In this document: piece by piece, positions 1-64,000 of the stretch | Layout: the number at the start of each line of letters is the position of its first letter | Position numbering within the stretch: position 1 is the first letter of the stretch | DNA from: Candidatus Poribacteria bacterium | GTDB lineage: Bacteria; Poribacteria; WGA-4E; WGA-3G | Length of the DNA: 64,000 bases | Direction: 5' to 3' | NCBI GenBank assembly: GCA_965200395.1 | Contig: CBDAUH010000003.1 | Span: 810,398-874,397 of the forward strand | Notes under the pieces: model-generated | What the model was told of the DNA's origin: nothing | Database searches by the model: none | Seen by the model: only the letters and a program-made list of their open reading frames with translations | Position numbers and translations under genes: made by a program

Positions 1-72
1 AATTTTCGGCTCTCTCTAAAAACCCTTCTAATCGTATACGTAGTTTATCATAATGGGCAGTTTGCTCACCCC

Positions 73-441
73 TCAAAATTTCCGACTTGTCGGAGAATTC
101 GGGTTCTTGGTCAATGCCCTGCATGCGTTTTCTAAGTGCATCACGAATCTTAGGTGTATCTTTGACATTGAGTTCAGCGAGAAAGACACCCGTTGCTTTT
201 TCTTTGCCTTTCTGCCCAATACCAAATCTTTGTAAAAGAATTCTGTATCGTGTTCTGTGCCAATTTTCTTTTCTTGGTAGTCTATCAAGTAGTTCTGCCA
301 CATTCGGTTACTCCGCGCGTGGTTGTATTGTGCCCCCGTATTGTTCTGGGTGGGGTGATGGAAGTAGTTGATATTGTCGGGTTTTACAAGCTTTACCTGA
401 CCTACGAACTGTCCGCTTGTGTGATCTTGGAAGTTTATCAA
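73..441 (-). pseudogene. Frame-shifted C-terminal remnant of the same HTH/GIY-YIG-like gene
   Basis: Lies immediately downstream in a different frame. It is weakly similar to the C-terminal domain of the 49342..50061 protein (KKK…IHLRF…NP), whose paralog is continuous. Confidence 0.35.
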
Positions 442-777
442 GTTTTTTCATTTTTGTTGATCCATTGATATTTTGTTGCCCATCGTCGGATTCGGTGTGC
501 TGGGAGTCCGGTTGCTCTTTCGGTGATGGTTGCGAGTTTGTGTTTTGGTTCGCCGGCGGCATGTGCGTTAATGTATGTATTTTTGGCAACTACTTTCATG
601 TCTATTTCTGAGAGTCGGTATCCTGTTCCGTGGTGGTTCTGTACATGCCATTTGGTATCTGCGATTTTGCGTCGGATGCTTCGGATCATTTCTATGAGGC
701 TGCTGGGAGAACGGCGATAGACTTTTAGTATGTCCTCAAGGTCTTTGTGTGACACCCACGCGGACTTATCTATTCGA
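438..777 (-). pseudogene. HTH-domain protein fragment (paralog of 49342..50061), C-terminal side of the IS-A insertion
   Basis: AGEPKHKLATITERATGLPAHRIRRWA matches AGEPHHKLATIVGEATGLPPATIRRWA of the 239-aa protein at 49342..50061. The ORF extends upstream without a stop to the IS boundary. Confidence 0.5.
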
Positions 778-2181
778 TACTATAGTTTGGACAATTTTAG
801 AAATTTTTAGTGCGAAAAAACAGAAAAGCAGGTATCCTTTCATAAACAAATATATTTTTTGAAAGGAGAATAAAAAATGAACCTCCTTTTCTGCTTAGAC
901 GACATTCTATCAGATTTTCAGTATCTGTTCAACACACAAAACTATGCTCTTTTCCAAGCGTTTATTTTCGGATTTATCGCAGATGGAAATAGTGGCACGC
1001 TAACGGAACTTTATCAATCAGGTTTTTCACAGACGCGATACTGGTCTTTTCCAAAGTTTCTATCGCGTGGTAAATGGGATGCGGATAAAGTCGCAGGACA
1101 CCTGACAAAAAAGGTTCAGCAAGCATTTCCTAACTGGGTTTATGTGTATGATGAGACCAAAGCCATAAAAACAGGTGAACGCCAGTGGGGGTTGCATTTT
1201 TTCCGCAACTTCAGTTATCAAAAGGGTCGCGTGAACCGATCCAAGTTCCATTATGGACACGAGTTTGGTGCCTTAGGTTTACTTTGCCAAACATCTATAG
1301 GTTGGCAGCTATTCCCCGTATGGGCGAGACTGATGGTGCCGCAGACGTGCCGTGATAAAAGCGATGCGGTGTTGAAACGCATCTGTTCCCAGATCGCTCC
1401 GGGTCTTATTATTTTTGATCGTGGGTTCTCAAGGCGAAAAGTGTTTACGCTGGTTCAAAGTTATGGACATCATATCTTGTGTCGTGCGAAGTCTAATGCC
1501 GTCTTCTATCGTTTACCGGAACAGCCGAAACATCGCCAGCGTGGCCGTCCGCGAAAATATGGAGACCGCTTGGATATTCGCAGGATGCGGTATACGCTTA
1601 TGGATATAGAAGGCCAAAAGTATTCAATCGCCTCCAAAGTCGTGAGAACGAAGATGTGCGATGCTGATATTCGCCTCGTTGTTATCCGAAGTCGCCCGAA
1701 AACCTCGAAACCTTATCGGTATTTCTGTGTATGGACAACAGATTTGACGATTGGGATACCACAGATCGCTATATATTATCGCAAGAGATGGCACATAGAG
1801 ACGGCTTTTCGGGATGCGAAGCAACACTTCGGTTTTGATGACTATCGCCTGAAATCCCGCAAAAGCATCAATCGGTTTGTGCAATTGAGTTTCGTTGCAG
1901 CAAGTCTGACGAAGTTGCTATTCACCCCACGGGATGGGACGGCGGAGGAGATAAGTGCTCAGGTAGTTTGTGATCAGTTGGGCATCCATTGGTATCATCC
2001 GAAGCGTCTCACACAAGGGTTGCGTGTAGTTTATCTCCGCTGGCAGCTCTACAGAGCGGTATTTTCTGCGATTTACTCTGAAAAAACAAACTCACAGAAA
2101 ATACACACCGATTTTCACAAAGAGACAGCATTGCCTGCGGACAACGCAGCCTGAATGTCCCAAAATGTCCAAACTTTAGTA
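778..2181 (+). mobile_element. IS element copy A (IS4/IS701/IS1634-like), 1404 bp, 16-bp imperfect terminal inverted repeats (TACTATAGTTTGGACA / TGTCCAAACTTTAGTA), 5-bp TSD TTCGA (773-777 and 2182-2186)
   Basis: Identical to 36905..38308. The ends are defined by where identity between the two copies stops. Flanking 5-bp direct repeats are present at both copies. Confidence 0.85.
877..2154 (+). CDS. DDE transposase (IS4/IS701-like; DETK…, IIFDRGF…, Y..R…E…K motif near C-terminus)
   Basis: 425-aa ORF inside the IS with a Shine-Dalgarno GGAG upstream. It is identical to the ORF at 37004..38281. Confidence 0.8.
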   Translation: MNLLFCLDDILSDFQYLFNTQNYALFQAFIFGFIADGNSGTLTELYQSGFSQTRYWSFPKFLSRGKWDADKVAGHLTKKVQQAFPNWVYVYDETKAIKTGERQWGLHFFRNFSYQKGRVNRSKFHYGHEFGALGLLCQTSIGWQLFPVWARLMVPQTCRDKSDAVLKRICSQIAPGLIIFDRGFSRRKVFTLVQSYGHHILCRAKSNAVFYRLPEQPKHRQRGRPRKYGDRLDIRRMRYTLMDIEGQKYSIASKVVRTKMCDADIRLVVIRSRPKTSKPYRYFCVWTTDLTIGIPQIAIYYRKRWHIETAFRDAKQHFGFDDYRLKSRKSINRFVQLSFVAASLTKLLFTPRDGTAEEISAQVVCDQLGIHWYHPKRLTQGLRVVYLRWQLYRAVFSAIYSEKTNSQKIHTDFHKETALPADNAA

Positions 2182-2497
2182 TTCGATAGCTGATCATTAG
2201 ACATGTCCATATAATTGCTTCGGTTCTTGTAAGGTCGTTCCATCCGATGGTAGTGATCCACTCGGGTCGTGGTGGTAGATAGAGCTGTTGCTCTGCGCTT
2301 GCATCTGATACGTCGAGTATGTGGATGATGAAAATGTCTTTGCGTTGCAGTATTTCATAGAGTGATTTGAGTTTGCGTTCTTCGGTTTTTTCTGGGTTTT
2401 CTGCGTCATATTTTAGGAAGACACCTTCTTCAGAATAATATCCCTCTGCGATCAGGTTGCCATCTCGTGCGGCGGCTACGAAGTGTATTTTTTTCAT
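2182..2497 (-). pseudogene. N-terminal part of a gene split by IS copy A; reading frame continues across the 5-bp TSD into 438..777
   Basis: ORF running into the IS right end at 2181. Removing the IS plus one TSD copy gives a continuous frame (…ISYR|IDKSAWVSHKDLEDIL…) with the ORF at 438..777. Confidence 0.5.
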
Positions 2498-2839
2498 TAG
2501 TTTGTCCTTTCAATAGAGAATTGTTGTATTTCGTCAGTTTTCGTAGTGTAGGCTTTCAGTTTGCGGACGAAGAGGCGCAAACTAAAGTTTGTGTTACATT
2601 ATAAGGTATTTTTCCATATAAGTCAAGTTTTTTTGTTTAAATCTCGGATTATAAGGTTATGCTACAAATGCTCTTGATTTTTTACTCGATAACATGTTAT
2701 ACTTCAGGTTATCATTGTGTTAACAATTTTATTGTGAGAGATATATCTATGCACCGAACGTTTTCTCTGAACTAAACGATAAACATCTCTTGCAAAATAA
2801 AGTTTCGTTTATAGGTATTTTAGCTGATCGGGAGATAGA

Positions 2840-3805
2840 ATGTACTGGAAATATCAGATGGCACGTATCATTGAGGTTGCACACTTAATCCACAGAGAAC
2901 CTCGTAAATGGACACGGCTTCGATTATCAGAACATTTTGGTGTCAATAAGACGACTATTCAACGCGATATAGACCTTTTGCGTGAAATGGGAATTGCAAT
3001 TATGCCTTGTGGTAGACAGGGATATGAGATGATTTCAGACTTCTTCCTGCCTGCTCTCAATTTGTCTTTTGAGGAGGCACTTGCACTAGTTATCGCAGCA
3101 GATTTCTATAAAGCAACGGAAGGGGAACACGCAATTGAAGTGCTTGATCAGGCAATTCACAAGATTACATGCAATTTGCCGGACCAGACGAATCGCGCGC
3201 TAAAGCAGCTCGCACCGAAGATTGAGGTGTCGTATCAACAAGTCAGTCCAATTGATGAAACTGAATCATATAAAGAGTTGTTATACCAAGCAAGCAGGGA
3301 AAGGACGAGGGTAATTATAACCTATAATTCCTTCAGCAGCCAAAAGGAGACTCGTCATAGACTTGCACCGTATGCGGTGCTGTTTCGTAAACGTGCCTGG
3401 TATGTCATCGGATGGTCTGAAACTACTAAACAGGTTTTTACCTTCCGTATCAACCGTATTAGTTCGCTTTCTATTACACATGGTGGTTATGAAATTCCCT
3501 CGGATTTCTCTGTTCAGAAATACCTTGAGAAAAGTTGGGATGTGATGCTTGGAGAAGATACACACGTTGTGATTTTATTTGCCAAACGTATTGCACCTTT
3601 GATTCAGGAGGTGAAATGGCATCCGACACAGCAGATACAAGAGGCAGATAAAGGAAGCTTTCGCTTTGAGGTAACAGTTGCAGGTTGGCAAGAGATCGGT
3701 TGGTGGGTTTTGGGTTGGGGACATGAGGCGAAGGTGATTAAACCGAAAGCATTGCGCGATTGGATCGCTCAAACAGCACGGAAAATGGTAAAGTTGTATG
3801 AATGA
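2840..3805 (+). CDS. WYL-domain transcriptional regulator (N-terminal HTH, WYL, C-terminal WCX-like)
   Basis: N-terminal DeoR-like HTH (FGVNKTTIQRDIDLLRE) and central WYL-like segment (YAVLFRKRAWYVIGW). The size of 321 aa is typical, and the gene sits upstream of the cas genes. Confidence 0.6.
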   Translation: MYWKYQMARIIEVAHLIHREPRKWTRLRLSEHFGVNKTTIQRDIDLLREMGIAIMPCGRQGYEMISDFFLPALNLSFEEALALVIAADFYKATEGEHAIEVLDQAIHKITCNLPDQTNRALKQLAPKIEVSYQQVSPIDETESYKELLYQASRERTRVIITYNSFSSQKETRHRLAPYAVLFRKRAWYVIGWSETTKQVFTFRINRISSLSITHGGYEIPSDFSVQKYLEKSWDVMLGEDTHVVILFAKRIAPLIQEVKWHPTQQIQEADKGSFRFEVTVAGWQEIGWWVLGWGHEAKVIKPKALRDWIAQTARKMVKLYE

Positions 3806-3859
3806 GATCGGATTGTGTAATGGACAATACGCTAGTGTACTGTAAGTTGAATAGCTATT

Positions 3860-4150
3860 GGTTTAAGTTCTTTTTTCAGAATCGCGGATTACACCAAATC
3901 AACGGTATGAATGCCATTGAGGCATTCCCCGGATTACGCGGATTTCATTTTTCAGAATCGCGGATTTTCGTTTTTCAGAATCGCGGATTACACGGATTAC
4001 GCGGATTGACGCGGATTTTAAGAGTTTGGTATTCACATGTTTAATGGATAGATGGGCATGTTCTGGGACATCATATTTTCTGAGTTGAGGATTGCGCGAA
4101 TTAGGTTGTTCGTCTGAATCGCGGATTACGCAGATTGACGCGGATTAGAT
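3860..4150. repeat. Array of GAATCGCGGATT(A/T)C short repeats embedded in roughly 80-bp units, plus a roughly 140-bp block repeated at 18400..18560
   Basis: CGCGGATT-type units are visible many times. 3972..4110 aligns at about 85% identity with 18405..18545. Confidence 0.8.
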
Positions 4151-4235
4151 GGCAGGTGCTTCAGCGGAGTTAGAGAAATATGGGAATGAGGAACTACACA
4201 AAATTTTTTCTCAAGTAAAGGAAACAGACATGCTT

Positions 4236-4470
4236 GTCTCACTTTAAAACAGAAAACCACCCGATAGAGGGTGGGCAACCTATTCTCCCAGCCGGCTGGG
4301 AGGCAGCATGGCATACGCAACAGTTTTCGGCCGCTATTTTACTCCTGATCTTCGACAGAAAACCACTTCCATAAAAAGTGGGCGACTTATCCTACTGAAC
4401 GGTCAGCAGGCAGCATGGCATACGCAACAGTTTTCGGCCGCTATTTTACTTCTGGTGTCTATTATAGATT
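4236..4470. repeat. Tandem direct repeat (2 units of about 105 bp), each with two hairpins followed by the conserved GCAGCATGGCATACGCAACAGTTTTCGGCCGCTATTTTACT
   Basis: Unit 1 has hairpins CCACCCgatagaGGGTGG and CCCAGCCGGCTGGG. Unit 2 has CCACTTccataaaaAGTGG and CTGAACGGTCAG. The 40-nt 3' block is identical in both. Confidence 0.75.
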
Positions 4471-4619
4471 ATACTCTTTTTTGCATGTAATGTCAATTTC
4501 TTTTTAGCAAAAAGCAGAACCTACATCCACCGCTAAGGGAGGGTTCAGTCCTGCACTGTAAATATTATAACATTAACCCAAGATTAAGTTAATCTTTTTC
4601 CAGAGGCATTCAAAAGTCG

Positions 4620-4900
4620 ATTTTACCAAATCTCGGAGAACGCGGATTTTTGTTTTGTCTGAATCGCGGATTTTCACCGAATCGACGGTATGAATACTAT
4701 TTAGGTATTCCCCGGATTGCACGGATTTTCGCGGATTAGTTTTTTGATGCTTCAGGCGTGAGTTTCACAGGATGAGAATAAACGCAAGATTGCGGATTTT
4801 CGCGAATTAGGTGGCTGGTATTTCAAGATGCTTTTCATTTTCTAAATCGCGGATTTCGTCACATCGACGGTATGAATGTTATTTAGGCATTCCCCAGATT
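4620..4900. repeat. Further copies of the roughly 80-bp CGCGGATT-containing unit, with the GAATGCCATTGAGGCATTC-type hairpin
   Basis: Units at about 4648-4730 and 4838-4910 match the unit at 3885-3960. Confidence 0.7.
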
Positions 4901-5065
4901 ATCTTTGTCAGCATTGCGGAGGACGCTAAGTCCGAGATAATTGAATGGTTCTGAATCTTTTTCAGAATAAATAAAATTAAGCAACATTTTTTTAATATTT
5001 TTTCATCGGACGCAGGCTTATGTGACTGGTGGTGTGGTATACTTAATAAAAAAGGAGGATCCAAG

Positions 5066-7291
5066 ATGGTCATAGATAACCAACAGAAAGATCAGATCTT
5101 AGCCGCTCACTTTGCGACGACAAACCTGAGTGACGCTGCGGCATTCTTTGAGGCGTTTGTTCATCGGATGCACTGTGACAGAAAGTTTGATCAACTCAAA
5201 CATTGGTGGGACGATATGGATGCATTGCGCGTAATCCGAGCCGCCGAGCATCATATAAGGAGGCAGACATCAGAAACCGAATCATCTCCAGATCCGATTG
5301 AAAGTCCCTCTGTGGGTGAGGATGGACGTATCCAGTTTATGGGAGAACCCATTGGTAAGGTTCATAATTATTACCGTACCGTGCTTCCACAAGAGATGCA
5401 GATTCGACTTGCTTATGACACCCTAATTGAGCGATTTATGGAATTCTTACAAAGAGAGAAATGTGCTATTCGACTTTCTGAAAATCAATTGACAATTAGC
5501 CTGTTTATTCCCGGTCCCGATTTTCAACTTGAAGCTGCATGGCAAAGGTTCATTGAAAAATTCGCTTACTCCGAAGAAGAATTGTATAAATCCTTCACAC
5601 TGTTTGTGAATAGCCTGAAACTGACTGACAGAGGTTTTGGTTACGTTCACTTTCCATCGGTAACGGAAGATATGAAACTTTTGCAAGCGGCGTTTTATAT
5701 TGCTACACTTGAAGAAAGGGTCGTTCGGTACCCTGATAATTATAGGAAAGCCAAAACTGACGAAGATCGACGGACTGCCGCGATGGAGAATAGGGGAGGG
5801 CTCAAGCAACTCTTAACCGAATTGCGCCATGAATTGCAGGCAAGCACTCACATCTCCGATGAATCCGATAAAGTTGTAAGGCTTTTCGATAAGGCTTTAG
5901 ATCTTTCTCGCCGATTCAACAAAGCTGGCAAGACCCAATTTTCTTACGGTACAGTAAAACCTCGCGCCCAAAATGGGAAAATTGAAGATAAGATTATTGA
6001 CATTCTAACTGAACAAGTAAAACCTCTACGGTGTCCACTTGCTTCAATTGACGAAATAGCACAAGATTCCGAACAGAGTGCTGGAGATACTGCCAAAAAT
6101 CGGTGTTACAGCTGTAGCAGACCTATGCCTCCCAGAAGCGAAATCCGTCGTTTTAAAGGCAAATTGGAGGCAAATCGATTTGTTTTCTCAGCACCTTCGC
6201 AAAGATTACAATCTGGCGGCGTGCAAGTTCAACCTCCTATATGTTTTGATTGTTTAACAGTTGCTTTCGGTTGTCCGATAAAATTAACAGGGGACGCGAT
6301 CATCGTTCGTTTGTCGCCTGACGAAGAAAACGAATCGGTTTCAACTAAGAGGTATCTCCAAATGTTAACCCTCGGTGAACTCAATTTGATTGCTGGGCAG
6401 TATCTACTGATTAAGTGTAACGATTATGTAGGTTCAACGCCCGTATCAGAAAAAATAGGACCGGTTCAATATACACTCTGGCGAGTAGCACAAACACTGC
6501 CAACTACTGTGCTCGAAAAGATGAAGTTCACACTTTTCGCTGGAGAATCTGGGATTCCGATGTCGAGTAGACATCTTGTTTGGTTAAGTCTACTCAATGA
6601 AATTTTTTCACCGAACCTTGTTGTTGGAAAACGAGATAACATTCCGCTCGGGCAGGCAATCCGACTCGTACAAAAAGACGAAGTAATCTCAGCAATCTAT
6701 AAACTAGTAACAGCAGAACCAGGCGAATCTAAACCACTCAAAAATTGGTCATATAGTGAAAAACGGAGTCTTGAGGAACTCCGCGAAAAACACTGTGACT
6801 TACTTGAACAATTCTCGAAAGGAGATAAACTCATGTCGAAACAGGCAGACTTTTACCGTGACGTAGCTGCCCTTACCGGGTTAACTTATGCTTATTGCGA
6901 TTACTTCCGCAGGGAGGTAAGAGAAAAAGAGAACGTTGACCCGGTCCGCGAAGTCAAGAAGCTCATTGAGAAAGTTATAAATCCGAGTTTTTTCAACTAC
7001 GAAGCCTCTGATGTTCTTTCTGGTACGAGAGCTACGATGTACCGAAATCACGATAACTATTTCTGTTACGATCAGGCGAAGTTGTTGTTGGAAAACACTC
7101 TCAAGGTGCAACTGTCTGATCGTGTAAGGTCCGATGAGAAAGGTCCCGAACCGCTGGCAATTTACTTTGACGACATTCTGAACGCTTACGCTGCGTTGTC
7201 TGAAAAATATGATAGTAAGGCACAGCAACGGAAGTTAACTTATCAACTTAAATTGAACCTCTACGCGAAGTTCGCATTCCTATTCAATTAA
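5066..7291 (+). CDS. cas8: Cas8/Cas10-like large subunit of a type I effector complex (741 aa, internal Cys-rich Zn-finger region)
   Basis: First gene of the cas operon with a strong RBS AGGAGG. Cys cluster CYSC…(37 aa)…CFDC. No HD motifs seen. The call rests mainly on position and size. Confidence 0.45.
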   Translation: MVIDNQQKDQILAAHFATTNLSDAAAFFEAFVHRMHCDRKFDQLKHWWDDMDALRVIRAAEHHIRRQTSETESSPDPIESPSVGEDGRIQFMGEPIGKVHNYYRTVLPQEMQIRLAYDTLIERFMEFLQREKCAIRLSENQLTISLFIPGPDFQLEAAWQRFIEKFAYSEEELYKSFTLFVNSLKLTDRGFGYVHFPSVTEDMKLLQAAFYIATLEERVVRYPDNYRKAKTDEDRRTAAMENRGGLKQLLTELRHELQASTHISDESDKVVRLFDKALDLSRRFNKAGKTQFSYGTVKPRAQNGKIEDKIIDILTEQVKPLRCPLASIDEIAQDSEQSAGDTAKNRCYSCSRPMPPRSEIRRFKGKLEANRFVFSAPSQRLQSGGVQVQPPICFDCLTVAFGCPIKLTGDAIIVRLSPDEENESVSTKRYLQMLTLGELNLIAGQYLLIKCNDYVGSTPVSEKIGPVQYTLWRVAQTLPTTVLEKMKFTLFAGESGIPMSSRHLVWLSLLNEIFSPNLVVGKRDNIPLGQAIRLVQKDEVISAIYKLVTAEPGESKPLKNWSYSEKRSLEELREKHCDLLEQFSKGDKLMSKQADFYRDVAALTGLTYAYCDYFRREVREKENVDPVREVKKLIEKVINPSFFNYEASDVLSGTRATMYRNHDNYFCYDQAKLLLENTLKVQLSDRVRSDEKGPEPLAIYFDDILNAYAALSEKYDSKAQQRKLTYQLKLNLYAKFAFLFN

Positions 7292-7307
7292 AAAGGAGAT
7301 TAAGCAA

Positions 7308-7524
7308 ATGGCAATTAACGTGAGATCAGGGCTTGAGAATAATTCGAATGAACCCCGTTTCCACTTTGATATTTATGCAATTCTTGAAGGAGGCCAAGAA
7401 CTTTATTTTGGGCATGAGACACAAGTAAACGTAAGTATTGTTGAAATGGTCAGTATTGCTTCACCTGATAGCACAAATGAAGAAAACGTAGTCGAGAAAT
7501 GTTATATTTCCCCTACAAAACGCC
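7308..7524 (+). pseudogene. cas7: cas7 N-terminal part (interrupted by the IS4-family insertion)
   Basis: The ORF runs into the IS left end at 7525. Its frame rejoins 8875..9644 after removing the IS plus the TSD. Confidence 0.6.
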
Positions 7525-8863
7525 CGCACTTACCCCCATTTTTTTTTGAATGCGTGTGTAGTTGTGTTCATAGGTTTCCAATGTTGTCATGTCAGTTCTT
7601 CTGCGGTGAGAAAGTTTATATCTCTCAAACAAGTCCTCTCGGTGAACAAGAGCAACGCCTCCTGCGTCCACACCTCGCGGATCATACGGTTGATGACACT
7701 GATCACGGAGTAAACTTTCCGCGTAGGGTGTAAAGTTTTTGCCCATCTGTCCGCAGCTTTTTCATAACACAGGAACGCCAAACCATAAGCCACGACTGCC
7801 AACAAAAACAGAACTTCCATCCGGGGCTGTTCGTTCTTTCTCAAAACGAGTGCTTTGAAACCGAAGTTCGTTTTCAAGTCTCTGAACCCGTGTTCAATCT
7901 GTGTCCGCCGCTTGTAGCAAGTTCGCAGGGGGTTCCCCTGAAGCCGATTGGAGATAAGATATAACGGGTCTTTCTTGGTGTGCTGTCCCCCAACATAGAG
8001 TGCCACAGGCACCTGCTCCGTGTAGTGATAAAGCACTTGTGGGTAAAAACCATTTGCCACTTCTTCAAGGCACTGCTTGTTGCCTGCTATACGCACACCA
8101 ACATTGCGTGGCACACGCATCAAGTAGCAGATGCCTTGCCCCTCAAAAAACTTGAGGATCGCTCTCGCTCGGGCGAACCCTCTGTCAAAAACCAACACAG
8201 GCTCCCGACTATCCCCTAACACTTCAGCAACGCGACTATGGACATCACAACAGAACTGCTGAACTAAATCGTTATGTCCTTGATAGGTGCCATCTTTGAG
8301 CATCTCATTTTTATACAGAACCCAATAGAGCGGGATCGCACGATTGCGAAACGGAAGGGCTGCAACAATCGCCTTCCATCCGCCCGGTAAATCTGTCTCG
8401 TCTATCAGCACAAGCAGATGCTGCATCCCCACAGAACGACACACACTGACAACTATATGTGACAACCAGGCACCCTTCACCGCTGCAACCGGAAAATAGG
8501 TGTCAATAAACCGCAACACACGCTTTTGCTTAGACTTGTCGTGTTTCACACGGATAGGTAGATGTGAGGCAATCGATTGAATACGAAAACTCGGGGCTAC
8601 ACACACAGCCTGTAGCATCAAATAAAAGTTGCGGAGCGTCGGTTTTTTGATACAAACCCCGTTGAAAACTTTACGAAAACCTGTTATAATCTTTCTGGGG
8701 TGTACCCAACTAAGGGTATATTTCATAAGAATACCTCCCTGCCGGTTTTTCACCGACATTGGTTTATATGGAGGTATTCTACCATAACCCATCAGACTTT
8801 CCAACTTATTTCTATACACACACACGCCTACACATACCGCATACAAAAATGGGGGTAAGTGAG
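7525..8863 (-). mobile_element. IS4-family element copy 1, 1339 bp, 19-bp terminal inverted repeats (CGCACTTACCCCCATTTTT / AAAAATGGGGGTAAGTGAG), TSD 9 bp (flanks match over 11 bp, TACAAAACGCC)
   Basis: Identical to 14116..15454. The flanks (7514-7524 and 8864-8874) are direct repeats. Confidence 0.85.
7587..8846 (-). CDS. IS4-family DDE transposase (LVLIDETD; C-terminal Y..R…E…K motif), 419 aa
   Basis: Same ORF as 14178..15437. The 508-aa ORF in the track (7587..9113) is a read-through artefact beyond the IS end. Confidence 0.8.
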   Translation of the reverse strand: MYAVCVGVCVYRNKLESLMGYGRIPPYKPMSVKNRQGGILMKYTLSWVHPRKIITGFRKVFNGVCIKKPTLRNFYLMLQAVCVAPSFRIQSIASHLPIRVKHDKSKQKRVLRFIDTYFPVAAVKGAWLSHIVVSVCRSVGMQHLLVLIDETDLPGGWKAIVAALPFRNRAIPLYWVLYKNEMLKDGTYQGHNDLVQQFCCDVHSRVAEVLGDSREPVLVFDRGFARARAILKFFEGQGICYLMRVPRNVGVRIAGNKQCLEEVANGFYPQVLYHYTEQVPVALYVGGQHTKKDPLYLISNRLQGNPLRTCYKRRTQIEHGFRDLKTNFGFKALVLRKNEQPRMEVLFLLAVVAYGLAFLCYEKAADRWAKTLHPTRKVYSVISVINRMIREVWTQEALLLFTERTCLRDINFLTAEELT

Positions 8864-9644
8864 TACAAAACGCCGGGGTGTCGAACGTCGCGCATTGATT
8901 TGGGCCCCAACAGATACTGGGTTGCTCGGTGATATGTGGAATTGCGGTATCCCCCACACTTGTAGTAAAGCCGAATGTCCTATCTGTCGTGTTTTCGGGG
9001 GGCTTATTACAAGTAAAATTGAAGTCGATACCGAAGTCGAAGGTGAGAAGGAAGAACGGCCTGCGACAACCCTCGTCGGGCGCCTCACGCACAGTGGTGG
9101 GGTAGCAATCCAAGAGTTAGGGCCTGAAGAAAAACAGCGGGCAATGCATCCTTCACGACTCCGGCAAGAAGGAGATGAAACACCGATGCCCTTCAAACGA
9201 GAGTACAATCAGCCAGGATTGCTCTACCCGGTTTATAACCATTGTATGAGTATAACGGAAAGAGAATTTTCTTCTGTGGCTTATGCGTTTATGGGCGCGT
9301 TAGCACGATTAGGGGCAGGTAATCCGAAAGGTGTTAAGATTCATGATGCCCCGAAGTTGATAAAAGAGGACGTGGATGAACCCTGGATTGTTGTTGATCG
9401 ATACCTCGCTCCGCTTGGCAAGCGTCCTATTGTTTCACCTGCCATTGGAGATGTTGAAGAAGCAAAAAGTCAGTTTAGAGAAGCCGCTTTTTCTGTTGCA
9501 GGCAACAAGCGAGAACCTACCAGCGAGTTAACACAAGGGAATTTTCACCGATACATTGGGGATGCTGCTATTGCCAAGTTATCGACGTATCTGGTTCAAT
9601 TTGAAGAGGAGGTACTCGATGTGGATGCTGGAACTAACAATTAA
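8864..9644 (+). pseudogene. cas7: cas7 C-terminal part (about 257 aa) with a C-x5-C-x4-C-x2-C zinc finger
   Basis: Continues the frame of 7308..7524 (…ISPTKR|RGVERRAL…). The reconstructed protein is about 330 aa and lies between the large subunit and cas5. The Zn finger is CGIPHTCSKAECPIC. Confidence 0.5.
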
Positions 9645-10401
9645 ACCGACATCGGGATTGACGTTCCGACGGATGCCATCATCTATCTTGCATATCAGTA
9701 CGTACCCGTTTCTGCCGCCGACGACGATGTCCGGTTTCCTCCGCCGACTTAAGCTGCTGGAAGCCGGGCATCTCCCGGAAACCGCCGTTAAAAATCCGGA
9801 TTACTACGCGCTGCCCCCTCAACTTTGCACCCTTGGGGCATATCCGAAAGTCAACGAGCATCGCATTCATACAACAAAGCGTCAGGGCATCAGATCTTTC
9901 AACCATAACGCCTTTTCGCGAATCGTTCTTTACCAATCCACAAAGGAAGTATATCAACTTCATACATGGGAATACCTCTTCGCGGAGAAGCTTATCGGTT
10001 ATGTAGTTTCAGAAGATGAAAACTTGCTAAACCAATTAAAAACGGTTAAAAACTTCGGTTGTAAAATTGGCAAAGAAGGATACGCTTATGTAGATCAGAT
10101 TAGGGGACCGACAGAGCTCAGTTTAGAACACGTAACCGCGAAACCTGATACGCTCCTGCCTGGAGCAGTACTTGTCGGAGTTCCATGTGAGGCGTTTCCA
10201 CTGTACCGTTACGCTTGGAAAACAGGGATATCTGAAAACACAAACCTTGAATACCCAGAACCAAGCGCTATTGAGGGATTCGTTCCATTTGTCGCCGGAG
10301 AGATTCACGGCGAGATTGAACTTGATTACTATACTGATGGGAACGTCTATCTTCCGAAACCTTTCGTTGATGAATTGTGGGAAGGAGAAATAAATGACTA
10401 A
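9619..10401 (+). CDS. cas5: Cas5 (N-terminal motif STYPFLPPTTMSGFLRR typical of Cas5)
   Basis: Cas5-type N-terminal signature (Y-P-x-P-P-x-T-x-x-G). Overlaps the cas7 end in the coupled-translation manner. Confidence 0.6.
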   Translation: MWMLELTIKPTSGLTFRRMPSSILHISTYPFLPPTTMSGFLRRLKLLEAGHLPETAVKNPDYYALPPQLCTLGAYPKVNEHRIHTTKRQGIRSFNHNAFSRIVLYQSTKEVYQLHTWEYLFAEKLIGYVVSEDENLLNQLKTVKNFGCKIGKEGYAYVDQIRGPTELSLEHVTAKPDTLLPGAVLVGVPCEAFPLYRYAWKTGISENTNLEYPEPSAIEGFVPFVAGEIHGEIELDYYTDGNVYLPKPFVDELWEGEIND

Positions 10402-11179
10402 CGTAAAAGATACTGTAAAAGTAGGTCGAGTTTTCTTTGAACCTGAGAGCGGTCCCAATGTAAAAAACGTGACTGTTCTCACATTGGATAGTCACGTTGG
10501 AAACGTTGTCGAGTTAGTAAAAAGGTTCGATTCCAATTATTTCAAAGTTGATCACAGCGAAACTCACAACCTTCTGATACGCGCGGCGGAGAAACATGAT
10601 AATGCGAAACCTGAAACCTTCCGCGTAACCTACCGAAGTTGGAAGGAAAACGGACGTAAATCCATCGGTTATTCCTTCGCGGGACATAGGTTTAGGGTTT
10701 CAGATACTGATCGCTATGTTGAATTACTCATCCGATTGCATCATGAATTTTCTATAGATGGAATTGTAGAAGCACAAGCGCAGCTCAAAGCATTGGAACA
10801 GTATTCTAATGAACAGATAAAAAGATTTCCAATCGACCTCTATGTTCTGGAAATGTGCGATCAAATTGAAGCTGAACTTGAGACCTACGCTTTCACGAAG
10901 GATGTACAGCCTCGCGTCTTTATGGATTTTCACTCGCGCATGCGTGAGGATGAAAAAACTATTGAGGTTAACCCGTATCCATTTGATGAGAAAAGGATCC
11001 GCCTACCACTTGAATATTATGAGTTCGATATTCCAGCAAAATGCCGTGCCCAAATAGCCGCGGCTTTGGAAGAAAATAATCGAGAAAAAGGCTTGGACTT
11101 CCTCCATAAAATGATTATTGATGTAAATAAAAATACGGAATGTCAAAAGAAGGAGATGATTTTATGTCAAGCACCTTGA
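10394..11179 (+). CDS. cas3'': Standalone HD nuclease (Cas3'')
   Basis: HD-domain motifs LDSHVGNV (I), AAEKHDNAK (II), FAGHRF (III), IRLHHEF (IV). Lies immediately upstream of the Cas3 helicase. Confidence 0.6.
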   Translation: MTNVKDTVKVGRVFFEPESGPNVKNVTVLTLDSHVGNVVELVKRFDSNYFKVDHSETHNLLIRAAEKHDNAKPETFRVTYRSWKENGRKSIGYSFAGHRFRVSDTDRYVELLIRLHHEFSIDGIVEAQAQLKALEQYSNEQIKRFPIDLYVLEMCDQIEAELETYAFTKDVQPRVFMDFHSRMREDEKTIEVNPYPFDEKRIRLPLEYYEFDIPAKCRAQIAAALEENNREKGLDFLHKMIIDVNKNTECQKKEMILCQAP

Positions 11180-13050
11180 ACGCCTATAAACAATTTACGG
11201 AATTTGCTCCTAATCCAATGCAGGAAGAACTTTTTACTTACATCGCCCCGAAAGGCGAAAATCCTGCACTGCTACTTAAGGCACCCACGGGCAGTGGAAA
11301 AACAGAGGCTGTACTCATACCGAGTCTTGATTCCAATCGCAGGCTTTTTCTGATTTTCCCTTCTAGAAGCCTTGTTGACGATCAGATTAGTCGGTGTGAA
11401 GAATACCTTGAACGAGCATCATCAGAAAATATGAATAGATCTTATACATTAGTCGTTGACACAGGAGCCGAATCCCAGCGTACCGTTTTTACAAAAGGCG
11501 AGAGAGAAAAACCTGCAAGACGACATCTCTATGATGGTGATGTAATTCTCACAACATTTGATAAATTTCTATACCGCTTTTTCGGATTTGGTGAACCTAA
11601 GAAATCTTATATTTTCCCGTTCCGTATTCACTACGGCCAACGTCGAAATCTGTTTTGTTTCGACGAGGTTCACGCCTATGATCAGGTTGCGTTTGTCAAC
11701 TTTCAACGCCTTGTCAAGGCACTTTACAAAGTTAATTTAGATATGGTTGTCATGACTGCGACGATGCCTGATACATACCAAAATGAATTGGATTTCTTGG
11801 ATACGGTTGACTATATTACAGACGATAAAAATAAGCTGGAATTGGCAAGAGTGCAAAAAAGGCAGTATCCCAATAAAGCGGTCAAGTGTATTGCTGCAAA
11901 GCCCAAAGAAGTTAAGAACAAAATATGTGATTATGTCTCGGAACGATATGAAACAGATAAACGGATTATTGTTACTATTGAAACAATTAAAGACCTCATT
12001 CTAGTTTACAATGACTTGAAAGAAGTAAATGGTGGAGAGAATATTTTTCTTTACCACGGGCGTCTCTCTAATCCACAGCGCAAGATGGTTTATCGTAACC
12101 TGAAGAATCTTGAAAAAGAGAATAAGGGGTACCTCCTTTTCACGACGAGTGCTATTGAGGTAGGATGTGACCTTGACGCGCATCTGCTCATCACCGAGTT
12201 GTGCAACCCCGATTCGCTTATTCAACGCGTAGGAAGGTGCAACCGCAAAGGGCAGATTCCTAACGCTGAAATCGCCATTGTAGGTAACAAAATTCCATCT
12301 TTTCTCTCTATCCTTACTGAAGAAAAAACAGAGAAATATCTTGAGAAATTGCGGCAACAGAGTGGCACTAACTTCAAACCAGACGACATCCTTGAACTCA
12401 TGGAATACACACCACATTCCGATTACAGGGCAGAAGTACTTTTTGACATGCTTTATGAATACGTTTATGAAGCACGTCTCGAAAACAAACCGCTGCACGA
12501 TAGAGGACTTGTGATTACACGGAGTTTTGAACCCTCAATTACGCTTACAACCAAAGTCCCTGAAGAAGAGGCAAAGCACCAACCCGAAAATGCTGTAAGT
12601 GTGTCTATCCGAAATTGTATAGCGAGACGAGAAGATAATGAGTCTATCAACCCAGATTTTAAGGTATACCATAGGTTTTATGATAAGTATTATGAGGAAT
12701 TTAAATTTGTTGATCTTAACCGGCACGGAAGTGTCTACTTTAAAGAACTCTTTATTGAAGTTCCTGAATCTTATTTTTCTGAAGAGTTAGGCTACGTTGA
12801 ACCGCCCAAAGTATTTGAAGACCGGGGGACTCGCGGGTACCGTCGGAATTTTGTTTATCACACGACCGATGAAAACGGTAAACCTAAAGAAACATGGTTG
12901 CACTATCTGAAGGATTTGGAAAAGTCAGATCCAGAGGAAACATCATCTTTACTTCCAGAATCTGTTCAGACAGAACGTCACGAGTCGGTGGAATCTATTT
13001 TGTCGCACCCAGAAGGCGGTGAACAGTTGTCACTTTTTGATATTGATTAA
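11140..13050 (+). CDS. cas3': Cas3' DExH-box helicase (Walker A APTGSGKTEA, DEVH box CFDEVHAYD)
   Basis: SF2 helicase motifs, and a size of about 630 aa typical of a Cas3 helicase without HD. The true start is probably Met at 11164. Confidence 0.7.
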   Translation: MSKEGDDFMSSTLNAYKQFTEFAPNPMQEELFTYIAPKGENPALLLKAPTGSGKTEAVLIPSLDSNRRLFLIFPSRSLVDDQISRCEEYLERASSENMNRSYTLVVDTGAESQRTVFTKGEREKPARRHLYDGDVILTTFDKFLYRFFGFGEPKKSYIFPFRIHYGQRRNLFCFDEVHAYDQVAFVNFQRLVKALYKVNLDMVVMTATMPDTYQNELDFLDTVDYITDDKNKLELARVQKRQYPNKAVKCIAAKPKEVKNKICDYVSERYETDKRIIVTIETIKDLILVYNDLKEVNGGENIFLYHGRLSNPQRKMVYRNLKNLEKENKGYLLFTTSAIEVGCDLDAHLLITELCNPDSLIQRVGRCNRKGQIPNAEIAIVGNKIPSFLSILTEEKTEKYLEKLRQQSGTNFKPDDILELMEYTPHSDYRAEVLFDMLYEYVYEARLENKPLHDRGLVITRSFEPSITLTTKVPEEEAKHQPENAVSVSIRNCIARREDNESINPDFKVYHRFYDKYYEEFKFVDLNRHGSVYFKELFIEVPESYFSEELGYVEPPKVFEDRGTRGYRRNFVYHTTDENGKPKETWLHYLKDLEKSDPEETSSLLPESVQTERHESVESILSHPEGGEQLSLFDID

Positions 13051-13061
13051 GGAGACACCCC

Positions 13062-13889
13062 ATGCCTATCAGCACACGCATCTCACTCGTCCCGGAAACT
13101 GATGTAACACTCCGCCCGACGATGGGACATCACGCACACGCGGCTTTTCTTGCTATCCTACGCAGAAGTGACCCTGATCTTGCGGAGACACTCCATGCGC
13201 AATCAACACAAAAACCCTTCACCGTCTCACCACTCGTCGCGAAGGCAAAGCAGTACGCCAAACAACTCCATATCCGGGCAGGCACGGAATGCAAACTCCG
13301 ATTCACATTCCTTGACGATACGCTCTTCACAGCTTTCGGGCGTGCCTTCCTAAAATTTCAACTCCCTAAGATTAGGCTTGGCAGCGCGATTTTTCAGGTC
13401 AAACAACTCGTTTCACATGCAACGGAGGCGGAGGATTGGAGCGGTAACACGACATATCCCGATCTCGTCCAATCAGCGAAAGCGGAGGCGGACATTCGTC
13501 TCAAATTCCATTCGCCGACAGCCTTTCGTACTCTCACACCGCAGGGACAGAAAACGTATAACCACACGCAAGTCGATCCTATTCGGTGCTATCAGAGTTG
13601 GATTAACAAATGGAACGCCTTTGCACCGTTCCAATTTGACAGAGACGAACTCCGTGCCTTTATTACAGAAAACGCCCGCGTTTCTCGTACCGAGACGCGC
13701 ACTCAAGCCCTCAATTTCGGCAGACAGACTGAGATAGGATGGGTAGGAACGTGCACATTTCATTTTCAACACAAAAACGTGCTTAATGAAGACCTACTCC
13801 GCGCAGCCAATTGCTTAGCAGATTTCGCATTTTACTGCGGCACAGGATATAAAACTACAATGGGAATGGGACAAACAAAACGGATTTAA
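13062..13889 (+). CDS. cas6: Cas6 crRNA endoribonuclease
   Basis: N-terminal catalytic His region (GHHAHAAFLAIL), KPFTVSPL motif, and C-terminal glycine-rich loop CGTGYKTTMGMGQ (GhGxxxxxGhG). Confidence 0.8.
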   Translation: MPISTRISLVPETDVTLRPTMGHHAHAAFLAILRRSDPDLAETLHAQSTQKPFTVSPLVAKAKQYAKQLHIRAGTECKLRFTFLDDTLFTAFGRAFLKFQLPKIRLGSAIFQVKQLVSHATEAEDWSGNTTYPDLVQSAKAEADIRLKFHSPTAFRTLTPQGQKTYNHTQVDPIRCYQSWINKWNAFAPFQFDRDELRAFITENARVSRTETRTQALNFGRQTEIGWVGTCTFHFQHKNVLNEDLLRAANCLADFAFYCGTGYKTTMGMGQTKRI

Positions 13890-13904
13890 AATAGGAGTAA
13901 AACT

Positions 13905-14115
13905 ATGTCAGAAACATACATACCACTCTCACAGATAAACACTTATGTCTTTTGTCCCCGGCGATTCTATTACGAATCCATTGAGGGACATCAAGTCGTC
14001 AATGAGCATGTCGAAGAAGGCAAAATCAAACATGAACACGTTCACACAGCCGTGACAGATCGAAAAAAAGGAGACAAAACCATCTCTCGCCGACAATACC
14101 TCGCCTCCGATACAC
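13905..14115 (+). pseudogene. cas4-cas1: cas4-cas1 fusion, N-terminal Cas4 part (interrupted by IS4-family copy 2)
   Basis: Cas4 N-terminal Cys motif (YVFCPRRFYYE). The ORF runs into the IS at 14116. After removing the IS plus the TSD, the frame continues into 15464..16890. Confidence 0.75.
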
Positions 14116-15454
14116 CGCACTTACCCCCATTTTTTTTTGAATGCGTGTGTAGTTGTGTTCATAGGTCTCCAATGTTGTCATGTCAGTTCTTCTGCGGTGA
14201 GAAAGTTTATATCTCTCAAACAAGTCCTCTCGGTGAACAAGAGCAACGCCTCCTGCGTCCACACCTCGCGGATCATACGGTTGATGACACTGATCACGGA
14301 GTAAACTTTCCGCGTAGGGTGTAAAGTTTTTGCCCATCTGTCCGCAGCTTTTTCATAACACAGGAACGCCAAACCATAAGCCACGACTGCCAACAAAAAC
14401 AGAACTTCCATCCGGGGCTGTTCGTTCTTTCTCAAAACGAGTGCTTTGAAACCGAAGTTCGTTTTCAAGTCTCTGAACCCGTGTTCAATCTGTGTCCGCC
14501 GCTTGTAGCAAGTTCGCAGGGGGTTCCCCTGAAGCCGATTGGAGATAAGATATAACGGGTCTTTCTTGGTGTGCTGTCCCCCAACATAGAGTGCCACAGG
14601 CACCTGCTCCGTGTAGTGATAAAGCACTTGTGGGTAAAAACCATTTGCCACTTCTTCAAGGCACTGCTTGTTGCCTGCTATACGCACACCAACATTGCGT
14701 GGCACACGCATCAAGTAGCAGATGCCTTGCCCCTCAAAAAACTTGAGGATCGCTCTCGCTCGGGCGAACCCTCTGTCAAAAACCAACACAGGCTCCCGAC
14801 TATCCCCTAACACTTTAACAACGCGACTATGGACATCACAACAGAACTGCTGAACTAAATCGTTATGTCCTTGATAGGTGCCATCTTTGAGCATCTCATT
14901 TTTATACAGAACCCAATAGAGCGGGATCGCACGATTGCGAAACGGAAGGGCTGCAACAATCGCCTTCCATCCGCCCGGTAAATCTGTCTCGTCTATCAGC
15001 ACAAGCAGATGCTGCATCCCCACAGAACGACACACACTGACAACTATATGTGACAACCAGGCACCCTTCACCGCTGCAACCGGAAAATAGGTGTCAATAA
15101 ACCGCAACACACGCTTTTGCTTAGACTTGTCGTGTTTCACACGGATAGGTAGATGTGAGGCAATCGATTGAATACGAAAACTTGGGGCTACACACACAGC
15201 CTGTAGCATCAAATAAAAGTTGCGGAGCGTCGGTTTTTTGATACAAACCCCGTTGAAAACTTTACGAAAACCTGTTATAATCTTTCTGGGGTGTACCCAA
15301 CTAAGGGTATATTTCATAAGAATACCTCCCTGCCGGTTTTTCACCGACATTGGTTTATATGGAGGTATTCTACCATAACCCATCAGACTTTCCAACTTAT
15401 TTCTATACACACACACGCCTACACATACCGCATACAAAAATGGGGGTAAGTGAG
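14116..15454 (-). mobile_element. IS4-family element copy 2, 1339 bp, identical to copy 1, 9-bp TSD CCGATACAC (14107-14115 and 15455-15463)
   Basis: Exact sequence identity with 7525..8863 and flanking 9-bp direct repeats. Confidence 0.9.
14178..15437 (-). CDS. IS4-family DDE transposase, 419 aa
   Basis: ORF inside the IS. Carries LVLIDETD, DRGF and YKRRTQIEHGFRDLK motifs. Confidence 0.8.
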   Translation of the reverse strand: MYAVCVGVCVYRNKLESLMGYGRIPPYKPMSVKNRQGGILMKYTLSWVHPRKIITGFRKVFNGVCIKKPTLRNFYLMLQAVCVAPSFRIQSIASHLPIRVKHDKSKQKRVLRFIDTYFPVAAVKGAWLSHIVVSVCRSVGMQHLLVLIDETDLPGGWKAIVAALPFRNRAIPLYWVLYKNEMLKDGTYQGHNDLVQQFCCDVHSRVVKVLGDSREPVLVFDRGFARARAILKFFEGQGICYLMRVPRNVGVRIAGNKQCLEEVANGFYPQVLYHYTEQVPVALYVGGQHTKKDPLYLISNRLQGNPLRTCYKRRTQIEHGFRDLKTNFGFKALVLRKNEQPRMEVLFLLAVVAYGLAFLCYEKAADRWAKTLHPTRKVYSVISVINRMIREVWTQEALLLFTERTCLRDINFLTAEELT

Positions 15455-16890
15455 CCGATACACTCGGTGTCTCTGGCTACACCGATCTTGTTGAGGAGAA
15501 AGACGGTATTCCCTATCCAGTAGAATTCAAAAAAGCAGGCATGGGAAACTGGCTCAACGATCAAGTACAACTCTGTTTACAGGGACTTTTATTAGAGGAA
15601 AAGACAGGAATTTCTATTCCACACGGCTATATTTTCTATATCGGTTCTAAACGGCGTCGGAAGGTACCGTTTGATAAAGAACTCCGTAGGGCAACACACC
15701 AATACGTGGCAGAAGCGCGTTCACTCTTAGATACTAGACAGATTCCAGAACCTGTTCATGACAACCGGTGTAATGGGTGCAGCGTCCAATCAATCTGTCT
15801 ACCGGATGAGGTCGCCTACCTCCATGAGTTAGATGAGCGGCCCAAACGCATTAAACCCGCACTCGGTATAGACAATGTCTTATATGTTGACGAACCGGGC
15901 TGTGCAATCAAAAAGACAGGGGAGCGACTCCTTGTCGTCAAAGAAAGCGAAACAATTCGAGATATTCCACTGATTCATCTCGGACAGGTAGTTATCTGCG
16001 GTAATGTCAGTTTGACAACGCCTGCGATGCAAACGCTTTTACATGAGGGTATTCCCGTTGTGTTTCTCTCTGCCTATGGACGCTACCAGGGTGCTTTGAC
16101 ACCGCAAGTGTCACGCAATTCACTTTTGCGGACCGCACAGCATCGCGCCGCAGCTAACAATACACAGTGCCTTGACCTCTCGAAAGCATTTGTTCACGGA
16201 AAACTGGTGAACATGCGAACGATGCTTCAACGTAGAAAATGGCAGGCTTCGGATAGCACAGATTCGGCTTTAGAACCGCTGATCACCAACATAAAGACTA
16301 TACAAGCGATGGAAAAACGGATTGATAAGGCAACAGATATCACCGAATTGTTAGGATTGGAAGGCAACGCGTCCGCCGCCTATTTCCGTTCATTCAACTT
16401 TATGCTAAAAGAAGAAGTGGGATTCGATTTTCAAAAACGGAGTCGACGTCCACCCGCTGACCCAATAAACGCATTGCTCAGCTTCGCTTATTCATTATTG
16501 ACAGCAGATATAAACTCAGCACTTCAGGTTGTCGGCCTTGACCCTTATGTCGGTTATTTTCACCAGTTGAAATATGGTAAGCCTTGCCTTGCCCTGGATT
16601 TGATGGAGGAATTTCGACCAATTATTGCAGACTCCGTTGTCATTACCTTGATCAACAACCGGCGCATCAAACCTGAAGATTTTACGCAATCTCATGACGG
16701 TTGGTATCTGAAAGATAATTCTCGGAAAGTATTCTATGCTGCTTATGAAACGCGGAAAAATGAGACAATCACGCATCCTGTCTTCAAGTATAAACTGACG
16801 TTCCGCCGGGCAATGGAATTGCAAGCACGATTGCTGGCTAAATATCTTACAAGCGAAATTGACCGTTATACGCCCTTGACAATTCGGTAA
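15455..16890 (+). pseudogene. cas4-cas1: cas4-cas1 fusion, C-terminal part: Cas4 RecB-nuclease motifs (GYTDLVEEKDG, PVEFKKAG), Fe-S cysteines (CNGCSVQSIC), then a full Cas1
   Basis: Reconstructed junction …SDT|LGVSGYTDLVEEKDGIPYPVEFKKAGMGNW… is in frame with the 449-aa ORF at 15541. That ORF carries a Cas1-like C-terminal domain. Confidence 0.75.
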
Positions 16891-16919
16891 TACGAAAGCT
16901 TACAAATAAGGAGTCAATA

Positions 16920-17192
16920 ATGCATTACACAGTTGCTTATGATATTACGGATGACAAACGTAGGAACAAAGTCGCTAAAATTTTGAAGGACTTTGGAGCC
17001 CGTGTGCAGTACAGTGTCTTTGAGTGTAATATTGACCGTCGTGCATTTCTACAGTTGCAAAATCGCTTGAAACAAGCTATGAATTTGAGCGAGGATACTA
17101 TAACATTTTATCATATCTGTGCTGCATGTGAGAAACAGATTGAACGTATCGGTCAAGATAAAGGACTTGATAAACAGTCGTATATTGTATAG
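16920..17192 (+). CDS. cas2: Cas2
   Basis: 90-aa protein with the typical Cas2 N-terminus (YDITDDKRRNKVAKILKDFGARVQYSVFEC). Lies directly upstream of the leader and array. Confidence 0.85.
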   Translation: MHYTVAYDITDDKRRNKVAKILKDFGARVQYSVFECNIDRRAFLQLQNRLKQAMNLSEDTITFYHICAACEKQIERIGQDKGLDKQSYIV

Positions 17193-17391
17193 AATTAAAC
17201 ATGAAATGGTTTCTGTGAGCGGCAGCGGGCCGGAAACGTCTAGACCCTCACAGAGAGGCATGATCTCTTATGTCTACTGACTTGAATCTTTTGCTCGGGC
17301 AGCTATACTGTTTTCCGCCAGTGCCGAAAGCTTCGCTCACAGAAACGTGTGCTGCTAACGCACACGTAATAAGGGTTCAAATAGAGCGGGC
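17193..17391 (+). promoter_or_regulatory. CRISPR leader (between cas2 and the first repeat). Contains a 12-bp long-range inverted repeat TTTCTGTGAGCG…CGCTCACAGAAA.
   Basis: Its position relative to cas2 and the array. The distal terminal repeat is degenerate, consistent with this being the leader end. Confidence 0.6.
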
Positions 17392-18385
17392 CTTGAAATC
17401 AAAAGCATCTCGATTACGAGATTGAAACATGCGCGTGACTGCCGGCAATATCCGTGAAGATATCTTGAAATCAAAAGCATCTCGATTACGAGATTGAAAC
17501 ATGCGCGTGACTGCCGGCAATATCCGTGAAGATATCTTGAAATCAAAAGCATCTCGATTACGAGATTGAAACATGCGCGTGACTGCCGGCAATATCCGTG
17601 AAGATATCTTGAAATCAAAAGCATCTCGATTACGAGATTGAAACTGAGATTGTAGCACATCGTCAACAAGCTGCCGTTTACTTGAAATCAAAAGCATCTC
17701 GATTACGAGATTGAAACTCCGCATAAGTGCCTTCATTGATAACAACATCCTTCGCACTTGAAATCAAAAGCATCTCGATTACGAGATTGAAACCATGGCA
17801 GCACGCACCCTGAGCTGCCGCCTGCAACCTTGAAATCAAAAGCATCTCGATTACGAGATTGAAACCGCAAAGACTGGGAGCGATCAGAGGCGAAGTATCT
17901 GCTTGAAATCAAAAGCATCTCGATTACGAGATTGAAACTAGACTGCTGATCGTGCCAGTACCAGTGCCACCAATAGAGCTTGAAATCAAAAGCATCTCGA
18001 TTACGAGATTGAAACCAAGTTGCTCATGGATTTCTGGCATGTAGTGGTCGGCCTTGAAATCAAAAGCATCTCGATTACGAGATTGAAACGTAGTTAAGCA
18101 GCCAGCTGACGCTGCCGTTGCTGGTAACTTGAAATCAAAAGCATCTCGATTACGAGATTGAAACGTGGTTAATAGGTTTCGCAAGATTTCATCTCTATTC
18201 ACTTGAAATCAAAAGCATCTCGATTACGAGATTGAAACTGTAGAGAGTAGCCAGCATGTAAGGGACATCCAGACATCTTGAAATCAAAAGCATCTCGATT
18301 ACGAGATTGAAACATTGGTGTTCCAGCAGGTCAGGCGATCGCAAGTTGCTTGAAATCAAAAGCATCTCGATGACGAGAATAGCGT
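17392..18385 (+). CRISPR. CRISPR array: 14 repeats (37 bp, CTTGAAATCAAAAGCATCTCGATTACGAGATTGAAAC) and 13 spacers (35-40 bp). The last repeat is degenerate at its 3' end. Spacers 1-3 are identical.
   Basis: Repeats at 17392, 17464, 17536, 17608, 17681, 17757, 17829, 17902, 17979, 18053, 18128, 18202, 18277 and 18349 (degenerate). There is an internal 6-bp stem ATCTCG/CGAGAT. The 3' ATTGAAAC matches the common Cas6-generated 8-nt 5' handle. Confidence 0.95.
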
Positions 18386-18607
18386 GGGTTCGGTTTCCTG
18401 GCTTGTCAGAATCGCGGATTTTCACGGATTACGCGGATTTACGCGGATTTTAAGAGTTTGGTATCCACACATCCTAATGGATAGATGGGCCTCTTCTGGG
18501 ATGTCACATTTTCTGGGCTGGGGATTGCGTGGATTTACTCGGATTGGTTGGTGCTTCCATGTGCTTTTCGTAGGATTTGGTGCTTTCGTCACCTTCTATG
18601 TGGCACG

Positions 18608-18722
18608 CTTGAAATCAAAGGCATCTCGATTACGAGATTGAAACGAAAGGCGAATTTGTGTTAAGATATTGTTATGTTCTGTTAACTTAAAATCAAGAGC
18701 GTCTCGATGACGAGAATAGCGT
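18608..18722 (+). CRISPR. Orphan mini-array: one variant repeat (A13G) + a 41-bp spacer + a degenerate terminal-type repeat, inside a duplicated array-end module
   Basis: Repeat 18608..18644 CTTGAAATCAAAGGCATCTCGATTACGAGATTGAAAC. Degenerate repeat 18686..18722, followed by the same GGGTTCGGTTTCCTGGCTTGTC(A/G)GAATCGCGGATT flank found at 18386..18420. Confidence 0.7.
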
Positions 18723-18724
18723 GG

Positions 18725-19110
18725 GTTCGGTTTCCTGGCTTGTCGGAATCGCGGATTACGCGGATTACACGGATTTACACGGATTTTGTTTCGGTGTTTC
18801 GAGGGGTTTTTCATAGGATTATGTGGATTTTTTTGTGGCTTCTGGTGTCTGTTTGCGTGCTACGATGCACAACCTGGAAAGGTTATGCTACAAAGAGTGC
18901 ACAACCTAACAGGTTATGCTACAAAGAGTGCACACAAGGCACAACCTGGAAAGGTTATGCTACAAAGAGGTCACACAAGGCACAACCTAAAGCACCTTGA
19001 AGTGCCAACCACCTGATCTGCGTCAATCCGCGATTCAGGAAAAGAGCACGCAAGAAGACACAGACTCTTACAAATCCGCGTCAATCCGCGTAATCTGTGT
19101 AATCCGCGAT
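18725..19110. repeat. MITE-like block bounded by about 45-bp inverted arrays of CGCGGATT units. Encloses three tandem copies of the dispersed hairpin repeat (CACAACCTGGAAAGGTTATGCTACAAAG).
   Basis: 18727-18790 (forward GAATCGCGGATTACGCGGATTACACGGATT…) versus 19022-19108 (reverse complement AATCCGCG… units). Internal repeats at 18868-18990. Confidence 0.5.
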
Positions 19111-19236
19111 TCTGACAAACAAAAATTCGCGTCCAAAAACGACAATTGAATGCCTCTGGCTGCAAAATATATTTTATATTTTGGACACCGAATTTGTGCT
19201 ATAATAATCCAAACCTTACTACTTTGGAGCGCGCAG

Positions 19237-21441
19237 ATGGTCATTGCTGTAGATGCAGCTACCCTTGAAAAACGAAACAAAACTGAACAACAACTCTTTA
19301 CAGTGGTTGAACAGAACACACCTGCCTCAATCAAATCACCCCTTTTTCCACAAGACAACCCTGAGGCATTTACATTCATACTTGACAAGGAACTGATTGA
19401 ACAACTGAACTTGTGGGAGTGGTTCCGTAACTATGCTAAGGAGGCGCAAGTATCTACCGCAGGCATACGCGGGCCACAAAACATTCTGTATCCATGGGAC
19501 ACTCGATTTCCGATAAATCAGGTTGGCATAATTTTAGCTACACTTGGAAAAAGTCTCGTTGCAAAAGAGAAAGCAGGGGGACAATCGGTAGAGAAGCTTG
19601 CGGGTTGTGAAGTGCGCTATAACTCACAAAAATACGTAGAATTTATTGCACGGATACAAGCAGCCCAAGGCATACGCACATACATTCCAAAGGGCTTCGG
19701 TACACTTCCCATCTGGATGGCATCCTTCTTAATCTTCACACTTGACTTAGATGGCGGTGAGCATGTCACATCAAGCCATTCTGTCAGTACGAAAAACGCA
19801 ACAAAGGATTTAAACAATCAAGGAAGTCAATATCTGCCCGAAGAGTCCATGCAGTTCGTGAAAAAGATAGAGCAGATACTTAAAACTGCGGAAACGGATG
19901 GGTATTCTATTCACTTCAGTGCAGTTGCAGACGAACATGTCGATTTTGAAAGATTAGATGAGCTTCATGATGGTGTGCATCTATATGTGGGTTATCTCAG
20001 GAGCGGTGTTGCTACAGATGCCAATTTAAATCTGATTTGTCAGGCAAAACCGCCGATAGTTGTTGACTGTGTGGGTGGGTGCATGTATCGTCCGATGCGT
20101 GCGATCTTTGAGCGGTTAGGTATTGCTGATTCTGTCCGTTGGCTGCACACTGAACCGGATCCCCTCTATCACAACATCGGCAAACTGGACAAAAATCCGA
20201 AAACTGGTGAAGCGGAATTTTACGATCTTGGATGCGATTTTAGTGTACTGGATGTTGTCAAATCTGCTGACTATGTGACAAAACTCAGGAATCAATCTAT
20301 TGGGACGATCGTTGAGGCAACTGATCCTGATGGTGATCGACTCATCGTTTGTCAAATAGAAGAAGCGTCACGGGCAGGAAAACTACAACAACTCGGTATT
20401 GACTTCCTCATGCTTGACGAAGGTCGCTTACTGACGATTTACACTCCTAACCAAGCATTCCTGATGTTAATGGATTTCCACATGAAACAGCTTAAAGCTG
20501 CTGGGTTGTGGGATGATCATCCGCGGTTCATGATAAAAACGACTCCCTCTGCACTTGCTTGGGACCAGTGGGGGACAGCAAACGGTGTAAACGTCATCAA
20601 TGTACCGGTCGGTTTCAAGGAGATCGCTGCGATTATGAAGAAGATTGAAAAGCAAATCGCCGAGACACCGAACAAACCTGTTGTTATCCAGGATGTTTAT
20701 GGTGAAACTATTCTGCTCGGTGTGCAGCCTCGGCTTATCTTTGCAGGTGAGGAGAGTGGTGGCATGATTACTGGTCCTGAGGAGCTTATCCGAAGTCAAG
20801 GCGGTCGGACTGCTATTGCGATGCGGGAGAAATCTGCGGGTGAGTCTATGGTGTTAGTTACAGCACTTGCGGCACATTGTAGACAGGAAAAGATACCAAT
20901 GTCTGACTATCTCGGTGCTATCTTTACGGATAGCAAAATCAGTGCCACCTGTGATGTCAGAGAGGACATTACCTACTACAACGAGTCTGAGCCGAATCCG
21001 GAAAAACTACGCAGCGCAAAGCGGGAAGGCGAAGCAAAACGTGACAAAAACGATCTGTTTTTCCTTGGTATCGCTATTGCGCTGGGCGATGGAAAAATAG
21101 ATATGGAACAAGCGCGTGCTATTCTTTCAGATGCACTTCCCGATCTTGAATTTACGACGCTTGAAAGTATCAAATTTGTCGGCGATGGCACATACCTTAA
21201 GTTTGTGGATATGTTCGTTGAGGTTCGTAAATCTGGTACAGATGCAAAGACTAAGGCTTATGCCTCTGGTCCTGACAAAGACGAGTGCCGAAGATGTGCT
21301 AAAGTCTTCGGTGAAACAAGTGGGGACCTCACTGAACTTTACCGTGTGCACATCGGCGAGGACTATTTGCAGGATGTTGAAAAACGGGCGCGCGAGATTT
21401 ACAACGCATTTCAGGAGTGGTCGGTCGCGAATTATGGTTAA
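19237..21441 (+). CDS. alpha-D-phosphohexomutase family protein (phosphoglucomutase/phosphomannomutase-like), unusually long at about 735 aa
   Basis: Mg-binding loop DPDGDR, sugar-binding GEESGG, and a candidate phosphoserine loop TSSHS. RBS GGAG before the ATG at 19237. Confidence 0.55.
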   Translation: MVIAVDAATLEKRNKTEQQLFTVVEQNTPASIKSPLFPQDNPEAFTFILDKELIEQLNLWEWFRNYAKEAQVSTAGIRGPQNILYPWDTRFPINQVGIILATLGKSLVAKEKAGGQSVEKLAGCEVRYNSQKYVEFIARIQAAQGIRTYIPKGFGTLPIWMASFLIFTLDLDGGEHVTSSHSVSTKNATKDLNNQGSQYLPEESMQFVKKIEQILKTAETDGYSIHFSAVADEHVDFERLDELHDGVHLYVGYLRSGVATDANLNLICQAKPPIVVDCVGGCMYRPMRAIFERLGIADSVRWLHTEPDPLYHNIGKLDKNPKTGEAEFYDLGCDFSVLDVVKSADYVTKLRNQSIGTIVEATDPDGDRLIVCQIEEASRAGKLQQLGIDFLMLDEGRLLTIYTPNQAFLMLMDFHMKQLKAAGLWDDHPRFMIKTTPSALAWDQWGTANGVNVINVPVGFKEIAAIMKKIEKQIAETPNKPVVIQDVYGETILLGVQPRLIFAGEESGGMITGPEELIRSQGGRTAIAMREKSAGESMVLVTALAAHCRQEKIPMSDYLGAIFTDSKISATCDVREDITYYNESEPNPEKLRSAKREGEAKRDKNDLFFLGIAIALGDGKIDMEQARAILSDALPDLEFTTLESIKFVGDGTYLKFVDMFVEVRKSGTDAKTKAYASGPDKDECRRCAKVFGETSGDLTELYRVHIGEDYLQDVEKRAREIYNAFQEWSVANYG

Positions 21442-21563
21442 ATATGGAATAGATAAACACCGCACCTGCAGGAGTGATCTCCGAATTGCGATATAACTCG
21501 ATAATAGTCGGGCTTCGCTATGCTCTGCCCGACCTACGAGCTCCTCGTAAAATCCACCATAAC

Positions 21564-22967
21564 CTAAAACGTGCTATCACGGTTGGTAATGGGGCACCAT
21601 CGCGTTGTTTGGAGGTACCGTACCAAAACATCTTTCGCTGCTGGTGTACCAATGCGGTAGAGTGCATGCACGGCATTGCCACGGATATAACGGTTCTCAT
21701 CAAAAAGCAGATTTTCCAGACCTGCAACAGCATCTGCGGCATGCTCTCCGATGCGACACAGTGCAAACACAGCGTTACGTCTAATACCGCCATTTGGTTC
21801 TGCTAATGCCTTTATCAATCCGGGTACTGCTAACGCACTATCTTGACTCGTTGTGCCTAACGCTTCAATTGTGCGTGCGCGAACTGATGCCGATTCGTCT
21901 TCTAATGTTTCAACGAGTGCAGGCACAGCAGATTCCGCCTTCGTTCCGAGGTCTCCGAGTGCTTCTGCAGCGTCTGCGCGTACGCGTTCATGAGTTTCTT
22001 TCAAGGCATTCTGTAATGTATCAACAGCGGGTGCCCCCATGGAATTTAGTGCATAGCATGCATGACGACGAGTCATATCTGATTCTTCATAGAGACATCT
22101 CATCAGTGCAGACAAGGCTTTTTCGCCGAACTTCGACACCTTATATGCTGCCTGCAGTCCAACGGATTCAGGTTCACCATTCATCGCGCTGATTAAATCT
22201 GATAACGATTCACCGTTAGGTGAAGGAGACGTATCATCACCGTTTGAGCCAAGGTGCCAATTCCAGAGGTGTTCGAACATGTCCTGATGTTCCTTGGGTC
22301 CAAGTGCGGTGCCATTTGCCCAATTTGTGTCCTGATTAGCCCATGTAGGTTTCTGTGGTTCTGTCATGCGTGCGTACAGGAACTTCATCATATAACGTCT
22401 TTCTTCAGTCTGATTCGGCATTGCGCGGTGCCATAAGTCATAATTTGCAAATGCGACAGTTCCTGCTTTTCCGGTTATGGGTTGTTCTGGTGATATTTGC
22501 GAACCTTCATTTGTACTGAAGTAATGACTTATCGGAACGACACCGGTCGGCCCACGCTCAACAGGCGTGTCTTGTGGATAATAGAAGACAAGCAATCTAC
22601 GTGTATGATGTGACCAACGTTTACCGCCATCCTGATGCATTCCCTGTCCATTACTACCGGGTGGATTGTAATGTGGGTGCCGATGGGGTTGCATATAATA
22701 GTCTGGTCCTAACAAACTTGTCAGGGCTCCTTTTACGTTGGCATCGTCAAATACGGCCTGTATCTCTGGGATTCTGGGTAAAAGATTGTTGCCTGGATTG
22801 CCTTCTTTATCAAAGACTGCAGCTGTTTTTTGAAAAACGTCATCGTGGAACGTTGTGGGTAAAGCTGTATTCACAGTAACGAACCCGTTCACGATAAATT
22901 CACGCATTTGTGCGTCTGTTAATAGGTTTTCTGCCATTTCTATTTTCTCCTTTAAAAGTTTTGGCAC
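21564..22967 (-). CDS. PhyH-family Fe(II)/2OG dioxygenase domain fused to C-terminal HEAT (PBS-lyase type) repeats
   Basis: The N-terminal half resembles phytanoyl-CoA dioxygenase proteins. The C-terminal half has repeated ~30-aa units of the form (V/I)R…A..ALG.(L/I)G. Confidence 0.5.
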   Translation of the reverse strand: MPKLLKEKIEMAENLLTDAQMREFIVNGFVTVNTALPTTFHDDVFQKTAAVFDKEGNPGNNLLPRIPEIQAVFDDANVKGALTSLLGPDYYMQPHRHPHYNPPGSNGQGMHQDGGKRWSHHTRRLLVFYYPQDTPVERGPTGVVPISHYFSTNEGSQISPEQPITGKAGTVAFANYDLWHRAMPNQTEERRYMMKFLYARMTEPQKPTWANQDTNWANGTALGPKEHQDMFEHLWNWHLGSNGDDTSPSPNGESLSDLISAMNGEPESVGLQAAYKVSKFGEKALSALMRCLYEESDMTRRHACYALNSMGAPAVDTLQNALKETHERVRADAAEALGDLGTKAESAVPALVETLEDESASVRARTIEALGTTSQDSALAVPGLIKALAEPNGGIRRNAVFALCRIGEHAADAVAGLENLLFDENRYIRGNAVHALYRIGTPAAKDVLVRYLQTTRWCPITNRDSTF

Positions 22968-23065
22968 CTATGAGATTAATTATATCACGTTTCTTGAAAT
23001 TCACAACCTTATTTATTGTGTCCGAAGAACACATACAATTCATAAACAGAATTCTTTACCACTCC

Positions 23066-23650
23066 TTAGTTATCCAATATTTCAAATACGACACTGTCCT
23101 TCCTTTTTTCATAAAGAATTATCTTTGCCTCTATAGATTCTGATAGATACTGCTTTGAATCATAGGTGTTGGGCTTAATAGAATATGCCTCATCTCCTAC
23201 GAACCCATCTATACCTTGGGATTCTTCAGAAGGTTCCGCTAAGCGGTAATCGCAACCTTTTATTTCAGATAATTTTTTTAGAATTGCCTCCTGAAACCTA
23301 AGTCCTATGAATGTTTTTACAAGAATCAGGTCCTCTACCCATGTTTTAACCATAGTCCGATCTATTTTGGGAAGTGCTTCGTTGAGGTTTTCTATCATTG
23401 AGATAATTTTATCTGTAGCATCTTCAATCGCATTTGGATATTGTTCTTGATACCATTGAATCCACTCTTCAAAAGATTTTCCCGGAAATTCCTTCATCAG
23501 TTCAGTCATCTGTCCAACGTTTTTTGGGCGTGTAGCTTGTGAATTTTGATTTGCAAGATTTATTACTTGGGTCGTATACTTTGGAAATTCACTAGGAGAC
23601 TCCTTAACTATATATTCCTGAATTTCAGTATTTTTTAGTTTAATCTTCAT
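23066..23650 (-). CDS. Putative type II restriction endonuclease (small, 194 aa) paired with the adjacent methyltransferase
   Basis: Tightly linked (26 bp) downstream of a DNA methyltransferase on the same strand. No recognisable general-function domain. Assigned by context only. Confidence 0.35.
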   Translation of the reverse strand: MKIKLKNTEIQEYIVKESPSEFPKYTTQVINLANQNSQATRPKNVGQMTELMKEFPGKSFEEWIQWYQEQYPNAIEDATDKIISMIENLNEALPKIDRTMVKTWVEDLILVKTFIGLRFQEAILKKLSEIKGCDYRLAEPSEESQGIDGFVGDEAYSIKPNTYDSKQYLSESIEAKIILYEKRKDSVVFEILDN

Positions 23651-23676
23651 ACATTACTCTTTACATGTTGGTTTTT

Positions 23677-24759
23677 TTACCAAAAAGTCTGTGGGATGCT
23701 CAAAATTAAAGCCTGCGGTTCCTGTGAATACTCGATTTCAAAGATATTTTCTTCAAGGGACTGCACGTCCTTTAAACTATTGAATAAAATAAACTGCTCC
23801 TGACTTGTTACTACCGGACAGCCATAATGTTTGTTTTCATATTTCAAAGGTTTTGAGTCTTGAATACGGTTTTTGACAAATTCAAAATGTTTTAGCAATC
23901 TATTGTGTAAATAGTTGTTTGCAAATTCTACAATATTATGGGCGATAGGGCAAACAATTTGTTGAAAACTGTTGTCTATTTCAACGCCGATACTATTGCG
24001 TGCAGATGTCATAGCGGCAGTGCTCGTGGTTCCTGTACCCAGGAACGGATCAAGTATTACATCACCTTTTACGGAATACATGTTGATGAGTCTATAAGCC
24101 AACTCAAATGGAAATGCGCCACTTCTCAACCTTGGCATATTATTAGAAAGTTTCTGTTCTTTTCCTTTAATATCTGTCCAAACATCTGAGTACCAGATAT
24201 TTCTTTCTTCCCAGAACAATGCACTTTCGCGTCTATTTTCTTTTTCTTGCTCTGTTTTAAATTCTCTTTTTGCTCCTTTTCTGACTATCAGGATATATTC
24301 GTGTTCCAGTGTCACATAAGCACCAGCGGGTAACATACCTGACCCCATAAATTTATTAGGTGTATTCGCCTGTTTTCGCCAGAGGATATCAGGTAGTACT
24401 GAAAATCCGATTTCTAAGAGACAATTTAAGATTCTTGCATGGTTTGGGTATAAACAGAAATCATCTTTTACTTTCCTCGTTGCATCGCCAATATTAATAC
24501 ATGCAAATCTGCCATTCTTTAAAACTCTAAAAGCTTCGTGCCATACGGCATCGAGAATTTCGTGCATCAGCTCGAAAGCCAGCTTTCCATCACCGGACGC
24601 TAATGCATTTGGGATATCTGGATTTTGATTGCCGAACATATCATCCCATATATCGATCATGGGATAAGGGGGTGAGGTGACTATCAGATCAATGCTTTCT
24701 GATGGGATATTTTTCAAATTTCGAGAATCTTGGAAAAGGATATTGTGAATAGTTTTCAT
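23677..24759 (-). CDS. DNA methyltransferase, beta-class amino-MTase (motif IV SPPY, then motif I-like TTSTAAM…GVEID); N4-cytosine or N6-adenine specific
   Basis: Motif IVTSPPY near the N-terminus and an AdoMet-binding-like segment near the C-terminus (beta-class order IV→I). Confidence 0.7.
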   Translation of the reverse strand: MKTIHNILFQDSRNLKNIPSESIDLIVTSPPYPMIDIWDDMFGNQNPDIPNALASGDGKLAFELMHEILDAVWHEAFRVLKNGRFACINIGDATRKVKDDFCLYPNHARILNCLLEIGFSVLPDILWRKQANTPNKFMGSGMLPAGAYVTLEHEYILIVRKGAKREFKTEQEKENRRESALFWEERNIWYSDVWTDIKGKEQKLSNNMPRLRSGAFPFELAYRLINMYSVKGDVILDPFLGTGTTSTAAMTSARNSIGVEIDNSFQQIVCPIAHNIVEFANNYLHNRLLKHFEFVKNRIQDSKPLKYENKHYGCPVVTSQEQFILFNSLKDVQSLEENIFEIEYSQEPQALILSIPQTFW

Positions 24760-25053
24760 GACTGTGGGTTGCTTAAACTCTAAATAATGATGTGCTGTAG
24801 CTATGTTTCATGGTGTTTGTATAAATAATATCATAGGATGACTATAATCTTCAATCAAAAATATTGATAACGTGAGTTTTGTAGCACAACCTGGAAAGGT
24901 TATGCTACAAAACTGATAAGAAATATTACTTGCATGGAAGTAAATTGTGATATACTATTTAGCAAATCACTATGGATTGGATAAACGGCGGCACTCGGAG
25001 AATGAACTACTAACCACAGGCTTCCTTGGAAGTCTCACAACCGAGGAGATATA

Positions 25054-25426
25054 TATGTTCCAAGCTGAGATGGCGAGACGGAATGACGAATTCCGCAAGA
25101 AAGCCCTCAAAAAAGCACTTACAGGGATTCAGTATGAAGTACATGGCACGGTTCTCGCGACACAAGGCATAGATTGCTTGCCCATAGAAACACAGTTTTA
25201 TATTCTCAAGGCAATCTTCGATTTTGACAACTTCACCGAGGATAACGACCCTTGGAATGAACATGATTTTGGAAAGATTACAGGTAACCATCCCGATGTA
25301 TTTTGGAAAATAGACTACTATCCTGATGAAACCGGGGAGTTTGACTTAGATTCGGAATGGGGCACTGAGGACGACTTGTTGAATTCATATAGGGTCTTAA
25401 TGATAATGCTTGCTTCGGAATACTAA
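25054..25426 (+). CDS. Hypothetical protein. The ORF is open from 24947; start chosen at 25054 for its AGGAG RBS.
   Basis: ORF with a good RBS. No recognisable motif. Confidence 0.4.
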
Positions 25427-25441
25427 CAGGATGGGTGTAAT

Positions 25442-26641
25442 ATGACGAGATCTTTTGAAAAGTCGTTAGCTTGGCAGGAACGTGCGAAGGCTGCGTTAGT
25501 CGGTGGTGGACAGCCACATAAACAGAGCACTCCACCGGAACCTGTGATGATTGCAGGTGGCAAGGGCTCACATTTCTGGGATGCAGATGGAAACGACTAT
25601 ATCGACTATCTGATGGGATACGGTCCGATGATCCTCGGACACGCCTATCCGACTGTGATAGAGGCTGTTGCAAAGGCATTGGAACGTGGCAATGTCTATA
25701 ACTTCGGACACACGTTAGAAATTGAGCTTGCAGAGAAACTTGTTGAGCTTATTCCATCAGCAGATAAAGTTGCATACTTTGTCGGTGGTTCTGATGCGAC
25801 GACTGGTGCGCTCAAATTTGCTCGTGCATATACTGAAAAAGAGAAGGTGATCCGATGCGGATACCACGGGTGGCATGACTGGTGTCATAATACGCGTGGA
25901 CACTTACCAAGTAGTGCTGCGTCAACGTTGAGTGTCGGTTTTAACGACATTGATGCGCTTGCAGACCTATTTAAGGAACATCCTGGAGAAATTGCTTGTT
26001 TGATTATGGAACCGTCAGGGCACGACTTACCAGCAGATGGATATTTGGAAAACGTGAAATCCGTTGTGAATACTCACGATGCGCTGTTAATTTTCGATGA
26101 AGTTAAAACCGGATTCCGATACGCTTTAGGTGGCGCGCAGGAGTATTTCGGTGTGGTCCCTGATATGTCGGTTTTTGGGAAGGCGTTGGCGAATGGCTTC
26201 GCTACTGCAGTTGTTGTCGGCAAGAAAGAAATTATGGACGAAGTTGCTGGTGTATGGGTCGCCGCTACCTTTCACGGAGAGGTATCTCTTGTTGCTGCTG
26301 CTATTGCAACAATTGCGGAATTAGAGGCGAAAGATGGTGTTGCTTTTATGTGGAAACAGGGGCAAAAACTGTTAGATGGCTATAAAGAGATGACAGAACG
26401 ATTGGGTATTGACCAAGCACGTATCGGTGGCATTGGCCCTATGCCCTTTTTCGGTTTAAATGCCGATGGTGAGAAACAGAGTCAATTCCGCAGAACATTC
26501 TATGAAGCAACCTTAGACGGTGGATTGTATCTACCAGAGGGACATATTTGGTTTATGTCCATCTCACACACAGACGAAGACATCGCTAAGACGTTAAGTG
26601 TTTCGGAGGATGCCCTGAAACATGCGAAAGCGATGGCGTAA
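25442..26641 (+). CDS. Class III PLP-dependent aminotransferase (glutamate-1-semialdehyde aminomutase-like)
   Basis: GSA-aminomutase-like layout: GGKGSHFWDADGNDYIDYLMGYGPMILGH and FDEVKTGFR…VFGKALANGF (PLP Lys region). Confidence 0.75.
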   Translation: MTRSFEKSLAWQERAKAALVGGGQPHKQSTPPEPVMIAGGKGSHFWDADGNDYIDYLMGYGPMILGHAYPTVIEAVAKALERGNVYNFGHTLEIELAEKLVELIPSADKVAYFVGGSDATTGALKFARAYTEKEKVIRCGYHGWHDWCHNTRGHLPSSAASTLSVGFNDIDALADLFKEHPGEIACLIMEPSGHDLPADGYLENVKSVVNTHDALLIFDEVKTGFRYALGGAQEYFGVVPDMSVFGKALANGFATAVVVGKKEIMDEVAGVWVAATFHGEVSLVAAAIATIAELEAKDGVAFMWKQGQKLLDGYKEMTERLGIDQARIGGIGPMPFFGLNADGEKQSQFRRTFYEATLDGGLYLPEGHIWFMSISHTDEDIAKTLSVSEDALKHAKAMA

Positions 26642-26738
26642 AATAAAGTTTATGGGACTACACAAAAGACGAAGACACCATTAGTGTCTAAGTAATTACA
26701 AATTTTGCGGTAACAATTCAATAGGATAGGAAACAATT

Positions 26739-27611
26739 ATGGAACAAACACAAAATCATACAAAACCTTTTATTGTAGATAAGAATTTGGGAACAGCACT
26801 TGACATAGACAATGCTGAGCTACCACAGACGACATCGGATGGCACACCTGTTGTGCCACCTACGCAAGAACAGAAGTATTTGTTTGACATGCAGGGATGG
26901 TTATTAGTACCTGGTGTATTGGTAGGGGCTGAGCTTGAGGAGATGCAAGATTTCTGTCATCGACTACGCCATGATCCTGAGTCTATTCCAGACCATGAAC
27001 GTTCACCTCTTGGTGGCCCGATGGAAAAGTTAGCCGATCATCCGAATGTGGTTGGGTTTCTAAACGAGTTTCTTGCACATCCAGCGTTATCGAGTCCAGA
27101 ATGTTATGGCTTCCGTATGGAGTCGTGTAACTTGTTCTATCGGACGGTAGGAGATGGTAATTTTGGGCCGCATAACGGTAACGGTATGCTGCGTTTTCCT
27201 GGGGATTCGCACCTCTATCGGTGTATTCCGGGCAAGGCATATAGTGGTTTGACGCGTATTGTGTGGGAGCTCAATCCTGTCAAATATAGGCAGGGTGGTA
27301 CACTATTCATTACAGGCAGTCATAAGGCGGTCTATACAGCGCCTGACAGTATTCGAACGCCGGACTCTCCGATTTGGGATACTTATGAATGTCCCGCAGG
27401 GTCGTTGCTTTTTTTCACAGAGGCGTTGACGCATAGTACACATAAATGGACAAACGAGGATAACCATAGGTTGGCGATTTTCAGTTGCTATAACACTGTG
27501 AATAGTAAATGGCATGATTGGAATCCACATCCGAAGCTGCTGGAGGAGATGCCAGCTAAGCGTCAAACGCTTTTTAGACCTGTCCGTGCTGCGAATAACC
27601 TAATTCAGTAA
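26739..27611 (+). CDS. Hypothetical protein, possibly a PhyH-like 2OG oxygenase fold
   Basis: Weak His/Asp pattern (HNGNG…H). Low confidence. Confidence 0.3.
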   Translation: MEQTQNHTKPFIVDKNLGTALDIDNAELPQTTSDGTPVVPPTQEQKYLFDMQGWLLVPGVLVGAELEEMQDFCHRLRHDPESIPDHERSPLGGPMEKLADHPNVVGFLNEFLAHPALSSPECYGFRMESCNLFYRTVGDGNFGPHNGNGMLRFPGDSHLYRCIPGKAYSGLTRIVWELNPVKYRQGGTLFITGSHKAVYTAPDSIRTPDSPIWDTYECPAGSLLFFTEALTHSTHKWTNEDNHRLAIFSCYNTVNSKWHDWNPHPKLLEEMPAKRQTLFRPVRAANNLIQ

Positions 27612-27619
27612 AGGATTGC

Positions 27620-28036
27620 ATGTTTATGTATATCAGATGTAACACAGTCAGTGTGTTAGTCGTTTTCATTAACTTATGCTTTTGCTTCGGTTGTGAAAGG
27701 ATTCCGACAGAAATTATCAGTACGACACCTGTTGATAGAGTCGCAGTTGCCACCATCTCTGCAATAGATGGGAGTGATTTGACAGGCACGGCTACGTTCA
27801 CAGAAGTAGACAGCGGTGTCTATGTTAGGATAGAGGTTCAGAATGTCTCTCCTGGTTTACATGCAACACATCTCCATATCGGCAGCTGCGACGATATAGG
27901 GCCGCACTGGCATCCTAGTGGTATTCCAGTAGGTACTAGCACTGTACCTGTTGCTGAAGCCACACCTGAAAGGCCCCCTATCGGCATTGGTGAAATTGGT
28001 AATATTCCGGTGGATGAGGACGGAGTGGGTATATTA
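27620..28036 (+). pseudogene. Cu/Zn-superoxide-dismutase-like domain protein, N-terminal part (interrupted by IS630 at a TA)
   Basis: SodC signature GLHATHLHIGSCDDIGPHWHP and GEIGNIPVDEDGVG. The frame resumes at 29181 (…LILIHETGDTFQTNP…, matching the SOD …VVHAGGDD…TDP region). Confidence 0.55.
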
Positions 28037-28109
28037 TACCAAATCTATTTGACTATTCTTCATAACTGTGTTATTATGGTCCCCATTCTTTTAAAGGAGT
28101 GAAACATCC

Positions 28110-28478
28110 ATGAATAAAAAAGTGCCAGAGATTACAGAAAGTGTAGAGGTCTTGAAAGACCTCTTACGAAAAGCGAAAAAGAAGCATGAAATCCTGCGCC
28201 TGAATATGCTCTATCTCTTGAAAAGTGGCGAGGCGAAAAATCGTGTCCAAGTCGCCCGCCTCCTCGGCGTTGATCGCACAAGTGTCGGCACCTGGCTGCA
28301 GGCTTATGAAACCGGCGGACTTGAGAAAATGCTGCAACGCGGATACGCCCCCGGACGCGAACCCATCCTCACTGAAGAACAGCAAACCCTCTTACTTGAA
28401 GAACTGCGGAAACCTGAAGGTTTTACGAGTTATGTGGAAATCCAAAAGTATATCGCTGACACGTTTGGCATCAAATGA
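28110..28478 (+). CDS. IS630 transposase OrfA (HTH)
   Basis: N-terminal HTH typical of IS630/Tc1 transposases. Overlaps orfB by ATGA (-1 frame). Confidence 0.7.
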   Translation: MNKKVPEITESVEVLKDLLRKAKKKHEILRLNMLYLLKSGEAKNRVQVARLLGVDRTSVGTWLQAYETGGLEKMLQRGYAPGREPILTEEQQTLLLEELRKPEGFTSYVEIQKYIADTFGIK

Positions 28479-29161
28479 ACTATAAAACTGTTTACGCAAT
28501 GGTTCATGATAAATGGGGAGCCAAACTCAAAGTGCCTCGTAAGAGCCATGTAAAAAAAAACGCAGTAGCGACTGAAACATTCCGCTCCGAGTTTAGCAAA
28601 CATGTCGCTGATGCGGTTGCTGAAAAAGGTGCGGATTTTCAAAGCGTTCGTGTTTTCAGTCAAGATGAGACGCGATATGGTCTTTTGCCTACTACAGAAC
28701 GGCGTATCACGCAACGCGGTGTCAAACCTGTCGCGAAGATAGATTACCAATATACATCGGTTTATCTCTATGGTGCGGTTGAACCTTTGACAGGTGAGCG
28801 ATTTTTCTTAGAACTTTCCCACTTGACTTCAGATTGTTTTCAGTGTTTCATTGATGCTGTATCGGTTGCCTACGCGGAGAGCCTCAACTTATTAGTGCTT
28901 GATAAGGGTCGTTTTCATCATGCTAAATCGTTAGTGGTTCCTGCTAATGTTGTTTTACTTTTCTTACCGCCGTATAGTCCGGAGTTGAACCCAATTGAGC
29001 GTTTCTGGCAAGACTTGAAAGCGAAGTTGTTTACCGAGTTCTATGAGACGCTTGAGGCTATGCAAGCGCAAGTGACGGAGATACTTCAAAGTTATTCCGA
29101 TGCTGCTATCGCTAAACTCACTGGGTTCTCACATTTCATAAAGGCTGCTAATGCAGTATAA
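28475..29161 (+). CDS. IS630 transposase OrfB (DDE/DDD catalytic domain)
   Basis: Motifs SQDETRYGL, LVLDKGRFH and PPYSPELNPIE are typical of IS630/Tc1-mariner. Confidence 0.7.
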   Translation: MNYKTVYAMVHDKWGAKLKVPRKSHVKKNAVATETFRSEFSKHVADAVAEKGADFQSVRVFSQDETRYGLLPTTERRITQRGVKPVAKIDYQYTSVYLYGAVEPLTGERFFLELSHLTSDCFQCFIDAVSVAYAESLNLLVLDKGRFHHAKSLVVPANVVLLFLPPYSPELNPIERFWQDLKAKLFTEFYETLEAMQAQVTEILQSYSDAAIAKLTGFSHFIKAANAV

Positions 29162-29178
29162 ACTCTTAGAAATGGTAT

Positions 29179-29960
29179 TAGAGTTTACAACGTCTTTCTG
29201 GTCAGTTGGCAGTGACCCAAGCACAGATATCCTGGGCAAGCTTATACTTATCCATGAAACAGGTGATACTTTCCAAACTAACCCGCATACTCATCCAACA
29301 GCAATGTCTGATCCTACCGTGAACGTTGGGATGCATACCCATAATATTGCACAAATGCAGACGGCACAAGCTACACACGTATGTACGCTTGCGGTGCTTA
29401 GTCAACAGATAGATTTAGATGCGGATCATCACCTCCCTGGTCAAGCAGTAGATCCTCATACCCATGACTTGTTGGAAATATTGCTAAAATGTTTCTTGAG
29501 TCCTGAACAGCTTGCTGACCCGAAGATTCTGTTTAACATTCCACTTGTAGGATCACCAGAATATCAAGCGTTTTTGAATATAGAACCCAGAAGTATAGCT
29601 GCTTACCATGAATTCTTTGATTCTATAGGGCTGCCTGTGGATCCCGATTTCTTTACGAATCAGTATAAGCAGACTTTCCCTGTAGGTACTCCTGAGGAAT
29701 ATGAACAAGAAATGCAAAGTCGGTTAACAGATCTCTATATCGCGTCTGGAATAGATATTGAAAATTTGACAGATATGGTTGATTATAATTTGCTTCTTGC
29801 CAATTTTTTTGATGATCGGACGACTGCATGGGTGTTAGGCTATTTCCAAGGGGATGATGTATTATTTGGTGAGTGGAGCGTTGATGTGTTGAAAGCTGTG
29901 CAGGTTAGGCCGGGTGGTGGTTCTAGTATCGGCTGCGGTGTGATTGGGTTGATGGAGTAA
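29179..29960 (+). pseudogene. C-terminal part of the SOD-like gene plus a long C-terminal extension
   Basis: In-frame continuation after the IS630 (EFTTSFWSVGSDPSTDILGKLILIHETGDTFQTNP). Confidence 0.5.
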
Positions 29961-29963
29961 AAG

Positions 29964-31286
29964 TTACTGACAATCGGATTTGTGGACATTCTCAAGCTCC
30001 GCTTTTAAATCTTCAGCAGTACCAAAGAGAGAGAGCCCATAATCCCCCATTAGATACCAAAATTCTTCGCGTAACACGTCTGCAAGTTTCGAAGCAAGTC
30101 CGCTGCTAAGCTCTTCATTTTCATAATATTTCATGGCTAACGCTATACGTGCATCTTTATCTATTTTAAAAGACTCTGGGTTTGAAGTTAACAGCTGTAC
30201 AATATCTTCAGGTAATTGGACACCCGTTTTCTTCTCGAAGGCTGCAATACTTTTATGTGTGTTATGGAATGTATCTGCTATATCTAGGCCTTGGAGTATA
30301 GCAGCGGTTAGGTCTCTTTTGGCTTCTTCCCATTTTTTTGCGCGCAAGTACGCTTCACCCCGTATGTAGTAGGATTTGGGATCCTTCGGTTTTAGAATAA
30401 GCATTTGTGTATAGTCAGCAATAGCCTTTTCCAGCTCACCGTTGTCTCGATAGGAATTGCCACGCCCTTGGTACGCCTCGGCAAGTTCTGGATTCAATGC
30501 AATTGCCTCGTTATAGTCTCTGATGGCAGAGTCAAAGTCATTTCGGTAAAAAGATATATTACCGCGATTGTTGTAAGGATGAGCATGTGTCGGTTTCAAT
30601 TCTATTGCTGTGCTATAATCTTTAAAGGCACGGTCATACTCGTGTTTGTTATGGTAGGCGATTCCACGATTATAGTATACTTCAAAAAAGCGCGGTTCCA
30701 GTTCTATCGCCTTGTCATAGTCTTGGATGGCACGGTCAATTCGACCTTTATTCCGGTAGGCGGAACCTCGGTTGCTGTAGGGTTGGGCATAATTGGGATT
30801 CAATCGTATTGCTTCGCTGCAGTCTTCAATACATCGATCAAGGTCGCCCTTTTCACGATAAACAGCACCGCGATTATTATAGGCTTTGGCATAGTTCCAT
30901 TTGAGTTGAATTGCTTTGTTAAAATCTTTTATAGCAAGATCAAATTCACCTATTTTCCCGTAGGTAATACCACGATTGTTGTACGCCTTAATGTGATCTG
31001 ACTTGAGTTGTATCGCCGTAGTATAGTCTTTGATAGCATCTTGATAGTTCTGCTTAAAGTCGAGGATAATTCCACGATTGCAATAAGCATCTGCATAATT
31101 CAGATTTATCTGTATTGCTTTGCTAAATTCTGCCATGGCAAGATCGTATTCACATTTCTCAGCGTGTGCTATACCCCGGGCGTTGTATAACTCAGGACTA
31201 TCCTGTTTAAGGGGTGGCGCATTGTTTTCGTAAGCAAAGCTAAAGTTAGGAGGAATATAAATAGGTACTTGATTTAATTTTTGCAT
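29964..31286 (-). CDS. TPR-repeat protein
   Basis: Many 34-aa repeats of the form …AI..Y..AI.L.P.YA.AY.NRG…. Confidence 0.8.
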   Translation of the reverse strand: MQKLNQVPIYIPPNFSFAYENNAPPLKQDSPELYNARGIAHAEKCEYDLAMAEFSKAIQINLNYADAYCNRGIILDFKQNYQDAIKDYTTAIQLKSDHIKAYNNRGITYGKIGEFDLAIKDFNKAIQLKWNYAKAYNNRGAVYREKGDLDRCIEDCSEAIRLNPNYAQPYSNRGSAYRNKGRIDRAIQDYDKAIELEPRFFEVYYNRGIAYHNKHEYDRAFKDYSTAIELKPTHAHPYNNRGNISFYRNDFDSAIRDYNEAIALNPELAEAYQGRGNSYRDNGELEKAIADYTQMLILKPKDPKSYYIRGEAYLRAKKWEEAKRDLTAAILQGLDIADTFHNTHKSIAAFEKKTGVQLPEDIVQLLTSNPESFKIDKDARIALAMKYYENEELSSGLASKLADVLREEFWYLMGDYGLSLFGTAEDLKAELENVHKSDCQ

Positions 31287-31429
31287 TCTTTCTGTCCTTC
31301 ATGATTCGGGTGCCTATAGAATAATAACATATTGAGCGGCAATTTTCAACTGAACTTCAATAATCCGCACTCAACAAAACCTCTTGCTATAAACCGTAAT
31401 ATTACGTTATCATATCGATGATCATGAAC

Positions 31430-32437
31430 ATGCAAACACACTATCCATCATACATAAGATTATACATCATAATTCTGCTTTTCCTATTTATTGGAACTGT
31501 ACACGCGCAAGTTCTAATAGACTCTGTGATTGCAGTTGTCAATAAACAAGCAATTACGCAAAGCGAACTCGTTGACGAATTTCGCATTGAGGCTATTATT
31601 ATGGATAAAGTCTTGAAGAAAGAACCGACAGAAGTAGATAAACGGACATATTTGGATCGTATCATCAGACGTAAAATTGTTCTACAAGGAGCTAAACAGA
31701 TAGGCATTACAACTGCCGATCACAAGAAACGAGTAGCAGACCGCATCGCTGAGATACGTCGCAAATTTCCATCTGAAAAGGCATTTCAAAACGTTATGCA
31801 GGGACAGGAGCTTGAGATGGCAACGTTAGAAAAGTGGGTGTATGAACAGATTATTTACGAAATTTATTATAATCGTCAGTTTATCAATAGGGTTGATAAT
31901 AGGGAGGTAGATGAATCAGCGCCGCTATATTTTGAAGCAAATAAAGCAAAATATGTTGTTCCTGCAACGGTTACATTTCGTTCTATCTTGGTAACTTTTC
32001 CACCTGAAGGTTCAGAAGAGCAGAAGCAAACTGCCAAACGGATCGCCGAACAGATTAATTCACGTTTGCAGAGCGGAGAGATTTATGAAAAGATTGAGCA
32101 AAGTAACAAAACGAACCCTTCTATCAGTTTTGATTCTCTAACTCTAACAACAGACACGCCGTTGGGAGCAACTGTTGCAAAATTAGGACCTTCGGAACGT
32201 GAGGGGCCTATTCCCGTGCCAGCGGGATATCAGATTGTTGAACTTGTCAAGAAAACTGATGCTCGTCAAAAACAGTATTCTGAAGTTAAAGACGAGATCT
32301 CTACAATGATTCGAGGAAATATAGCTGAAACTGAATTTAACGAATGGTTGGCAAGACAAAAAACGAGTGTATCTTGGTATATTATCGACGATGCACTCAA
32401 GCGGGTCAACCAGATACAGATTCAACTGGCAGAATGA
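31430..32437 (+). CDS. SurA-like periplasmic chaperone / parvulin-type PPIase with signal peptide
   Basis: N-terminal hydrophobic signal (YIIILLFLFIGTVHA). SurA N-domain-like helices, then a parvulin-like segment. Confidence 0.45.
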   Translation: MQTHYPSYIRLYIIILLFLFIGTVHAQVLIDSVIAVVNKQAITQSELVDEFRIEAIIMDKVLKKEPTEVDKRTYLDRIIRRKIVLQGAKQIGITTADHKKRVADRIAEIRRKFPSEKAFQNVMQGQELEMATLEKWVYEQIIYEIYYNRQFINRVDNREVDESAPLYFEANKAKYVVPATVTFRSILVTFPPEGSEEQKQTAKRIAEQINSRLQSGEIYEKIEQSNKTNPSISFDSLTLTTDTPLGATVAKLGPSEREGPIPVPAGYQIVELVKKTDARQKQYSEVKDEISTMIRGNIAETEFNEWLARQKTSVSWYIIDDALKRVNQIQIQLAE

Positions 32438-32441
32438 CAAA

Positions 32442-34049
32442 ATGAGATATATTCGATCGTTAACATTCATTTGCATTCTATTTCTGATGTACGTTGCATT
32501 AGGTTTTAGTGAGGTATTGGAGTGGGATATTTCCACCTATCCTGCGGAGGTGCAGGGGCAATTTGATAAGGCACAGGGAGCGTTCAAAAAAGAGAAATTT
32601 GCGGAGGCATTACGTCTATATGAAATGATTGCTAAGAATTCGCCTACTTTTGTAATGGCACATATTGGGGTAGGCGATGCAGCTGCGAAGTTAGGACGTT
32701 ATTCCAAGGCGATTGACGCGTTCCAACATGCATTACAACTGATTTCAGTGATTCCTTATGCTAAACGAATATCCTTTGAACCGACTGTGCAAGCCAAACT
32801 TGCGACTGCTTATCATCGGAATAAGCAATTGGATGAGGCGGATACATTGTTTCGGGCGGCCCTCAGAGCGGTAGGGGAAAACGCTCCTGTTACTTGGCAT
32901 ATTGCTTTGGGACAGATTGAAACCGAGCGTGGCAATTTGGAGAAGGCGCGGCGTTATTACATTGTGGCGGTGCAACTTCATCGAGAGTCGACCGCTGTCT
33001 GTAATAACCTCGGACATGTTTTGTTAAGACTTAACCGTATTGATGAGGCGGATGCGGTGTTTCGTCAAGCATTGACCTTAGATCAAACGTTGGCAAGTGC
33101 TGCTTTTGGCAGGGGCGAAGTCGCAGCGAAGCGTGGACAATTCATTACAGCACAACGTTTTTACGAACAAGCTATTCAGCAAACGCCACACGAACCGATT
33201 TTTCATAAATCACTTGCAGATGTGCTTGAACAACTTGAGGATACCGAAGGAGCTAAGCGGGCGCGACTACGTTATAAACAGACTTTAGCAGAAGTCTATC
33301 GTCGACGAGCACATCGGTATATTGAGAAACAGGAAGGCAAATCTGCATTGGCGTTACTGTCGAAGGCACTTGAAGTAGATGCAACCTATATCCCTGCACT
33401 AAAAGATTACGGTTATGTTCAGATGCAGATGAAGGAATTGGAAACCGCGAAGCAGACTTATTTACGTGTGCTTGAATTAGAACCTGCTTCACGGCAGGCG
33501 TTGTTACATCTCGGTATGATAGCGGTACAACTCGGAAATCAAGCTGAAGCGGAGTCACACTTTCTCACACTCATTCGGCACGAACCGGATTTTATGGACA
33601 CATACTCGCAGCTTGCCAATCTCCGTGAAGCGTCGAAGGATCTTAAAGGGGCTGAGAACGCGCTTACGATGGGAATTTTGCATCAACCGATATGGGCACC
33701 GGGATATTGGTGGCGTGGGCAAATTTACCGCAGACTTGGGGACTCTTCTAAGGCGGAGGCGGATTTTCGGCGTGCTATCCAGCTTGCACCAGATGTCCCA
33801 TTTCCGAAGGATGCTTTAGCTGCGCAGCTTGCGAATGAAAATAGGTCGCTTGATGAAGCACTTAGACTTGCCGAATCTGCTGTTGCAAGCGATAGCAGAC
33901 CGACACATATTGCAACGTTGGCACTTGTCTATTACCGTCTCAAGCGGACAACTGACGCGCGACGCGAAATAGATAAAGCTTTTTTACGATCTCCAAAGCA
34001 TCCTTATGTTTTAAAAATTCGCACAGAGATCCTGCAGATTGAGAAATAA
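32442..34049 (+). CDS. TPR-repeat protein with N-terminal signal/anchor
   Basis: TPR repeats throughout. Start chosen at the Met preceding the hydrophobic segment (the ORF is open from 32367). Confidence 0.7.
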   Translation: MRYIRSLTFICILFLMYVALGFSEVLEWDISTYPAEVQGQFDKAQGAFKKEKFAEALRLYEMIAKNSPTFVMAHIGVGDAAAKLGRYSKAIDAFQHALQLISVIPYAKRISFEPTVQAKLATAYHRNKQLDEADTLFRAALRAVGENAPVTWHIALGQIETERGNLEKARRYYIVAVQLHRESTAVCNNLGHVLLRLNRIDEADAVFRQALTLDQTLASAAFGRGEVAAKRGQFITAQRFYEQAIQQTPHEPIFHKSLADVLEQLEDTEGAKRARLRYKQTLAEVYRRRAHRYIEKQEGKSALALLSKALEVDATYIPALKDYGYVQMQMKELETAKQTYLRVLELEPASRQALLHLGMIAVQLGNQAEAESHFLTLIRHEPDFMDTYSQLANLREASKDLKGAENALTMGILHQPIWAPGYWWRGQIYRRLGDSSKAEADFRRAIQLAPDVPFPKDALAAQLANENRSLDEALRLAESAVASDSRPTHIATLALVYYRLKRTTDARREIDKAFLRSPKHPYVLKIRTEILQIEK

Positions 34050-34289
34050 GAGGTAAATCACGTTTGTTCCTCAAGTTTCTTAGGTATTTTGAGTAGTGTC
34101 AAATTAAATACTTGCCAACTTATCGTAATTATGTTAACATTATAAATAAGTTATGTAGTACATAAGCTTGAAGAGACTTTTTAGGCAATCCTAATGCTTT
34201 AGCATTGGGTCCAGCCCGCGTTATCTTATGTGAGAAGTCAAAAGGAGATTTGACTTTACAAGTAAAATGTGTTATCCTATATTTAGTAT

Positions 34290-34470
34290 TCTTCACTCGT
34301 AAGAAGGTGCGGATGCTAATAATCTCGCGGTCGGATTGACCGAGAGACTAAACGCTTGTGGAGTGCAATTAAGACCTCACACAGTTTGGGAAGGGGGCAT
34401 GAGACACGGAAGCAGGAATCACATAGGAACTGTGTGCCCTAAGAAGCACACGGATTTATCCGTAGTGAGT
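34290..34470 (+). ncRNA. Candidate structured RNA (about 180 nt) closed by a helix ACTCGT…ACGAGT, upstream of the CXXCH lipoprotein gene; family not identified
   Basis: Long-range pairing 34292-34297 / 34459-34464. Several internal G-rich/C-rich complementary segments. Non-coding in all frames. Absent from the diverged tandem duplicate of this segment. Confidence 0.25.
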
Positions 34471-34583
34471 ATCACGAGTAACATACTAAAGATAAATGTC
34501 TTATTTTCTTTAAATCTCAATAATAGATTTGTAACTCTTCTTTAAATTTTACTTTAGAATTCTATAGATAAGGAGCATGAATA

Positions 34584-35309
34584 ATGTTAAAATTTCAGAT
34601 ACCCGTTATTTTCATCTTAATCGGTTGTATGGTGTTCATTGTGGCTTGTGATCGTAGCCAGGAAGCATTGGAAGATGTCATGATGGAGCCGGGAATGATG
34701 GATGCTGACGATATGGGCGATACGATGGAAATGATGATGGATACGATGGCTTACAAAGAGTGGATGAGTGTTGATCTTCCTGCACCGATGATGACTGTTG
34801 AAGAGGCTGCTGCTGCAATGAATGCGGCTGGAACAGGTCAGGCACATGGAACCGGAGTGCGCACTGTTTATTTCAACGAAGCTGCTGCTATGGTAAATAC
34901 GGCTGAGGGTGATAAGATGTATCCTGTTGGATCTATGATTGTAAAAGAAGTCATGGATGATGAAAATACAACGATCGTACAGGTCGCGTCAATGACAAAA
35001 ACCGATGACCCGACGTATATGGAACATGGCGGATGGATATACGGTATCAATGGAACTAACTTCGCTGTTGCAGATAGTATGGGGTGTGACGGATGCCACG
35101 CAAAAGCTGGTGCAGGTAATGATTACGTCTTTGTATCGCTTGCGGCGGATGCTGGCATGGCAGATGGTGGCATGACCGATGCTGGTGATGCTGACGGTGG
35201 CATGGCAGACGATGGTGGCGGTGCTGCAGATGCTGACATGGCAGACGATGGCAGTGATGCTGCAGACGATGGTAGCGGTGCTGCAGACGATGGTAGTGAC
35301 GGTGCCTAA
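34584..35309 (+). CDS. Lipoprotein with a single CXXCH haem-binding motif (GCDGCHAKAG) and an acidic low-complexity tail (ADDGSDAADDGSGAADDGSDGA)
   Basis: Lipobox-like IGCMVFIVAC, CXXCH motif. A paralogous N-terminus is found at 38421..38672. Confidence 0.5.
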   Translation: MLKFQIPVIFILIGCMVFIVACDRSQEALEDVMMEPGMMDADDMGDTMEMMMDTMAYKEWMSVDLPAPMMTVEEAAAAMNAAGTGQAHGTGVRTVYFNEAAAMVNTAEGDKMYPVGSMIVKEVMDDENTTIVQVASMTKTDDPTYMEHGGWIYGINGTNFAVADSMGCDGCHAKAGAGNDYVFVSLAADAGMADGGMTDAGDADGGMADDGGGAADADMADDGSDAADDGSGAADDGSDGA

Positions 35310-35351
35310 ACATTTCATGTTACATACAACAAAATCGGATTGGCAGAACAT

Positions 35352-35388
35352 TTAGTTGTTCCCAATCCGGTTTTCTTTTTCTCACATC
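35352..35388 (+). terminator. Rho-independent terminator (CGGATTGG…CCAATCCGG + T-run)
   Basis: AATCGGATTGGcagaacatttagttgttCCCAATCCGGTTTTCTTTTT. A homologous hairpin lies at 38700-38745. Confidence 0.6.
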
Positions 35389-35453
35389 TTAGTAGGTGTG
35401 GTTTCTTAGCGAAATGGATAAATCTTTTTTTACAATCTCCAAACCTCCTTATG

Positions 35454-36772
35454 TAGGGTTATTTAGTTTTATAGATATTCATTTTATCAAGTTAACTGTG
35501 AGTAAAGGTTTTGATGCATATTCCTTTATTTTATCAGCGATCCGTGTTATGCCTTGAAAACGGAATACGGATAATGCGGTATTTCGTAAAGCGGCCATGA
35601 CTTGTGGAATAGCCCCGCATCTGACAGGTGATGCGTCCTCGCCGAGTAGCACATCGCGCATCCAATGCGACTTGTTCTCTATTGCCCAATGGCCTCTCCG
35701 TAAAGCAAGTAAGCGTTCTGCGGATGCCTCACTCGGTTTCAGGCTCGTAATCCCATAGGTAGTGCGGGTTGTCTCTTCTCCTGTCTTCATATTTTTGGAA
35801 GTATAGCAATATTGGATCACTTGTGCTACGCCCGGCCAATCCAGATATGCGTTGAGACTTGTGCTTGCCTTGATACATCGCGTCTCAAGTCTGCCATGCG
35901 ACTTTTCAATCGTCTCATGCATGTATATCGGTTTCCCTAAAGTAGGGTGTGTTGTGTCTTCAGAAACCGCGTCAGGCACGCCTTGAAAAAGTTTTTCAAT
36001 CGCTTCTAACAGGTCCGGTTGATTGCCTTTAACAGGCAGCATATAGTCGCCCCCGCTGTTTATGATTCCGTGGCAGAAAGAGCGTTGTGTCAAAAGGGCA
36101 TCCGTTGTGATAACTTTGCCTGCTACATCAAACGCTTTGAGGATTTCCGTTGATACCGGTATTTCATTGGTTTTGTCGCTGACACCTCGCTGCGTGAGGG
36201 TGATCCCTAACTCATGAGAGACGACGGAGAGTAAATGGCTGATCATCGCACCACTTTTTTTAGACGCACGCAGGGTTTTGCCATCTATAGCGACTGCGTC
36301 GGAACACCCCCGCAAATCAGGGCACTCTGCTAATGCGGCGTTTACCCATTTTGACAGGATGTTTTCTAATGCTTCAACGTCCAACTTTTTCAACAGATTA
36401 TGGATAGTTGCGGCACAAGGCGTTTTGTGATGTGTGAACCCGAGTGCTTTTGTGAGTGCGGGCTGTGAGCGTGCCCAGGTAGCGATGGATGTATACCCTT
36501 TATGCCCGCACATCAATCCAACGACTAAAAGTGCGAGGATTGCTTTCAACGGGTGTCGTTTCCCTTTTTCCTTGCGTGGGTCTGTAAGTTCTGCTAACAT
36601 ATCCATTAAGTGGCAGGACTTTTTTCTTGTCATTCTTCACCTCAAAAGATCGTAAGTTTTTAAGGTGAAGTATAGCAGATATACCATGAAAAATCACGGT
36701 ATATCTGCACATCCTAAAATATTAACGATTGTGATAAAAAACAACTAAAATACATAAAACTAAATAACCCTA
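35454..36772 (-). mobile_element. ISAs1-family IS, copy 1 (1319 bp), terminal inverted repeat TAGGGTTATTTAGTTTTAT, 9-bp TSD CTCCTTATG (35445-35453 and 36773-36781)
   Basis: Identical to 62318..63636 in inverted orientation. Flanking 9-bp direct repeats. Confidence 0.85.
35479..36633 (-). CDS. ISAs1-family transposase (H-repeat-associated-type N-terminal domain + DDE)
   Basis: 384 aa, identical to 62457..63611. ISAs1-like motifs (KGKRHPL…, AIDGKTLR, ITTDALLTQ). Confidence 0.7.
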   Translation of the reverse strand: MTRKKSCHLMDMLAELTDPRKEKGKRHPLKAILALLVVGLMCGHKGYTSIATWARSQPALTKALGFTHHKTPCAATIHNLLKKLDVEALENILSKWVNAALAECPDLRGCSDAVAIDGKTLRASKKSGAMISHLLSVVSHELGITLTQRGVSDKTNEIPVSTEILKAFDVAGKVITTDALLTQRSFCHGIINSGGDYMLPVKGNQPDLLEAIEKLFQGVPDAVSEDTTHPTLGKPIYMHETIEKSHGRLETRCIKASTSLNAYLDWPGVAQVIQYCYTSKNMKTGEETTRTTYGITSLKPSEASAERLLALRRGHWAIENKSHWMRDVLLGEDASPVRCGAIPQVMAALRNTALSVFRFQGITRIADKIKEYASKPLLTVNLIK

Positions 36773-36904
36773 CTCCTTATGTTCTAAGAATTTGCGCAGA
36801 GATCCTGCGGGTCGACAGATTTAGGTATTTTGAATAGTGGCAAATTATTAAATACTTGCCAAAAAATTGTAACTTTGTTAAGATTATAGTAGTTATGTAG
36901 TACA

Positions 36905-38308
36905 TACTATAGTTTGGACAATTTTAGAAATTTTTAGTGCGAAAAAACAGAAAAGCAGGTATCCTTTCATAAACAAATATATTTTTTGAAAGGAGAATAA
37001 AAAATGAACCTCCTTTTCTGCTTAGACGACATTCTATCAGATTTTCAGTATCTGTTCAACACACAAAACTATGCTCTTTTCCAAGCGTTTATTTTCGGAT
37101 TTATCGCAGATGGAAATAGTGGCACGCTAACGGAACTTTATCAATCAGGTTTTTCACAGACGCGATACTGGTCTTTTCCAAAGTTTCTATCGCGTGGTAA
37201 ATGGGATGCGGATAAAGTCGCAGGACACCTGACAAAAAAGGTTCAGCAAGCATTTCCTAACTGGGTTTATGTGTATGATGAGACCAAAGCCATAAAAACA
37301 GGTGAACGCCAGTGGGGGTTGCATTTTTTCCGCAACTTCAGTTATCAAAAGGGTCGCGTGAACCGATCCAAGTTCCATTATGGACACGAGTTTGGTGCCT
37401 TAGGTTTACTTTGCCAAACATCTATAGGTTGGCAGCTATTCCCCGTATGGGCGAGACTGATGGTGCCGCAGACGTGCCGTGATAAAAGCGATGCGGTGTT
37501 GAAACGCATCTGTTCCCAGATCGCTCCGGGTCTTATTATTTTTGATCGTGGGTTCTCAAGGCGAAAAGTGTTTACGCTGGTTCAAAGTTATGGACATCAT
37601 ATCTTGTGTCGTGCGAAGTCTAATGCCGTCTTCTATCGTTTACCGGAACAGCCGAAACATCGCCAGCGTGGCCGTCCGCGAAAATATGGAGACCGCTTGG
37701 ATATTCGCAGGATGCGGTATACGCTTATGGATATAGAAGGCCAAAAGTATTCAATCGCCTCCAAAGTCGTGAGAACGAAGATGTGCGATGCTGATATTCG
37801 CCTCGTTGTTATCCGAAGTCGCCCGAAAACCTCGAAACCTTATCGGTATTTCTGTGTATGGACAACAGATTTGACGATTGGGATACCACAGATCGCTATA
37901 TATTATCGCAAGAGATGGCACATAGAGACGGCTTTTCGGGATGCGAAGCAACACTTCGGTTTTGATGACTATCGCCTGAAATCCCGCAAAAGCATCAATC
38001 GGTTTGTGCAATTGAGTTTCGTTGCAGCAAGTCTGACGAAGTTGCTATTCACCCCACGGGATGGGACGGCGGAGGAGATAAGTGCTCAGGTAGTTTGTGA
38101 TCAGTTGGGCATCCATTGGTATCATCCGAAGCGTCTCACACAAGGGTTGCGTGTAGTTTATCTCCGCTGGCAGCTCTACAGAGCGGTATTTTCTGCGATT
38201 TACTCTGAAAAAACAAACTCACAGAAAATACACACCGATTTTCACAAAGAGACAGCATTGCCTGCGGACAACGCAGCCTGAATGTCCCAAAATGTCCAAA
38301 CTTTAGTA
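36905..38308 (+). mobile_element. IS4/IS701/IS1634-like element copy B (1404 bp), 5-bp TSD GTACA (36900-36904 and 38309-38313)
   Basis: Identical to 778..2181. The target site can be reconstructed from paralogous sequence at 34150 (agttatgtagtacataagcttg). Confidence 0.85.
37004..38281 (+). CDS. DDE transposase (identical to 877..2154)
   Basis: Identical 425-aa ORF. Confidence 0.8.
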   Translation: MNLLFCLDDILSDFQYLFNTQNYALFQAFIFGFIADGNSGTLTELYQSGFSQTRYWSFPKFLSRGKWDADKVAGHLTKKVQQAFPNWVYVYDETKAIKTGERQWGLHFFRNFSYQKGRVNRSKFHYGHEFGALGLLCQTSIGWQLFPVWARLMVPQTCRDKSDAVLKRICSQIAPGLIIFDRGFSRRKVFTLVQSYGHHILCRAKSNAVFYRLPEQPKHRQRGRPRKYGDRLDIRRMRYTLMDIEGQKYSIASKVVRTKMCDADIRLVVIRSRPKTSKPYRYFCVWTTDLTIGIPQIAIYYRKRWHIETAFRDAKQHFGFDDYRLKSRKSINRFVQLSFVAASLTKLLFTPRDGTAEEISAQVVCDQLGIHWYHPKRLTQGLRVVYLRWQLYRAVFSAIYSEKTNSQKIHTDFHKETALPADNAA

Positions 38309-38420
38309 GTACATAAACTTGGAGAGTAATATATTAAAAAGGATGAATGTTTTTTAAATCTCAATGATAGATTTGTAACTCTTCTTCAAATTTTACTTTA
38401 GAATTCTATAGATAAGGAGC

Positions 38421-38672
38421 ATGAATATGCTAAAATTTCAGATATCCGTTATTTTCATCTTAATCGGTTGTATGGTGTTCATTATGGCTTGTGACCGTGG
38501 CCAGAATATGTTAGAGAATGCCATGATGGAACCAGCAATGACGGACAGTGGCAGCGGTGATCCTGACAGTGGCAGTGGTGATCCTGACAGTGGCAGCGGT
38601 GATCCTGACAGTGGCAGTGATGATCCTGACGGTGGCGGTGATGATCCTGACAGTGGCAGCGGTAATGCCTAA
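38421..38672 (+). CDS. Small lipoprotein with (DPDSGSG)n acidic repeats; diverged paralog of 34584..35309
   Basis: Shared N-terminus MLKFQI(P/S)VIFILIGCMVFI(V/M)ACDR. Followed by a paralogous terminator hairpin. Confidence 0.45.
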   Translation: MNMLKFQISVIFILIGCMVFIMACDRGQNMLENAMMEPAMTDSGSGDPDSGSGDPDSGSGDPDSGSDDPDGGGDDPDSGSGNA

Positions 38673-39024
38673 AAATTTTGCATTACATATAAAAATCGGA
38701 TTGGTAGAACATAGTTGTTCCCAATCCGATTTCTTTTTTCGAATCTCGATAGGTATGGGTTTTTAACCCACCTTGTGTATCAAGTATCAATTTAACGTGA
38801 GTTCGGAATAAGGCATTTTTTGTGCTCCATATATCCTTCATATCAAATACGCCGAACTCACGTCGATTTAGAGAACAAGCCTCTACACACATTGTAGGGC
38901 TGGGTCTCTGTGTTCCATCATTGTTAGAATGTAGGATTTACAAGATTCAAACGGAAGAAGAAAACAAAAAAGCCGTGTATTTGATACACGGCTTGTATTT
39001 TCGTTGTGATTTTGGGATATATGA

Positions 39025-39954
39025 CTATTTATCGCCCCATGCACGACCGCGTTTAACCCATAAACGTTGTCCGACGCTTAATTTATTCCGATTAAATATG
39101 TAGTCGTCTTGGTTTCCTGCGACTAACCGCGTCCACTTCTCTGCGTCGTCATAGATTTCAGGGCGCGCGGCGATGTGTTTAAGGGCTGCTTCACCGTTGG
39201 CTTCCTCAATGTCTTCTTCCTTTACGACATATCTATCAACCGGTTCGGGGCTTGTTATGCTAAAACTGAAGCTGTGTGGGTTTTCAAGGGTATTTCCTGC
39301 CATATCAGTTGCACCGGATATGGTGGCAGTGTACATTCGTCCGGCGCGCATCGGCATATCTGAGGTAAATGTCACAGAATTACCTTCACCGCTAACCGTG
39401 CCAGGGAGTGTGAGTTCTGTGGGTTCGCTCATAGAATCTTCTGTTTTAGCAACGGTAACCTCAATTGTAACGCTATTGACATCAATCGATTCACTAAAGG
39501 TGACTGAGAGGTTATCTCGGACATTTAATGAATTTTCGTATTCAGAGAAAACTGTAGCGTCTGCTGGATCGGTGCTGCTTACTGTCGGTGGGGTTGCGTC
39601 GGTGTACGTAAATTTTTGTGTGAGCGTAACGGGTGCATCTGGTTTTCCTTTATTGGTTAGGATAACATCTACTGTTTGTCCAGCTTCACCGGGAGGTGTA
39701 ATTACAGTTACTTCTGTTTTGCTGGGTACTGCGGCATCTACACCGTCCTTCCCTCCGAAAGTTACTGTAACCCCGTTTTTCATGTCGAATTTTTCGCCAG
39801 TAATACGGATGGGTGTTCCTCCGGTTTCTTTTCCCTCAAGCGGTTCCATATTTGATGGTACCGGTTCGGGGTTACAGCCTCCGCATCCTACCATCCATAC
39901 GCAGACAAATGTGAAAATAACGTGAATAGCTATATTTCTGTGTGTGTTCATCAA
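39025..39954 (-). CDS. Lipoprotein with Ig-like/IPT-type beta domains and a C-terminal LysM domain
   Basis: Lipobox MVGCGGC. Thr/Val-rich beta-strand repeats. C-terminal LysM-like YDDAEKWTRLVAGNQDD…LSVGQRLWV. Confidence 0.5.
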   Translation of the reverse strand: MMNTHRNIAIHVIFTFVCVWMVGCGGCNPEPVPSNMEPLEGKETGGTPIRITGEKFDMKNGVTVTFGGKDGVDAAVPSKTEVTVITPPGEAGQTVDVILTNKGKPDAPVTLTQKFTYTDATPPTVSSTDPADATVFSEYENSLNVRDNLSVTFSESIDVNSVTIEVTVAKTEDSMSEPTELTLPGTVSGEGNSVTFTSDMPMRAGRMYTATISGATDMAGNTLENPHSFSFSITSPEPVDRYVVKEEDIEEANGEAALKHIAARPEIYDDAEKWTRLVAGNQDDYIFNRNKLSVGQRLWVKRGRAWGDK

Positions 39955-40113
39955 TTGCTTCTCCTTATCATCAAGAACGGGTGTCTTCTATTTTATGAAG
40001 TATAATTTCTTGCAGCTTGGGCAATCGCATTCCAAGTAATATCGGCTTGAACTACGTTCTAAGTCACGACTTTTAAAATTATACATGCAAATCTGTGTAG
40101 TTGTCAACCTTTT

Positions 40114-40965
40114 TTATTCTTCTCGCCAGGTGGTACGCTTTAGCGGATCATGGACATTAACAACAAGATCGGGGCCGAACCCTTCGATTGCTAGTCGTAC
40201 TGTATCACCTTCACCGACTGCGGTGAGTGCCTCATGATGAGTGCCTGTGGAGACGACATCCCCTGGCTTCAATGTTACCACATTCGTTACCTCCGCGAGC
40301 AGTTCGGGGACGAAACGGGCCATTGCGTTTGTGGAAAAGTCGTGCTGTAATCTGTCATTTATCCAGAGTTGTACACCGAGTGCGTTCGGGTCAGGAACTT
40401 CGTCAGCAGTGATAAGCACGGGGCCCATCGGTGCAAAGGTGTGCCAGCTTTTTCCTAAAAAGAATCCTCCTGGTAAACCGCGTGCAGATACATCAATAAA
40501 TTGTGTGTATCCGAACACATGCTCAAGAGCATTTTCTTGTGTCAGGTGTTTAGCCGTTTTCCCGATGACGATTGCCAATTCAGGTTCAAAATGGAACACT
40601 GTTACATCTGCTTTTGGCAGTTCGACGGTCTCTTTCGTAGAAATGACACTGGTTGTAGCCTTTAGGAAGGCATTAAAATCTCCACGAGAGGGGCTGTCTG
40701 GTTCGATGTAGTTGCCAGCGAGGCAAACAAGCTGTCCGGGATGCGGCAGCGGTGCTTTGAGGTTGACATCATCTAATGAAATGGGGTCGCCTTTTTCTGC
40801 TGTATCCATGATTGATGCCTGCAGATTATCATAATCCTCAATCACCGTCTGTACTAATTCTTGCGGTGTATGATATGAAATATCCTTAAGGGCATTCGTT
40901 ATATCAACGATTTCGTTTTCTGTGATCACACCGAGCTGGTAATCATCAAAGAATGCAAGTTTCAT
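40114..40965 (-). CDS. Fumarylacetoacetate hydrolase (FAH) family protein
   Basis: FAH-family pattern GKSWHTFAPMGPVLITADEV and metal-binding acidic residues. Typical size for the family (~280 aa). Confidence 0.7.
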   Translation of the reverse strand: MKLAFFDDYQLGVITENEIVDITNALKDISYHTPQELVQTVIEDYDNLQASIMDTAEKGDPISLDDVNLKAPLPHPGQLVCLAGNYIEPDSPSRGDFNAFLKATTSVISTKETVELPKADVTVFHFEPELAIVIGKTAKHLTQENALEHVFGYTQFIDVSARGLPGGFFLGKSWHTFAPMGPVLITADEVPDPNALGVQLWINDRLQHDFSTNAMARFVPELLAEVTNVVTLKPGDVVSTGTHHEALTAVGEGDTVRLAIEGFGPDLVVNVHDPLKRTTWREE

Positions 40966-40991
40966 TCAGTTTTTTGCTCCTATATTAAGCA

Positions 40992-41125
40992 GGACTTACG
41001 CATTGTAGCATAAACTTTCCAGTTTGTGCATTGGGGACGCAACCTAGAAAGGTTACGCTACAAAGATCACAAACTTTTTTAGAGCGGTTTATAACCCGAC
41101 TTCAACCGAAATTGCGTAAGTCCTA
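40992..41125. mobile_element. MITE-like element (about 134 bp) with 11-12-bp terminal inverted repeats AGGACTTACGCA / TGCGTAAGTCCT, containing a long imperfect hairpin built from the dispersed GGTTATGCTACAA repeat
   Basis: Terminal inverted repeats at 40992-41003 and 41114-41125. The internal TTGTAGCATAAACTTTCCAGTTTGTGC … GCAACCTAGAAAGGTTACGCTACAA forms a stem of about 26 bp. A second copy lies at 47758..47836. Confidence 0.5.
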
Positions 41126-41265
41126 ATTAAGGTTTTTAACAAGTGGGTGGCTCTGTTCTACTAAAGGTAGTCATAAGCTGCCGCGTGGCTGCGGTTAATG
41201 CTACCACAACCGCTAATTACCGCGCGTAAAGTCACAAATAATCTCCAAATTAGGTTTTAGTCGTG

Positions 41266-42285
41266 TCACTGTGTCTTGCTACTATTCATCTGTAACAACG
41301 TCTGCCACTGCGTCTCGTCAACAAGTATCCCTTTTTTTAGACTCTCCTGCCGTGTGCGTAACATACCTTCTCCTGGATACCGCACATTTTCGTTTTCATC
41401 TAAGGGTGTAGCGGTATGGAAGTCATTGATAATCATTTCTACGGTTTCGTTTAATACTGTTTGTCCCATCATATCAGCAGTACTAATAGCTATGAATACT
41501 TGAGAGACAGCGTATTCTGATTTTTGTTTTCCGATCTGATGTGTCGCTTGCCCGCCTGAGATTACGGCAGCCATTGTATCGAGCACTAGTGCTAAGCCTG
41601 AACCTTTCCAATAGCCGATTGGGAGTGCTCTTTGGGAATCGAGAATCTCTGCAGGTTCAATTGTTAGTTCACCCATAGTATCATATCCACGTGGTAACGG
41701 GAGTTGCTTGTTTTGTCGTTTGAGGACTTCTAATTTTCCATTTGAGTACTGACTCATTGCCATGTCGAGCAGAATGTGTCCATTATCACGGGGAATGGCA
41801 ATTGCTAAGGGGTTATTCCCAATCTTTTTCTCAGTGGAACCCCATGGTGGCATGAGTTTAGTTGTATTTGTCCAACAGATACCGATATATCCTGCTTCTG
41901 CTGCTTGTAGTGCGTAGGCACCGCCGCGCATCCAGTGGTTTGTATTGGAAAGCCCTATACAACCGATGCTTTGTGCTTTGGCAAGTTCCATTGCGCGGTG
42001 CATACAGATGTGTGCGTTCACGAGACCTACTCCCATTTTTCCATCCCATCGTTCGAGCGCGCCGAAACTTTCTATTTTCTCAGGTTGTGCTTGGAAATCA
42101 ATCTGTTTGCTTTGGAGTCCTGCTACAAATCCTGGAAATCGATTGAGTCCATGTGAGTAGACACCATCGCGTTGGTTCTCTGTGAACAGTTGTGCACATA
42201 ATCTTGCACGTTCATCAGCAAATCCAACGGACGAGAGCACACGGAAAAATTCATCATATAAAGTTTGGAAAGGTACACGTATCAT
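41266..42285 (-). CDS. Ldh_2 family (malate/L-sulfolactate/ureidoglycolate dehydrogenase type 2) oxidoreductase
   Basis: Ldh_2 layout: YSHGLNRFPGFV, HICMHRAMELA, and a WTNTT…PWGS region. Confidence 0.7.
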   Translation of the reverse strand: MIRVPFQTLYDEFFRVLSSVGFADERARLCAQLFTENQRDGVYSHGLNRFPGFVAGLQSKQIDFQAQPEKIESFGALERWDGKMGVGLVNAHICMHRAMELAKAQSIGCIGLSNTNHWMRGGAYALQAAEAGYIGICWTNTTKLMPPWGSTEKKIGNNPLAIAIPRDNGHILLDMAMSQYSNGKLEVLKRQNKQLPLPRGYDTMGELTIEPAEILDSQRALPIGYWKGSGLALVLDTMAAVISGGQATHQIGKQKSEYAVSQVFIAISTADMMGQTVLNETVEMIINDFHTATPLDENENVRYPGEGMLRTRQESLKKGILVDETQWQTLLQMNSSKTQ

Positions 42286-42314
42286 GCAAGCCTTCCTTGA
42301 TGTGATCTATTTCC

Positions 42315-43172
42315 TTACCACATTTCAAGCCAATCCATGAGGGTTGTCACTTGCTGTGTTTGGCTTCGAATGACCCATTTGAAATCGGGGTCTTTCCAAT
42401 AGATTGTGCCTGGATGGTCGCCGTCGCGGAGATAGCGAATGTCGATTGCCCAACGAATAATCTGACTTGTGGTGTGCGGCAAGGATCTATGGAGTGTGAG
42501 ATTATGGAACACCAACGCATCTCCTATTTCCATCGGACATGTCACAATACGGGAATCATCCACGAGTTCATCCATCACCTCAAGGAATTTACCTTCTCGG
42601 TTTTCAGTATGATGATTGACAACCCCTAATCGATGTGAACCTGCAACTACCTGCAAACAACCGTTAGTTTCGTCTACTGGAACGAGGGGGATCCATGCTG
42701 TTGGGATGAGTGATTCTTCGCTAACTTTACCGAAATAGCCGCTGTCTTGGTGCCATGGAACGACGGTCAACTGTTGTCCGGGAAGTTTTGGGCGTGCATT
42801 GAAGACTGGGTGTCCGATCACATCTGTTCCTGTGAGCTTGCCGATAGCATCTACGAGGGGGCCGGCGTAATGCAAATCAAATATTTCGGATGTTGCGATT
42901 TGCCCGCGCCAGGAACGTCCGAAACGGTTAGCATGCGTGCCAGCGACTTTGAGTAATCGGGTTTCAAATGGCAGTTCTGTTCCTTCATCTTCCACAGTTC
43001 CTTGTTCTTTCAGTTGCCGGATTATGTCCTCAACGACACAAGCGAACCTGTGGCGTACCCCATCAATAAGAGGCTTGGGAATGACGTTTTTTAGGAGTAA
43101 ATATCCGTCGTTTTCCCATTGATGTATCTGTTCAGGGGAGAGTGGTCTATGTTGTTTTCGATCAATTTTCAT
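42315..43172 (-). CDS. Phytanoyl-CoA dioxygenase (PhyH) family Fe(II)/2OG oxygenase
   Basis: PWHQDSGYF (His-x-Asp facial triad) and C-terminal HRSLPHTT. Confidence 0.7.
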   Translation of the reverse strand: MKIDRKQHRPLSPEQIHQWENDGYLLLKNVIPKPLIDGVRHRFACVVEDIIRQLKEQGTVEDEGTELPFETRLLKVAGTHANRFGRSWRGQIATSEIFDLHYAGPLVDAIGKLTGTDVIGHPVFNARPKLPGQQLTVVPWHQDSGYFGKVSEESLIPTAWIPLVPVDETNGCLQVVAGSHRLGVVNHHTENREGKFLEVMDELVDDSRIVTCPMEIGDALVFHNLTLHRSLPHTTSQIIRWAIDIRYLRDGDHPGTIYWKDPDFKWVIRSQTQQVTTLMDWLEMW

Positions 43173-43589
43173 GTTTTCTCACTTTCGTATCAACATTTTT
43201 AAATGTTGGCGATTTAGCTATGCGTTTCCATATACGTTCGGAGCACTGTATTTATCTGCGTGTGATGATTTTTTCTTTGTTCTTTGAACGATTCTAAGAG
43301 TTTGATGTTTTGAAGATAATTTTCAGGACAATACGGTTAGCATTTTTCTGTAAGTCATCATCAAGTTCAGGGATCTCTGATGTGTCAATCGTTTCCTCTG
43401 GAAGGTTCTGATTTCAGATAACCGTGTCTTTGAAAGTTGCATAGTATCTTCTTTTTAAATAGTATATCACTTTTCTGGAAAATTGACGAATCTTTTCAAC
43501 TCCACAGTTTTAATGATCTGAAAAATAGTCATTATGCCGTTGACATTTTATACAGAAACTGATAGGTTACATACTAAGGAGGAAACACT

Positions 43590-44978
43590 ATGGCTACTTT
43601 GACTCAAACAGAGAACCGTATCAGACCGCTCTATATTGATGGATATACTGACCAGTTAAGCTATGCACCTGGAGAGGAAATTGCGTTTAATGTTTCAACT
43701 AGTGCGGGTAACTATGCTATGGAAATAGCACGTATAGGAGCAACGCGCGAGGTTGTTTTTAATGAATCGGGGTTACCGGGTGAAGCACAACCAATTCCGG
43801 TAAATGCATCATCACATGGATGCGGATGGAATGCTACTTTTACATTCGAAGTGCCAGATACATGGCAAAGCGGATATTATGAAGCCATTCTCCGAGCAGC
43901 TGATGGCGGTGGTGATCCTATCTATAGAAACCATCGCACTGCTGAAAGTTCCTTGTTTTTTATTGTTCGTCCAGCGAAACCTGGTGTGAACACACCGATT
44001 TTGCTGCAATTATCCACTAATACATATAATGCTTATACGAACTGGGGTGGTTTTAGTCTTTATGGGTATCACGGGCAGAATGGAATGCAAGGACGGCGTG
44101 TTTCATTTGACCGGCCTATGGGGAGTCAGTATAGGACTTGGGAGCTGCCCTTTGTTGTGTGGGCGGAGCAGAATGGATATACGTTGGATTATGCAGCAAA
44201 TAGTGATCTTGAATTCTGTCCTGAGATGTTGGAACATTACGAACTTGTTCTGAGTCTTGGGCACGACGAGTACTGGTCTGCACCGATGCGCGATAATCTT
44301 GAAGCGTTCATTGCGGAGGGTGGAAACGTCGCATTTTTCAGTGGGAATGCTGTGTGCTGGCAGGTGCGTTCTGAGGATGAGGGACGCGCGCTCGTTTGCT
44401 GGAAGCAGAGCTACAACCAAGACCCTATTTACAAAACTGATGATTACAGCACTCTCAGTACATTGTGGAGTCACTATTTGGTAGAACGTCCTGAAAATCA
44501 TCTAACAGGTGTCGGTTTCCTTCAAGGGGGCTATCACTTGAGCCATGGGCAGTTTATGGATGGGGATGGTGCATACACGGCACACCGTCCAGAACATTGG
44601 GTGTTTGAAGGCACGGACTTAGCAACGGATGACAAGTTCGGTGGGCAAAATACCATTGTCGGTTACGAATGCGATGGCTGCGAATTTACGGTTGAGGATG
44701 GTCTACCTGTGCCGACCTATCAGGATGGTACACCTGAGGGGTTCACTATCCTTGCAACTGCTCCTGTCCGTTGGCATCCGGATGATTGTGAATGGTATGA
44801 ACGTTGGGAACAAGGACATACAGGGGCTGCAACGATGGGGATTTATACAAAAGGTGGCACTGTATTTACTGCTGCAACAACAGATTGGTCTCACGGATTG
44901 GCGGGTGGGGATGCTGTTGTGGAACAGATTACGCATAATGTTTTGCAAAGGCTTTCGGGAAAAGACAAAAACATTTAA
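43590..44978 (+). CDS. Hypothetical protein (N,N-dimethylformamidase large-subunit-like / uncharacterised amidotransferase-like fold?)
   Basis: 462 aa with a good RBS AAGGAGG. Gly/Trp/Tyr-rich. Assignment to the DMFase-like family is a guess from memory of that family. Confidence 0.25.
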   Translation: MATLTQTENRIRPLYIDGYTDQLSYAPGEEIAFNVSTSAGNYAMEIARIGATREVVFNESGLPGEAQPIPVNASSHGCGWNATFTFEVPDTWQSGYYEAILRAADGGGDPIYRNHRTAESSLFFIVRPAKPGVNTPILLQLSTNTYNAYTNWGGFSLYGYHGQNGMQGRRVSFDRPMGSQYRTWELPFVVWAEQNGYTLDYAANSDLEFCPEMLEHYELVLSLGHDEYWSAPMRDNLEAFIAEGGNVAFFSGNAVCWQVRSEDEGRALVCWKQSYNQDPIYKTDDYSTLSTLWSHYLVERPENHLTGVGFLQGGYHLSHGQFMDGDGAYTAHRPEHWVFEGTDLATDDKFGGQNTIVGYECDGCEFTVEDGLPVPTYQDGTPEGFTILATAPVRWHPDDCEWYERWEQGHTGAATMGIYTKGGTVFTAATTDWSHGLAGGDAVVEQITHNVLQRLSGKDKNI

Positions 44979-45025
44979 CTTCAAGTTTTTGTATGTTTTA
45001 GTCTGTGAAAAACCTTAGTAATGTT

Positions 45026-45511
45026 TTATATCATTTCGAGGTATGGATCCAATTCTTCCTCATCTGTGATACCGAGGCTATGAAGTAATTCCTCCCTTGT
45101 AATGTTAAAATCTCTTAATCCGTGGAACATCCTGTTTATGATGGGGTCCTTCGTATTAATGTCTTTGTCTTCAGGCACCTCTTCAAGACTCCTTGCCATG
45201 CGATAAAACATAATATTATCTTCAATAATACTATCTTCAATAAAATGTTTATCATAAAGGTTATGGGGACTTGATGGTCCATAATGTCCTTCATATTGGT
45301 CAAGTGCCGATTCATCGGATTCGGTAATTTTCCATAATCCGCCTGTTACAATATTGTTTTCTTGGGGTAGGATATCAGGCAATTTACCTCTAAAAGTTAA
45401 ACGGTATCCTTTTAGTTTATATTTACCGACTACCTCAGCATTCGGGCATATTTGTGCCATAGCTTCTTGATTTAAATTTGAACCATAAGCAAAATAATAA
45501 CGCATTATCAT
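45026..45511 (-). CDS. Gamma-glutamylcyclotransferase / AIG2-like family protein
   Basis: N-terminal YFAYGSNL motif. Start placed at MIMRYYF (45511), where an AAGGAAA RBS lies upstream. Confidence 0.65.
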   Translation of the reverse strand: MIMRYYFAYGSNLNQEAMAQICPNAEVVGKYKLKGYRLTFRGKLPDILPQENNIVTGGLWKITESDESALDQYEGHYGPSSPHNLYDKHFIEDSIIEDNIMFYRMARSLEEVPEDKDINTKDPIINRMFHGLRDFNITREELLHSLGITDEEELDPYLEMI

Positions 45512-45644
45512 GTTTCCTTTTCTGTTGGCTGAAAACGAGGAAATTATGCGGGGTACATTGTCTCCCCGCATAACATCTTTTTGTATGTTTTTGTCTGTAA
45601 GCTGACAAAATATAACTCGTTAGGTTAATAATTCGCTCGGATAT

Positions 45645-47723
45645 TTATGTTCTCTGAGTTCGGTGGTTGTATCCACCTATAATCTCATAGTTCACGCCGT
45701 CGTGGCAGATAATCATACGGCGATGAAGTTTTAAGCATTTTGCCAGATCATAAGATAGATCCACTAGTTTAAAATATTCTTCACTGCCAAATTCAATCTT
45801 TTTGCGTTCTGAATGCCCATCATATTCGATATCTACCCACGGTTCTTCGATATCATCTACCCACAGTCCTTCATTTCGGCGAAAAGTCTTAGTACCAATA
45901 TGTTTCTTATTATTGTACTGTCGTTTGAGCCGATCTTCTCTTTGATATAGATTGTCCTTCCTACCGCCAACAATTTTATATCCTGGTCCGATGTGTGCCC
46001 CATCAATGTTAATAATGACTATGATCGAACCGTCTTCAGCGTACTCAATTTCTGTGTATGGTGTTTCTACACCGTGCTCTCTGCTGATATGTTCAATTTC
46101 AGTCCTGAGTTCTTCATTTAGACCATAAAGCACCGCTTGATCCACCAATTCCGCAATTTTACGTTTTGCCCAGATATGTGGTATGAAATCGTTCTCCCTT
46201 TCGATCTCTGCAAAATGCAGGTCTTTGGAAAATTCTTGTGGTTCGTTACCGATATTTCCTAGTAGTTTCAGGGTTGTATCGCCGTGGGATTCATACCGTC
46301 CGAAGAGTGTAAACTGCTCACCACGAAATATGTCTGGAAGTTCCATCGGAGACAACTCTTTCGTAGTGATTTGGCCGAATTCAAGGGTAACGTCTGTCAA
46401 GACCGGTTCGTTCATTTTTTTGAAAAGAGAGGATACAGCGATTTCAATGTCTTCGCGTGGTTCAACATAGTTGCATGTGCCGCCGTTGTCTGCTGCCATT
46501 TTATCAAGCAAACGGAAATTTACCTCGTACCCTACACCGAAGACAAAGATGCGGGATCGACTTGCGTTTGCTCGTTTTACATTTTCAAGTATTCGGACTT
46601 CATTCCTCTCTCCGGCAGTTGGACACCCATCGGTAAGGAAAACGATGATTCGTGGACGGTTTGGATCCGGGGTTTCATCCAATGCTTTGCGCAGTGCATC
46701 ATTGATATTTGTACCACCACCTGCTTCAATACTGTCAATAGATGCAAGAGCTTCTTCACGTCCATCTTCCACACCAATAAGTTTGTGTGTCGATGCTGCA
46801 GATAATCCTTCTTGTCTATTTAGTCTGTCCGTTAAGGACGTAATACTTGTATTGAATAGAATTAGATTGAACCGATCACCTTCATTTAGATTCTGAACAC
46901 AGTAGCGAAGTGCCTCTTTCGCTTGTTCTATCTTTTTTCTAGCCATGCTACCTGAGCGATCCAACACAAAGATGAAGTCCTTTTCAATAATATCGGTTTT
47001 TTCCACTTTATACTTAGGTGAAACGAGTAACATGAAATATCCATCTTCATCCTTATTGGCACGGTGTGTGAATAGGGTCATCCCAAAATTATCGTCCGCA
47101 ACCGAGTAGTAGCATTCAAAATTGTCGTCTGGATCTATATCTTCGCCTTTGTAACGAATCCTGGCATGGTTGTCATCTTGTCGGTTGATTGTAATCTCGT
47201 GTGAAGGTGAATAGATAGTTCTAAGTTCAGAATCGCTTTCGATTTCCATTTCGATGCGAAGTTTTGCGATCCTTCCAGAATCGGATTTTGCGATTGATAA
47301 TGGACACATATACTTAGCAAGATCGTCTTCTGATCGAACAATATTTGAGTATTCAAATTGAGTATGTACCTCACTGTCTGCTGGAATGCTTACATCTGCT
47401 AAAAACGCGCGTGTCCCAAAGTGTTCAGCGAATCCTATATAGCCCTCCTGTACTATTGACTCATAGTACATACGCGATTCTTCGTTAGAAAGCAATTCTC
47501 CTGTTACTGGGGATCCATCAATAGAAAGTATGAAATTTGAGCGTTCTACATCGTCTGTGACAGGGAAAATATAGAGACCATTAACACGGGAATCGTTTGG
47601 GTTCGTGAAAGTTTGGTTGATTTTCGTATTAACCACCTGATTATTGACTGCGATATTGATATGATAGCGATCAATATTTAACGGGTATACACGACTATTT
47701 ATAAGTGAAAATACAGTTAACAT
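45645..47723 (-). CDS. VIT + von Willebrand factor type A (vWA) domain protein
   Basis: VIT-like N-terminus and a vWA MIDAS motif (FVLDRSGSM…, CxxGGGTN). 692 aa. Confidence 0.65.
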   Translation of the reverse strand: MLTVFSLINSRVYPLNIDRYHINIAVNNQVVNTKINQTFTNPNDSRVNGLYIFPVTDDVERSNFILSIDGSPVTGELLSNEESRMYYESIVQEGYIGFAEHFGTRAFLADVSIPADSEVHTQFEYSNIVRSEDDLAKYMCPLSIAKSDSGRIAKLRIEMEIESDSELRTIYSPSHEITINRQDDNHARIRYKGEDIDPDDNFECYYSVADDNFGMTLFTHRANKDEDGYFMLLVSPKYKVEKTDIIEKDFIFVLDRSGSMARKKIEQAKEALRYCVQNLNEGDRFNLILFNTSITSLTDRLNRQEGLSAASTHKLIGVEDGREEALASIDSIEAGGGTNINDALRKALDETPDPNRPRIIVFLTDGCPTAGERNEVRILENVKRANASRSRIFVFGVGYEVNFRLLDKMAADNGGTCNYVEPREDIEIAVSSLFKKMNEPVLTDVTLEFGQITTKELSPMELPDIFRGEQFTLFGRYESHGDTTLKLLGNIGNEPQEFSKDLHFAEIERENDFIPHIWAKRKIAELVDQAVLYGLNEELRTEIEHISREHGVETPYTEIEYAEDGSIIVIINIDGAHIGPGYKIVGGRKDNLYQREDRLKRQYNNKKHIGTKTFRRNEGLWVDDIEEPWVDIEYDGHSERKKIEFGSEEYFKLVDLSYDLAKCLKLHRRMIICHDGVNYEIIGGYNHRTQRT

Positions 47724-47757
47724 TTTTCTCTCCTTTCTAAATGGTTATGTAGATTTA

Positions 47758-47836
47758 GGACTTACGCGGTTTCGGTTGAAGTCGGAGTTATAAACCGCTC
47801 TAAAGAAGTATGTGATCCTTAATGCGTAAGTCCTGG
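47758..47836. mobile_element. Second copy of the AGGACTTACGC-terminated MITE-like element (about 79 bp)
   Basis: AGGACTTACGCGGTTTCGGTTGAAGTCGGAGTTATAAACCGCTCTAAA…GCGTAAGTCCT. Its internal sequence is the reverse complement of 41073-41112. Confidence 0.5.
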
Positions 47837-47853
47837 TAGATTATAAGATATAC

Positions 47854-48597
47854 CTACTTTGAAGCAGCACTGATAAACGCTTCAAATAACTTTTTGGAAT
47901 GCTTGAGAAATTCACGTTGATACAATGGTGGCGTTTCGTCAATCCACATGCGTTCTGGGTGGTATTGCACGCCTATAACAAACTGATCTGATGGATATTC
48001 TATTGCTTCAATGATGCTGTCTTCTGATTGTGCTGTGACGACTAAACCTTTGCCAATATTGTCTATTGCCTGATTATGTGCTGTGTTGACTAAGCTATTT
48101 CCGAGCCTGTTTATTGCTTGATGGTGCGCAGAATTAACTTCGTCTGTACTTTCTCCTACAATTTTCATTAATAAACTTTGCGGTTCAATTTCAATTTCAT
48201 GCCAAGCATCACCTACCGAATTTCCGTTATGCTGGCATGCAGGTGATGGATATTCGTCATCTATATCTTGATACAGACTCCCGCCCAACGCCACATTCAT
48301 AATCTGAATACCGCGGCATATACCAAAGACGGGGATATGTCTTTCCATTGCTTCGTTGAAAAGCGATATTTCGAATTCATCGCGTTTCTCGTTAACATAT
48401 CGAGTTTTTGGATGGGGTAGTCCAATATATCTTTCTGGGTCAATATCGCCTCCACCGGGAAGTAAAAGTCCGTCGAGTTTCGTCATGTCGACCTCATATC
48501 CGATGAGTAATTTCTTAACCGTACCACCATGTTTCTCAACTACGTATTTGTAGTTCTCAAATTTATAACACTCTATGATTCCAATTATAAGTTTCAT
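47854..48597 (-). CDS. Class I glutamine amidotransferase-like, peptidase C26 family (gamma-glutamyl hydrolase)
   Basis: GICRGIQIMN (catalytic Cys), AHHQAI (His), LLLPGGGDIDP. Confidence 0.7.
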   Translation of the reverse strand: MKLIIGIIECYKFENYKYVVEKHGGTVKKLLIGYEVDMTKLDGLLLPGGGDIDPERYIGLPHPKTRYVNEKRDEFEISLFNEAMERHIPVFGICRGIQIMNVALGGSLYQDIDDEYPSPACQHNGNSVGDAWHEIEIEPQSLLMKIVGESTDEVNSAHHQAINRLGNSLVNTAHNQAIDNIGKGLVVTAQSEDSIIEAIEYPSDQFVIGVQYHPERMWIDETPPLYQREFLKHSKKLFEAFISAASK

Positions 48598-48880
48598 TTC
48601 TTTGTGCCTCCATATTTTGTAGTTTATTTATATTATACCATATTTATTCATAAAAGTCAAAGCTATTTTTCACTTATCTGCAGTAAAATAAGGTCAGGTT
48701 CATGTCAATACTGTGTTAGTAAAGATGTAAAACCCGTGTGGTGAGTGGTTTCTCTGGAAATAATTGCACATAATTTTATATGAGTGAATAAGGTTTTATA
48801 GCAAATTTATCAATAAAAACAATACTTTATTATGACATAATAAGGTGATGTTTACCAAACTCGCGTTATAATAGAAAAAA

Positions 48881-49345
48881 TTACTTTATCAATGCTTCAC
48901 GGTCAATCTTCGATTGTAGGTATGGTATGATTCGGTCGTTCGTGGTTTCTTGATCAGATATTGGACAAATATGTATAAGTGTGTCGCCATCTACTAAGTA
49001 AAAACCTTGAGCTACCAGTACAATGTTTCCGTTCCCAAATCCAATAGCTTCGTCAAAAATGACAATTTTCCAGTCTTCTGCATGTGTTGGGTCATTTTCA
49101 TAGAGATTGCGATATTGAATGAGATTAATAGAAATATTACGGGCGCGTAGTGTTGATATATTCAAGTTTGGCATTTTAGATGTACTCCTTTCTTTTTTGT
49201 GTGCACAACTGCTAAACAGAGCTGTTATCAAAGTTATCCACACTATGGCAAAAAATATTACAAGTTTTCCCACAATTAGAACTTTCGCAACGATATTTGA
49301 CATTATGCTCCTCAACACAGTGATATATACATGTGTAGTATTCAT
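48881..49345 (-). CDS. Hypothetical membrane-anchored protein
   Basis: N-terminal transmembrane segment. No motif recognised. Confidence 0.3.
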   Translation of the reverse strand: MNTTHVYITVLRSIMSNIVAKVLIVGKLVIFFAIVWITLITALFSSCAHKKERSTSKMPNLNISTLRARNISINLIQYRNLYENDPTHAEDWKIVIFDEAIGFGNGNIVLVAQGFYLVDGDTLIHICPISDQETTNDRIIPYLQSKIDREALIK

Positions 49346-50061
49346 TCATTACAAATAGGGTTGAGTACTGCAATCAAATCACTTTCTTTTTCAAACCGCA
49401 AAAATTCAGTTTTCTCAGGGTGTATGCAGATAGTATTCCCTCCCTTTTTTTTAACGCAATCGAATTTTTTAGGGTCATAAAAGCTGCTTTCCAATGATCC
49501 TGTTTGACCGATATACAAGGGTTCATGAATGTTTTTTCCTGATACGGTACGACGTTTTGTGAATATAAAGACCGCTCCGACACCTGGAAACTCCGACAAA
49601 ATGTGATAACACTCAAACTGGTATGGTGTACCTGAAACACCTATAAAAGTTTCAATCTCTCCGCTTGGTACATTGCTATCCGAATAATAGTCTCGCCAGC
49701 GGTGTTTCATAGCCCACCTACGAATTGTTGCTGGTGGTAGTCCGGTGGCTTCCCCTACGATCGTAGCAAGTTTGTGGTGGGGTTCCCCTGCCTGTTGTGC
49801 TTCAATGTAAATTGCTTTCGCCTTCTGATAGCTACCTCTGGACTTATGTGCAATATCACGGCGGGGTGGTGATGTGAAAGATCTATCATCGGTGTATCCC
49901 CATGCGTTCAATGCTTGTTCCCATTCAGGTTCTTTTGACCATCGTTCTATGGTGCGTTCTGTTACGCCGAAGTGATTAGCAATTTTCTTTTTATCGCGTG
50001 AGACATGGGCAAAGTAAAACGCTGCGCCGTGAATCATCGCAAGGTCTTTGGTTCTAGCCAT
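49342..50061 (-). CDS. HTH-domain protein with C-terminal GIY-YIG-like nuclease motif (GAVFIF…LYIGQTGSL); paralog of the IS-disrupted gene at the window start
   Basis: Shared block AGEP(K/H)HKLATI…ATGLP…IRRWA. GIY…YIG-like spacing in the C-terminal domain. Confidence 0.45.
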   Translation of the reverse strand: MARTKDLAMIHGAAFYFAHVSRDKKKIANHFGVTERTIERWSKEPEWEQALNAWGYTDDRSFTSPPRRDIAHKSRGSYQKAKAIYIEAQQAGEPHHKLATIVGEATGLPPATIRRWAMKHRWRDYYSDSNVPSGEIETFIGVSGTPYQFECYHILSEFPGVGAVFIFTKRRTVSGKNIHEPLYIGQTGSLESSFYDPKKFDCVKKKGGNTICIHPEKTEFLRFEKESDLIAVLNPICNE

Positions 50062-50532
50062 TTTTTATTTACCTCTAGTTTAGCTTGTTGTACTTTGTTA
50101 AATGGTTGACTGAAATTCTCTATAATGTTTTTTCTATTTTTCGAAAATAAAGTATAATAGTATAATTAAATACAATTTTACGACATATACAGATTCACAT
50201 ATTTCGTCTTGAAAAATAAATGTATTTGTGAAATATCTATATATAGTCCACTGTTATTCATATTTAATTATATTACAAAATAAATCTAAAGTCAAATAAT
50301 TATTTCTTATTATTTTATCGTATTAATGTATAAAACGATATATTATATTGATACTATAATTCAAGAGGGATAGTCACTGGTTGTATCGTTATTTCTGATT
50401 ATATCATTTGAACATCTTTGATCTTGGGAATTATTTCGTTGATATTCATCACCATGTGTGCTATATTGTTTAATAAAATCTTAATAAAATCATTGAACCA
50501 CAATTTTCCGTAATCCAAAGATGGAGGTTGAG

Positions 50533-51981
50533 ATGTCTAACGACCGTCCCAATATTCTTTTGATCACAACTGACCAGCAACGCGGTGACTGCCTGGGTAT
50601 TGACCCTGATGGTCCTACTTGCTTGCAAACGCCTAACTTAGACTGGATTGGTCACAGTGGTACTCATTTCCGCAGGGGGTATGCTGAGTGTCCGAGTTGT
50701 ATTCCTGCCCGGCGGGGTTTAATGACAGGTACTGCGCCAGCAGCCAACGGAATGGTTGGATATACAAGTGCACAATGGAATCCCCCACATACGTTGGCTG
50801 GTGAATTGTCTGCAGCTGGTTATCAAACCGAGATGATCGGGAAATTACATCTATCTCCACCACGTAAACGATACGGTTTCGATCATATCCAATTGTCCGA
50901 TGCTACGCATGGTACTGCCAACAATGACTACGTTGAATGGTTGCAACAATACCATCGTCGTAATGACTTTGAGCCTGGTATGGCACACGGTGTTTCTGCA
51001 AACGGATGGGTTGGTCGTCCACATCACCTGCCTGAAGAGCAGATGCACACCTTTTGGTGTGTGGACCGCGCCCTTAGGTTCCTTCGAAAACGCGATCCAT
51101 CAGTGCCCTTTTTCCTCAATATATCCTTTATAGATCCACATCCGCCGCTGACACCGCCGGCGCACTATTACCAGCGATACATACAGCGGGATCTTCCGCT
51201 TCCAATTGGCGGCGAATGGTCATTAGATCTTGATCTCGATCAGAAAGGTTTAAATCCAAATGCTTGGGAGATTGACCTTGATAGATATGACATGCAATGT
51301 GCGCGTGCTGCCTATTACGGGATGATCAATTTCGTTGACGATCAGATTGGTCGGCTGCTTCAAAACATGGGTAATCTGAATGACTGTTTCGTTATTTTTA
51401 CTTCTGACCACGGTGAGATGTTGGGTGATCATAACATGTTCCGAAAAACCTTTCCATATCAGGCTAGTGCAAGGGTGCCTTTTCTAATGCGGGCTCCTGC
51501 GAAATGGCGTTATCCGAAAGAGATACGTTGTGATAGTCCTGTCGGGCTGCAGGACATCATGCCCACTATTCTTGACGCTGCAAACATTGGAATGCCCGAT
51601 ACCTGTACCGGTAAAAGTCTACTACCTATCATGCAAGGTGATACTGATCGGGTAAGGGATTGTTTACACGGGGAGCACTCCGGTTGCTACAATTATAAGC
51701 ACGGCAATCACTATGTGACTGATGGAAACTACAAATACATCTGGTATTCCCAAACAGGGCGCGAACATCTCTTCAATTTGCATGAGGATCCGCATGAAAT
51801 AATGGATTTAGCACTTGAGGACGATGCGGAAACGCGCTTAACCCCTTGGCGAAATCGTCTGATTGCGTTCCTCCGTGACCGTCCCGAAGGTTTCACAGAT
51901 GGCACTAGACTGATAGTAGGGCAACGTCATGATGCATTGCTACCGGACTATCATCCTGATGCTACCTATCCTTATTTGTAA
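50533..51981 (+). CDS. Sulfatase (arylsulfatase family)
   Basis: Sulfatase N-terminus (NILLITTDQQR) and the C-x-P-x-R formylglycine motif (CIPAR). The ORF is open from 50521; start placed at MSNDRPN. Confidence 0.8.
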   Translation: MSNDRPNILLITTDQQRGDCLGIDPDGPTCLQTPNLDWIGHSGTHFRRGYAECPSCIPARRGLMTGTAPAANGMVGYTSAQWNPPHTLAGELSAAGYQTEMIGKLHLSPPRKRYGFDHIQLSDATHGTANNDYVEWLQQYHRRNDFEPGMAHGVSANGWVGRPHHLPEEQMHTFWCVDRALRFLRKRDPSVPFFLNISFIDPHPPLTPPAHYYQRYIQRDLPLPIGGEWSLDLDLDQKGLNPNAWEIDLDRYDMQCARAAYYGMINFVDDQIGRLLQNMGNLNDCFVIFTSDHGEMLGDHNMFRKTFPYQASARVPFLMRAPAKWRYPKEIRCDSPVGLQDIMPTILDAANIGMPDTCTGKSLLPIMQGDTDRVRDCLHGEHSGCYNYKHGNHYVTDGNYKYIWYSQTGREHLFNLHEDPHEIMDLALEDDAETRLTPWRNRLIAFLRDRPEGFTDGTRLIVGQRHDALLPDYHPDATYPYL

Positions 51982-51994
51982 CGTGAGTTACGAA

Positions 51995-52135
51995 GAGAGA
52001 TGCCTACTCTGTAAAGGTTATGCTACAACGGCACAACCTGGAAAGGTTATGCTACGAAGAGAGATGCCTACTCTGTAAAGGTTATGCTATAATGGCACAA
52101 CTTGTAAAGGTTATGCTACAAAATATGCTTCATAA
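51995..52135. repeat. Cluster of four copies of the dispersed GTAAAGGTTATGCTACAA / CACAACCTGGAAAGGTTATGCTAC repeat
   Basis: Copies at about 52003, 52033, 52072 and 52102. The same motif occurs at 18868-18990, 24884-24912 and 41038-41062. Confidence 0.8.
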
Positions 52136-52230
52136 CTCACGTTATAGTAGGATTCATAATTAGGTTTACGGACGAAAGGGACCCCCTTTATCCCCCGCAA
52201 GCGGGGGGAGATAAGATAGGAGTTAAAACA

Positions 52231-54642
52231 GTGAAGAGGTTATTTCTAATGTTGGTATCATTTTTCTTTGTGATATTGTGTTTATTACCTGTCTTTGCGC
52301 AATACGAACCTTACACACAAGTGGGGTTACCTGAAGGTGCTGCTGCCCGTTTTGGCAAAGGGTGGATAAAAGAAATAATGTATTCCCCAGATGGCACTCG
52401 GTTTGCTGTCGTAACTACTATTGGGGTTTGGATTTACGATGCACAGACAGGAGAAGAGCTTGATCTGATAACAGGAGGGCATACGGATGGCGTTTATGCT
52501 GCTGCGTATTCTCCAGATAGCAAAACAATCATAACTGGTGGAATAGACGGTACAGTGCAATTATGGAACACACGCACCAGAAAAACCATAAGAACTTTCA
52601 AAGTGAATGAGGCATATATAGGTTATATAAGATATTCACCTGATGGTCAGACAATCGCAATAAGAGGTGCAGAAAATACGATAGAACTGTGGGATGTACG
52701 CATAGGAAAACACCTTAAATCACTCTCTGGGCATGAAGAACCAAGTGCTCTTTACGAGGGGCATCCTGAGGTGTCTATTTCCTCATTTGCGTATTCTCCT
52801 GATGGTAAAACAATCGTGAGTGGTGGCGCGGACAAAACAGTACGCTTATGGGATGCGCGCACAGGAGAAAACATAAAAACACTTATAGGACATACAGAGA
52901 CGGTCGTTGCAGTAGCATATTCGCCAGATGGTGATACTATCGTAAGTGCAAGCAGGGACAAGACGGTACGATTGTGGGATGCACACACAAAGGAAAGCAT
53001 AAATACTCTCACAGGACATAAAGATATAATCGTCTCAGTCGCTTATTCTCCTGATGGAAATATCATCGTATCTGGTGGTTGGGATGGCATGTTACATCGG
53101 TGGGATGCACACACCGGACAATCTCTAAAAGCTTATGAAATATACACAGGTGTCCTCTATTTTTCACGTGGACACGCGGGTGCAATCACACATATTGCAT
53201 ATTCTCCAGATGGTAATACAATTGCAACTGTTGGTGAAGATGGTCTTATGCAGTGGTGGGATGCACATATTGGTGAAAAACGTAATACATTCATAGGTCA
53301 TAGCCCACATTCCGTTAAGTATTCTACAGATGGTAAGATGCTTGTAATTCAGATAGGGAAAGAGGCTCAGTTACGGGATGCATCTACTGGAAAATATCTG
53401 AGTACCCTGAAAGGAAGTCGTTATAATATAGAACATATCGTATTTTCACCAAAGGGCGATATCATTGCAATTTCAACTGCTGCTGGTACATTGGGATTGT
53501 GGGATGCCTCCACTGGGAAGATAATAAAAATGTTGATACAAAATGTTGATGCTGAAGACTTTACACTCGCCTGGCACTTCTTCCCCGTGTTCTCACCGGA
53601 TGGGAGGATGATCGCAGTTAAACAGGAGAAACAACAGGCGGTGAAGGTTTGGAAGACAAGCACGGGAGAACTCGTAAATACACTTGCAGGACATGAGAGG
53701 CCTCTCAGTTCTCGTTCTCTAATTTTTTCTCCGAATGGCAAAACGATATTAACAAAAACATTCGTCAGATTTGGTAAAGGTGGTACTGTGCGTCTATGGA
53801 ATGTTGCTACTGCAGAAAAGATTATGGAATATGAGAATATAGAGAATTCTCCTGTGTTTGTGTACTCACCTGATAGCAAAACGCTTGCAACAGATTACAC
53901 TGATAATTCTGTACGGCTGTGGGATACAACTACTGGAGAAAACATAAAGACATTTATAGGACCGGATAAGGTTTATCCGGTGATGTATGGACAGGATGGC
54001 AAAACTCTTGCAACGCGTAGTAAAAATATATTTCGATTGTGGGATATAGTCACTGGAGAAAACATAAAGACGCTCAAAATGCCAAGTGGTTCAAGAACTA
54101 AATTGGTGTATTCACCTGATGGTGATATACTTGCGCTTACAAGTTATTGGTGGGATAAAACAGCATCGCTTTGGAATCTCACCACGGGGGAGTCTCTCAC
54201 AAAATTTAAAAAACATAGTGAAGGAATTTTCGGATGGCAACCATTTAAAAAGTCTAATAATCAGTGGGATCTCATCAATTGGAAGATTTTTTCCCCAACA
54301 CGTGATACACTTATGATTGTGATGGAATACGGTAAAATACGGTTATGGGATCTTCACACAGGGGAACCAATAGGAAAACCAATTCACCTTAAAGATCAAC
54401 ACGTGAGTAGGTCAAGCCGCATAGGAAAAGCTTTTTATTCACCAGATGGTAAAATGTTGGCAACATACCCATTGTCTCATAAGGGATATTTGCGACTATG
54501 GAAAGCATCTACGGGTAAGCTTATGAAAACATTTCCATGGCTTACGAATCTGTACAACGACAAAATCAAGTTTTCTCCAGACAGTCGTAAGATCATAACA
54601 GAACATACCAATGGCACAGTACTAATCTGGGAAATCCCATAA
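52231..54642 (+). CDS. WD40-repeat beta-propeller protein with signal peptide (803 aa)
   Basis: Many canonical WD repeats (…GH.D.V..VA.SPDG..I.SGS.D.TVRLWD…). N-terminal signal. Confidence 0.85.
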   Translation: MKRLFLMLVSFFFVILCLLPVFAQYEPYTQVGLPEGAAARFGKGWIKEIMYSPDGTRFAVVTTIGVWIYDAQTGEELDLITGGHTDGVYAAAYSPDSKTIITGGIDGTVQLWNTRTRKTIRTFKVNEAYIGYIRYSPDGQTIAIRGAENTIELWDVRIGKHLKSLSGHEEPSALYEGHPEVSISSFAYSPDGKTIVSGGADKTVRLWDARTGENIKTLIGHTETVVAVAYSPDGDTIVSASRDKTVRLWDAHTKESINTLTGHKDIIVSVAYSPDGNIIVSGGWDGMLHRWDAHTGQSLKAYEIYTGVLYFSRGHAGAITHIAYSPDGNTIATVGEDGLMQWWDAHIGEKRNTFIGHSPHSVKYSTDGKMLVIQIGKEAQLRDASTGKYLSTLKGSRYNIEHIVFSPKGDIIAISTAAGTLGLWDASTGKIIKMLIQNVDAEDFTLAWHFFPVFSPDGRMIAVKQEKQQAVKVWKTSTGELVNTLAGHERPLSSRSLIFSPNGKTILTKTFVRFGKGGTVRLWNVATAEKIMEYENIENSPVFVYSPDSKTLATDYTDNSVRLWDTTTGENIKTFIGPDKVYPVMYGQDGKTLATRSKNIFRLWDIVTGENIKTLKMPSGSRTKLVYSPDGDILALTSYWWDKTASLWNLTTGESLTKFKKHSEGIFGWQPFKKSNNQWDLINWKIFSPTRDTLMIVMEYGKIRLWDLHTGEPIGKPIHLKDQHVSRSSRIGKAFYSPDGKMLATYPLSHKGYLRLWKASTGKLMKTFPWLTNLYNDKIKFSPDSRKIITEHTNGTVLIWEIP

Positions 54643-54689
54643 CGATAGACTTCATACACCCAACAAATAACAGACATGAGGAAATTTGA

Positions 54690-55481
54690 GTGAAAAACGT
54701 TGCTGTGATTACCGGTGCGGCAAGTGGCATCGGACGTGGTATGGCGGAACGTTTCGCTGCGGAAGGAATGTCAGTTGTCCTTGCAGATATTGAAGGGGAA
54801 CCGTTGGTCAAACTTGAGGCAGACCTGCATGCTAAGGGTGTGAACGTTCTTGCTGTCAGGATGGATGTCTCAAATGCTGAAGATGTTGAGGATCTTGCGG
54901 TGCGAACATATAATGCTTTTGGTGCGGTGCATATTCTTTGCAACAATGCGGGTGTTGTCTGTAGTCGTCCTATCTGGGAACATACACTTGCAGATTGGGA
55001 ATGGGTGTTAGGCGTTAACCTATGGGGTGTAATTCATGGGGTACGGGCGTTTGTGCCGCGCATGCTTGAACAAGAGACTGAATGTCATATTGTCAATACT
55101 GCTTCTATCCTCGGTTTAGTGCGTGGTCCGGGTGAAGGTATCTATAAGGTGAGCAAGCATGGTGTAGTTGCACTTTCAGAGACTCTTGCTGATGAGTTGG
55201 CACTAAAAGGATCAAAAATTCATGTGCATGTGTTGTGTCCTGGGTGGGTGCGGACAGGGATTTTAGACTCCTCGCGAAACCGTCCAAATGGTGAATCTCA
55301 CCACCATAATCGCAATAATATAGATAACCGAAATGTGCGTGCTGAGATGGAATCAGGGATGTCTCCTGCGGAAATAGCAGATCATGTCTACAATGCTATC
55401 CGGAACGGTACATTCTGTATACACACGCATCCGGAGCATAAGGCCTGGGTGCGGGCGCGTATGGAAGGTATCCTCAAATAA
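54690..55481 (+). CDS. Short-chain dehydrogenase/reductase (SDR)
   Basis: TGAASGIGRG cofactor motif and YKVSKHG (YxxxK). GTG start. Confidence 0.8.
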   Translation: MKNVAVITGAASGIGRGMAERFAAEGMSVVLADIEGEPLVKLEADLHAKGVNVLAVRMDVSNAEDVEDLAVRTYNAFGAVHILCNNAGVVCSRPIWEHTLADWEWVLGVNLWGVIHGVRAFVPRMLEQETECHIVNTASILGLVRGPGEGIYKVSKHGVVALSETLADELALKGSKIHVHVLCPGWVRTGILDSSRNRPNGESHHHNRNNIDNRNVRAEMESGMSPAEIADHVYNAIRNGTFCIHTHPEHKAWVRARMEGILK

Positions 55482-55654
55482 TCTGTACGCTGATTTCTTG
55501 AGTAGGAGGGGTTTCCAACCCATTATCATAAAATCTGATTTTAACCTGACAATTGAATACCTCTGCCCATTTACCAAATCGTCTTGCCAAATATACATTT
55601 TTCATTGTATACTATTTACAGATAAGAATAATCGTATGAAGGAGAATATGTAAC

Positions 55655-56653
55655 ATGAAAGTCAAAGCTACTTTTTTAATAGTCGGTATCATTTCATTAG
55701 TATTAGTATTAGTTTGTTTGTGTATACCTTTAACTGGATCTACACAACAGAAATCCGGTGAGAATTCAATCACAAAAGATATTTCGTTAGCACATATTGA
55801 TGGGAACACCACATTAAACTTAGACCTTGTTACACATTTAGGTCTAACTGACGTTGAAATAAGGAACCTTGCAGACAGTTTATCTATAGGAGTGTTAGGG
55901 AAAACCCCTGCTCCTGCTAAAGGTGTAACGATCGAAATACTACAACCTATAGATTCTAACCTTCGTCCGAATGCACTTGTCATTCGTGAAATCAAAACAT
56001 ATCCCGCCAAAGATATGAAGAATGTACAATTTAAAATTATAGATAAAGAGGTAGAGGGGTGGCTAAACGACAAAGATTTCTCAGTAGAGAAAATAGTGAA
56101 ACCTGATGAGGATAAAATACCGTTTGGGATTGAAAATACTGTTTTGATCAAAATCTACAACACCACTAAAAGTCGTATCAGCCTAAAGAATTGGCAAATT
56201 CGCTTTACTTATGGTACTACCGAAGATGCCGTTGTTGAGCGGGTAGTTGATAGGATGAGTAATGTGAATGAAAGGGAATGGAAACCGGTGAAACGGCCCA
56301 AACTAGTAGGACCGCTATATGATTCTTTATATGATTCTTATGGTGTCACATTATTACGCAAGATTGATTTCAAATTTTTCAATGATCCGACAAAAACACA
56401 AAAGGAACAATTGTCTGCTATTTCAGATGGTACGCATAAAACAGGTTGGGACATCAAGATGTCGCTTAATTTGCCTCAATGGGTTGAAGTCCACGATCCC
56501 ACTAGGCAATTGGGACACTCCAAAGGACGGGTTATACTTGTCATCCCGAATGAAAATGTGAATGTTAAAGATTTACCTAAGGTCGATACACGAATCATCG
56601 TTAAACCTCGTAAACGGATCAACGAAAGTCAACCACCGGCCGATGATCGGTAA
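55655..56653 (+). CDS. Hypothetical secreted/membrane-anchored protein
   Basis: N-terminal hydrophobic segment. First gene of a three-gene cluster also containing 56677 and 57180. Confidence 0.35.
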   Translation: MKVKATFLIVGIISLVLVLVCLCIPLTGSTQQKSGENSITKDISLAHIDGNTTLNLDLVTHLGLTDVEIRNLADSLSIGVLGKTPAPAKGVTIEILQPIDSNLRPNALVIREIKTYPAKDMKNVQFKIIDKEVEGWLNDKDFSVEKIVKPDEDKIPFGIENTVLIKIYNTTKSRISLKNWQIRFTYGTTEDAVVERVVDRMSNVNEREWKPVKRPKLVGPLYDSLYDSYGVTLLRKIDFKFFNDPTKTQKEQLSAISDGTHKTGWDIKMSLNLPQWVEVHDPTRQLGHSKGRVILVIPNENVNVKDLPKVDTRIIVKPRKRINESQPPADDR

Positions 56654-56676
56654 TAATTCAATAGGAGAGATTTGAC

Positions 56677-57177
56677 GTGCTTCGCTTAAACCGGCAAAAT
56701 TGGGTAGTCATGCTTGTCTGCGTTTGTACATTCACACTGCAGGCATGCGGAACAGGAGAGATCCAAAACTTTGAAGGTATCAGCATTCTGACTGAACCGC
56801 GTGTGAATCGGATAAACGTCACAATCTATTTAACTGATAAGCACGGAATTCCACTGATATGGAATCAAAGCATTCTCAGTCCAGGTGTCGGTGTAAGTAC
56901 CCTTTCTGATGCTGATTTTGCGACCAACGCAAAGGTTTATTCAATGCGTAACGGTGAGATACATCGGAAGGTTTATGACGGTAGACTTATTGATGTGCGA
57001 TGGGCACAGGAAGTGAATAGTCTTGACAGACTTTTGAGGGCACAGATCCCACTCAGGTTGATTGAAGAAGACCCTGAACGCGATACGTACAAAGGGGTTA
57101 TTACTGTTGAAATAAAGACCGATAAACAAGGGCCTTTTTCGGATATTGATGAAGATGCTATTATCTATTCGAGGTAA
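56677..57177 (+). CDS. Hypothetical lipoprotein
   Basis: Signal peptide with a Cys (…FTLQACG). Tightly linked to the flanking genes. Confidence 0.35.
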   Translation: MLRLNRQNWVVMLVCVCTFTLQACGTGEIQNFEGISILTEPRVNRINVTIYLTDKHGIPLIWNQSILSPGVGVSTLSDADFATNAKVYSMRNGEIHRKVYDGRLIDVRWAQEVNSLDRLLRAQIPLRLIEEDPERDTYKGVITVEIKTDKQGPFSDIDEDAIIYSR

Positions 57178-57179
57178 CG

Positions 57180-58034
57180 ATGCCAATTCACACACAGAAC
57201 TATAGACATTGGGAAGGCACATTGAATCCTCGAAACCACACGCGGTGGTGGGTTATTGCCAAGGCAGAGTTAAAATTACTTGCTAAACGCAAAATTGTCC
57301 GATTGATTGTAGCGGGCCCTCCCGTAATCTACATCTTAGTTCACGCAATTCTTATCTATCTATTGAACCAGTTTGACACTATAGATTTTTTTGAGATTGA
57401 CTCTGCATTTTTTCAAAATTTTCTCTTTAGAATGCCTGCGCTATCTGGGTTTCTGGTTGCATTAATATCCATTTTTGGAGGTGCGGGATTAATTGCAAAC
57501 GATCTCAAAAGCAATGCTCTTTCTCTGTATCTCTCTAAACCTATTTCCTGGGTAGATTACCTTATCGGAAAATTCGCGGTAATCGGTATATTGCTTATCT
57601 GCCTGACATTGGTTCCGGGTTTATTGCTATTTCTCCAACACCTATTGTTATCAGACTATACCTTTTTCAAAGAATATTATTGGATCACCTTCTCAATTAT
57701 CATTTATTCAGTGGTGATCACTGTAATCAGCAGCCTATTGATGTTATTATTTTCATCACTTACCACAAATTCTCGGTATGCAACTATCGGTTTTTGTAGT
57801 GTTTGGTTTGGGTTACCTGTGATCGCGCTTATTCTGAGAGAGGTTTTTTCAACGAGCAGAGTCGCCATTGTCTCTATCTGGGCGAACTATGATAGACTCG
57901 GTACTGCTTTCTTTGGAGAAGAAGCTAAGTATGATGTACATTGGGCTTGGACGTTACTTGTTCTATTTGCGTTGTCTGCGGTATGTATCTTCGTTTTGCG
58001 TCTGCGGATACGCGCAGTGCAAATTGTTAAATAG
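57180..58034 (+). CDS. Polytopic membrane protein (ABC-2-type permease-like)
   Basis: Six or more hydrophobic segments. Start overlaps the preceding stop (ATGA). Confidence 0.4.
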   Translation: MPIHTQNYRHWEGTLNPRNHTRWWVIAKAELKLLAKRKIVRLIVAGPPVIYILVHAILIYLLNQFDTIDFFEIDSAFFQNFLFRMPALSGFLVALISIFGGAGLIANDLKSNALSLYLSKPISWVDYLIGKFAVIGILLICLTLVPGLLLFLQHLLLSDYTFFKEYYWITFSIIIYSVVITVISSLLMLLFSSLTTNSRYATIGFCSVWFGLPVIALILREVFSTSRVAIVSIWANYDRLGTAFFGEEAKYDVHWAWTLLVLFALSAVCIFVLRLRIRAVQIVK

Positions 58035-58037
58035 TCA

Positions 58038-58895
58038 TTACTTTAATCTTGCGCCGTTTGCATCCCACATCTCGTGTTCAGAATAGGCCTGTGGTGGTGT
58101 TATCGGTGTAAGGGTCGGTGCCCAGTCTGGACGAAACTGTTGAATTAGTTGGACTGCGTTTTGATAGGCAATTCGTTCTTTCGTCTCATCGTCAAGTTTT
58201 GATTCTTCGATCTGTGATTGAACCAAACGGAAATCGTAATACGGTAGATCGCTGCCGAACATAATTTGCTCATTGCCGAGGTTATTGACAAGGTGTACTA
58301 TATCCCAACTTTCATCTCCTGCAGGTTTTTGAGCGACATCGTACCAAATATTTTCTTGCTTTGCACAATGTGCAATCGCATCAAGGTGGCCTGCTTTGTT
58401 CATTGAGACATGTCCGATGATGAAGGTTACTGTAGGGAACCTTTTTGCATACGCGGCGATATTTTGTGTGGAACCTGCTTGATGCAGCAGGCATAATCCG
58501 TTGTGCATAGCAACGACTTCAAGGAACGCGTGCAATTCCCCTCCGAGTGAATGTCCTGATAACGCCGGATGGCATACGAAGCCGACTAAGCTGTCCTCCT
58601 GCATGGCTCTGTCAAGTTCGTCTACACCTGCTTGTTCGTGTCGTACCTCTGCTATGCCGAGTCCGATGGGGAATCGTTCTGGGTACTTTCGACATGCATT
58701 TGCGATTACCTTGTTCTGTGCTCGCGTATCTAGTACACCTTGTGCCTGTGGTCCGCCAGCTGTTGGGCATGGAATCGCGCCGATAACATCTGCGGAGGCC
58801 ATCCGTGCTAAACATCTGCCGACACTCTGACCAATGACCGGTGCACGTGATACTGTCATGCCGATATGGCAATGTACATCAATATAGGGACGCAT
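58038..58895 (-). CDS. Amidohydrolase-2 family metal-dependent hydrolase (ACMSD-like)
   Basis: N-terminal IDVHCHIG metal-binding motif and conserved downstream His/Asp residues. Confidence 0.65.
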   Translation of the reverse strand: MRPYIDVHCHIGMTVSRAPVIGQSVGRCLARMASADVIGAIPCPTAGGPQAQGVLDTRAQNKVIANACRKYPERFPIGLGIAEVRHEQAGVDELDRAMQEDSLVGFVCHPALSGHSLGGELHAFLEVVAMHNGLCLLHQAGSTQNIAAYAKRFPTVTFIIGHVSMNKAGHLDAIAHCAKQENIWYDVAQKPAGDESWDIVHLVNNLGNEQIMFGSDLPYYDFRLVQSQIEESKLDDETKERIAYQNAVQLIQQFRPDWAPTLTPITPPQAYSEHEMWDANGARLK

Positions 58896-58912
58896 AAGAT
58901 ATCCTCTTTTAA

Positions 58913-59680
58913 TTAAAAGTTTGGAACTATTTCATAGGAATTGAAACCATCTGTTCTATCCTCACCCTGTAACAGATAAATTTTGTGTGTTGAACGCCAC
59001 TCAGCACCTGGATAACGTACATTGGCTGGCATATAACGCATTGTATAACCGCACCGTCGTTTTTGGGATACATTCGGGCTAGAATTATGGATCGTCCATG
59101 CATCGTGAAAATGGCACTCTCCTACCTCTAATTCCAAATTCACTGCTTTTGATTCATCTAAGTCTTCTTCCACGACTTCACTGCCAAATAGATTGTTCTG
59201 TCGTTTCACTGCTTCGTAGCGTCTGTCCCGGTAGTTATGGCTGCCTGGAATAACACGCATGCAGCCGTTTTCGACTTTGGACTCATCAACTGCAAGCCAC
59301 ATGGTGATAACATTCATCGGATCAAGAGATTTGCCCCAATAAACGCCGTCTTGGTGCCACGGTACTGCCATACCGTCGTTTTCACGTTTGCTTATAAAAT
59401 GGCTGGACCAAAGCAAGATATCTGGTCCGATAAAACGTTCAATTACCTTTAGTACATTCGGGTGTGTGAGATATTTGAAAAGGTAGGGATGTTCAAAGTG
59501 CGGGACATCCATCTGTTCGGGGCGTTTCCCCTCTGGCAAATTTTCGATCATGTCATCAACATAATCGCGAAGTTCGTCTAACTCTACTTCAGTGAAGATT
59601 CGTCCATAAGTAAGATAGCCGTTTTCTTTGTAAAATGTAACCTGTTCGTCGGAGACTGTTGTTTGTGTTTCCCAGCTCAT
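58913..59680 (-). CDS. PhyH-family Fe(II)/2OG dioxygenase
   Basis: PWHQDGVYW (His-x-Asp facial-triad motif). Similar to 42315..43172. Confidence 0.7.
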   Translation of the reverse strand: MSWETQTTVSDEQVTFYKENGYLTYGRIFTEVELDELRDYVDDMIENLPEGKRPEQMDVPHFEHPYLFKYLTHPNVLKVIERFIGPDILLWSSHFISKRENDGMAVPWHQDGVYWGKSLDPMNVITMWLAVDESKVENGCMRVIPGSHNYRDRRYEAVKRQNNLFGSEVVEEDLDESKAVNLELEVGECHFHDAWTIHNSSPNVSQKRRCGYTMRYMPANVRYPGAEWRSTHKIYLLQGEDRTDGFNSYEIVPNF

Positions 59681-59822
59681 GTGTCACCTGTTTCGTAGAA
59701 TGGAATCTAAATTCGGTTCAACAAAGTATAGCACATCATCGTTTTGTTGACCACAGTTTATTGATAGTAAGTAGGACATAGATTTGACTATTTGTCTTAC
59801 TTATGCTAAACTTTCGGTTATG

Positions 59823-60845
59823 AAAGTTGTAGTTGCGCCAGATTCATTTAAAGGGAGTGTTACTGCATTGCAAGCTGCGAATGCTGTTGAACAAGGGCTT
59901 CGGCGTGTGTTTCCGGATGCTGTTATAGATAAAGTGCCGATGGCAGATGGTGGAGAAGGCACAGTGCAATCTCTTGTTGATGCTACTGGTGGGAGCATTC
60001 AAACACAACGTGTACTTGGACCACTTGGAGACGAAGTTGAGGCAGAATTTGGTATTCTTGCGGATGGGCAGACTGCAGTGATTGAGATGGCATCTGCTTC
60101 TGGACTTACACTTGTTCCTCTTGATAAGCGTAATCCATTTGTGACGACTACCTATGGCACAGGCCAGCTTATCCGCGCTGCCTTCCGGGCAGGTTGTACA
60201 AAGTTAATCATCGGTATTGGGGGCAGTGCGACAAATGATGGTGGTGTTGGAATGGCGGAAGCTCTGGGTATCCAATTCCTGAACGCGGATGAGAAACCAA
60301 TTGAACGCGGTGGCGGTGGCCTCAGTGAATTGATGTCGATAGATATAGCAGGGTTACACCCCAAAGTTGCGGGTACAGAAACTGTTGTTGCATGTGATGT
60401 CAATAACCCATTGACTGGTTCGGAAGGGGCATCACACGTCTATGGTCCACAGAAAGGTGCAACGTCTGAGATGGTAGCAACACTTGATGCCAATCTTGAG
60501 CATTACGACGAGGTGTTGACTCGGACATTCGGACAGTCCTTTGGTAGCATTCCTGGAGCTGGTGCTGCGGGCGGATTAGGGGCAGGGTTGATGGCGTTTC
60601 TCAATGCTGAATTGAGATTGGGTGTTGATATTGTGATTGACACTGTGAAGCTAAAGGATCGGATGAAGGGGGCATCCCTTGTTATTACGGGTGAAGGACA
60701 ATTGGATTTTCAGACCGCATTTGGCAAGACTCCTGTCGGTGTTGCAAGGGTTGCAAAAGCGGATAATATCCCTGTCATTGCCATTGCAGGTGGTATTGGG
60801 ATGGAGCCGAATCTGTTTATGATGCGGGTATTGATGCAATGTTAG
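59823..60845 (+). pseudogene. Glycerate kinase with an apparent frameshift near 60810 (the C-terminus continues in the +1 frame to about 60990)
   Basis: Typical glycerate kinase N-terminus (VVAPDSFKGS). After …IAGGIG the frame ends, while the +1 frame encodes the expected …DAGIDAMLGIVQAP…AIGQRE C-terminus. Confidence 0.6.
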
Positions 60846-60959
60846 GCATTGTGCAGGCTCCAATGTCGCTTGAGGATGCGGTTGAGGATGCCCCGCAATT
60901 GATTGCCGATGCTGCTGAGCAGGCTGCGCGATTGGTTGCAATTGGTCAGCGTGAACCCT

Positions 60960-62297
60960 TTAGAACGGCAATATTGGGACATCTTTCATAAAATCATCTA
61001 CCTCGTTCTGCCACCTTTTTAATTCAGTTACTAAGGATTTGACGCGTTCCGCATGTTCAGGCAAATCAGCAAGGTTATTTGTTTCCCAAGGATCTTCCTC
61101 TAAATTGAACAGTTGGAGGAAATTGGTGCCTTTACCTGTCTCTTCAGAGATATAATAACGGATGAGTTTCCAACGTCCGTCACTCACGGTGCGATGAATG
61201 TCTTTATACGCGGCGAAGACCGTATCGCGAACTTTATCAACGCAACCTTCCATCAATGGAACTAAGCTGCAACCTTCAACAGTATCTGGACAGTCAACGT
61301 TGGTAAGGTCACACACGGTTGGGAATAGATCGTAGAGATAGGTCAATGCGTCCGTTGTTTGTCCTTCAGGAACACCTGGTCCTGCGAATATTGATGGCAC
61401 GCGAATGCTGTGGCTATATAAATTCTGTTTACCGAGTAACCCGTGTTGACCGACAGCGAGTCCGTGGTCTGCAGTATAAATGACGATAGTATTATCAAGG
61501 TGTCCTTTATCTTCTAACGTCTGAATGACACGTCCCATTTCGGCATCTTGGCTGCTAATCATGCCGTAGTAGTCGGCAATATGTTGTTGTACAATTTCTG
61601 GGGTGCGTGGGAACGGTGCTAATACTTCATCTCGAATTCGCATTTCTCCATTATCGAATGGGTGTTCGGCGACGAAGTTTTCTGGAACAGGTATATCTTC
61701 GGGTTTATACATTGTTGCGTATTCACCGGGTGGTGTTCTCGGATCATGCGGTGAGGTAAAGGAGAGATAGACGAAGAATGGATCTGTCTGATCGTAGTTT
61801 TCGATAAAATGTACAGCGGAGTCTGTAAACAGTTCGGTTGAAAACTTATCGCCAATATACCTGTCATCTTTCGGATATGCACCTGTCGCATCGAAATCGA
61901 AAATTGGCACTTTATATTGATTGCCCATACCGCCGAAGAAAATGGTAGCCCCATCGTCAAAACTGTTGTTAAATGTTTGTCTGTCATTGTGCCATTTACC
62001 ACTGAAAAAGGTGCGATATCCTGCTTCGCGCATGGCTTGTGGCCAGACAGCCAAATCTTTGTTAAGCTGGTTACCTCCGCTACGGAAAAGGTTGGCACTG
62101 GTGAGAACAGCAGCACGGCTTGGCACGCATACTGCACCAACGAGAGATCCCATGATATGGGTTTCTCGGAACGTTGTTCCACGTTCCATGAGTGAGTCCA
62201 TTGTCGGTGTTTTCACTGTTGGATCACCCATTCCCGCGATGGCATCCCATCGGTGGTCATCGGCGATCATAAATAATATATTAGGTTGTGAGGACAT
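60960..62297 (-). CDS. Sulfatase
   Basis: N-terminal PNILFMIADDHRWD and formylglycine motif CVPSR. Confidence 0.8.
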   Translation of the reverse strand: MSSQPNILFMIADDHRWDAIAGMGDPTVKTPTMDSLMERGTTFRETHIMGSLVGAVCVPSRAAVLTSANLFRSGGNQLNKDLAVWPQAMREAGYRTFFSGKWHNDRQTFNNSFDDGATIFFGGMGNQYKVPIFDFDATGAYPKDDRYIGDKFSTELFTDSAVHFIENYDQTDPFFVYLSFTSPHDPRTPPGEYATMYKPEDIPVPENFVAEHPFDNGEMRIRDEVLAPFPRTPEIVQQHIADYYGMISSQDAEMGRVIQTLEDKGHLDNTIVIYTADHGLAVGQHGLLGKQNLYSHSIRVPSIFAGPGVPEGQTTDALTYLYDLFPTVCDLTNVDCPDTVEGCSLVPLMEGCVDKVRDTVFAAYKDIHRTVSDGRWKLIRYYISEETGKGTNFLQLFNLEEDPWETNNLADLPEHAERVKSLVTELKRWQNEVDDFMKDVPILPF

Positions 62298-62317
62298 AAT
62301 TCTCCTATTATTAGTTG

Positions 62318-63636
62318 TAGGGTTATTTAGTTTTATGTATTTTAGTTGTTTTTTATCACAATCGTTAATATTTTAGGATGTGCAGATATACCGTGATTTT
62401 TCATGGTATATCTGCTATACTTCACCTTAAAAACTTACGATCTTTTGAGGTGAAGAATGACAAGAAAAAAGTCCTGCCACTTAATGGATATGTTAGCAGA
62501 ACTTACAGACCCACGCAAGGAAAAAGGGAAACGACACCCGTTGAAAGCAATCCTCGCACTTTTAGTCGTTGGATTGATGTGCGGGCATAAAGGGTATACA
62601 TCCATCGCTACCTGGGCACGCTCACAGCCCGCACTCACAAAAGCACTCGGGTTCACACATCACAAAACGCCTTGTGCCGCAACTATCCATAATCTGTTGA
62701 AAAAGTTGGACGTTGAAGCATTAGAAAACATCCTGTCAAAATGGGTAAACGCCGCATTAGCAGAGTGCCCTGATTTGCGGGGGTGTTCCGACGCAGTCGC
62801 TATAGATGGCAAAACCCTGCGTGCGTCTAAAAAAAGTGGTGCGATGATCAGCCATTTACTCTCCGTCGTCTCTCATGAGTTAGGGATCACCCTCACGCAG
62901 CGAGGTGTCAGCGACAAAACCAATGAAATACCGGTATCAACGGAAATCCTCAAAGCGTTTGATGTAGCAGGCAAAGTTATCACAACGGATGCCCTTTTGA
63001 CACAACGCTCTTTCTGCCACGGAATCATAAACAGCGGGGGCGACTATATGCTGCCTGTTAAAGGCAATCAACCGGACCTGTTAGAAGCGATTGAAAAACT
63101 TTTTCAAGGCGTGCCTGACGCGGTTTCTGAAGACACAACACACCCTACTTTAGGGAAACCGATATACATGCATGAGACGATTGAAAAGTCGCATGGCAGA
63201 CTTGAGACGCGATGTATCAAGGCAAGCACAAGTCTCAACGCATATCTGGATTGGCCGGGCGTAGCACAAGTGATCCAATATTGCTATACTTCCAAAAATA
63301 TGAAGACAGGAGAAGAGACAACCCGCACTACCTATGGGATTACGAGCCTGAAACCGAGTGAGGCATCCGCAGAACGCTTACTTGCTTTACGGAGAGGCCA
63401 TTGGGCAATAGAGAACAAGTCGCATTGGATGCGCGATGTGCTACTCGGCGAGGACGCATCACCTGTCAGATGCGGGGCTATTCCACAAGTCATGGCCGCT
63501 TTACGAAATACCGCATTATCCGTATTCCGTTTTCAAGGCATAACACGGATCGCTGATAAAATAAAGGAATATGCATCAAAACCTTTACTCACAGTTAACT
63601 TGATAAAATGAATATCTATAAAACTAAATAACCCTA
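62318..63636 (+). mobile_element. ISAs1-family IS, copy 2 (1319 bp), 9-bp TSD TATTAGTTG (62309-62317 and 63637-63645)
   Basis: Identical to copy 1, in opposite orientation. Flanking 9-bp direct repeats. Confidence 0.85.
62457..63611 (+). CDS. ISAs1-family transposase
   Basis: Identical to 35479..36633. Confidence 0.7.
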   Translation: MTRKKSCHLMDMLAELTDPRKEKGKRHPLKAILALLVVGLMCGHKGYTSIATWARSQPALTKALGFTHHKTPCAATIHNLLKKLDVEALENILSKWVNAALAECPDLRGCSDAVAIDGKTLRASKKSGAMISHLLSVVSHELGITLTQRGVSDKTNEIPVSTEILKAFDVAGKVITTDALLTQRSFCHGIINSGGDYMLPVKGNQPDLLEAIEKLFQGVPDAVSEDTTHPTLGKPIYMHETIEKSHGRLETRCIKASTSLNAYLDWPGVAQVIQYCYTSKNMKTGEETTRTTYGITSLKPSEASAERLLALRRGHWAIENKSHWMRDVLLGEDASPVRCGAIPQVMAALRNTALSVFRFQGITRIADKIKEYASKPLLTVNLIK

Positions 63637-63673
63637 TATTAGTTGTGAGTTATCGGTTTTCGGTTAAAGGATG

Positions 63674-63997
63674 TCAATCAGTAGTGATCGAACGTCTTTC
63701 TCCTTTATAGTTGTAGATGTTGATTAGACCGTCGTTGGGGCGGTCTTTGATTGCGTCTATCACTACAAGGGGTTTTCCCGCTTTGTTATCGACAGTGAAA
63801 AACCCTTGTTCTCCGAATGAACTCATTCCAACAACAGTTTTTTCCTCTTTGTTATGGATGCGGATATCCCCTTGTTCTCCGAATGAACTCATTTCAACAA
63901 CAGTTTTGCCCTCTCTGTTATGGATAGCGATATAGCGTCCTCCAATTTCGACAAATCCTTTTCTCCCATAGTCCCAGGCGCGGATACGGCTTTGCAT
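63674..63997 (-). CDS. Hypothetical protein fragment with internal 18-aa tandem repeats (…NKEEKTVVGMSSFGEQG…), truncated by the window end
   Basis: Repeated units are visible in the translation. The N-terminus lies outside the window. Confidence 0.3.
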   Translation of the reverse strand: MQSRIRAWDYGRKGFVEIGGRYIAIHNREGKTVVEMSSFGEQGDIRIHNKEEKTVVGMSSFGEQGFFTVDNKAGKPLVVIDAIKDRPNDGLINIYNYKGERRSITTD

Positions 63998-64000
63998 TAG

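Follow-up and report, generated by a model that had tools for sequence, protein, structure and literature searches.

Does the CRISPR-Cas locus at positions 2840–18,385 of the window, a 64,000-nucleotide stretch of DNA from a Candidatus Poribacteria bacterium, represent a new kind of type I system? The original prediction, read from the sequence, took it for an undescribed or rare type I variant. All the components that it listed are present on the plus strand (Table 1), in the order WYL regulator gene, cas8, cas7, cas5, cas3'', cas3', cas6, cas4-cas1, cas2, and array. This order literally fits none of the textbook I-A to I-G layouts, and the type I character, the split Cas3, the position of cas6 after cas3, and the Cas4-Cas1 fusion are all borne out. 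The novelty is not. The locus belongs to a known lineage and two of its essential genes are broken by IS copies; it is therefore a decaying member of a known family, not a new kind of system.

Table 1. Features of the locus, in positions of the window
Feature	Position	Strand	Evidence or remark
HTH-WYL-WCX regulator gene, intact, 321 aa	2840–3805	+	Pfam and PADLOC WYL models
Degraded spacer region, CGCGGATT-type short repeats	3806–4150	.	Sequence read; CGCGGATT clustering
DUF3800 gene 3' remnant, about 45 codons, internal stop	4092–4248	+	tblastn
Structured small RNA gene, promoter-distal of tandem pair	4245–4350	−	Terminator-like hairpin and U-tract, 4274→4257
Structured small RNA gene, promoter-proximal	4351–4457	−	Terminator-like hairpin, 4381→4363
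Consensus sigma-70 promoter, TTGACA-17-TATAAT, 12/12	4468–4496	−	Drives small RNA pair
Conserved stretch 5' of cas8, putative operon promoter and RBS	4995–5065	+	Promoter function putative
cas8, Thermus-type "Cas8b" family large subunit, 741 aa	5066–7291	+	PADLOC PDLC01527, E 1.5e-118
Predicted internal small subunit Cas11, 152 aa	6833–7291	+	In-frame ATG (M590) at 6833
cas7 5' fragment, codons 1–72	7308–7524	+	
IS4-family copy 1, 1339 bp	7525–8863	− (transposase)	Interrupts cas7
cas7 3' fragment	8875–9644	+	Joined to 7308–7524, gives 328-aa Cas7
cas5, 260 aa	9619–10401	+	PADLOC Cas5b PDLC01389, 1e-78
cas3'', putative stand-alone HD nuclease, 261 aa	10394–11179	+	Homology to fused Cas3 N-terminus
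cas3' DExH helicase, 636 aa	11140–13050	+	TIGR01587 cas3_core, 165 bits (cutoff 102)
cas6, 275 aa	13062–13889	+	TIGR01877, 73 bits (cutoff 58.65)
cas4-cas1 fusion 5' fragment	13905–14115	+	
IS4-family copy 2, 1339 bp	14116–15454	−	Interrupts cas4-cas1
cas4-cas1 fusion 3' fragment	15464–16890	+	Reconstructed product 545 aa
cas2, 90 aa	16920–17192	+	TIGR01573, 69 bits; best PADLOC model Cas2d
Putative leader, cas2 to first repeat	17193–17391	+	Position only
CRISPR array	17392–18385	+	13 intact 37-nt repeats and 1 degenerate terminal repeat

Family assignment of the locus

The PADLOC CAS-I-B profiles PDLC01527, PDLC01388, and PDLC01389 match Cas8, Cas7, and Cas5 with E values of 1.5e-118, 5e-109, and 1e-78, respectively; a second I-B Cas5 model of PADLOC matches Cas5 weakly (5e-08). 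The same three profiles match the Thermus thermophilus HB8 pTT27 proteins over the full length (1017, 473, and 465 bits), and are centred on the Thermus-type family itself. Cas8, Cas7, and Cas5 go unmatched by the canonical I-B models of NCBIfam and Pfam, so that the I-B label stands on one family-specific curated profile set. The claim that the large subunit and Cas7 lack a family signature holds for the general Pfam and NCBIfam models but fails for the PADLOC profiles, which place the locus confidently in I-B, with related loci already catalogued.

Each of the nine proteins has a homologue in collinear position both on pTT27 and on a plasmid of Picosynechococcus (45–53% identity for Cas7). 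The gene order is identical in 20 Poribacteria loci, and more than 20 Poribacteria genomes conserve it in all. Cas5 identity in relatives is 70–85%. The split cas3''/cas3' recurs in Acidobacteriota, which have the fused cas4-cas1 too, in Chloroflexota, and on an additional contig from metagenomic data (L154), whereas cas3 is fused in Thermus and cyanobacteria. The WYL regulator (Pfam WCX, 6e-19; WYL, 1.3e-15; HTH_11, 3e-07) has an orthologue 5' of cas8 in most relatives (59–77% identity) and in Thermus.

The I-B locus on pTT27 of Thermus HB8/HB27 (TTHB226–TTHB231 region; Cas8b, Cas7b, Cas5b, Cas3b, and Cas6-1/TtCas6B were compared) draws every component from the same protein families, with identities of 45% for Cas7, 45% for Cas5, 39% for the Cas3 helicase, and about 30% for Cas8. 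Both loci have the order WYL-cas8-cas7-cas5-cas3-cas6 and a repeat in which ATTGAAAC comes after a short hairpin. The Thermus Cas3 is, however, a fused HD-helicase of 817 aa, and its cas4, cas1, and cas2 are separate and divergently transcribed, whereas the window has a fused cas4-cas1 after cas6 and two IS insertions. Already in 2013 the Thermus member was known as a "hybrid Type I operon" (PMC3902920), and experiments have been done on the HB27 "type I-B" system: its Cascade (Cas8b, Cas7b, Cas5b, and Cas6, with Cas3 co-purifying) was purified, cleaves DNA, mediates plasmid interference, and was used for genome editing, with TTC as the PAM (PMC10989782, PMC12102369). We consider it very probable that the locus belongs to a known type I lineage of which this Thermus system is the studied representative.

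Relation to type I-D and other subtypes

The large subunit contains four conserved cysteines (C347/C350/C393/C396) forming a zinc finger and has no HD domain, as had been proposed. Of the 184 homologues, all those listed are unnamed or "hypothetical", and no HMM links the protein to solved Cas8b or Cas10d. A Shine-Dalgarno sequence, AAAGGAG, is located at 6818–6824 ahead of the internal ATG at 6833, and 15 of the 22 Poribacteria cas8 genes that were checked carry this signal. M590 is invariant in a 12-sequence Poribacteria alignment, and many stand-alone matches of 150–170 aa begin at query residues 590–593. By analogy with I-B, I-C, and I-D, Cas11 is probably translated separately from within cas8. 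The stretch just 5' of cas8 is 89% identical to its equivalent in one related locus (L015) and is conserved in three others (L001, L002, and L020).

Neither NCBIfam, Pfam, nor PADLOC has an HD or Cas3 model that matches the 261-aa protein taken for the HD nuclease. This protein is assigned by its collinear homology with the N-terminal 190–250 residues of fused Cas3 (Thermus and Picosynechococcus) and by the invariant motifs H, HD, H, HH, and D (H34, H68-D69, H98, H116-H117, and D156), which make it a good candidate for Cas3''.

Several components resemble those of type I-D, for which Synechocystis PCC 6803 pSYSA (Cas10d, Cas7d/Csc2, and Cas5d/Csc1) was used in the comparison. The modelled fold of Cas7 is closest, among solved structures, to Cas7d/Csc2, and in Synechocystis Cas7d a cysteine-rich CPxC-x2-YG motif sits where the Cas7 family of the window has a comparable one. 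The best PADLOC models are Cas3d (CAS-I-D, 1.3e-67) for Cas3', Cas6d (6.9e-43) for Cas6, which has both the N- and C-terminal Pfam Cas6 domains, Cas4d for Cas4, and Cas2d for Cas2; Cas3' scores 149.8 with the Cas3g model, far under the cutoff of 400. The reconstructed Cas4-Cas1 passes TIGR04093 Cas1d (399.5 bits, cutoff 385), though its best-scoring model for Cas1 is the I-G fusion, NF049935 cas4g_cas1g (634 bits, cutoff 560). A WYL regulator adjoins the Synechocystis I-D system as well, and the predicted self-regulatory targets of nine relatives, described later, have PAM-like GTT or GTG flanks, in agreement with the 5'-GTN PAM of I-D (PMC9123187) and at variance with the TTC of the Thermus work.

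These features leave some room for a lineage that is an I-D offshoot or an I-B/I-D chimera, with the HD on Cas3 or alone and a large subunit that lost the HD or never had it. We regard such an origin as doubtful. The window has no Cas10d, profile comparison reveals no similarity between its large subunit and Synechocystis Cas10d (hhalign probability 0.2%), and the HD is encoded by a gene of its own beside cas3'. In its order, cas8-cas7-cas5-cas3, the locus follows I-B and departs from the cas3'-cas10d-csc2-csc1 of Synechocystis I-D, and Cas3' scores 54.8 with the I-D Cas3' model TIGR03158, under its cutoff of 69.1.

Compared with canonical I-B systems (Haloferax, Clostridium, Synechocystis PCC 6714, and the I-B CAST Cascades), the order cas8-cas7-cas5-cas3 followed by cas4, cas1, and cas2 is common, as are the Cas6-processed crRNA with an 8-nt handle and the lack of a separate cas11 gene. 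However, Cas8 and Cas7 have no sequence or HMM similarity to solved I-B subunits, cas6 lies after cas3 instead of first, and Cas3 is split. The resemblance to I-G is in the Cas4-Cas1 fusion; the Csb2-type Cas5-Cas6 fusion (cas5 and cas6 are separate here), Cas8g, and Cas7g are absent. A type I subtype of its own, undescribed or very rare and apart from I-A to I-G, would accord with the unusual order, with the lack of Pfam or NCBIfam Cas matches and of sequence relatives among solved structures for Cas8, Cas7, Cas5, and the HD protein, and with the mere 113 representatives of the Cas8 family (50% clustering) among 1.84 billion clustered proteins, but is most improbable given curated profiles built on the same family, the long-known Thermus member, and a Cas7 family of about 700 clusters across Deinococcota, Cyanobacteria, Chloroflexota, Acidobacteriota, and Poribacteria.

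IS4-family insertions in cas7 and cas4-cas1

The listed cas genes are present, but cas7 and cas4-cas1 are interrupted; the original prediction made no mention of inactivation by two IS insertions. The two IS4-family copies differ by 4 mismatches, each has 22-nt inverted ends, and their transposase matches NCBIfam IS4 (1.9e-30) and Pfam DDE_Tnp_1 (1e-11). Copy 1 is flanked by the target-site duplication TACAAAACGCC (7514–7524 and 8864–8874) and copy 2 by CCGATACAC (14,107–14,115 and 15,455–15,463). Each copy has its own duplication and clean junctions, the mark of real transposition and not of misassembly. Excision in silico of the IS and one duplication gives open frames of 328 aa (cas7) and 545 aa (cas4-cas1), which align end to end with the uninterrupted genes of 20 related loci. 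The breaks part Cas7 residues 1–72 from the remainder and lie inside the Cas4 domain of Cas4-Cas1.

The gene disruption, read in a MAG consensus alongside which cells with an intact locus may exist, suggests that the system in the window is inactivated. [quoted passage not shown] In view of the duplications, the junctions, and the positions of the breaks, we give this very little credence; the public assembly likewise contains the Cas7 ORF in its truncated form (P0127). The loss of the upstream mini-array and DUF3800 gene and the triplicated newest spacers fit general decay.

Array, upstream region, and proposed working of intact relatives

The array repeat is CTTGAAATCAAAAGCATCTCGATTACGAGATTGAAAC (37 nt). 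Its 13 intact copies end in ATTGAAAC, in line with the proposed Cas6 5' handle, and the degenerate repeat sits at the end far from cas2. The first three of the 13 spacers, which are 35–40 nt long, share one sequence. Repeats of this type also occur in relatives, where the stem of the hairpin shows compensatory changes.

The degraded spacer region occupies the position of a promoter, a repeat-like mini-array, and the 5' part of a DUF3800 gene in relatives. No repeat-like element was found in this 5' region of the window, and homology to the relatives starts only at about 4150. The DUF3800 remnant was detected by tblastn with the protein of a related locus (L002; residues 144–199, 41% identity); full-length DUF3800 genes of relatives match Pfam DUF3800 at 7e-13 and 2e-08. 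The mini-array and most of the DUF3800 gene are thus lost, and the small RNA pair is retained.

In relatives, the mini-array is a promoter-driven pseudo-repeat/spacer/pseudo-repeat, with a spacer that matches about 15–17 nt at a site immediately downstream of another promoter. The mismatches are mostly at positions 6 and 12, which are left unpaired in known type I Cascade structures, or past position 15. The promoter of the DUF3800 gene is the predicted target. The pseudo-repeat architecture is that of CreTA and regulatory mini-arrays (Li et al. 2021; Shmakov et al. 2023, PMC10120712), although the predicted target is neither an RNA toxin nor cas8.

The small RNA units are arranged in tandem, about 105 nt each. 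The promoter-proximal one scores 116.7 bits with its covariance model; 97.4% of cells are paired, compensatory double changes occur in 15 of 28 pairs, and the pairing was reached by none of 500 shuffles. An equivalent promoter precedes the unit in all 12 carrier loci (TTGAC/TTGAT −35 and TATAAT-like −10, in the clearest form TTGACA with TATAAT/TATACT). A conserved structured RNA that carries a Rho-independent terminator of its own and lies beside an opposite-strand DUF3800 gene recalls the DUF3800-I to XI motifs (Weinberg et al. 2017, PMC5737381); here, however, it is a tandem pair inside a CRISPR-cas locus and matches no Rfam family, even at E values up to 10.

Homology, synteny, the insertions, and the RNA structure are read directly from the loci; the mechanistic steps are drawn from the Thermus work and general type I knowledge. 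In intact relatives, Cas6 would cut the pre-crRNA at the base of the repeat hairpin to leave the 8-nt 5' handle, and Cas8, internally translated Cas11, several Cas7, Cas5, and Cas6 would form Cascade. This complex would locate PAM-flanked DNA and form an R-loop, and the stand-alone HD nuclease and the Cas3' helicase would degrade the target. The Cas4-Cas1 fusion and Cas2 would insert spacers at the leader end, and the WYL protein may control transcription. In the window, the IS4-family copies that split the genes for the Cascade backbone and for adaptation would leave the system inactive, and the upstream regulatory and cargo module of the relatives has shrunk to a gene remnant and two small RNA genes.

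Gene row, array and insertion sequences

According to the ORF listing and translation, all genes of the cas locus are co-directional, and the CRISPR array follows them (table). The order is WYL, cas8, cas7, cas5, a predicted HD nuclease gene (cas3''), cas3', cas6, cas4-cas1, and cas2. This gene order and these components agree with the original prediction and are confirmed here, with the addition that two of the genes are disrupted by insertion sequences. Two copies of an IS4-family element, each coding for a DDE transposase, lie in direct orientation, have 22-nt inverted ends, and differ from each other at four positions. Excision of each copy together with one flanking duplication gives an intact 328-aa Cas7 and an intact 545-aa Cas4-Cas1 fusion. 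Within the window, no third copy is found. The two copies bracket the segment from the 3' part of cas7 through cas5, cas3'', cas3', and cas6 to the 5' part of cas4, and recombination between them would remove 6.6 kb of the effector module. Another DDE transposase gene, of a different kind (Pfam DDE_5, DDE_Tnp_1), lies immediately upstream of WYL and adds to the signs of mobile-element load around the locus.

The array consists of 13 identical repeats of 37 nt (CTTGAAATCAAAAGCATCTCGATTACGAGATTGAAAC) followed, at its far end, by a degenerate one; spacers are 35-40 nt long. The three spacers nearest cas2 are identical (ATGCGCGTGACTGCCGGCAATATCCGTGAAGATAT), suggesting that the repeat-spacer unit was duplicated by recombination or slippage rather than acquired on three separate occasions. 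An IMG/VR search gave no protospacers for three spacers, and none of the spacers has a counterpart in the window or in the related loci. Other parts of the window contain coding tandem repeats, both WD40-like ones of 126 nt and short in-frame ones of 15-21 nt, which are unrelated to the cas locus.

Positions of features in the window and in related cas loci (L numbers are handles of the related loci)
Feature	Sequence	Position (strand)	Details
Second DDE transposase gene	window	877-2154	Pfam DDE_5, DDE_Tnp_1
Gene row, WYL to cas2	window	2840-17192
DUF3800 remnant	window	4092-4248	last ~45 codons
Small RNA units	window	4245-4350 and 4351-4457 (-)	~105 nt each, tandem, directly after the DUF3800 stop codon
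Small RNA region including promoter	window	4245-4496 (-)
Small RNA pair	L002; L015; L019	9624-9838; 9549-9763; 8433-8676	also in 8 further loci
Small RNA promoter	window	4496-4468 (-)	TTGACA-17-TATAAT, perfect
GCAGGRCC...GGTYCTGC hairpin	window; L001; L022	4500-4560; 9820-9865; 9805-9850
Mini-array	L002; L015; L001; L022	8800-9020; 8740-8935; 8800-8990; 9230-9465	relatives
Candidate structured element	L001	9680-9800	downstream of the other DUF3800 type
Internal Shine-Dalgarno-like AAAGGAG	window	6818-6824	within cas8
In-frame ATG (M590)	window	6833	within cas8
IS4-family element, copy 1	window	7525-8863	1339 bp; transposase on minus strand; flanking duplication TACAAAACGCC
IS4-family element, copy 2	window	14116-15454	1339 bp; transposase on minus strand; flanking duplication CCGATACAC
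CRISPR array	window	17392-18385
Three identical spacers	window	17429-17607	nearest cas2
CGCGGATT copies	window	3883-4848 and 18413-19101	21 copies
GGTTATGCTACAA family	window	2655, 18866-18991, 24898, 51989-52122 (+)	7 copies
Coding tandem repeats	window	52792-53070, 35144-35299, 38544-38663

Cas proteins, relatives and subtype

Several of the proteins are recognized by general profile libraries. The DExH-family Cas3' matches TIGR01587 (cas3_core) of NCBIfam at 165.2 bits (cutoff, 102.45) and Pfam DEAD, Helicase_C, and Cas3-like_C_2. Cas6 is recognized by TIGR01877, and Cas2 is also recognized in NCBIfam. The reconstructed Cas4-Cas1 passes both the cas4g_cas1g (634 bits; cutoff, 560) and Cas1d (399.5 bits; cutoff, 385) models of NCBIfam, and the first gene has HTH, WYL, and WCX domains in Pfam. 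Neither Pfam nor NCBIfam gives any Cas-related match to the 741-aa protein (the large subunit, Cas8), Cas7, Cas5, or the 261-aa protein, the last having a sub-threshold DUF3891 match (E 0.0013) as its single match.

The locus had been read as a possibly undescribed or rare type I variant, and a profile check of the 741-aa protein and the reconstructed Cas7 had been proposed. That check refutes the reading. Both proteins match CAS-I-B profiles of PADLOC, the large subunit by the Cas8b effector_LS profile PDLC01527 (E 1.5e-118) and Cas7 by the Cas7b profile PDLC01388 (E 5e-109), and the Thermus lineage to which they lead is already catalogued. Cas5 likewise matches the Cas5b profile of CAS-I-B (PDLC01389, E 1e-78), so that Cas7, Cas5, and the large subunit of a type I Cascade are all present. 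The Thermus proteins themselves score 1017, 473, and 465 bits on the three profiles, and hence these profiles are built around the Thermus-type family.

The relation to Thermus is also seen in gene content. Against plasmid records, the Cas7 query finds Thermus thermophilus megaplasmids at 45% identity and Picosynechococcus plasmids at 53%. The megaplasmid pTT27 (HB8 and HB27) has the order WYL, 766-aa hypothetical protein, 293-aa protein, 263-aa protein, cas3, and cas6, with cas4, cas1, and cas2 divergent. Each window protein has a homologue on pTT27 in preserved order, as given by tblastn of all proteins against two compared loci, L024 and L025. The repeat type, hairpin-ATTGAAAC, is common to the window and this lineage. 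The operon containing TTHB231 (Cas6B) was termed a 'hybrid Type I operon' by Niewoehner et al. (PMC3902920). The HB27 system has been treated as type I-B; it gave plasmid interference and served in genome editing, TTC being the PAM (PMC10989782), and its Cascade (Cas8b, Cas7b, Cas5b, and Cas6, with Cas3 co-purifying) has been purified and DNA cleavage shown (PMC12102369).

The large subunit has 184 word-indexed homologues, the named ones all from Candidatus Poribacteria and annotated as hypothetical. Its family is small and self-contained; when 1.84 billion proteins are clustered at 50%, it has 113 representatives. The Cas7 homologues form ~700 clusters from Deinococcota, Cyanobacteria, Chloroflexota, Acidobacteriota, and Poribacteria. 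Scanning one genome per species yielded 23 loci, 22 from Poribacteria and one (L020) from an unclassified 'uncultured bacterium' MAG. All the long-enough loci have a single order in tblastn, namely that of the window, array included. The repeat type is the same in all relatives, with compensatory changes in the hairpin stem. In the long-enough loci, cas7 and cas4-cas1 each give one uninterrupted tblastn match, and therefore the IS insertions are specific to the window genome. A literature search on Poribacteria and type I-B found nothing.

The 261-aa protein (10394-11179) has no PADLOC match, and no HD library model is significant for it. It is collinear and homologous with the N-terminal part (190-250 residues) of the fused Cas3 in Thermus and Picosynechococcus. 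Among 12 sequences, His34, His68-Asp69, His98, His116-His117, and Asp156 do not vary; these are the residues to be expected in a Cas3 HD domain. The Thermus Cas3 HD domain itself reaches Pfam HD at E 0.015 only. The alignment and the invariant residues therefore indicate that the protein is Cas3'' from a split fused gene, and it is the predicted HD nuclease partner of Cas3'. In Phormidium, Thermus, and Picosynechococcus, cas3 is fused, whereas the window has cas3'' and cas3'. A stand-alone HD gene before cas3' is also found in a Chloroflexota contig, in another contig, and in an Acidobacteriota MAG, where cas4 and cas1 are likewise fused. The split thus occurs in other phyla, and the layout of the window is a common form of the catalogued lineage.

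The locus has no separate cas11 ORF. Translation of the small subunit from an internal start is established for types I-B, I-C, and I-D. Within cas8, AAAGGAG is followed by the in-frame ATG of Met590, a signal that a simple pattern search finds in 15 of 22 examined cas8 genes of Poribacteria. Met590 is invariant in an alignment of 12 Poribacteria sequences, and many stand-alone proteins of 150-170 aa in the representative library begin at query residues 590-593. From these observations we infer that internal translation of cas8 produces a predicted 152-aa Cas11. A small subunit predicted from the 3' part of cas8, without its own gene, is a feature of I-B.

The Cas8b signature of I-B is present through PDLC01527, a profile specific to the Thermus-type family. 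Single-sequence and profile searches link the Cas8 family to no solved large subunit, Cas8b included, and give no relatives of Cas8, Cas7, Cas5, or the HD protein among solved structures, only coiled-coil noise. The Cas8b membership is therefore one by curated label and not by demonstrated homology to canonical Cas8b.

PADLOC gives I-D profiles as the best for Cas3', Cas6, Cas4, and Cas2. A model of Cas7 required diverse homologues found with the Thermus protein, the shallow Poribacteria-only alignment having given a pLDDT of 36. The nearest solved folds are those of I-D Cas7d (7sba_A, 16.1) and T. pendens Csc2 (4txd, 14.5), before I-B Cas7 (8fcj_C, 12.8; 8h67_E, 10.5) and I-B Csh2 (7xz3_B, 9.2). 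A cysteine-rich CPxC-x2-YG motif of the window Cas7 has its like in Synechocystis Cas7d, where it occupies an equivalent position. However, I-D is defined by an HD-bearing Cas10d, and the lineage has no such subunit; the 741-aa protein lacks HD, and hhalign against Synechocystis Cas10d gives a probability of 0.2%. Subtype I-A shares the split Cas3, but there is no Cas8a or Csa5 match and no separate small-subunit gene. For I-G, the Cas4-Cas1 fusion model alone agrees; cas5 and cas6 are separate (no Csb2 fusion), and Cas8g and Cas7g give no matches. The lineage is best described as I-B by catalogue, with clear I-D affinities, and in the locus we see a member of this Thermus-type I-B lineage that is decaying in Poribacteria.

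The region between the WYL gene and cas8

In the relatives, the order from WYL to cas8 is a sigma-70-like promoter, a degenerate repeat, a ~34-nt spacer, a second degenerate repeat, a second promoter, and a gene for a DUF3800 protein of 200-238 aa (Pfam 7e-13 and 2e-08). Regulatory mini-arrays and CreA are built in this way (PMC10120712). The sequence directly after the second promoter matches the first 15-17 nt of the mini-array spacer. In nine of the 12 pseudo-repeat-bearing relatives, mismatches are mostly at positions 6 and 12 or beyond 15, and GTT or GTG precedes the match, in agreement with the 5'-GTN PAM of I-D (PMC9123187). For half of the 12 spacers, a match as good arises in no more than 3% of shuffles. 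In the relatives L008, L018, and L021, 12-78% of shuffles reach the match, and it is just the GTT/GTG flank and the mismatch pattern that speak for these three. In some class 2 CRISPR loci, DUF3800 serves as an accessory protein with an RNase H fold (PMC12669027, PMC10910872).

The window has no repeat-like element between WYL and cas8, and only the 3' end of its DUF3800 gene remains. The rest is replaced by short repeats of the CGCGGATT type. This octamer has 21 copies, where ~0.7 would be expected per strand; every copy lies in noncoding sequence flanking the cas locus, partly as a ~60-nt unit, AATCGCGGATT...ACGGTATGAAT...CCCCGGATT. The copies appear to be a short dispersed or MITE-like family that overwrote the regulatory region. 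A second dispersed family, with GGTTATGCTACAA, includes tandem copies just 3' of the CRISPR array.

Two tandem small RNA units lie on the minus strand, and the pair is kept in 11 related loci, beside the cas8 or WYL gene. The structure supported by an alignment of 19 copies comprises a closing stem, an internal stem of six pairs that encloses a small two-pair hairpin, and two hairpins. Compensatory double changes occur at 15 of the 28 pairs, and 97.4% of cells pair on the minus strand versus 93.9% on the plus strand. None of 500 shuffles reaches the observed values, and slid controls drop to 29-49%. Each unit is closed by a hairpin and U-tract, and an equivalent of the window's promoter is present in all 12 unit-bearing loci.

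Rfam gives no match at the gathering threshold, nor at E up to 10 over 3800-5100, and none in six related loci. ARAGORN finds no tRNA-like gene, and the conserved core, read by eye, does not fit a sigma-54 promoter. No consistent antisense targets (minimum length, 11 nt) emerged from a search within the loci. A metagenome scan with a 17-base gapped pattern gave chance matches only, the covariance model rejecting all 80 among the matches listed, and one weak match in a viral scan (16.7 bits) is regarded as chance. DUF3800 genes are accompanied by eleven unrelated structured RNA motifs, often followed by terminators, in either orientation (PMC5737381). The small RNA pair shares the DUF3800 association and the terminator with these motifs (DUF3800-I to XI in Rfam), though their covariance models do not match it. 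The pair is probably a new DUF3800-associated RNA motif. A working guess of low confidence is that these RNAs partner the DUF3800 protein, as its antidote or substrate, in a Cascade-controlled module.

Two other elements were observed nearby. A conserved GCAGGRCC...GGTYCTGC hairpin follows an A-run upstream of the putative cas8 promoter, and on the minus strand it reads as a terminator-like hairpin and then a U-tract. In L001, a relative with the other DUF3800 type (MHLIYIDDSG...), a different candidate element, seen by eye only, has a 13-bp long-range stem (CAGGACTTACGCA...TGCGTAAGTCCTG) around a GC-rich hairpin.

Placement of the locus and its meaning

A broader proposal, which we consider rather doubtful, is that the WYL-cas8 stretch is a previously undescribed safeguard or regulatory module and that the whole Thermus/Poribacteria lineage is an I-B/I-D chimera deserving its own variant name. 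In this view Cascade, guided by a CreA-like mini-array, would repress the gene of the RNase H-fold DUF3800 protein via the GTN-flanked partial target. The tandem ~105-nt RNAs on the opposite strand would be a twelfth, CRISPR-embedded class of DUF3800-partner RNA, for example an antidote or substrate. The window would then be the expected end state, in which loss of the mini-array and the DUF3800 gene removes the penalty for Cascade loss and an IS can disrupt cas7.

The I-D affinities, the predicted internal Cas11, the relatives' mini-array with DUF3800 as its predicted target, and the small RNA pair are side findings that leave the class of the main finding unchanged. The I-D ties of this so-called I-B lineage (Cas7 fold, GTN-like flank, and adaptation genes) bear on the boundaries of type I subtypes. 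The intact relatives provide a clean natural example in which a mini-array is predicted to target a cargo gene, here DUF3800, and the function of DUF3800 and its puzzling RNA partners have been standing questions since 2017. To CRISPR classification the locus adds little; it brings a catalogued, experimentally studied lineage to Poribacteria, with split cas3''/cas3' as the common layout outside Thermus and cyanobacteria. The window itself captures, in a Candidatus Poribacteria MAG, a CRISPR-Cas system decaying through insertion sequences.

Follow-up and report, generated by a model that had tools for sequence, protein, structure and literature searches.

What happened to a CRISPR-Cas operon that carries two copies of one insertion sequence (IS), each inside a cas gene, and did chance, target preference or selection put them there? 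We examined these questions in a 64,000-nucleotide stretch of Poribacteria DNA, the whole of which is called the window below. The original prediction placed the copies in cas7 and in the Cas4 part of cas4-cas1, and the profile matches of the rebuilt proteins (PADLOC Cas7b and NCBIfam NF049935, respectively) bear this out.

A type I-B-like operon with two interrupted genes

The locus (Table 1) holds the effector set of a type I-B system, as Cas8b, Cas7b and Cas5b were each recovered by PADLOC models; searches of Pfam and NCBIfam gave no match for these effector proteins. Cas6, Cas4, Cas1 and Cas2 are also encoded beside a CRISPR array, with Cas4 and Cas1 fused. In its cas8b, cas7b, cas5b, split cas3''/cas3', cas6, cas4-cas1 and cas2 genes and its 37-nt repeats, the locus is the same as type I-B systems with a Cas4-Cas1 fusion. 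It departs from type I-B in that the effectors match PADLOC models only and in that the adaptation fusion fits the type I-G model (Cas4g/Cas1g). From its motifs and its place in the operon, the 261-aa ORF preceding cas3' probably encodes the HD nuclease Cas3''. It had no significant match in Pfam, PADLOC or PDB, and it is conserved in a relative with an intact locus (L012), where a WYL/WCX regulator gene likewise lies upstream. Spacers 1-3 of the array are identical to each other, and the window gave no match to Rfam.

Table 1. Features of the interrupted operon (window positions)
Feature	Position	Strand	Basis or remark
WYL/WCX-domain HTH regulator	2840..3805	+	upstream of cas operon; Pfam WYL, WCX, HTH_11
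cas8b-like large subunit, 741 aa, intact	5066..7291	+	PADLOC Cas8b, E 1.5e-118
cas7 5' fragment, codons 1-72	7308..7524	+	joins 8875-9644
11-bp target-site duplication TACAAAACGCC	7514-7524 (left), 8864-8874 (right)	.	read from sequence
IS copy 1, 1339 bp, IS4 family	7525..8863	-	24-bp imperfect terminal inverted repeats, 21/24 matching
Transposase of copy 1, 379 aa	7587..8726	-	likely start ATG 8726, GGGAGG ribosome-binding site ahead
Outward promoter-like site	8662..8690 (copy 1), 15253-15281 (copy 2)	+	TTGAAA-17-TATAAT, extended -10 TG
cas7 3' fragment	8875..9644	+	261-aa ORF starting at GTG 8859, start codon created by IS end
cas5b-like gene, 260 aa, intact	9619..10401	+	PADLOC Cas5b, E 1e-78; gene call from contig L001
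Probable HD nuclease Cas3'', 261 aa	10394..11179	+	inferred: H/HD/HH motifs, position before cas3'
cas3' helicase, intact	11164..13050	+	NCBIfam cas3_core 165 bits, above cut-off; Pfam DEAD, Helicase_C, Cas3-like_C_2
cas6, intact	13062..13889	+	NCBIfam TIGR01877, Pfam CRISPR_Cas6
cas4-cas1 5' fragment, Cas4-domain codons 1-70	13905..14115	+	rebuilt ORF, NCBIfam match
9-bp target-site duplication CCGATACAC	14107-14115 (left), 15455-15463 (right)	.	read from sequence
IS copy 2, 1339 bp	14116..15454	-	same orientation as copy 1; transposase 14178-15317
Rest of cas4-cas1	15464..16890	+	first in-frame start past IS, ATG 15541
cas2, intact	16920..17192	+	profile matches
CRISPR array	17392..18385	+	13 identical 37-nt repeats and a degenerate terminal repeat

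Both reading frames can be reconstructed exactly, as had been claimed. In cas7, where the IS follows codon 72 (217 nt from the start codon), removal of 1339 + 11 = 1350 bp keeps the frame and yields a 328-aa protein that matches PADLOC Cas7b (E 5e-109). It aligns gap-free with full-length homologues at 75-84% identity, and the residues at the junction (T70-K71-R72-R73-G74) are invariant among them. Removal of 1339 + 9 bp instead produced a frameshift and stop codons, so that only the 11-bp excision restores the frame. The predicted 9-bp duplication at each site is therefore correct for cas4-cas1 (CCGATACAC) but not for cas7, which has the 11-bp TACAAAACGCC. The 3' ORF of cas7 is present in the protein collection with 100% identity (P0007).

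The second IS lies in the Cas4 domain after codon 70, at 211 nt from the start codon. Without it and one copy of the duplication, the gene encodes a 545-aa Cas4-Cas1 that scores 634 bits against NF049935 (Cas4g/Cas1g; cut-off 560), has the length seen in nearly all of the best 120 homologues and is gap-free against them at the junction LASDT|LGVSG. The product starting at the ATG beyond the IS would comprise 449 aa, lacking Cas4 residues 1-96 and retaining the whole Cas1 domain; an identical protein (100%) is deposited as P0392. We also considered whether insertions recur at Cas4 residue 70, as one homologue (P0401, 473 aa) begins just past this site. We rejected this idea; the contig encoding P0401 (L016) has frameshifts, 2x coverage and no IS.

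The IS element and its copies

The two copies are direct repeats, with the transposase antisense to the cas operon. The transposase, whose homologues measure 375-381 aa, matches Pfam DDE_Tnp_1 (PF01609; E 1e-11, 45 bits, cut-off 23), and D109, D181 and E278 are candidate residues of its DDE catalytic triad. The IS4 family is defined by a Y-(2)-R-(3)-E-(6)-K signature in the C1 region, and YKRRTQIEHGFRDLK at residues 271-285 fits this pattern. Among NCBIfam models, NF033591 (IS4_2) was the best match at 106 bits, under its cut-off of 152, and NF033592 scored 34 bits (cut-off 115). These scores below the curated cut-offs point to a distant member. The element also has the inverted repeats and the duplications of ~8-13 bp expected of IS4 members, with 11 bp at cas7 and 9 bp at cas4 and at three further sites (L008, L009 and L010). 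The predicted IS4-family assignment thus stands, and the element is a previously unnamed, undescribed, distant IS4-type IS.

Like IS4 and IS10, the element is 1.3 kb long and combines a single DDE transposase carrying the signature with short terminal inverted repeats and 9- or 11-bp duplications. Opposed promoter-like sites near the transposase start recall pIN and pOUT of IS10, as consensus matches only. The outward-facing site (11/12 consensus matches) runs antisense to the 5' end of the transposase gene and toward the downstream cas genes, and the transcript predicted from it would form two hairpins (z = -3.8), suggesting that the IS may carry an outward promoter. The element differs from IS4/IS10 in its distance from them (27% identity to the nearest annotated relative, IS4-like ISTth2, and an NCBIfam score of 106 versus 152 bits) and in that antisense control is suggested by consensus alone.

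At a minimum, the same assembly carries dozens of copies of the element. At ≥90% identity, the transposase cluster has 64 distinct members distributed over three contigs of 2.60, 1.53 and 1.46 Mb from one assembly, including read-through fusions with host genes. Five further copies on small ENA contigs (four of 1339 bp, one of 1340 bp) lie 1-10 nt from other copies, and the window holds four IS copies of two other types. In at least two loci of other Poribacteria metagenome-assembled genomes (MAGs), we found a distant IS with 38-45% transposase identity and the same terminal repeat; scans of JGI and viral data with the IS ends gave 0 matches.

The two cas copies had been described as 100% identical over 1339 bp and hence very recent. 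The length is right, but the copies differ at four positions (7576/14167, 8225/14816, 8227/14818 and 8592/15183; 99.70% identity), two of which alter the transposase (AE vs VK). Three of the four are polymorphisms common to other IS copies, which implies different donor copies or gene conversion. We accordingly rejected dating by IS divergence, as shared polymorphisms provide no clock. That the insertions are recent in evolutionary terms is supported on other grounds: the duplications are perfect, the rebuilt ORFs contain no further lesions, the remaining cas genes are undamaged, and the 13 repeats are identical. Relatives carry intact versions of the interrupted genes.

Origin of the insertions

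The original prediction had itself raised the possibility of an assembly artefact. All four IS/cas junctions recur in separate Logan short-read contigs from several runs, which may derive from the same sample as the assembly and may then be no independent evidence at the population level. These contigs (L014, window 4905-7550; L001, 8835-14143; L015, 15428-17421) each extend 26-29 nt into the IS, and an artefact is consequently unlikely. Uninterrupted alleles, suggested as a check, were not found in the public protein and contig collections. Searches with the rebuilt proteins returned no intact protein above 84% (Cas7) or 89% (Cas4-Cas1) identity, the only 100% matches being the fragments P0007 and P0392, and the empty cas7 site had 0 exact matches in JGI metagenomes.

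A composite transposon that moved in as a unit, or IS copies misplaced by the assembler, might be suspected since two direct copies bracket 5.25 kb and repeats are a classic source of misassembly. Each IS, however, is bordered by a perfect duplication of its own, and the outer flanks are not alike (TACAAAACGCC vs CCGATACAC), where a composite transposon would share one duplication at the outer ends of the pair; this arrangement indicates two independent insertion events. Across both copies, the genes follow the same order as in the intact L012 locus. Together with the recurring junctions and the lack of any empty-site contig or protein in the collections, these observations make a composite or misassembled origin exceedingly improbable.

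The prediction further held that the sites may have been chosen non-randomly, and comparison of the targets gave a mixed result. A hot spot does exist: of the seven copies whose flanks could be read, three sit at GATAAAGGG in a REP-like palindrome (CCCCCCGCwwGCGGGGGGATAAAGGGGGGT), in both orientations. Such behavior resembles that of IS1397 and ISKpn1, IS3-family elements that target REP or palindromic repeats. In contrast to those elements, specificity here is relaxed, and the palindrome is absent at both cas sites. Both cas insertions do lie ~70 codons into their genes, at similar distances from the start codons, which would fit a sequence or structural preference that directed them. Nevertheless, a comparison of five intact duplications, too few for a logo, revealed no clear motif linking the hot spot to TACAAAACGCC, CCGATACAC or the L010 target, GACTTGGAC, and a copy of the preferred palindrome in the same window (52180-52215) is vacant. 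With dozens of copies in the assembly and an expectation at local IS density that accommodates two hits (below), the claim of non-random sites is not supported, and we regard directed insertion as very unlikely.

Chance and selection are harder to separate. Under uniform insertion of ~66 copies in a 5.6-Mb genome, two hits in the 9.4 kb of cas DNA have P ~0.006; with the IS density of the rest of the window, P is ~0.16. Given the former value, pure chance works only if purifying selection closes most of the genome to insertion, which is plausible. The low probability under uniformity could alternatively mean that loss of CRISPR immunity was positively selected, through escape from self-targeting or retention of a useful plasmid or prophage, with the IS as the commonest mutational route. 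This explanation would suit an operon that was hit twice, once in its interference and once in its adaptation module, and IS-mediated escape from CRISPR self-targeting has been shown experimentally (PMC10359306). Spacer 9 even matches the operon's own cas5 at 26/37 nt, too poor an agreement for interference to be licensed. A credible full match was found for no spacer in the window or the fetched loci, and scans of viral contigs with two of the spacers gave 0 matches. Moreover, a cas7 knock-out alone suffices for escape, leaving the cas4 hit unexplained by selection against interference, and at the local IS density P is ~0.16. We judge selected loss unlikely. A slimmer chance attaches to a driven loss, in which the IS preferentially enters the cas operon as a transcribed target, or in which the interference and the adaptation knock-out were each selected; the outward promoter might in addition maintain expression of what remains (cas5, cas3, cas6, a Cas1-only protein, cas2 and the array) in another role.

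We therefore favor as likely two independent insertions during an IS expansion, which we propose persisted because CRISPR immunity is dispensable in this lineage. Of the two outcomes originally offered, loss that was tolerated or loss that was selected, tolerance is the simplest reading, and positive selection was not demonstrated. The host appears to be a member of the Poribacteria, probably a sponge symbiont, undergoing IS expansion. The 1339-bp element transposed twice into its type I-B-like operon, making staggered cuts of 11 bp at cas7 and 9 bp at cas4-cas1.

Predicted consequences and precedent

Insertion of IS elements into cas genes is an ordinary, well documented route of CRISPR immunity loss. 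A survey reported 163 natural insertions in cas genes, spanning 20 IS families and 57 genera, and demonstrated insertion of IS10 (IS4 family) and IS1 experimentally (Sheng et al. 2023, Nat Commun, PMC10359306). As in those cases, the IS is flanked by target duplications and divides a cas ORF, and loss of CRISPR immunity is predicted. In contrast to them, two copies of one IS occupy two genes of the same operon, in an uncultured probable Poribacteria symbiont. The locus adds an example to a known phenomenon and opens no new question, yet offers a clean, datable snapshot of CRISPR-Cas decay through IS expansion in an uncultured symbiont. It also introduces an element whose hot spot in this genome is REP-like and whose inverted-repeat terminus recurs in related elements of other Poribacteria MAGs.

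Each insertion is expected to truncate its host protein, in keeping with the prediction that both modules are probably inactive. Interference would be lost, as the Cas7 backbone is split and no Cascade complex could form. For adaptation, a Cas4-Cas1 fusion with a mutated Cas4 domain acquires far fewer spacers and no longer selects for a PAM (PMC6547450). With no Cas4 domain joined to Cas1, we expect strong impairment here, with acquisition strongly reduced and PAM selection lost. The genome may also encode a second CRISPR-Cas system outside the window, one able to supply these functions. The genes downstream of each IS may be transcribed by read-through or from the putative IS10-pOUT-like outward promoter, making the 449-aa Cas1-only product conceivable. 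Since each lesion can be undone exactly on paper, synthesis of the ancestral proteins, which were probably functional, is feasible. The two direct copies also form a recombination substrate, and an exchange between them would delete the intervening 5.25 kb, from the cas7 3' end to the cas4 5' end.

Anatomy of the two insertions

Repeat searching and pairwise alignment revealed a 1339-bp element present as two direct copies, both located inside cas genes, as originally predicted: one in cas7 (PADLOC Cas7b) and one in the Cas4 part of cas4-cas1 (NCBIfam Cas4g/Cas1g). The ancestral frames could indeed be rebuilt. The joined cas7 segments encode a protein that matches PADLOC Cas7b with an E-value of 5e-109 and has 707 homologues, the best intact ones being 75-84% identical and 308-336 aa long; junction residues T70, K71, R72, R73 and G74 are invariant and gapless in the homologue alignment. 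The rebuilt Cas4-Cas1 scores 634 bits against the NCBIfam model (cut-off 560), has the same length as almost all of its best 120 homologues, and aligns without gaps at its junction, LASDT/LGVSG. Named homologues of both proteins come from Poribacteria MAGs, and the same IS terminus occurs in at least two Poribacteria MAGs. Proteins typical of Poribacteria symbionts (TPR, HEAT, WD40, sulfatase) are also found in the window. On these grounds, the host is probably Candidatus Poribacteria.

Features of the CRISPR-Cas locus, the IS copies and the supporting contigs (positions in the window)
Feature	Position	Remark
WYL regulator		upstream of cas operon
cas8b-like gene	5066-7291	intact
cas7, rebuilt	7308-7524 joined to 8875-9644	328 aa
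IS copy 1	7525-8863	in cas7
cas5b-like gene		intact
261-aa protein		H/HD/HH motifs; taken as Cas3''
cas3' helicase, cas6, cas2		all intact
cas4-cas1, rebuilt	13905-14115 joined to 15464-16890	545 aa
IS copy 2	14116-15454	in cas4-cas1
CRISPR array		13 identical 37-nt repeats
Substitutions, copy 1/copy 2	7576/14167, 8225/14816, 8227/14818, 8592/15183	pairwise alignment
Logan contig L014	4905-7550	
Logan contig L001	8835-14143	
Logan contig L015	15428-17421	
Second IS type	777-2181 and 36904-38308	
Third IS type	35454-36773 and 62317-63636	mutually inverted
Short-motif clusters	4100-4150, 4640-4860, 18400-18450, 18740-18790, 19050-19110	
Duplication at IS in L008		GATAAAGGG
Duplication at IS in L009		CCTTTATCC; same site as L008, opposite orientation, 1 bp shift
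Duplication at IS in L010		GACTTGGAC

The IS ends are imperfect inverted repeats: 21 of 24 positions agree between CGCACTTACCCCCATTTTTTTTTG and CTCACTTACCCCCATTTTTGTATG, the latter being the opposite end read as its reverse complement. A 9-bp target duplication had been proposed for each copy. This holds at the cas4 site, flanked on both sides by CCGATACAC, but the cas7 copy lies between 11-bp duplications (TACAAAACGCC). The longer duplication is assigned because all seven examined copies terminate in ...GTGAG and only deletion of 1339 + 11 = 1350 bp reopens the cas7 frame; deleting 1339 + 9 bp leaves stop codons. Rather than being 100% identical as first reported, the copies share 99.70% identity, with two of their four substitutions altering the transposase (AE vs VK). 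Three of the four (IS positions 53, 702 and 704) are common to other copies, while the fourth (1069) occurs in copy 2 alone. Such differences therefore stem from different donors or from gene conversion and are unusable as a clock, which removes the argument that identity made the events very recent.

We also considered misassembly, which had been named as grounds for refutation. Logan contigs, which are short-read assemblies made independently, agree with the window at 100% identity and end 26-29 nt inside the IS, and de Bruijn assemblers halt just inside the repeat at a multi-copy element. Each contig crosses into an IS end, so all four junctions are present in the reads of several runs. These contigs argue against misassembly and have no bearing on other strains, as the runs and the assembly possibly share a source sample. 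Homologue searches with the rebuilt proteins and an exact scan of JGI metagenomes for the cas7 empty site returned no empty-site protein or contig.

Origin and consequences of the insertions

Assuming about 66 copies inserted uniformly in 5.6 Mb, the probability of two insertions in 9.4 kb of cas DNA is about 0.006, a value that disregards the purging by selection of most insertions in useful genes. Taking instead the IS density, all types included, of the remaining window (4 in 52 kb), the probability is about 0.16, an estimate that is local and post hoc. Targeting is shown by neither value, leaving the proposal of non-randomly selected sites unsubstantiated. The alternative in the original prediction was that loss of CRISPR immunity was tolerated or selected. 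Tolerated loss in an IS-rich genome fits the data; selected loss is a less likely alternative that has no positive support, as the window, the loci retrieved and two viral-contig scans yielded no credible spacer target, and the second insertion, in cas4, would be superfluous after cas7 was broken. The best explanation is two recent, independent insertions made while the IS was expanding in a genome that could dispense with CRISPR immunity.

In type I effector complexes, the backbone that binds crRNA is built of Cas7. Split into a 72-aa N-terminal stub and a 261-aa remainder, the latter potentially translated from a GTG at 8859 made by the IS end, it would not be expected to assemble. The Cas4 domain lacks its first 70 residues, among them the first cluster cysteine in FCPRRF, and the first in-frame start past the IS is M97. 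Because Cas4-domain mutations in the Geobacter Cas4-Cas1 fusion sharply cut acquisition and abolish PAM selection (PMC6547450), a strong impairment of adaptation is expected, although a Cas1-only product might still be made. Recombination between the two direct IS copies would delete the intervening 5.25 kb.

Many IS insertions into cas genes are on record: a survey of complete genomes lists 163 natural cases from 20 IS families and 57 genera, and IS10 and IS1 insert into cas genes experimentally under CRISPR self-targeting (PMC10359306). The present case is a new example, distinguished from those events by an undescribed IS and an uncultured host. Two insertions of the same IS into one operon are mildly unusual, though not new in kind.

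The IS4-type element and its copies

The transposase matches Pfam DDE_Tnp_1, with IS4_2 as its best NCBIfam match (106 bits, under the cut-off of 152). Its motif YKRRTQIEHGFRDLK fits the IS4-family signature Y(2)R(3)E(6)K, accompanied by D109 (LIDET) and D181 (FDRGF), and its nearest annotated relative is the IS4-like ISTth2, at 27% identity. These features make the element a distant IS4-family member. Judging by homologue lengths (375-381 aa) and a GGGAGG ribosome-binding site, the transposase probably starts at ATG 8726 (15317 in copy 2). A promoter-like site precedes this start on the minus strand (8804-8776), and a near-consensus one lies on the plus strand (8662-8690, TTGAAA-17-TATAAT, 11/12 matches), the two being opposed across the start codon. 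IS10 has a pIN/pOUT promoter arrangement, which these sites resemble as consensus matches only. The predicted plus-strand transcript contains two stable hairpins (z = -3.8); if active, this promoter would drive transcripts from the IS into downstream cas genes.

At ≥90% identity, the transposase cluster comprises 64 distinct sequences located on three contigs (2.60, 1.53 and 1.46 Mb) of one assembly, some of them fused by read-through to host genes (FG-GAP; HTH_3 plus Lactamase_B). Five further copies, four of 1339 bp and one of 1340 bp, came from small contigs (L007-L011) of ENA assembly ERZ25068762; pairwise differences between IS copies are 1-10 nt. The flanks in L007 and L011 do not match, as expected from recombination between IS copies. 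Insertions in L008, L009 and L011 all lie within a REP-like palindrome, CCCCCCGCwwGCGGGGGGATAAAGGGGGGT, an empty copy of which occupies window 52180-52215; the palindrome is absent from both the cas7 and cas4 insertion sites. On one of its sides, the palindrome is similar to the IS terminus (ACTTACCCCCC).

The two other IS types in the window have two copies each, 100% identical within type, and encode a 425-aa DDE_5/DDE_Tnp_1 and a 384-aa DDE_Tnp_1_assoc + DDE_Tnp_1 transposase. With the IS4-type pair, this brings the window to six IS copies, which cover about 13% of its length.

Remainder of the CRISPR-Cas locus

A relative's locus (L012, ~76% DNA identity) has identical gene order without any IS. 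At L012 15229-16161, an in-frame deletion equivalent to window 13928-15978 minus the IS removes the Cas4 domain and about 30 Cas1 residues from an otherwise intact locus, and is a second, independent adaptation-gene lesion in this group. Among Pfam, NCBIfam and PADLOC, only PADLOC has profiles that recognize Cas8, Cas7 and Cas5 (window 5066-10401), proteins of a widespread system with hundreds of homologues that are 70-85% identical. A CxxxxCxxC motif is present in Cas7, and the Cas4-Cas1 adaptation fusion fits a model named for type I-G. We infer that the 261-aa protein is Cas3''.

Within the array, the three leader-proximal spacers are identical (ATGCGCGTGACTGCCGGCAATATCCGTGAAGATAT x3, 17429-17607), which could stem from repeat-mediated duplication or repeated acquisition; this spacer had no match in viral contigs. 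Spacer 9 (18165-18201) matches the operon's own cas5 (10007-10043) at 26/37 positions, a match that may be fortuitous or may mean that a foreign element carrying a related cas5 was the source of the spacer. Distally, the array is rearranged: the degenerate terminal repeat and trailer are duplicated (18349-18450 and 18687-18790), with one further good repeat between (18608-18644).

Clusters of short motifs (CGCGGATTw or CACGGATTT) lie on both sides of the whole locus and may serve as binding sites for a regulator or represent a dispersed repeat. Upstream of cas8b, non-coding 4150-4503 is 82.6% identical to L012 7327-7683, above the cas genes (about 76%), and contains a 47-nt direct repeat (4301-4347, 4408-4454) and two minus-strand terminator-like hairpins.

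Follow-up and report, generated by a model that had tools for sequence, protein, structure and literature searches.

The three repeat-spacer units nearest the leader of a Poribacteria CRISPR array are identical, and this triplet is most probably (at about 0.8) the product of slippage or unequal recombination, acting in two successive steps after one normal acquisition of the spacer. All positions given below refer to the window, that is, to the whole 64-kb stretch of DNA that was analysed.

The triplicated unit and its array

Three consecutive 72-nt units occupy the plus strand, as determined from the sequence and with a repeat finder. Each is composed of a 37-nt repeat (CTTGAAATCAAAAGCATCTCGATTACGAGATTGAAAC) and a 35-nt spacer (ATGCGCGTGACTGCCGGCAATATCCGTGAAGATAT). 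Unit 1 (17392-17463) comprises repeat 1 at 17392-17428 and spacer 1 at 17429-17463, unit 2 (17464-17535) comprises repeat 2 at 17464-17500 and spacer 2 at 17501-17535, and unit 3 (17536-17607) comprises repeat 3 at 17536-17572 and spacer 3 at 17573-17607. The second and third units are 100% identical to the first, and the earlier note was therefore right in describing spacers 1-3, within 17392-17607, as one and the same 35-mer. The units are in register, share the same orientation and form a whole number of repeat-plus-spacer modules. The repeat finder returned 109-nt copies starting at 17392, 17464 and 17536, all 100% identical, and the 72-nt periodicity is perfect over the 253 nt from 17392 to 17644, which correspond to four repeats and three spacers. 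With up to three mismatches allowed, the 35-mer has exactly three sites in the 64-kb window (17429, 17501 and 17573). A chance origin of the triplet was rejected, as 0 matches to the 35-mer are expected in shuffled sequence.

The whole array (17392-18385, plus strand) contains 13 identical 37-nt repeats and 13 spacers of 35-40 nt, of which 11 are distinct, and ends in a degenerate terminal repeat on the plus strand, located by the repeat finder at 18349-18385. The direct repeats are regularly spaced, and the distinct spacers are unrelated and similar in length. The possibility that the region is not a CRISPR array was rejected, as cas genes, a leader and polarity are all present. Folded as single-stranded DNA, the repeat forms a hairpin of -5.2 kcal/mol (z = -2.9). 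The related arrays that are complete, 27 in number, have a median of 62 spacers against 13 here, and so short an array is consistent with one in which loss and gain through the repeats are now the only changes.

The leader extends over 199 nt between cas2 and repeat 1 (17193-17391, plus strand) and aligns collinearly, up to repeat 1, with its counterparts in 32 related Poribacteria arrays. This alignment, together with the degenerate repeat that terminates the array on the opposite side, places the triplet at the true leader-proximal, newest end, as had been claimed. The leader contains a promoter-like TTGA...TATATTT site (17282-17309) in a region common to the related leaders, and a CGCTCACAGAA motif (17334-17344) conserved in most of them. 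The same motif forms one arm of a perfect 11-nt inverted repeat, whose other arm, TTCTGTGAGCG, is located at 17211-17221, the two arms being 112 nt apart; this putative element may be protein-binding or structural. In the related array L024, the leader carries, about 85 nt upstream of the first repeat (near 11870-11895), a segment that resembles a degenerate repeat (TCTCGATTATGAGATTGGAAC), and no similar segment was found in the other leaders compared with it. It may be what is left of a repeat, or a regulatory element that resembles one.

Beyond the main array, the array end itself is duplicated: the stretch 18349-18451, which comprises the terminal repeat and about 66 nt of trailer, recurs at 18686-18787 with 94 of 103 positions identical. 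Between these two copies, and thus downstream of the main array, a one-spacer mini-array is located, with a near-perfect repeat at 18608-18644 (1 mismatch) and a single 41-nt spacer. The mini-array and the duplicated trailer are the result of an older rearrangement of the same array. Short tandem repeats of the CGCGGATT(T/A) type are present at 3937-4017, 18410-18451, 18752-18787 and, inverted, at about 19061-19118; they flank the cas locus on both sides and surround the array trailer, and an inverted copy of TTGTCAGAATCGCGGATT...ACGCGGATTT is found among them. A similar string, ttgtcagaatcgcgga, is located 3' of the related array L020, and these repeats may represent a dispersed REP- or MITE-like element. 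Tandem 29-41-nt units with a palindrome-like core (AACCTGGAAAGGTTATGCTACAAAG) were observed at two distant intergenic sites, 18862-18991 and 51989-52122, and constitute a dispersed repeat family.

Two insertions in the cas operon

The cas genes, all on the plus strand, were scored with PADLOC models and NCBIfam/Pfam. Downstream of a WYL-domain regulator (2840-3805) the operon comprises cas8b (5066-7291; PADLOC Cas8b, 1.5e-118), a cas7b split into 7308-7524 and 8875-9644 (PADLOC Cas7b, 5e-109 for the reconstructed gene), cas5b (about 9619-10401; PADLOC Cas5b, 1e-78), a 261-aa gene recognised as an ORF (10394-11179), the cas3' helicase (11140-13050) and cas6 (13062-13889), both assigned by PADLOC and NCBIfam/Pfam, a cas4-cas1 fusion split into 13905-14115 and 15464-16890 (Cas1g model, 7.8e-155), and an intact cas2 of 90 aa (16920-17192) directly upstream of the leader. 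The subtype signals are mixed, with matches to I-B models for the effector genes and to I-G/I-D-like models for the adaptation genes; Cas1g is the best-scoring model for the Cas4-Cas1 fusion. As judged from these matches, the locus can be assigned to type I, with effector genes that are I-B-like and a Cas4-Cas1 fusion, and no firmer subtype is given. The 261-aa ORF gave no significant match in Pfam, NCBIfam or PADLOC, and among PDB sequences its single match, to a glycosyltransferase, was weak (E 0.0013). It contains EKHDNAK and LIRLHHEF motifs and occupies the position where a Cas3'' HD nuclease is expected, for which it is a tentative candidate. Spacer 11 (18165-18201) resembles the opposite strand of the operon's own cas5b (10014-10039) at 23 of 26 positions (blastn-short E = 0.07, about 0.9 Mb), and this match is probably due to chance.

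Both split genes are interrupted by an IS4-family IS on the minus strand. Copy 1 (7525-8863) splits cas7b and is bordered by an 11-bp target-site duplication (TACAAAACGCC). Copy 2 (14116-15454), which encodes a 419-aa DDE transposase on the minus strand (14178-15437), splits cas4-cas1 and is bordered by a 9-bp target-site duplication (CCGATACAC). The two copies, 1.34 kb in length, are 99.7% identical (4 differences) and have the same orientation within one cas operon. The cas4-cas1 fusion is broken after about 70 codons. Its 5' fragment (13905-14115, plus strand) encodes the N-terminal part of the Cas4 domain and ends in 9 nt that are one copy of the target-site duplication, and its 3' part (15464-16890, plus strand) still encodes half of the Cas4 domain, the C-terminal one, together with the complete Cas1 domain. 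In silico removal of copy 2 and one copy of the duplication yields an intact 545-aa Cas4-Cas1, collinear with the homologue from the related locus L002, which bears out the earlier claim that the fusion is disrupted. The same operation on copy 1 yields an uninterrupted 328-aa Cas7b. From an internal ATG at 15541, a 449-aa ORF can be read that keeps the whole Cas1 domain without the N-terminal part of the Cas4 domain; the part absent from it includes the GYTDLVE and VEFKK segments seen in the restored sequence, which we take to contain the Cas4 catalytic residues.

The matching target-site duplications and the frames restored by excision indicate two simple, recent transpositions with no later decay. 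Recombination between the IS copies as the cause of a rearrangement was rejected, as each copy has its own matching target-site duplication. The adaptation and interference modules were thus inactivated independently of each other and recently, and the locus should not be counted as active immunity. Logan contigs from the independent sequencing runs SRR33960553 and SRR33960549 match the window at 100% identity and terminate where the IS copies begin or end, which is consistent with the presence of the IS copies in those data too.

Repeat-mediated duplication as the probable origin of the triplet

When species-representative genomes were scanned with the ORF that contains Cas1, 44 loci were obtained at 69-90% identity, 42 of them in records titled Poribacteria, which are marine sponge symbionts. 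The comparison set consisted of 32 related Poribacteria arrays with 1,872 spacers and 1,834 adjacent pairs. Identical adjacent spacers were found in three of the 1,834 pairs (L005 53/54, L014 10/11 and L019 33/34), in agreement with the earlier statement that tandem identical spacers are uncommon, and among the 32 arrays there was no triplet and no duplicate at positions 1-2. Tandem duplications of whole blocks were observed in L004 (spacers 28-31 = 32-35, 4 units), L007 (64-65 = 66-67, 2 units) and, with one mismatch, L024 (80-82 = 83-85, 3 units), and dispersed duplicates in L005 (37/39), L008 (117/121), L014 (52/59 and 53-54/64-65) and L037 (19/27). The duplications in L014, L004, L007 and L024 come from chromosome-level assemblies, and the L019 doublet from a short-read MAG. 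Since block duplications of this kind cannot be produced by spacer acquisition, they indicate that repeat-mediated duplication operates in this lineage. The related arrays are very long, reaching 125 spacers in the fetched flank (for example L008, L016, L011, L005, L014 and L044), and no spacer is common to the present array and any of the 32. The 3' half of the repeat (CTCGATTACGAGATTGAAAC) is invariant across the related arrays L002-L045, and the 5' half is variable. Two paralogous loci are present in each of three genomes, PCPOR4 (L019, L023), PCPOR1 (L008, L027) and OZ242354 (L034, L036), and within one genome the 3' halves of the repeats of the two loci are near-identical.

In the proposed sequence of events, a single spacer would have been gained normally at the leader end while Cas4-Cas1 and Cas2 were still working. 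The 72-nt unit would then have been copied twice, from one to two and from two to three, by a process that, judging from precedent, would need no Cas protein. During replication, the nascent strand could re-anneal out of register on the neighbouring identical 37-nt repeat; alternatively, unequal recombination could occur between sister chromosomes. The hairpin-forming palindromic core of the repeat may favour such misalignment, and the identity of all 13 repeats provides substrates for it along the whole array. The first duplication would lengthen the identical tract from 37 nt to 109 nt (repeat-spacer-repeat), which would make the second step far likelier. In tandem repeats, a longer identical tract should lead to a higher rate of further steps, and a tract grown to 109 nt would make a triplet possible although doublets are rare. 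At the baseline seen in the relatives, about 0.16% per junction, the probability that two neighbouring junctions among 12 would each be hit independently is of the order of 1e-5 to 1e-4. Such a coincidence is very improbable, and the explanation therefore requires the second step to have been faster, as is assumed here. No spacer would have been added afterwards, and the triplet would still occupy position 1 for this reason, which fits the IS in cas4-cas1. Because cas7b is also split, there would probably be no effector complex for the three identical crRNAs to enter, and the additional spacer copies are probably neutral.

Similar events have been described in other bacteria. [quoted passage not shown] As in the present array, the duplications in the III-A and II-A systems of that species comprise whole units, in register, in the same orientation and adjacent to the leader (PMC8860593). 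They were, however, rare events, detected by PCR and deep sequencing in laboratory-grown cultures of a Firmicute carrying type II and type III systems (PMC8860593), whereas here a fixed, or at any rate assembled, triplet is found in an uncultured sponge symbiont whose array is of type I, and independence from Cas1 is deduced from the IS disruption. In CRISPRCasdb, about 3% of spacers are duplication candidates, of which 86% were classed as simple duplications and 1% as reacquisitions; the duplications were ascribed to replication misalignment, and duplicates were argued to create extra substrate for misalignment (PMC11472070), as is reasoned here for the step from two to three copies. That survey and the present case agree in that duplications are rare, mostly simple and attributed to misalignment of repeats. 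The SpacerPlacer paper, however, stresses the faster loss of duplicates (PMC11472070), whereas in the present case the lengthened homology is taken to promote additional gain. Natural Salmonella arrays also show duplication and triplication of spacer-repeat units (PMC3356390, PMC7712790). This single-unit microvariation of CRISPR1 and CRISPR2, which includes deletions, is like that described here (PMC3356390, PMC7712790), but it concerns a different phylum and subtype I-E, the triplications were not placed specifically at the leader end, and the cas genes carry no IS disruption. The leader-end triplet is therefore an instance of documented, ordinary array variation that is already known.

The earlier note had considered recombination the likelier cause on the ground that Cas4-Cas1 is disrupted. 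The preference itself is supported by the block duplications in the relatives, by the S. thermophilus experiments (PMC8860593) and by the CRISPRCasdb analysis (PMC11472070), but the reason given for it is weaker than it sounds, since the copies could predate the IS and a second paralogous locus could act in trans. As regards timing, a duplication after the inactivation, as had also been suggested, is compatible with the data, and the copies could also predate the IS. The units show zero differences among themselves, and the IS insertions are likewise young.

Alternative readings and significance

An assembly artefact or a mixed-population consensus, in which three units were assembled while the true copy number is one, two or variable, is an unlikely source of the triplet. 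The sequence comes from a metagenome-assembled genome, the locus is found in one assembly only, and tandem units sharing 109 nt of identity would be expected to vary in number within a population. When Cas2 and Cas6 were looked up as exact proteins, the matches were all k=31 Logan contigs, of 1,994 nt and 5,309 nt among those listed. Such contigs are unable to resolve the repeat, and the three matching short-read contigs, which break off within the IS and after 30 nt of repeat 1, are uninformative on copy number. However, short tandem repeats are usually collapsed, not expanded, by assemblers, and the 253-nt tract fits one read on most platforms. Moreover, the 1.53 Mb source contig suggests a contiguous, probably long-read assembly, and similar doublets and block duplications are present in independent assemblies of relatives. 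Comparison with sister genomes, which had been proposed as a check, yielded no sister array in the collections. At 90% clustering, Cas6 and the truncated Cas1 are each alone in their cluster, the nearest Cas2 among the matches listed differs at at least 10 of 90 residues, and no record was found in an exact-protein look-up of the 763-aa protein encoded downstream.

It is quite improbable that the copies were acquired repeatedly, the same prespacer being integrated three times at the leader from an abundant or strongly preferred protospacer. In the sequence itself, the two routes are alike, as slippage or recombination and repeated integration both give identical repeats and spacers. The copies occupy the exact insertion site of new spacers, and in the SpacerPlacer analysis misalignment is reduced at array boundaries, which slightly disfavours position 1 as a site of misalignment (PMC11472070). 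Integration could have been carried out by the intact Cas4-Cas1, before the IS insertion, by the product of the surviving 449-aa ORF, which has its own ATG and whose Cas1 domain is intact, as is cas2, or by a paralogous locus acting in trans, which is conceivable given the two paralogous loci in several Poribacteria genomes. Against this, the local adaptation gene is split and deprived of the N-terminal part of its Cas4 domain, and no further cas1 or cas2 is found within the 64-kb window. None of the 32 related arrays (0/32) has identical spacers at positions 1 and 2, although their loci appear active, and reacquisition accounts for only about 1% of the duplicate spacers in CRISPRCasdb (PMC11472070).

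The search for a target points in the same direction. The earlier note had proposed comparing the spacer with viral and plasmid databases, and no protospacer was found in the phage, plasmid and IMG/VR collections. By blastn, the whole array had no match in 50,697 phage and 72,556 plasmid records. The triplicated spacer had no IMG/VR match, either exactly or with three patterns carrying N at every third base (wobble patterns, which permit synonymous divergence), and no JGI metagenome match, either exactly or with one wobble pattern; spacers 4, 5 and 7 had no exact IMG/VR match. No self-target of the triplicated spacer was present within the window or in the related loci, which amount to about 0.8 Mb. 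In these searches, no target with a PAM was found in a mobile element, so that neither an abundant target nor a PAM can be demonstrated in the searched collections. In addition, no spacers against the same target are located nearby, and none from a shared target are interleaved with the copies.

Selected dosage amplification, in which a slippage product was kept because three copies of the newest crRNA aided anti-phage defence before the inactivation, is most improbable: the amplified spacer is indeed the newest and a triplet exceeds the neutral baseline expectation, both circumstantial points, but the effector gene cas7b is now broken and offers no present benefit, no target was found in the phage, plasmid, IMG/VR and JGI searches, and relatives with apparently active loci show no leader-end amplification. 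It is likewise very doubtful that the triplet is non-neutral in a wider sense, as dosage amplification of the newest crRNA, selected during a phage encounter shortly before the inactivation, or as aberrant repeated integration by a Cas1 deprived of Cas4 and expressed from the gene truncated by the IS. If that were true, leader-end spacer amplification would be a regulated or mechanistically distinct output of adaptation.

Summarizing, the probable origin of the triplet by two steps of slippage or unequal recombination matters little beyond this genome. In strain typing or in matching spacers to viruses for this MAG, 11 distinct main-array spacers should be counted, not 13. The locus would be a clean natural example of a CRISPR array that alters only by repeat-mediated gain and loss, its newest unit having expanded like a 72-nt minisatellite.
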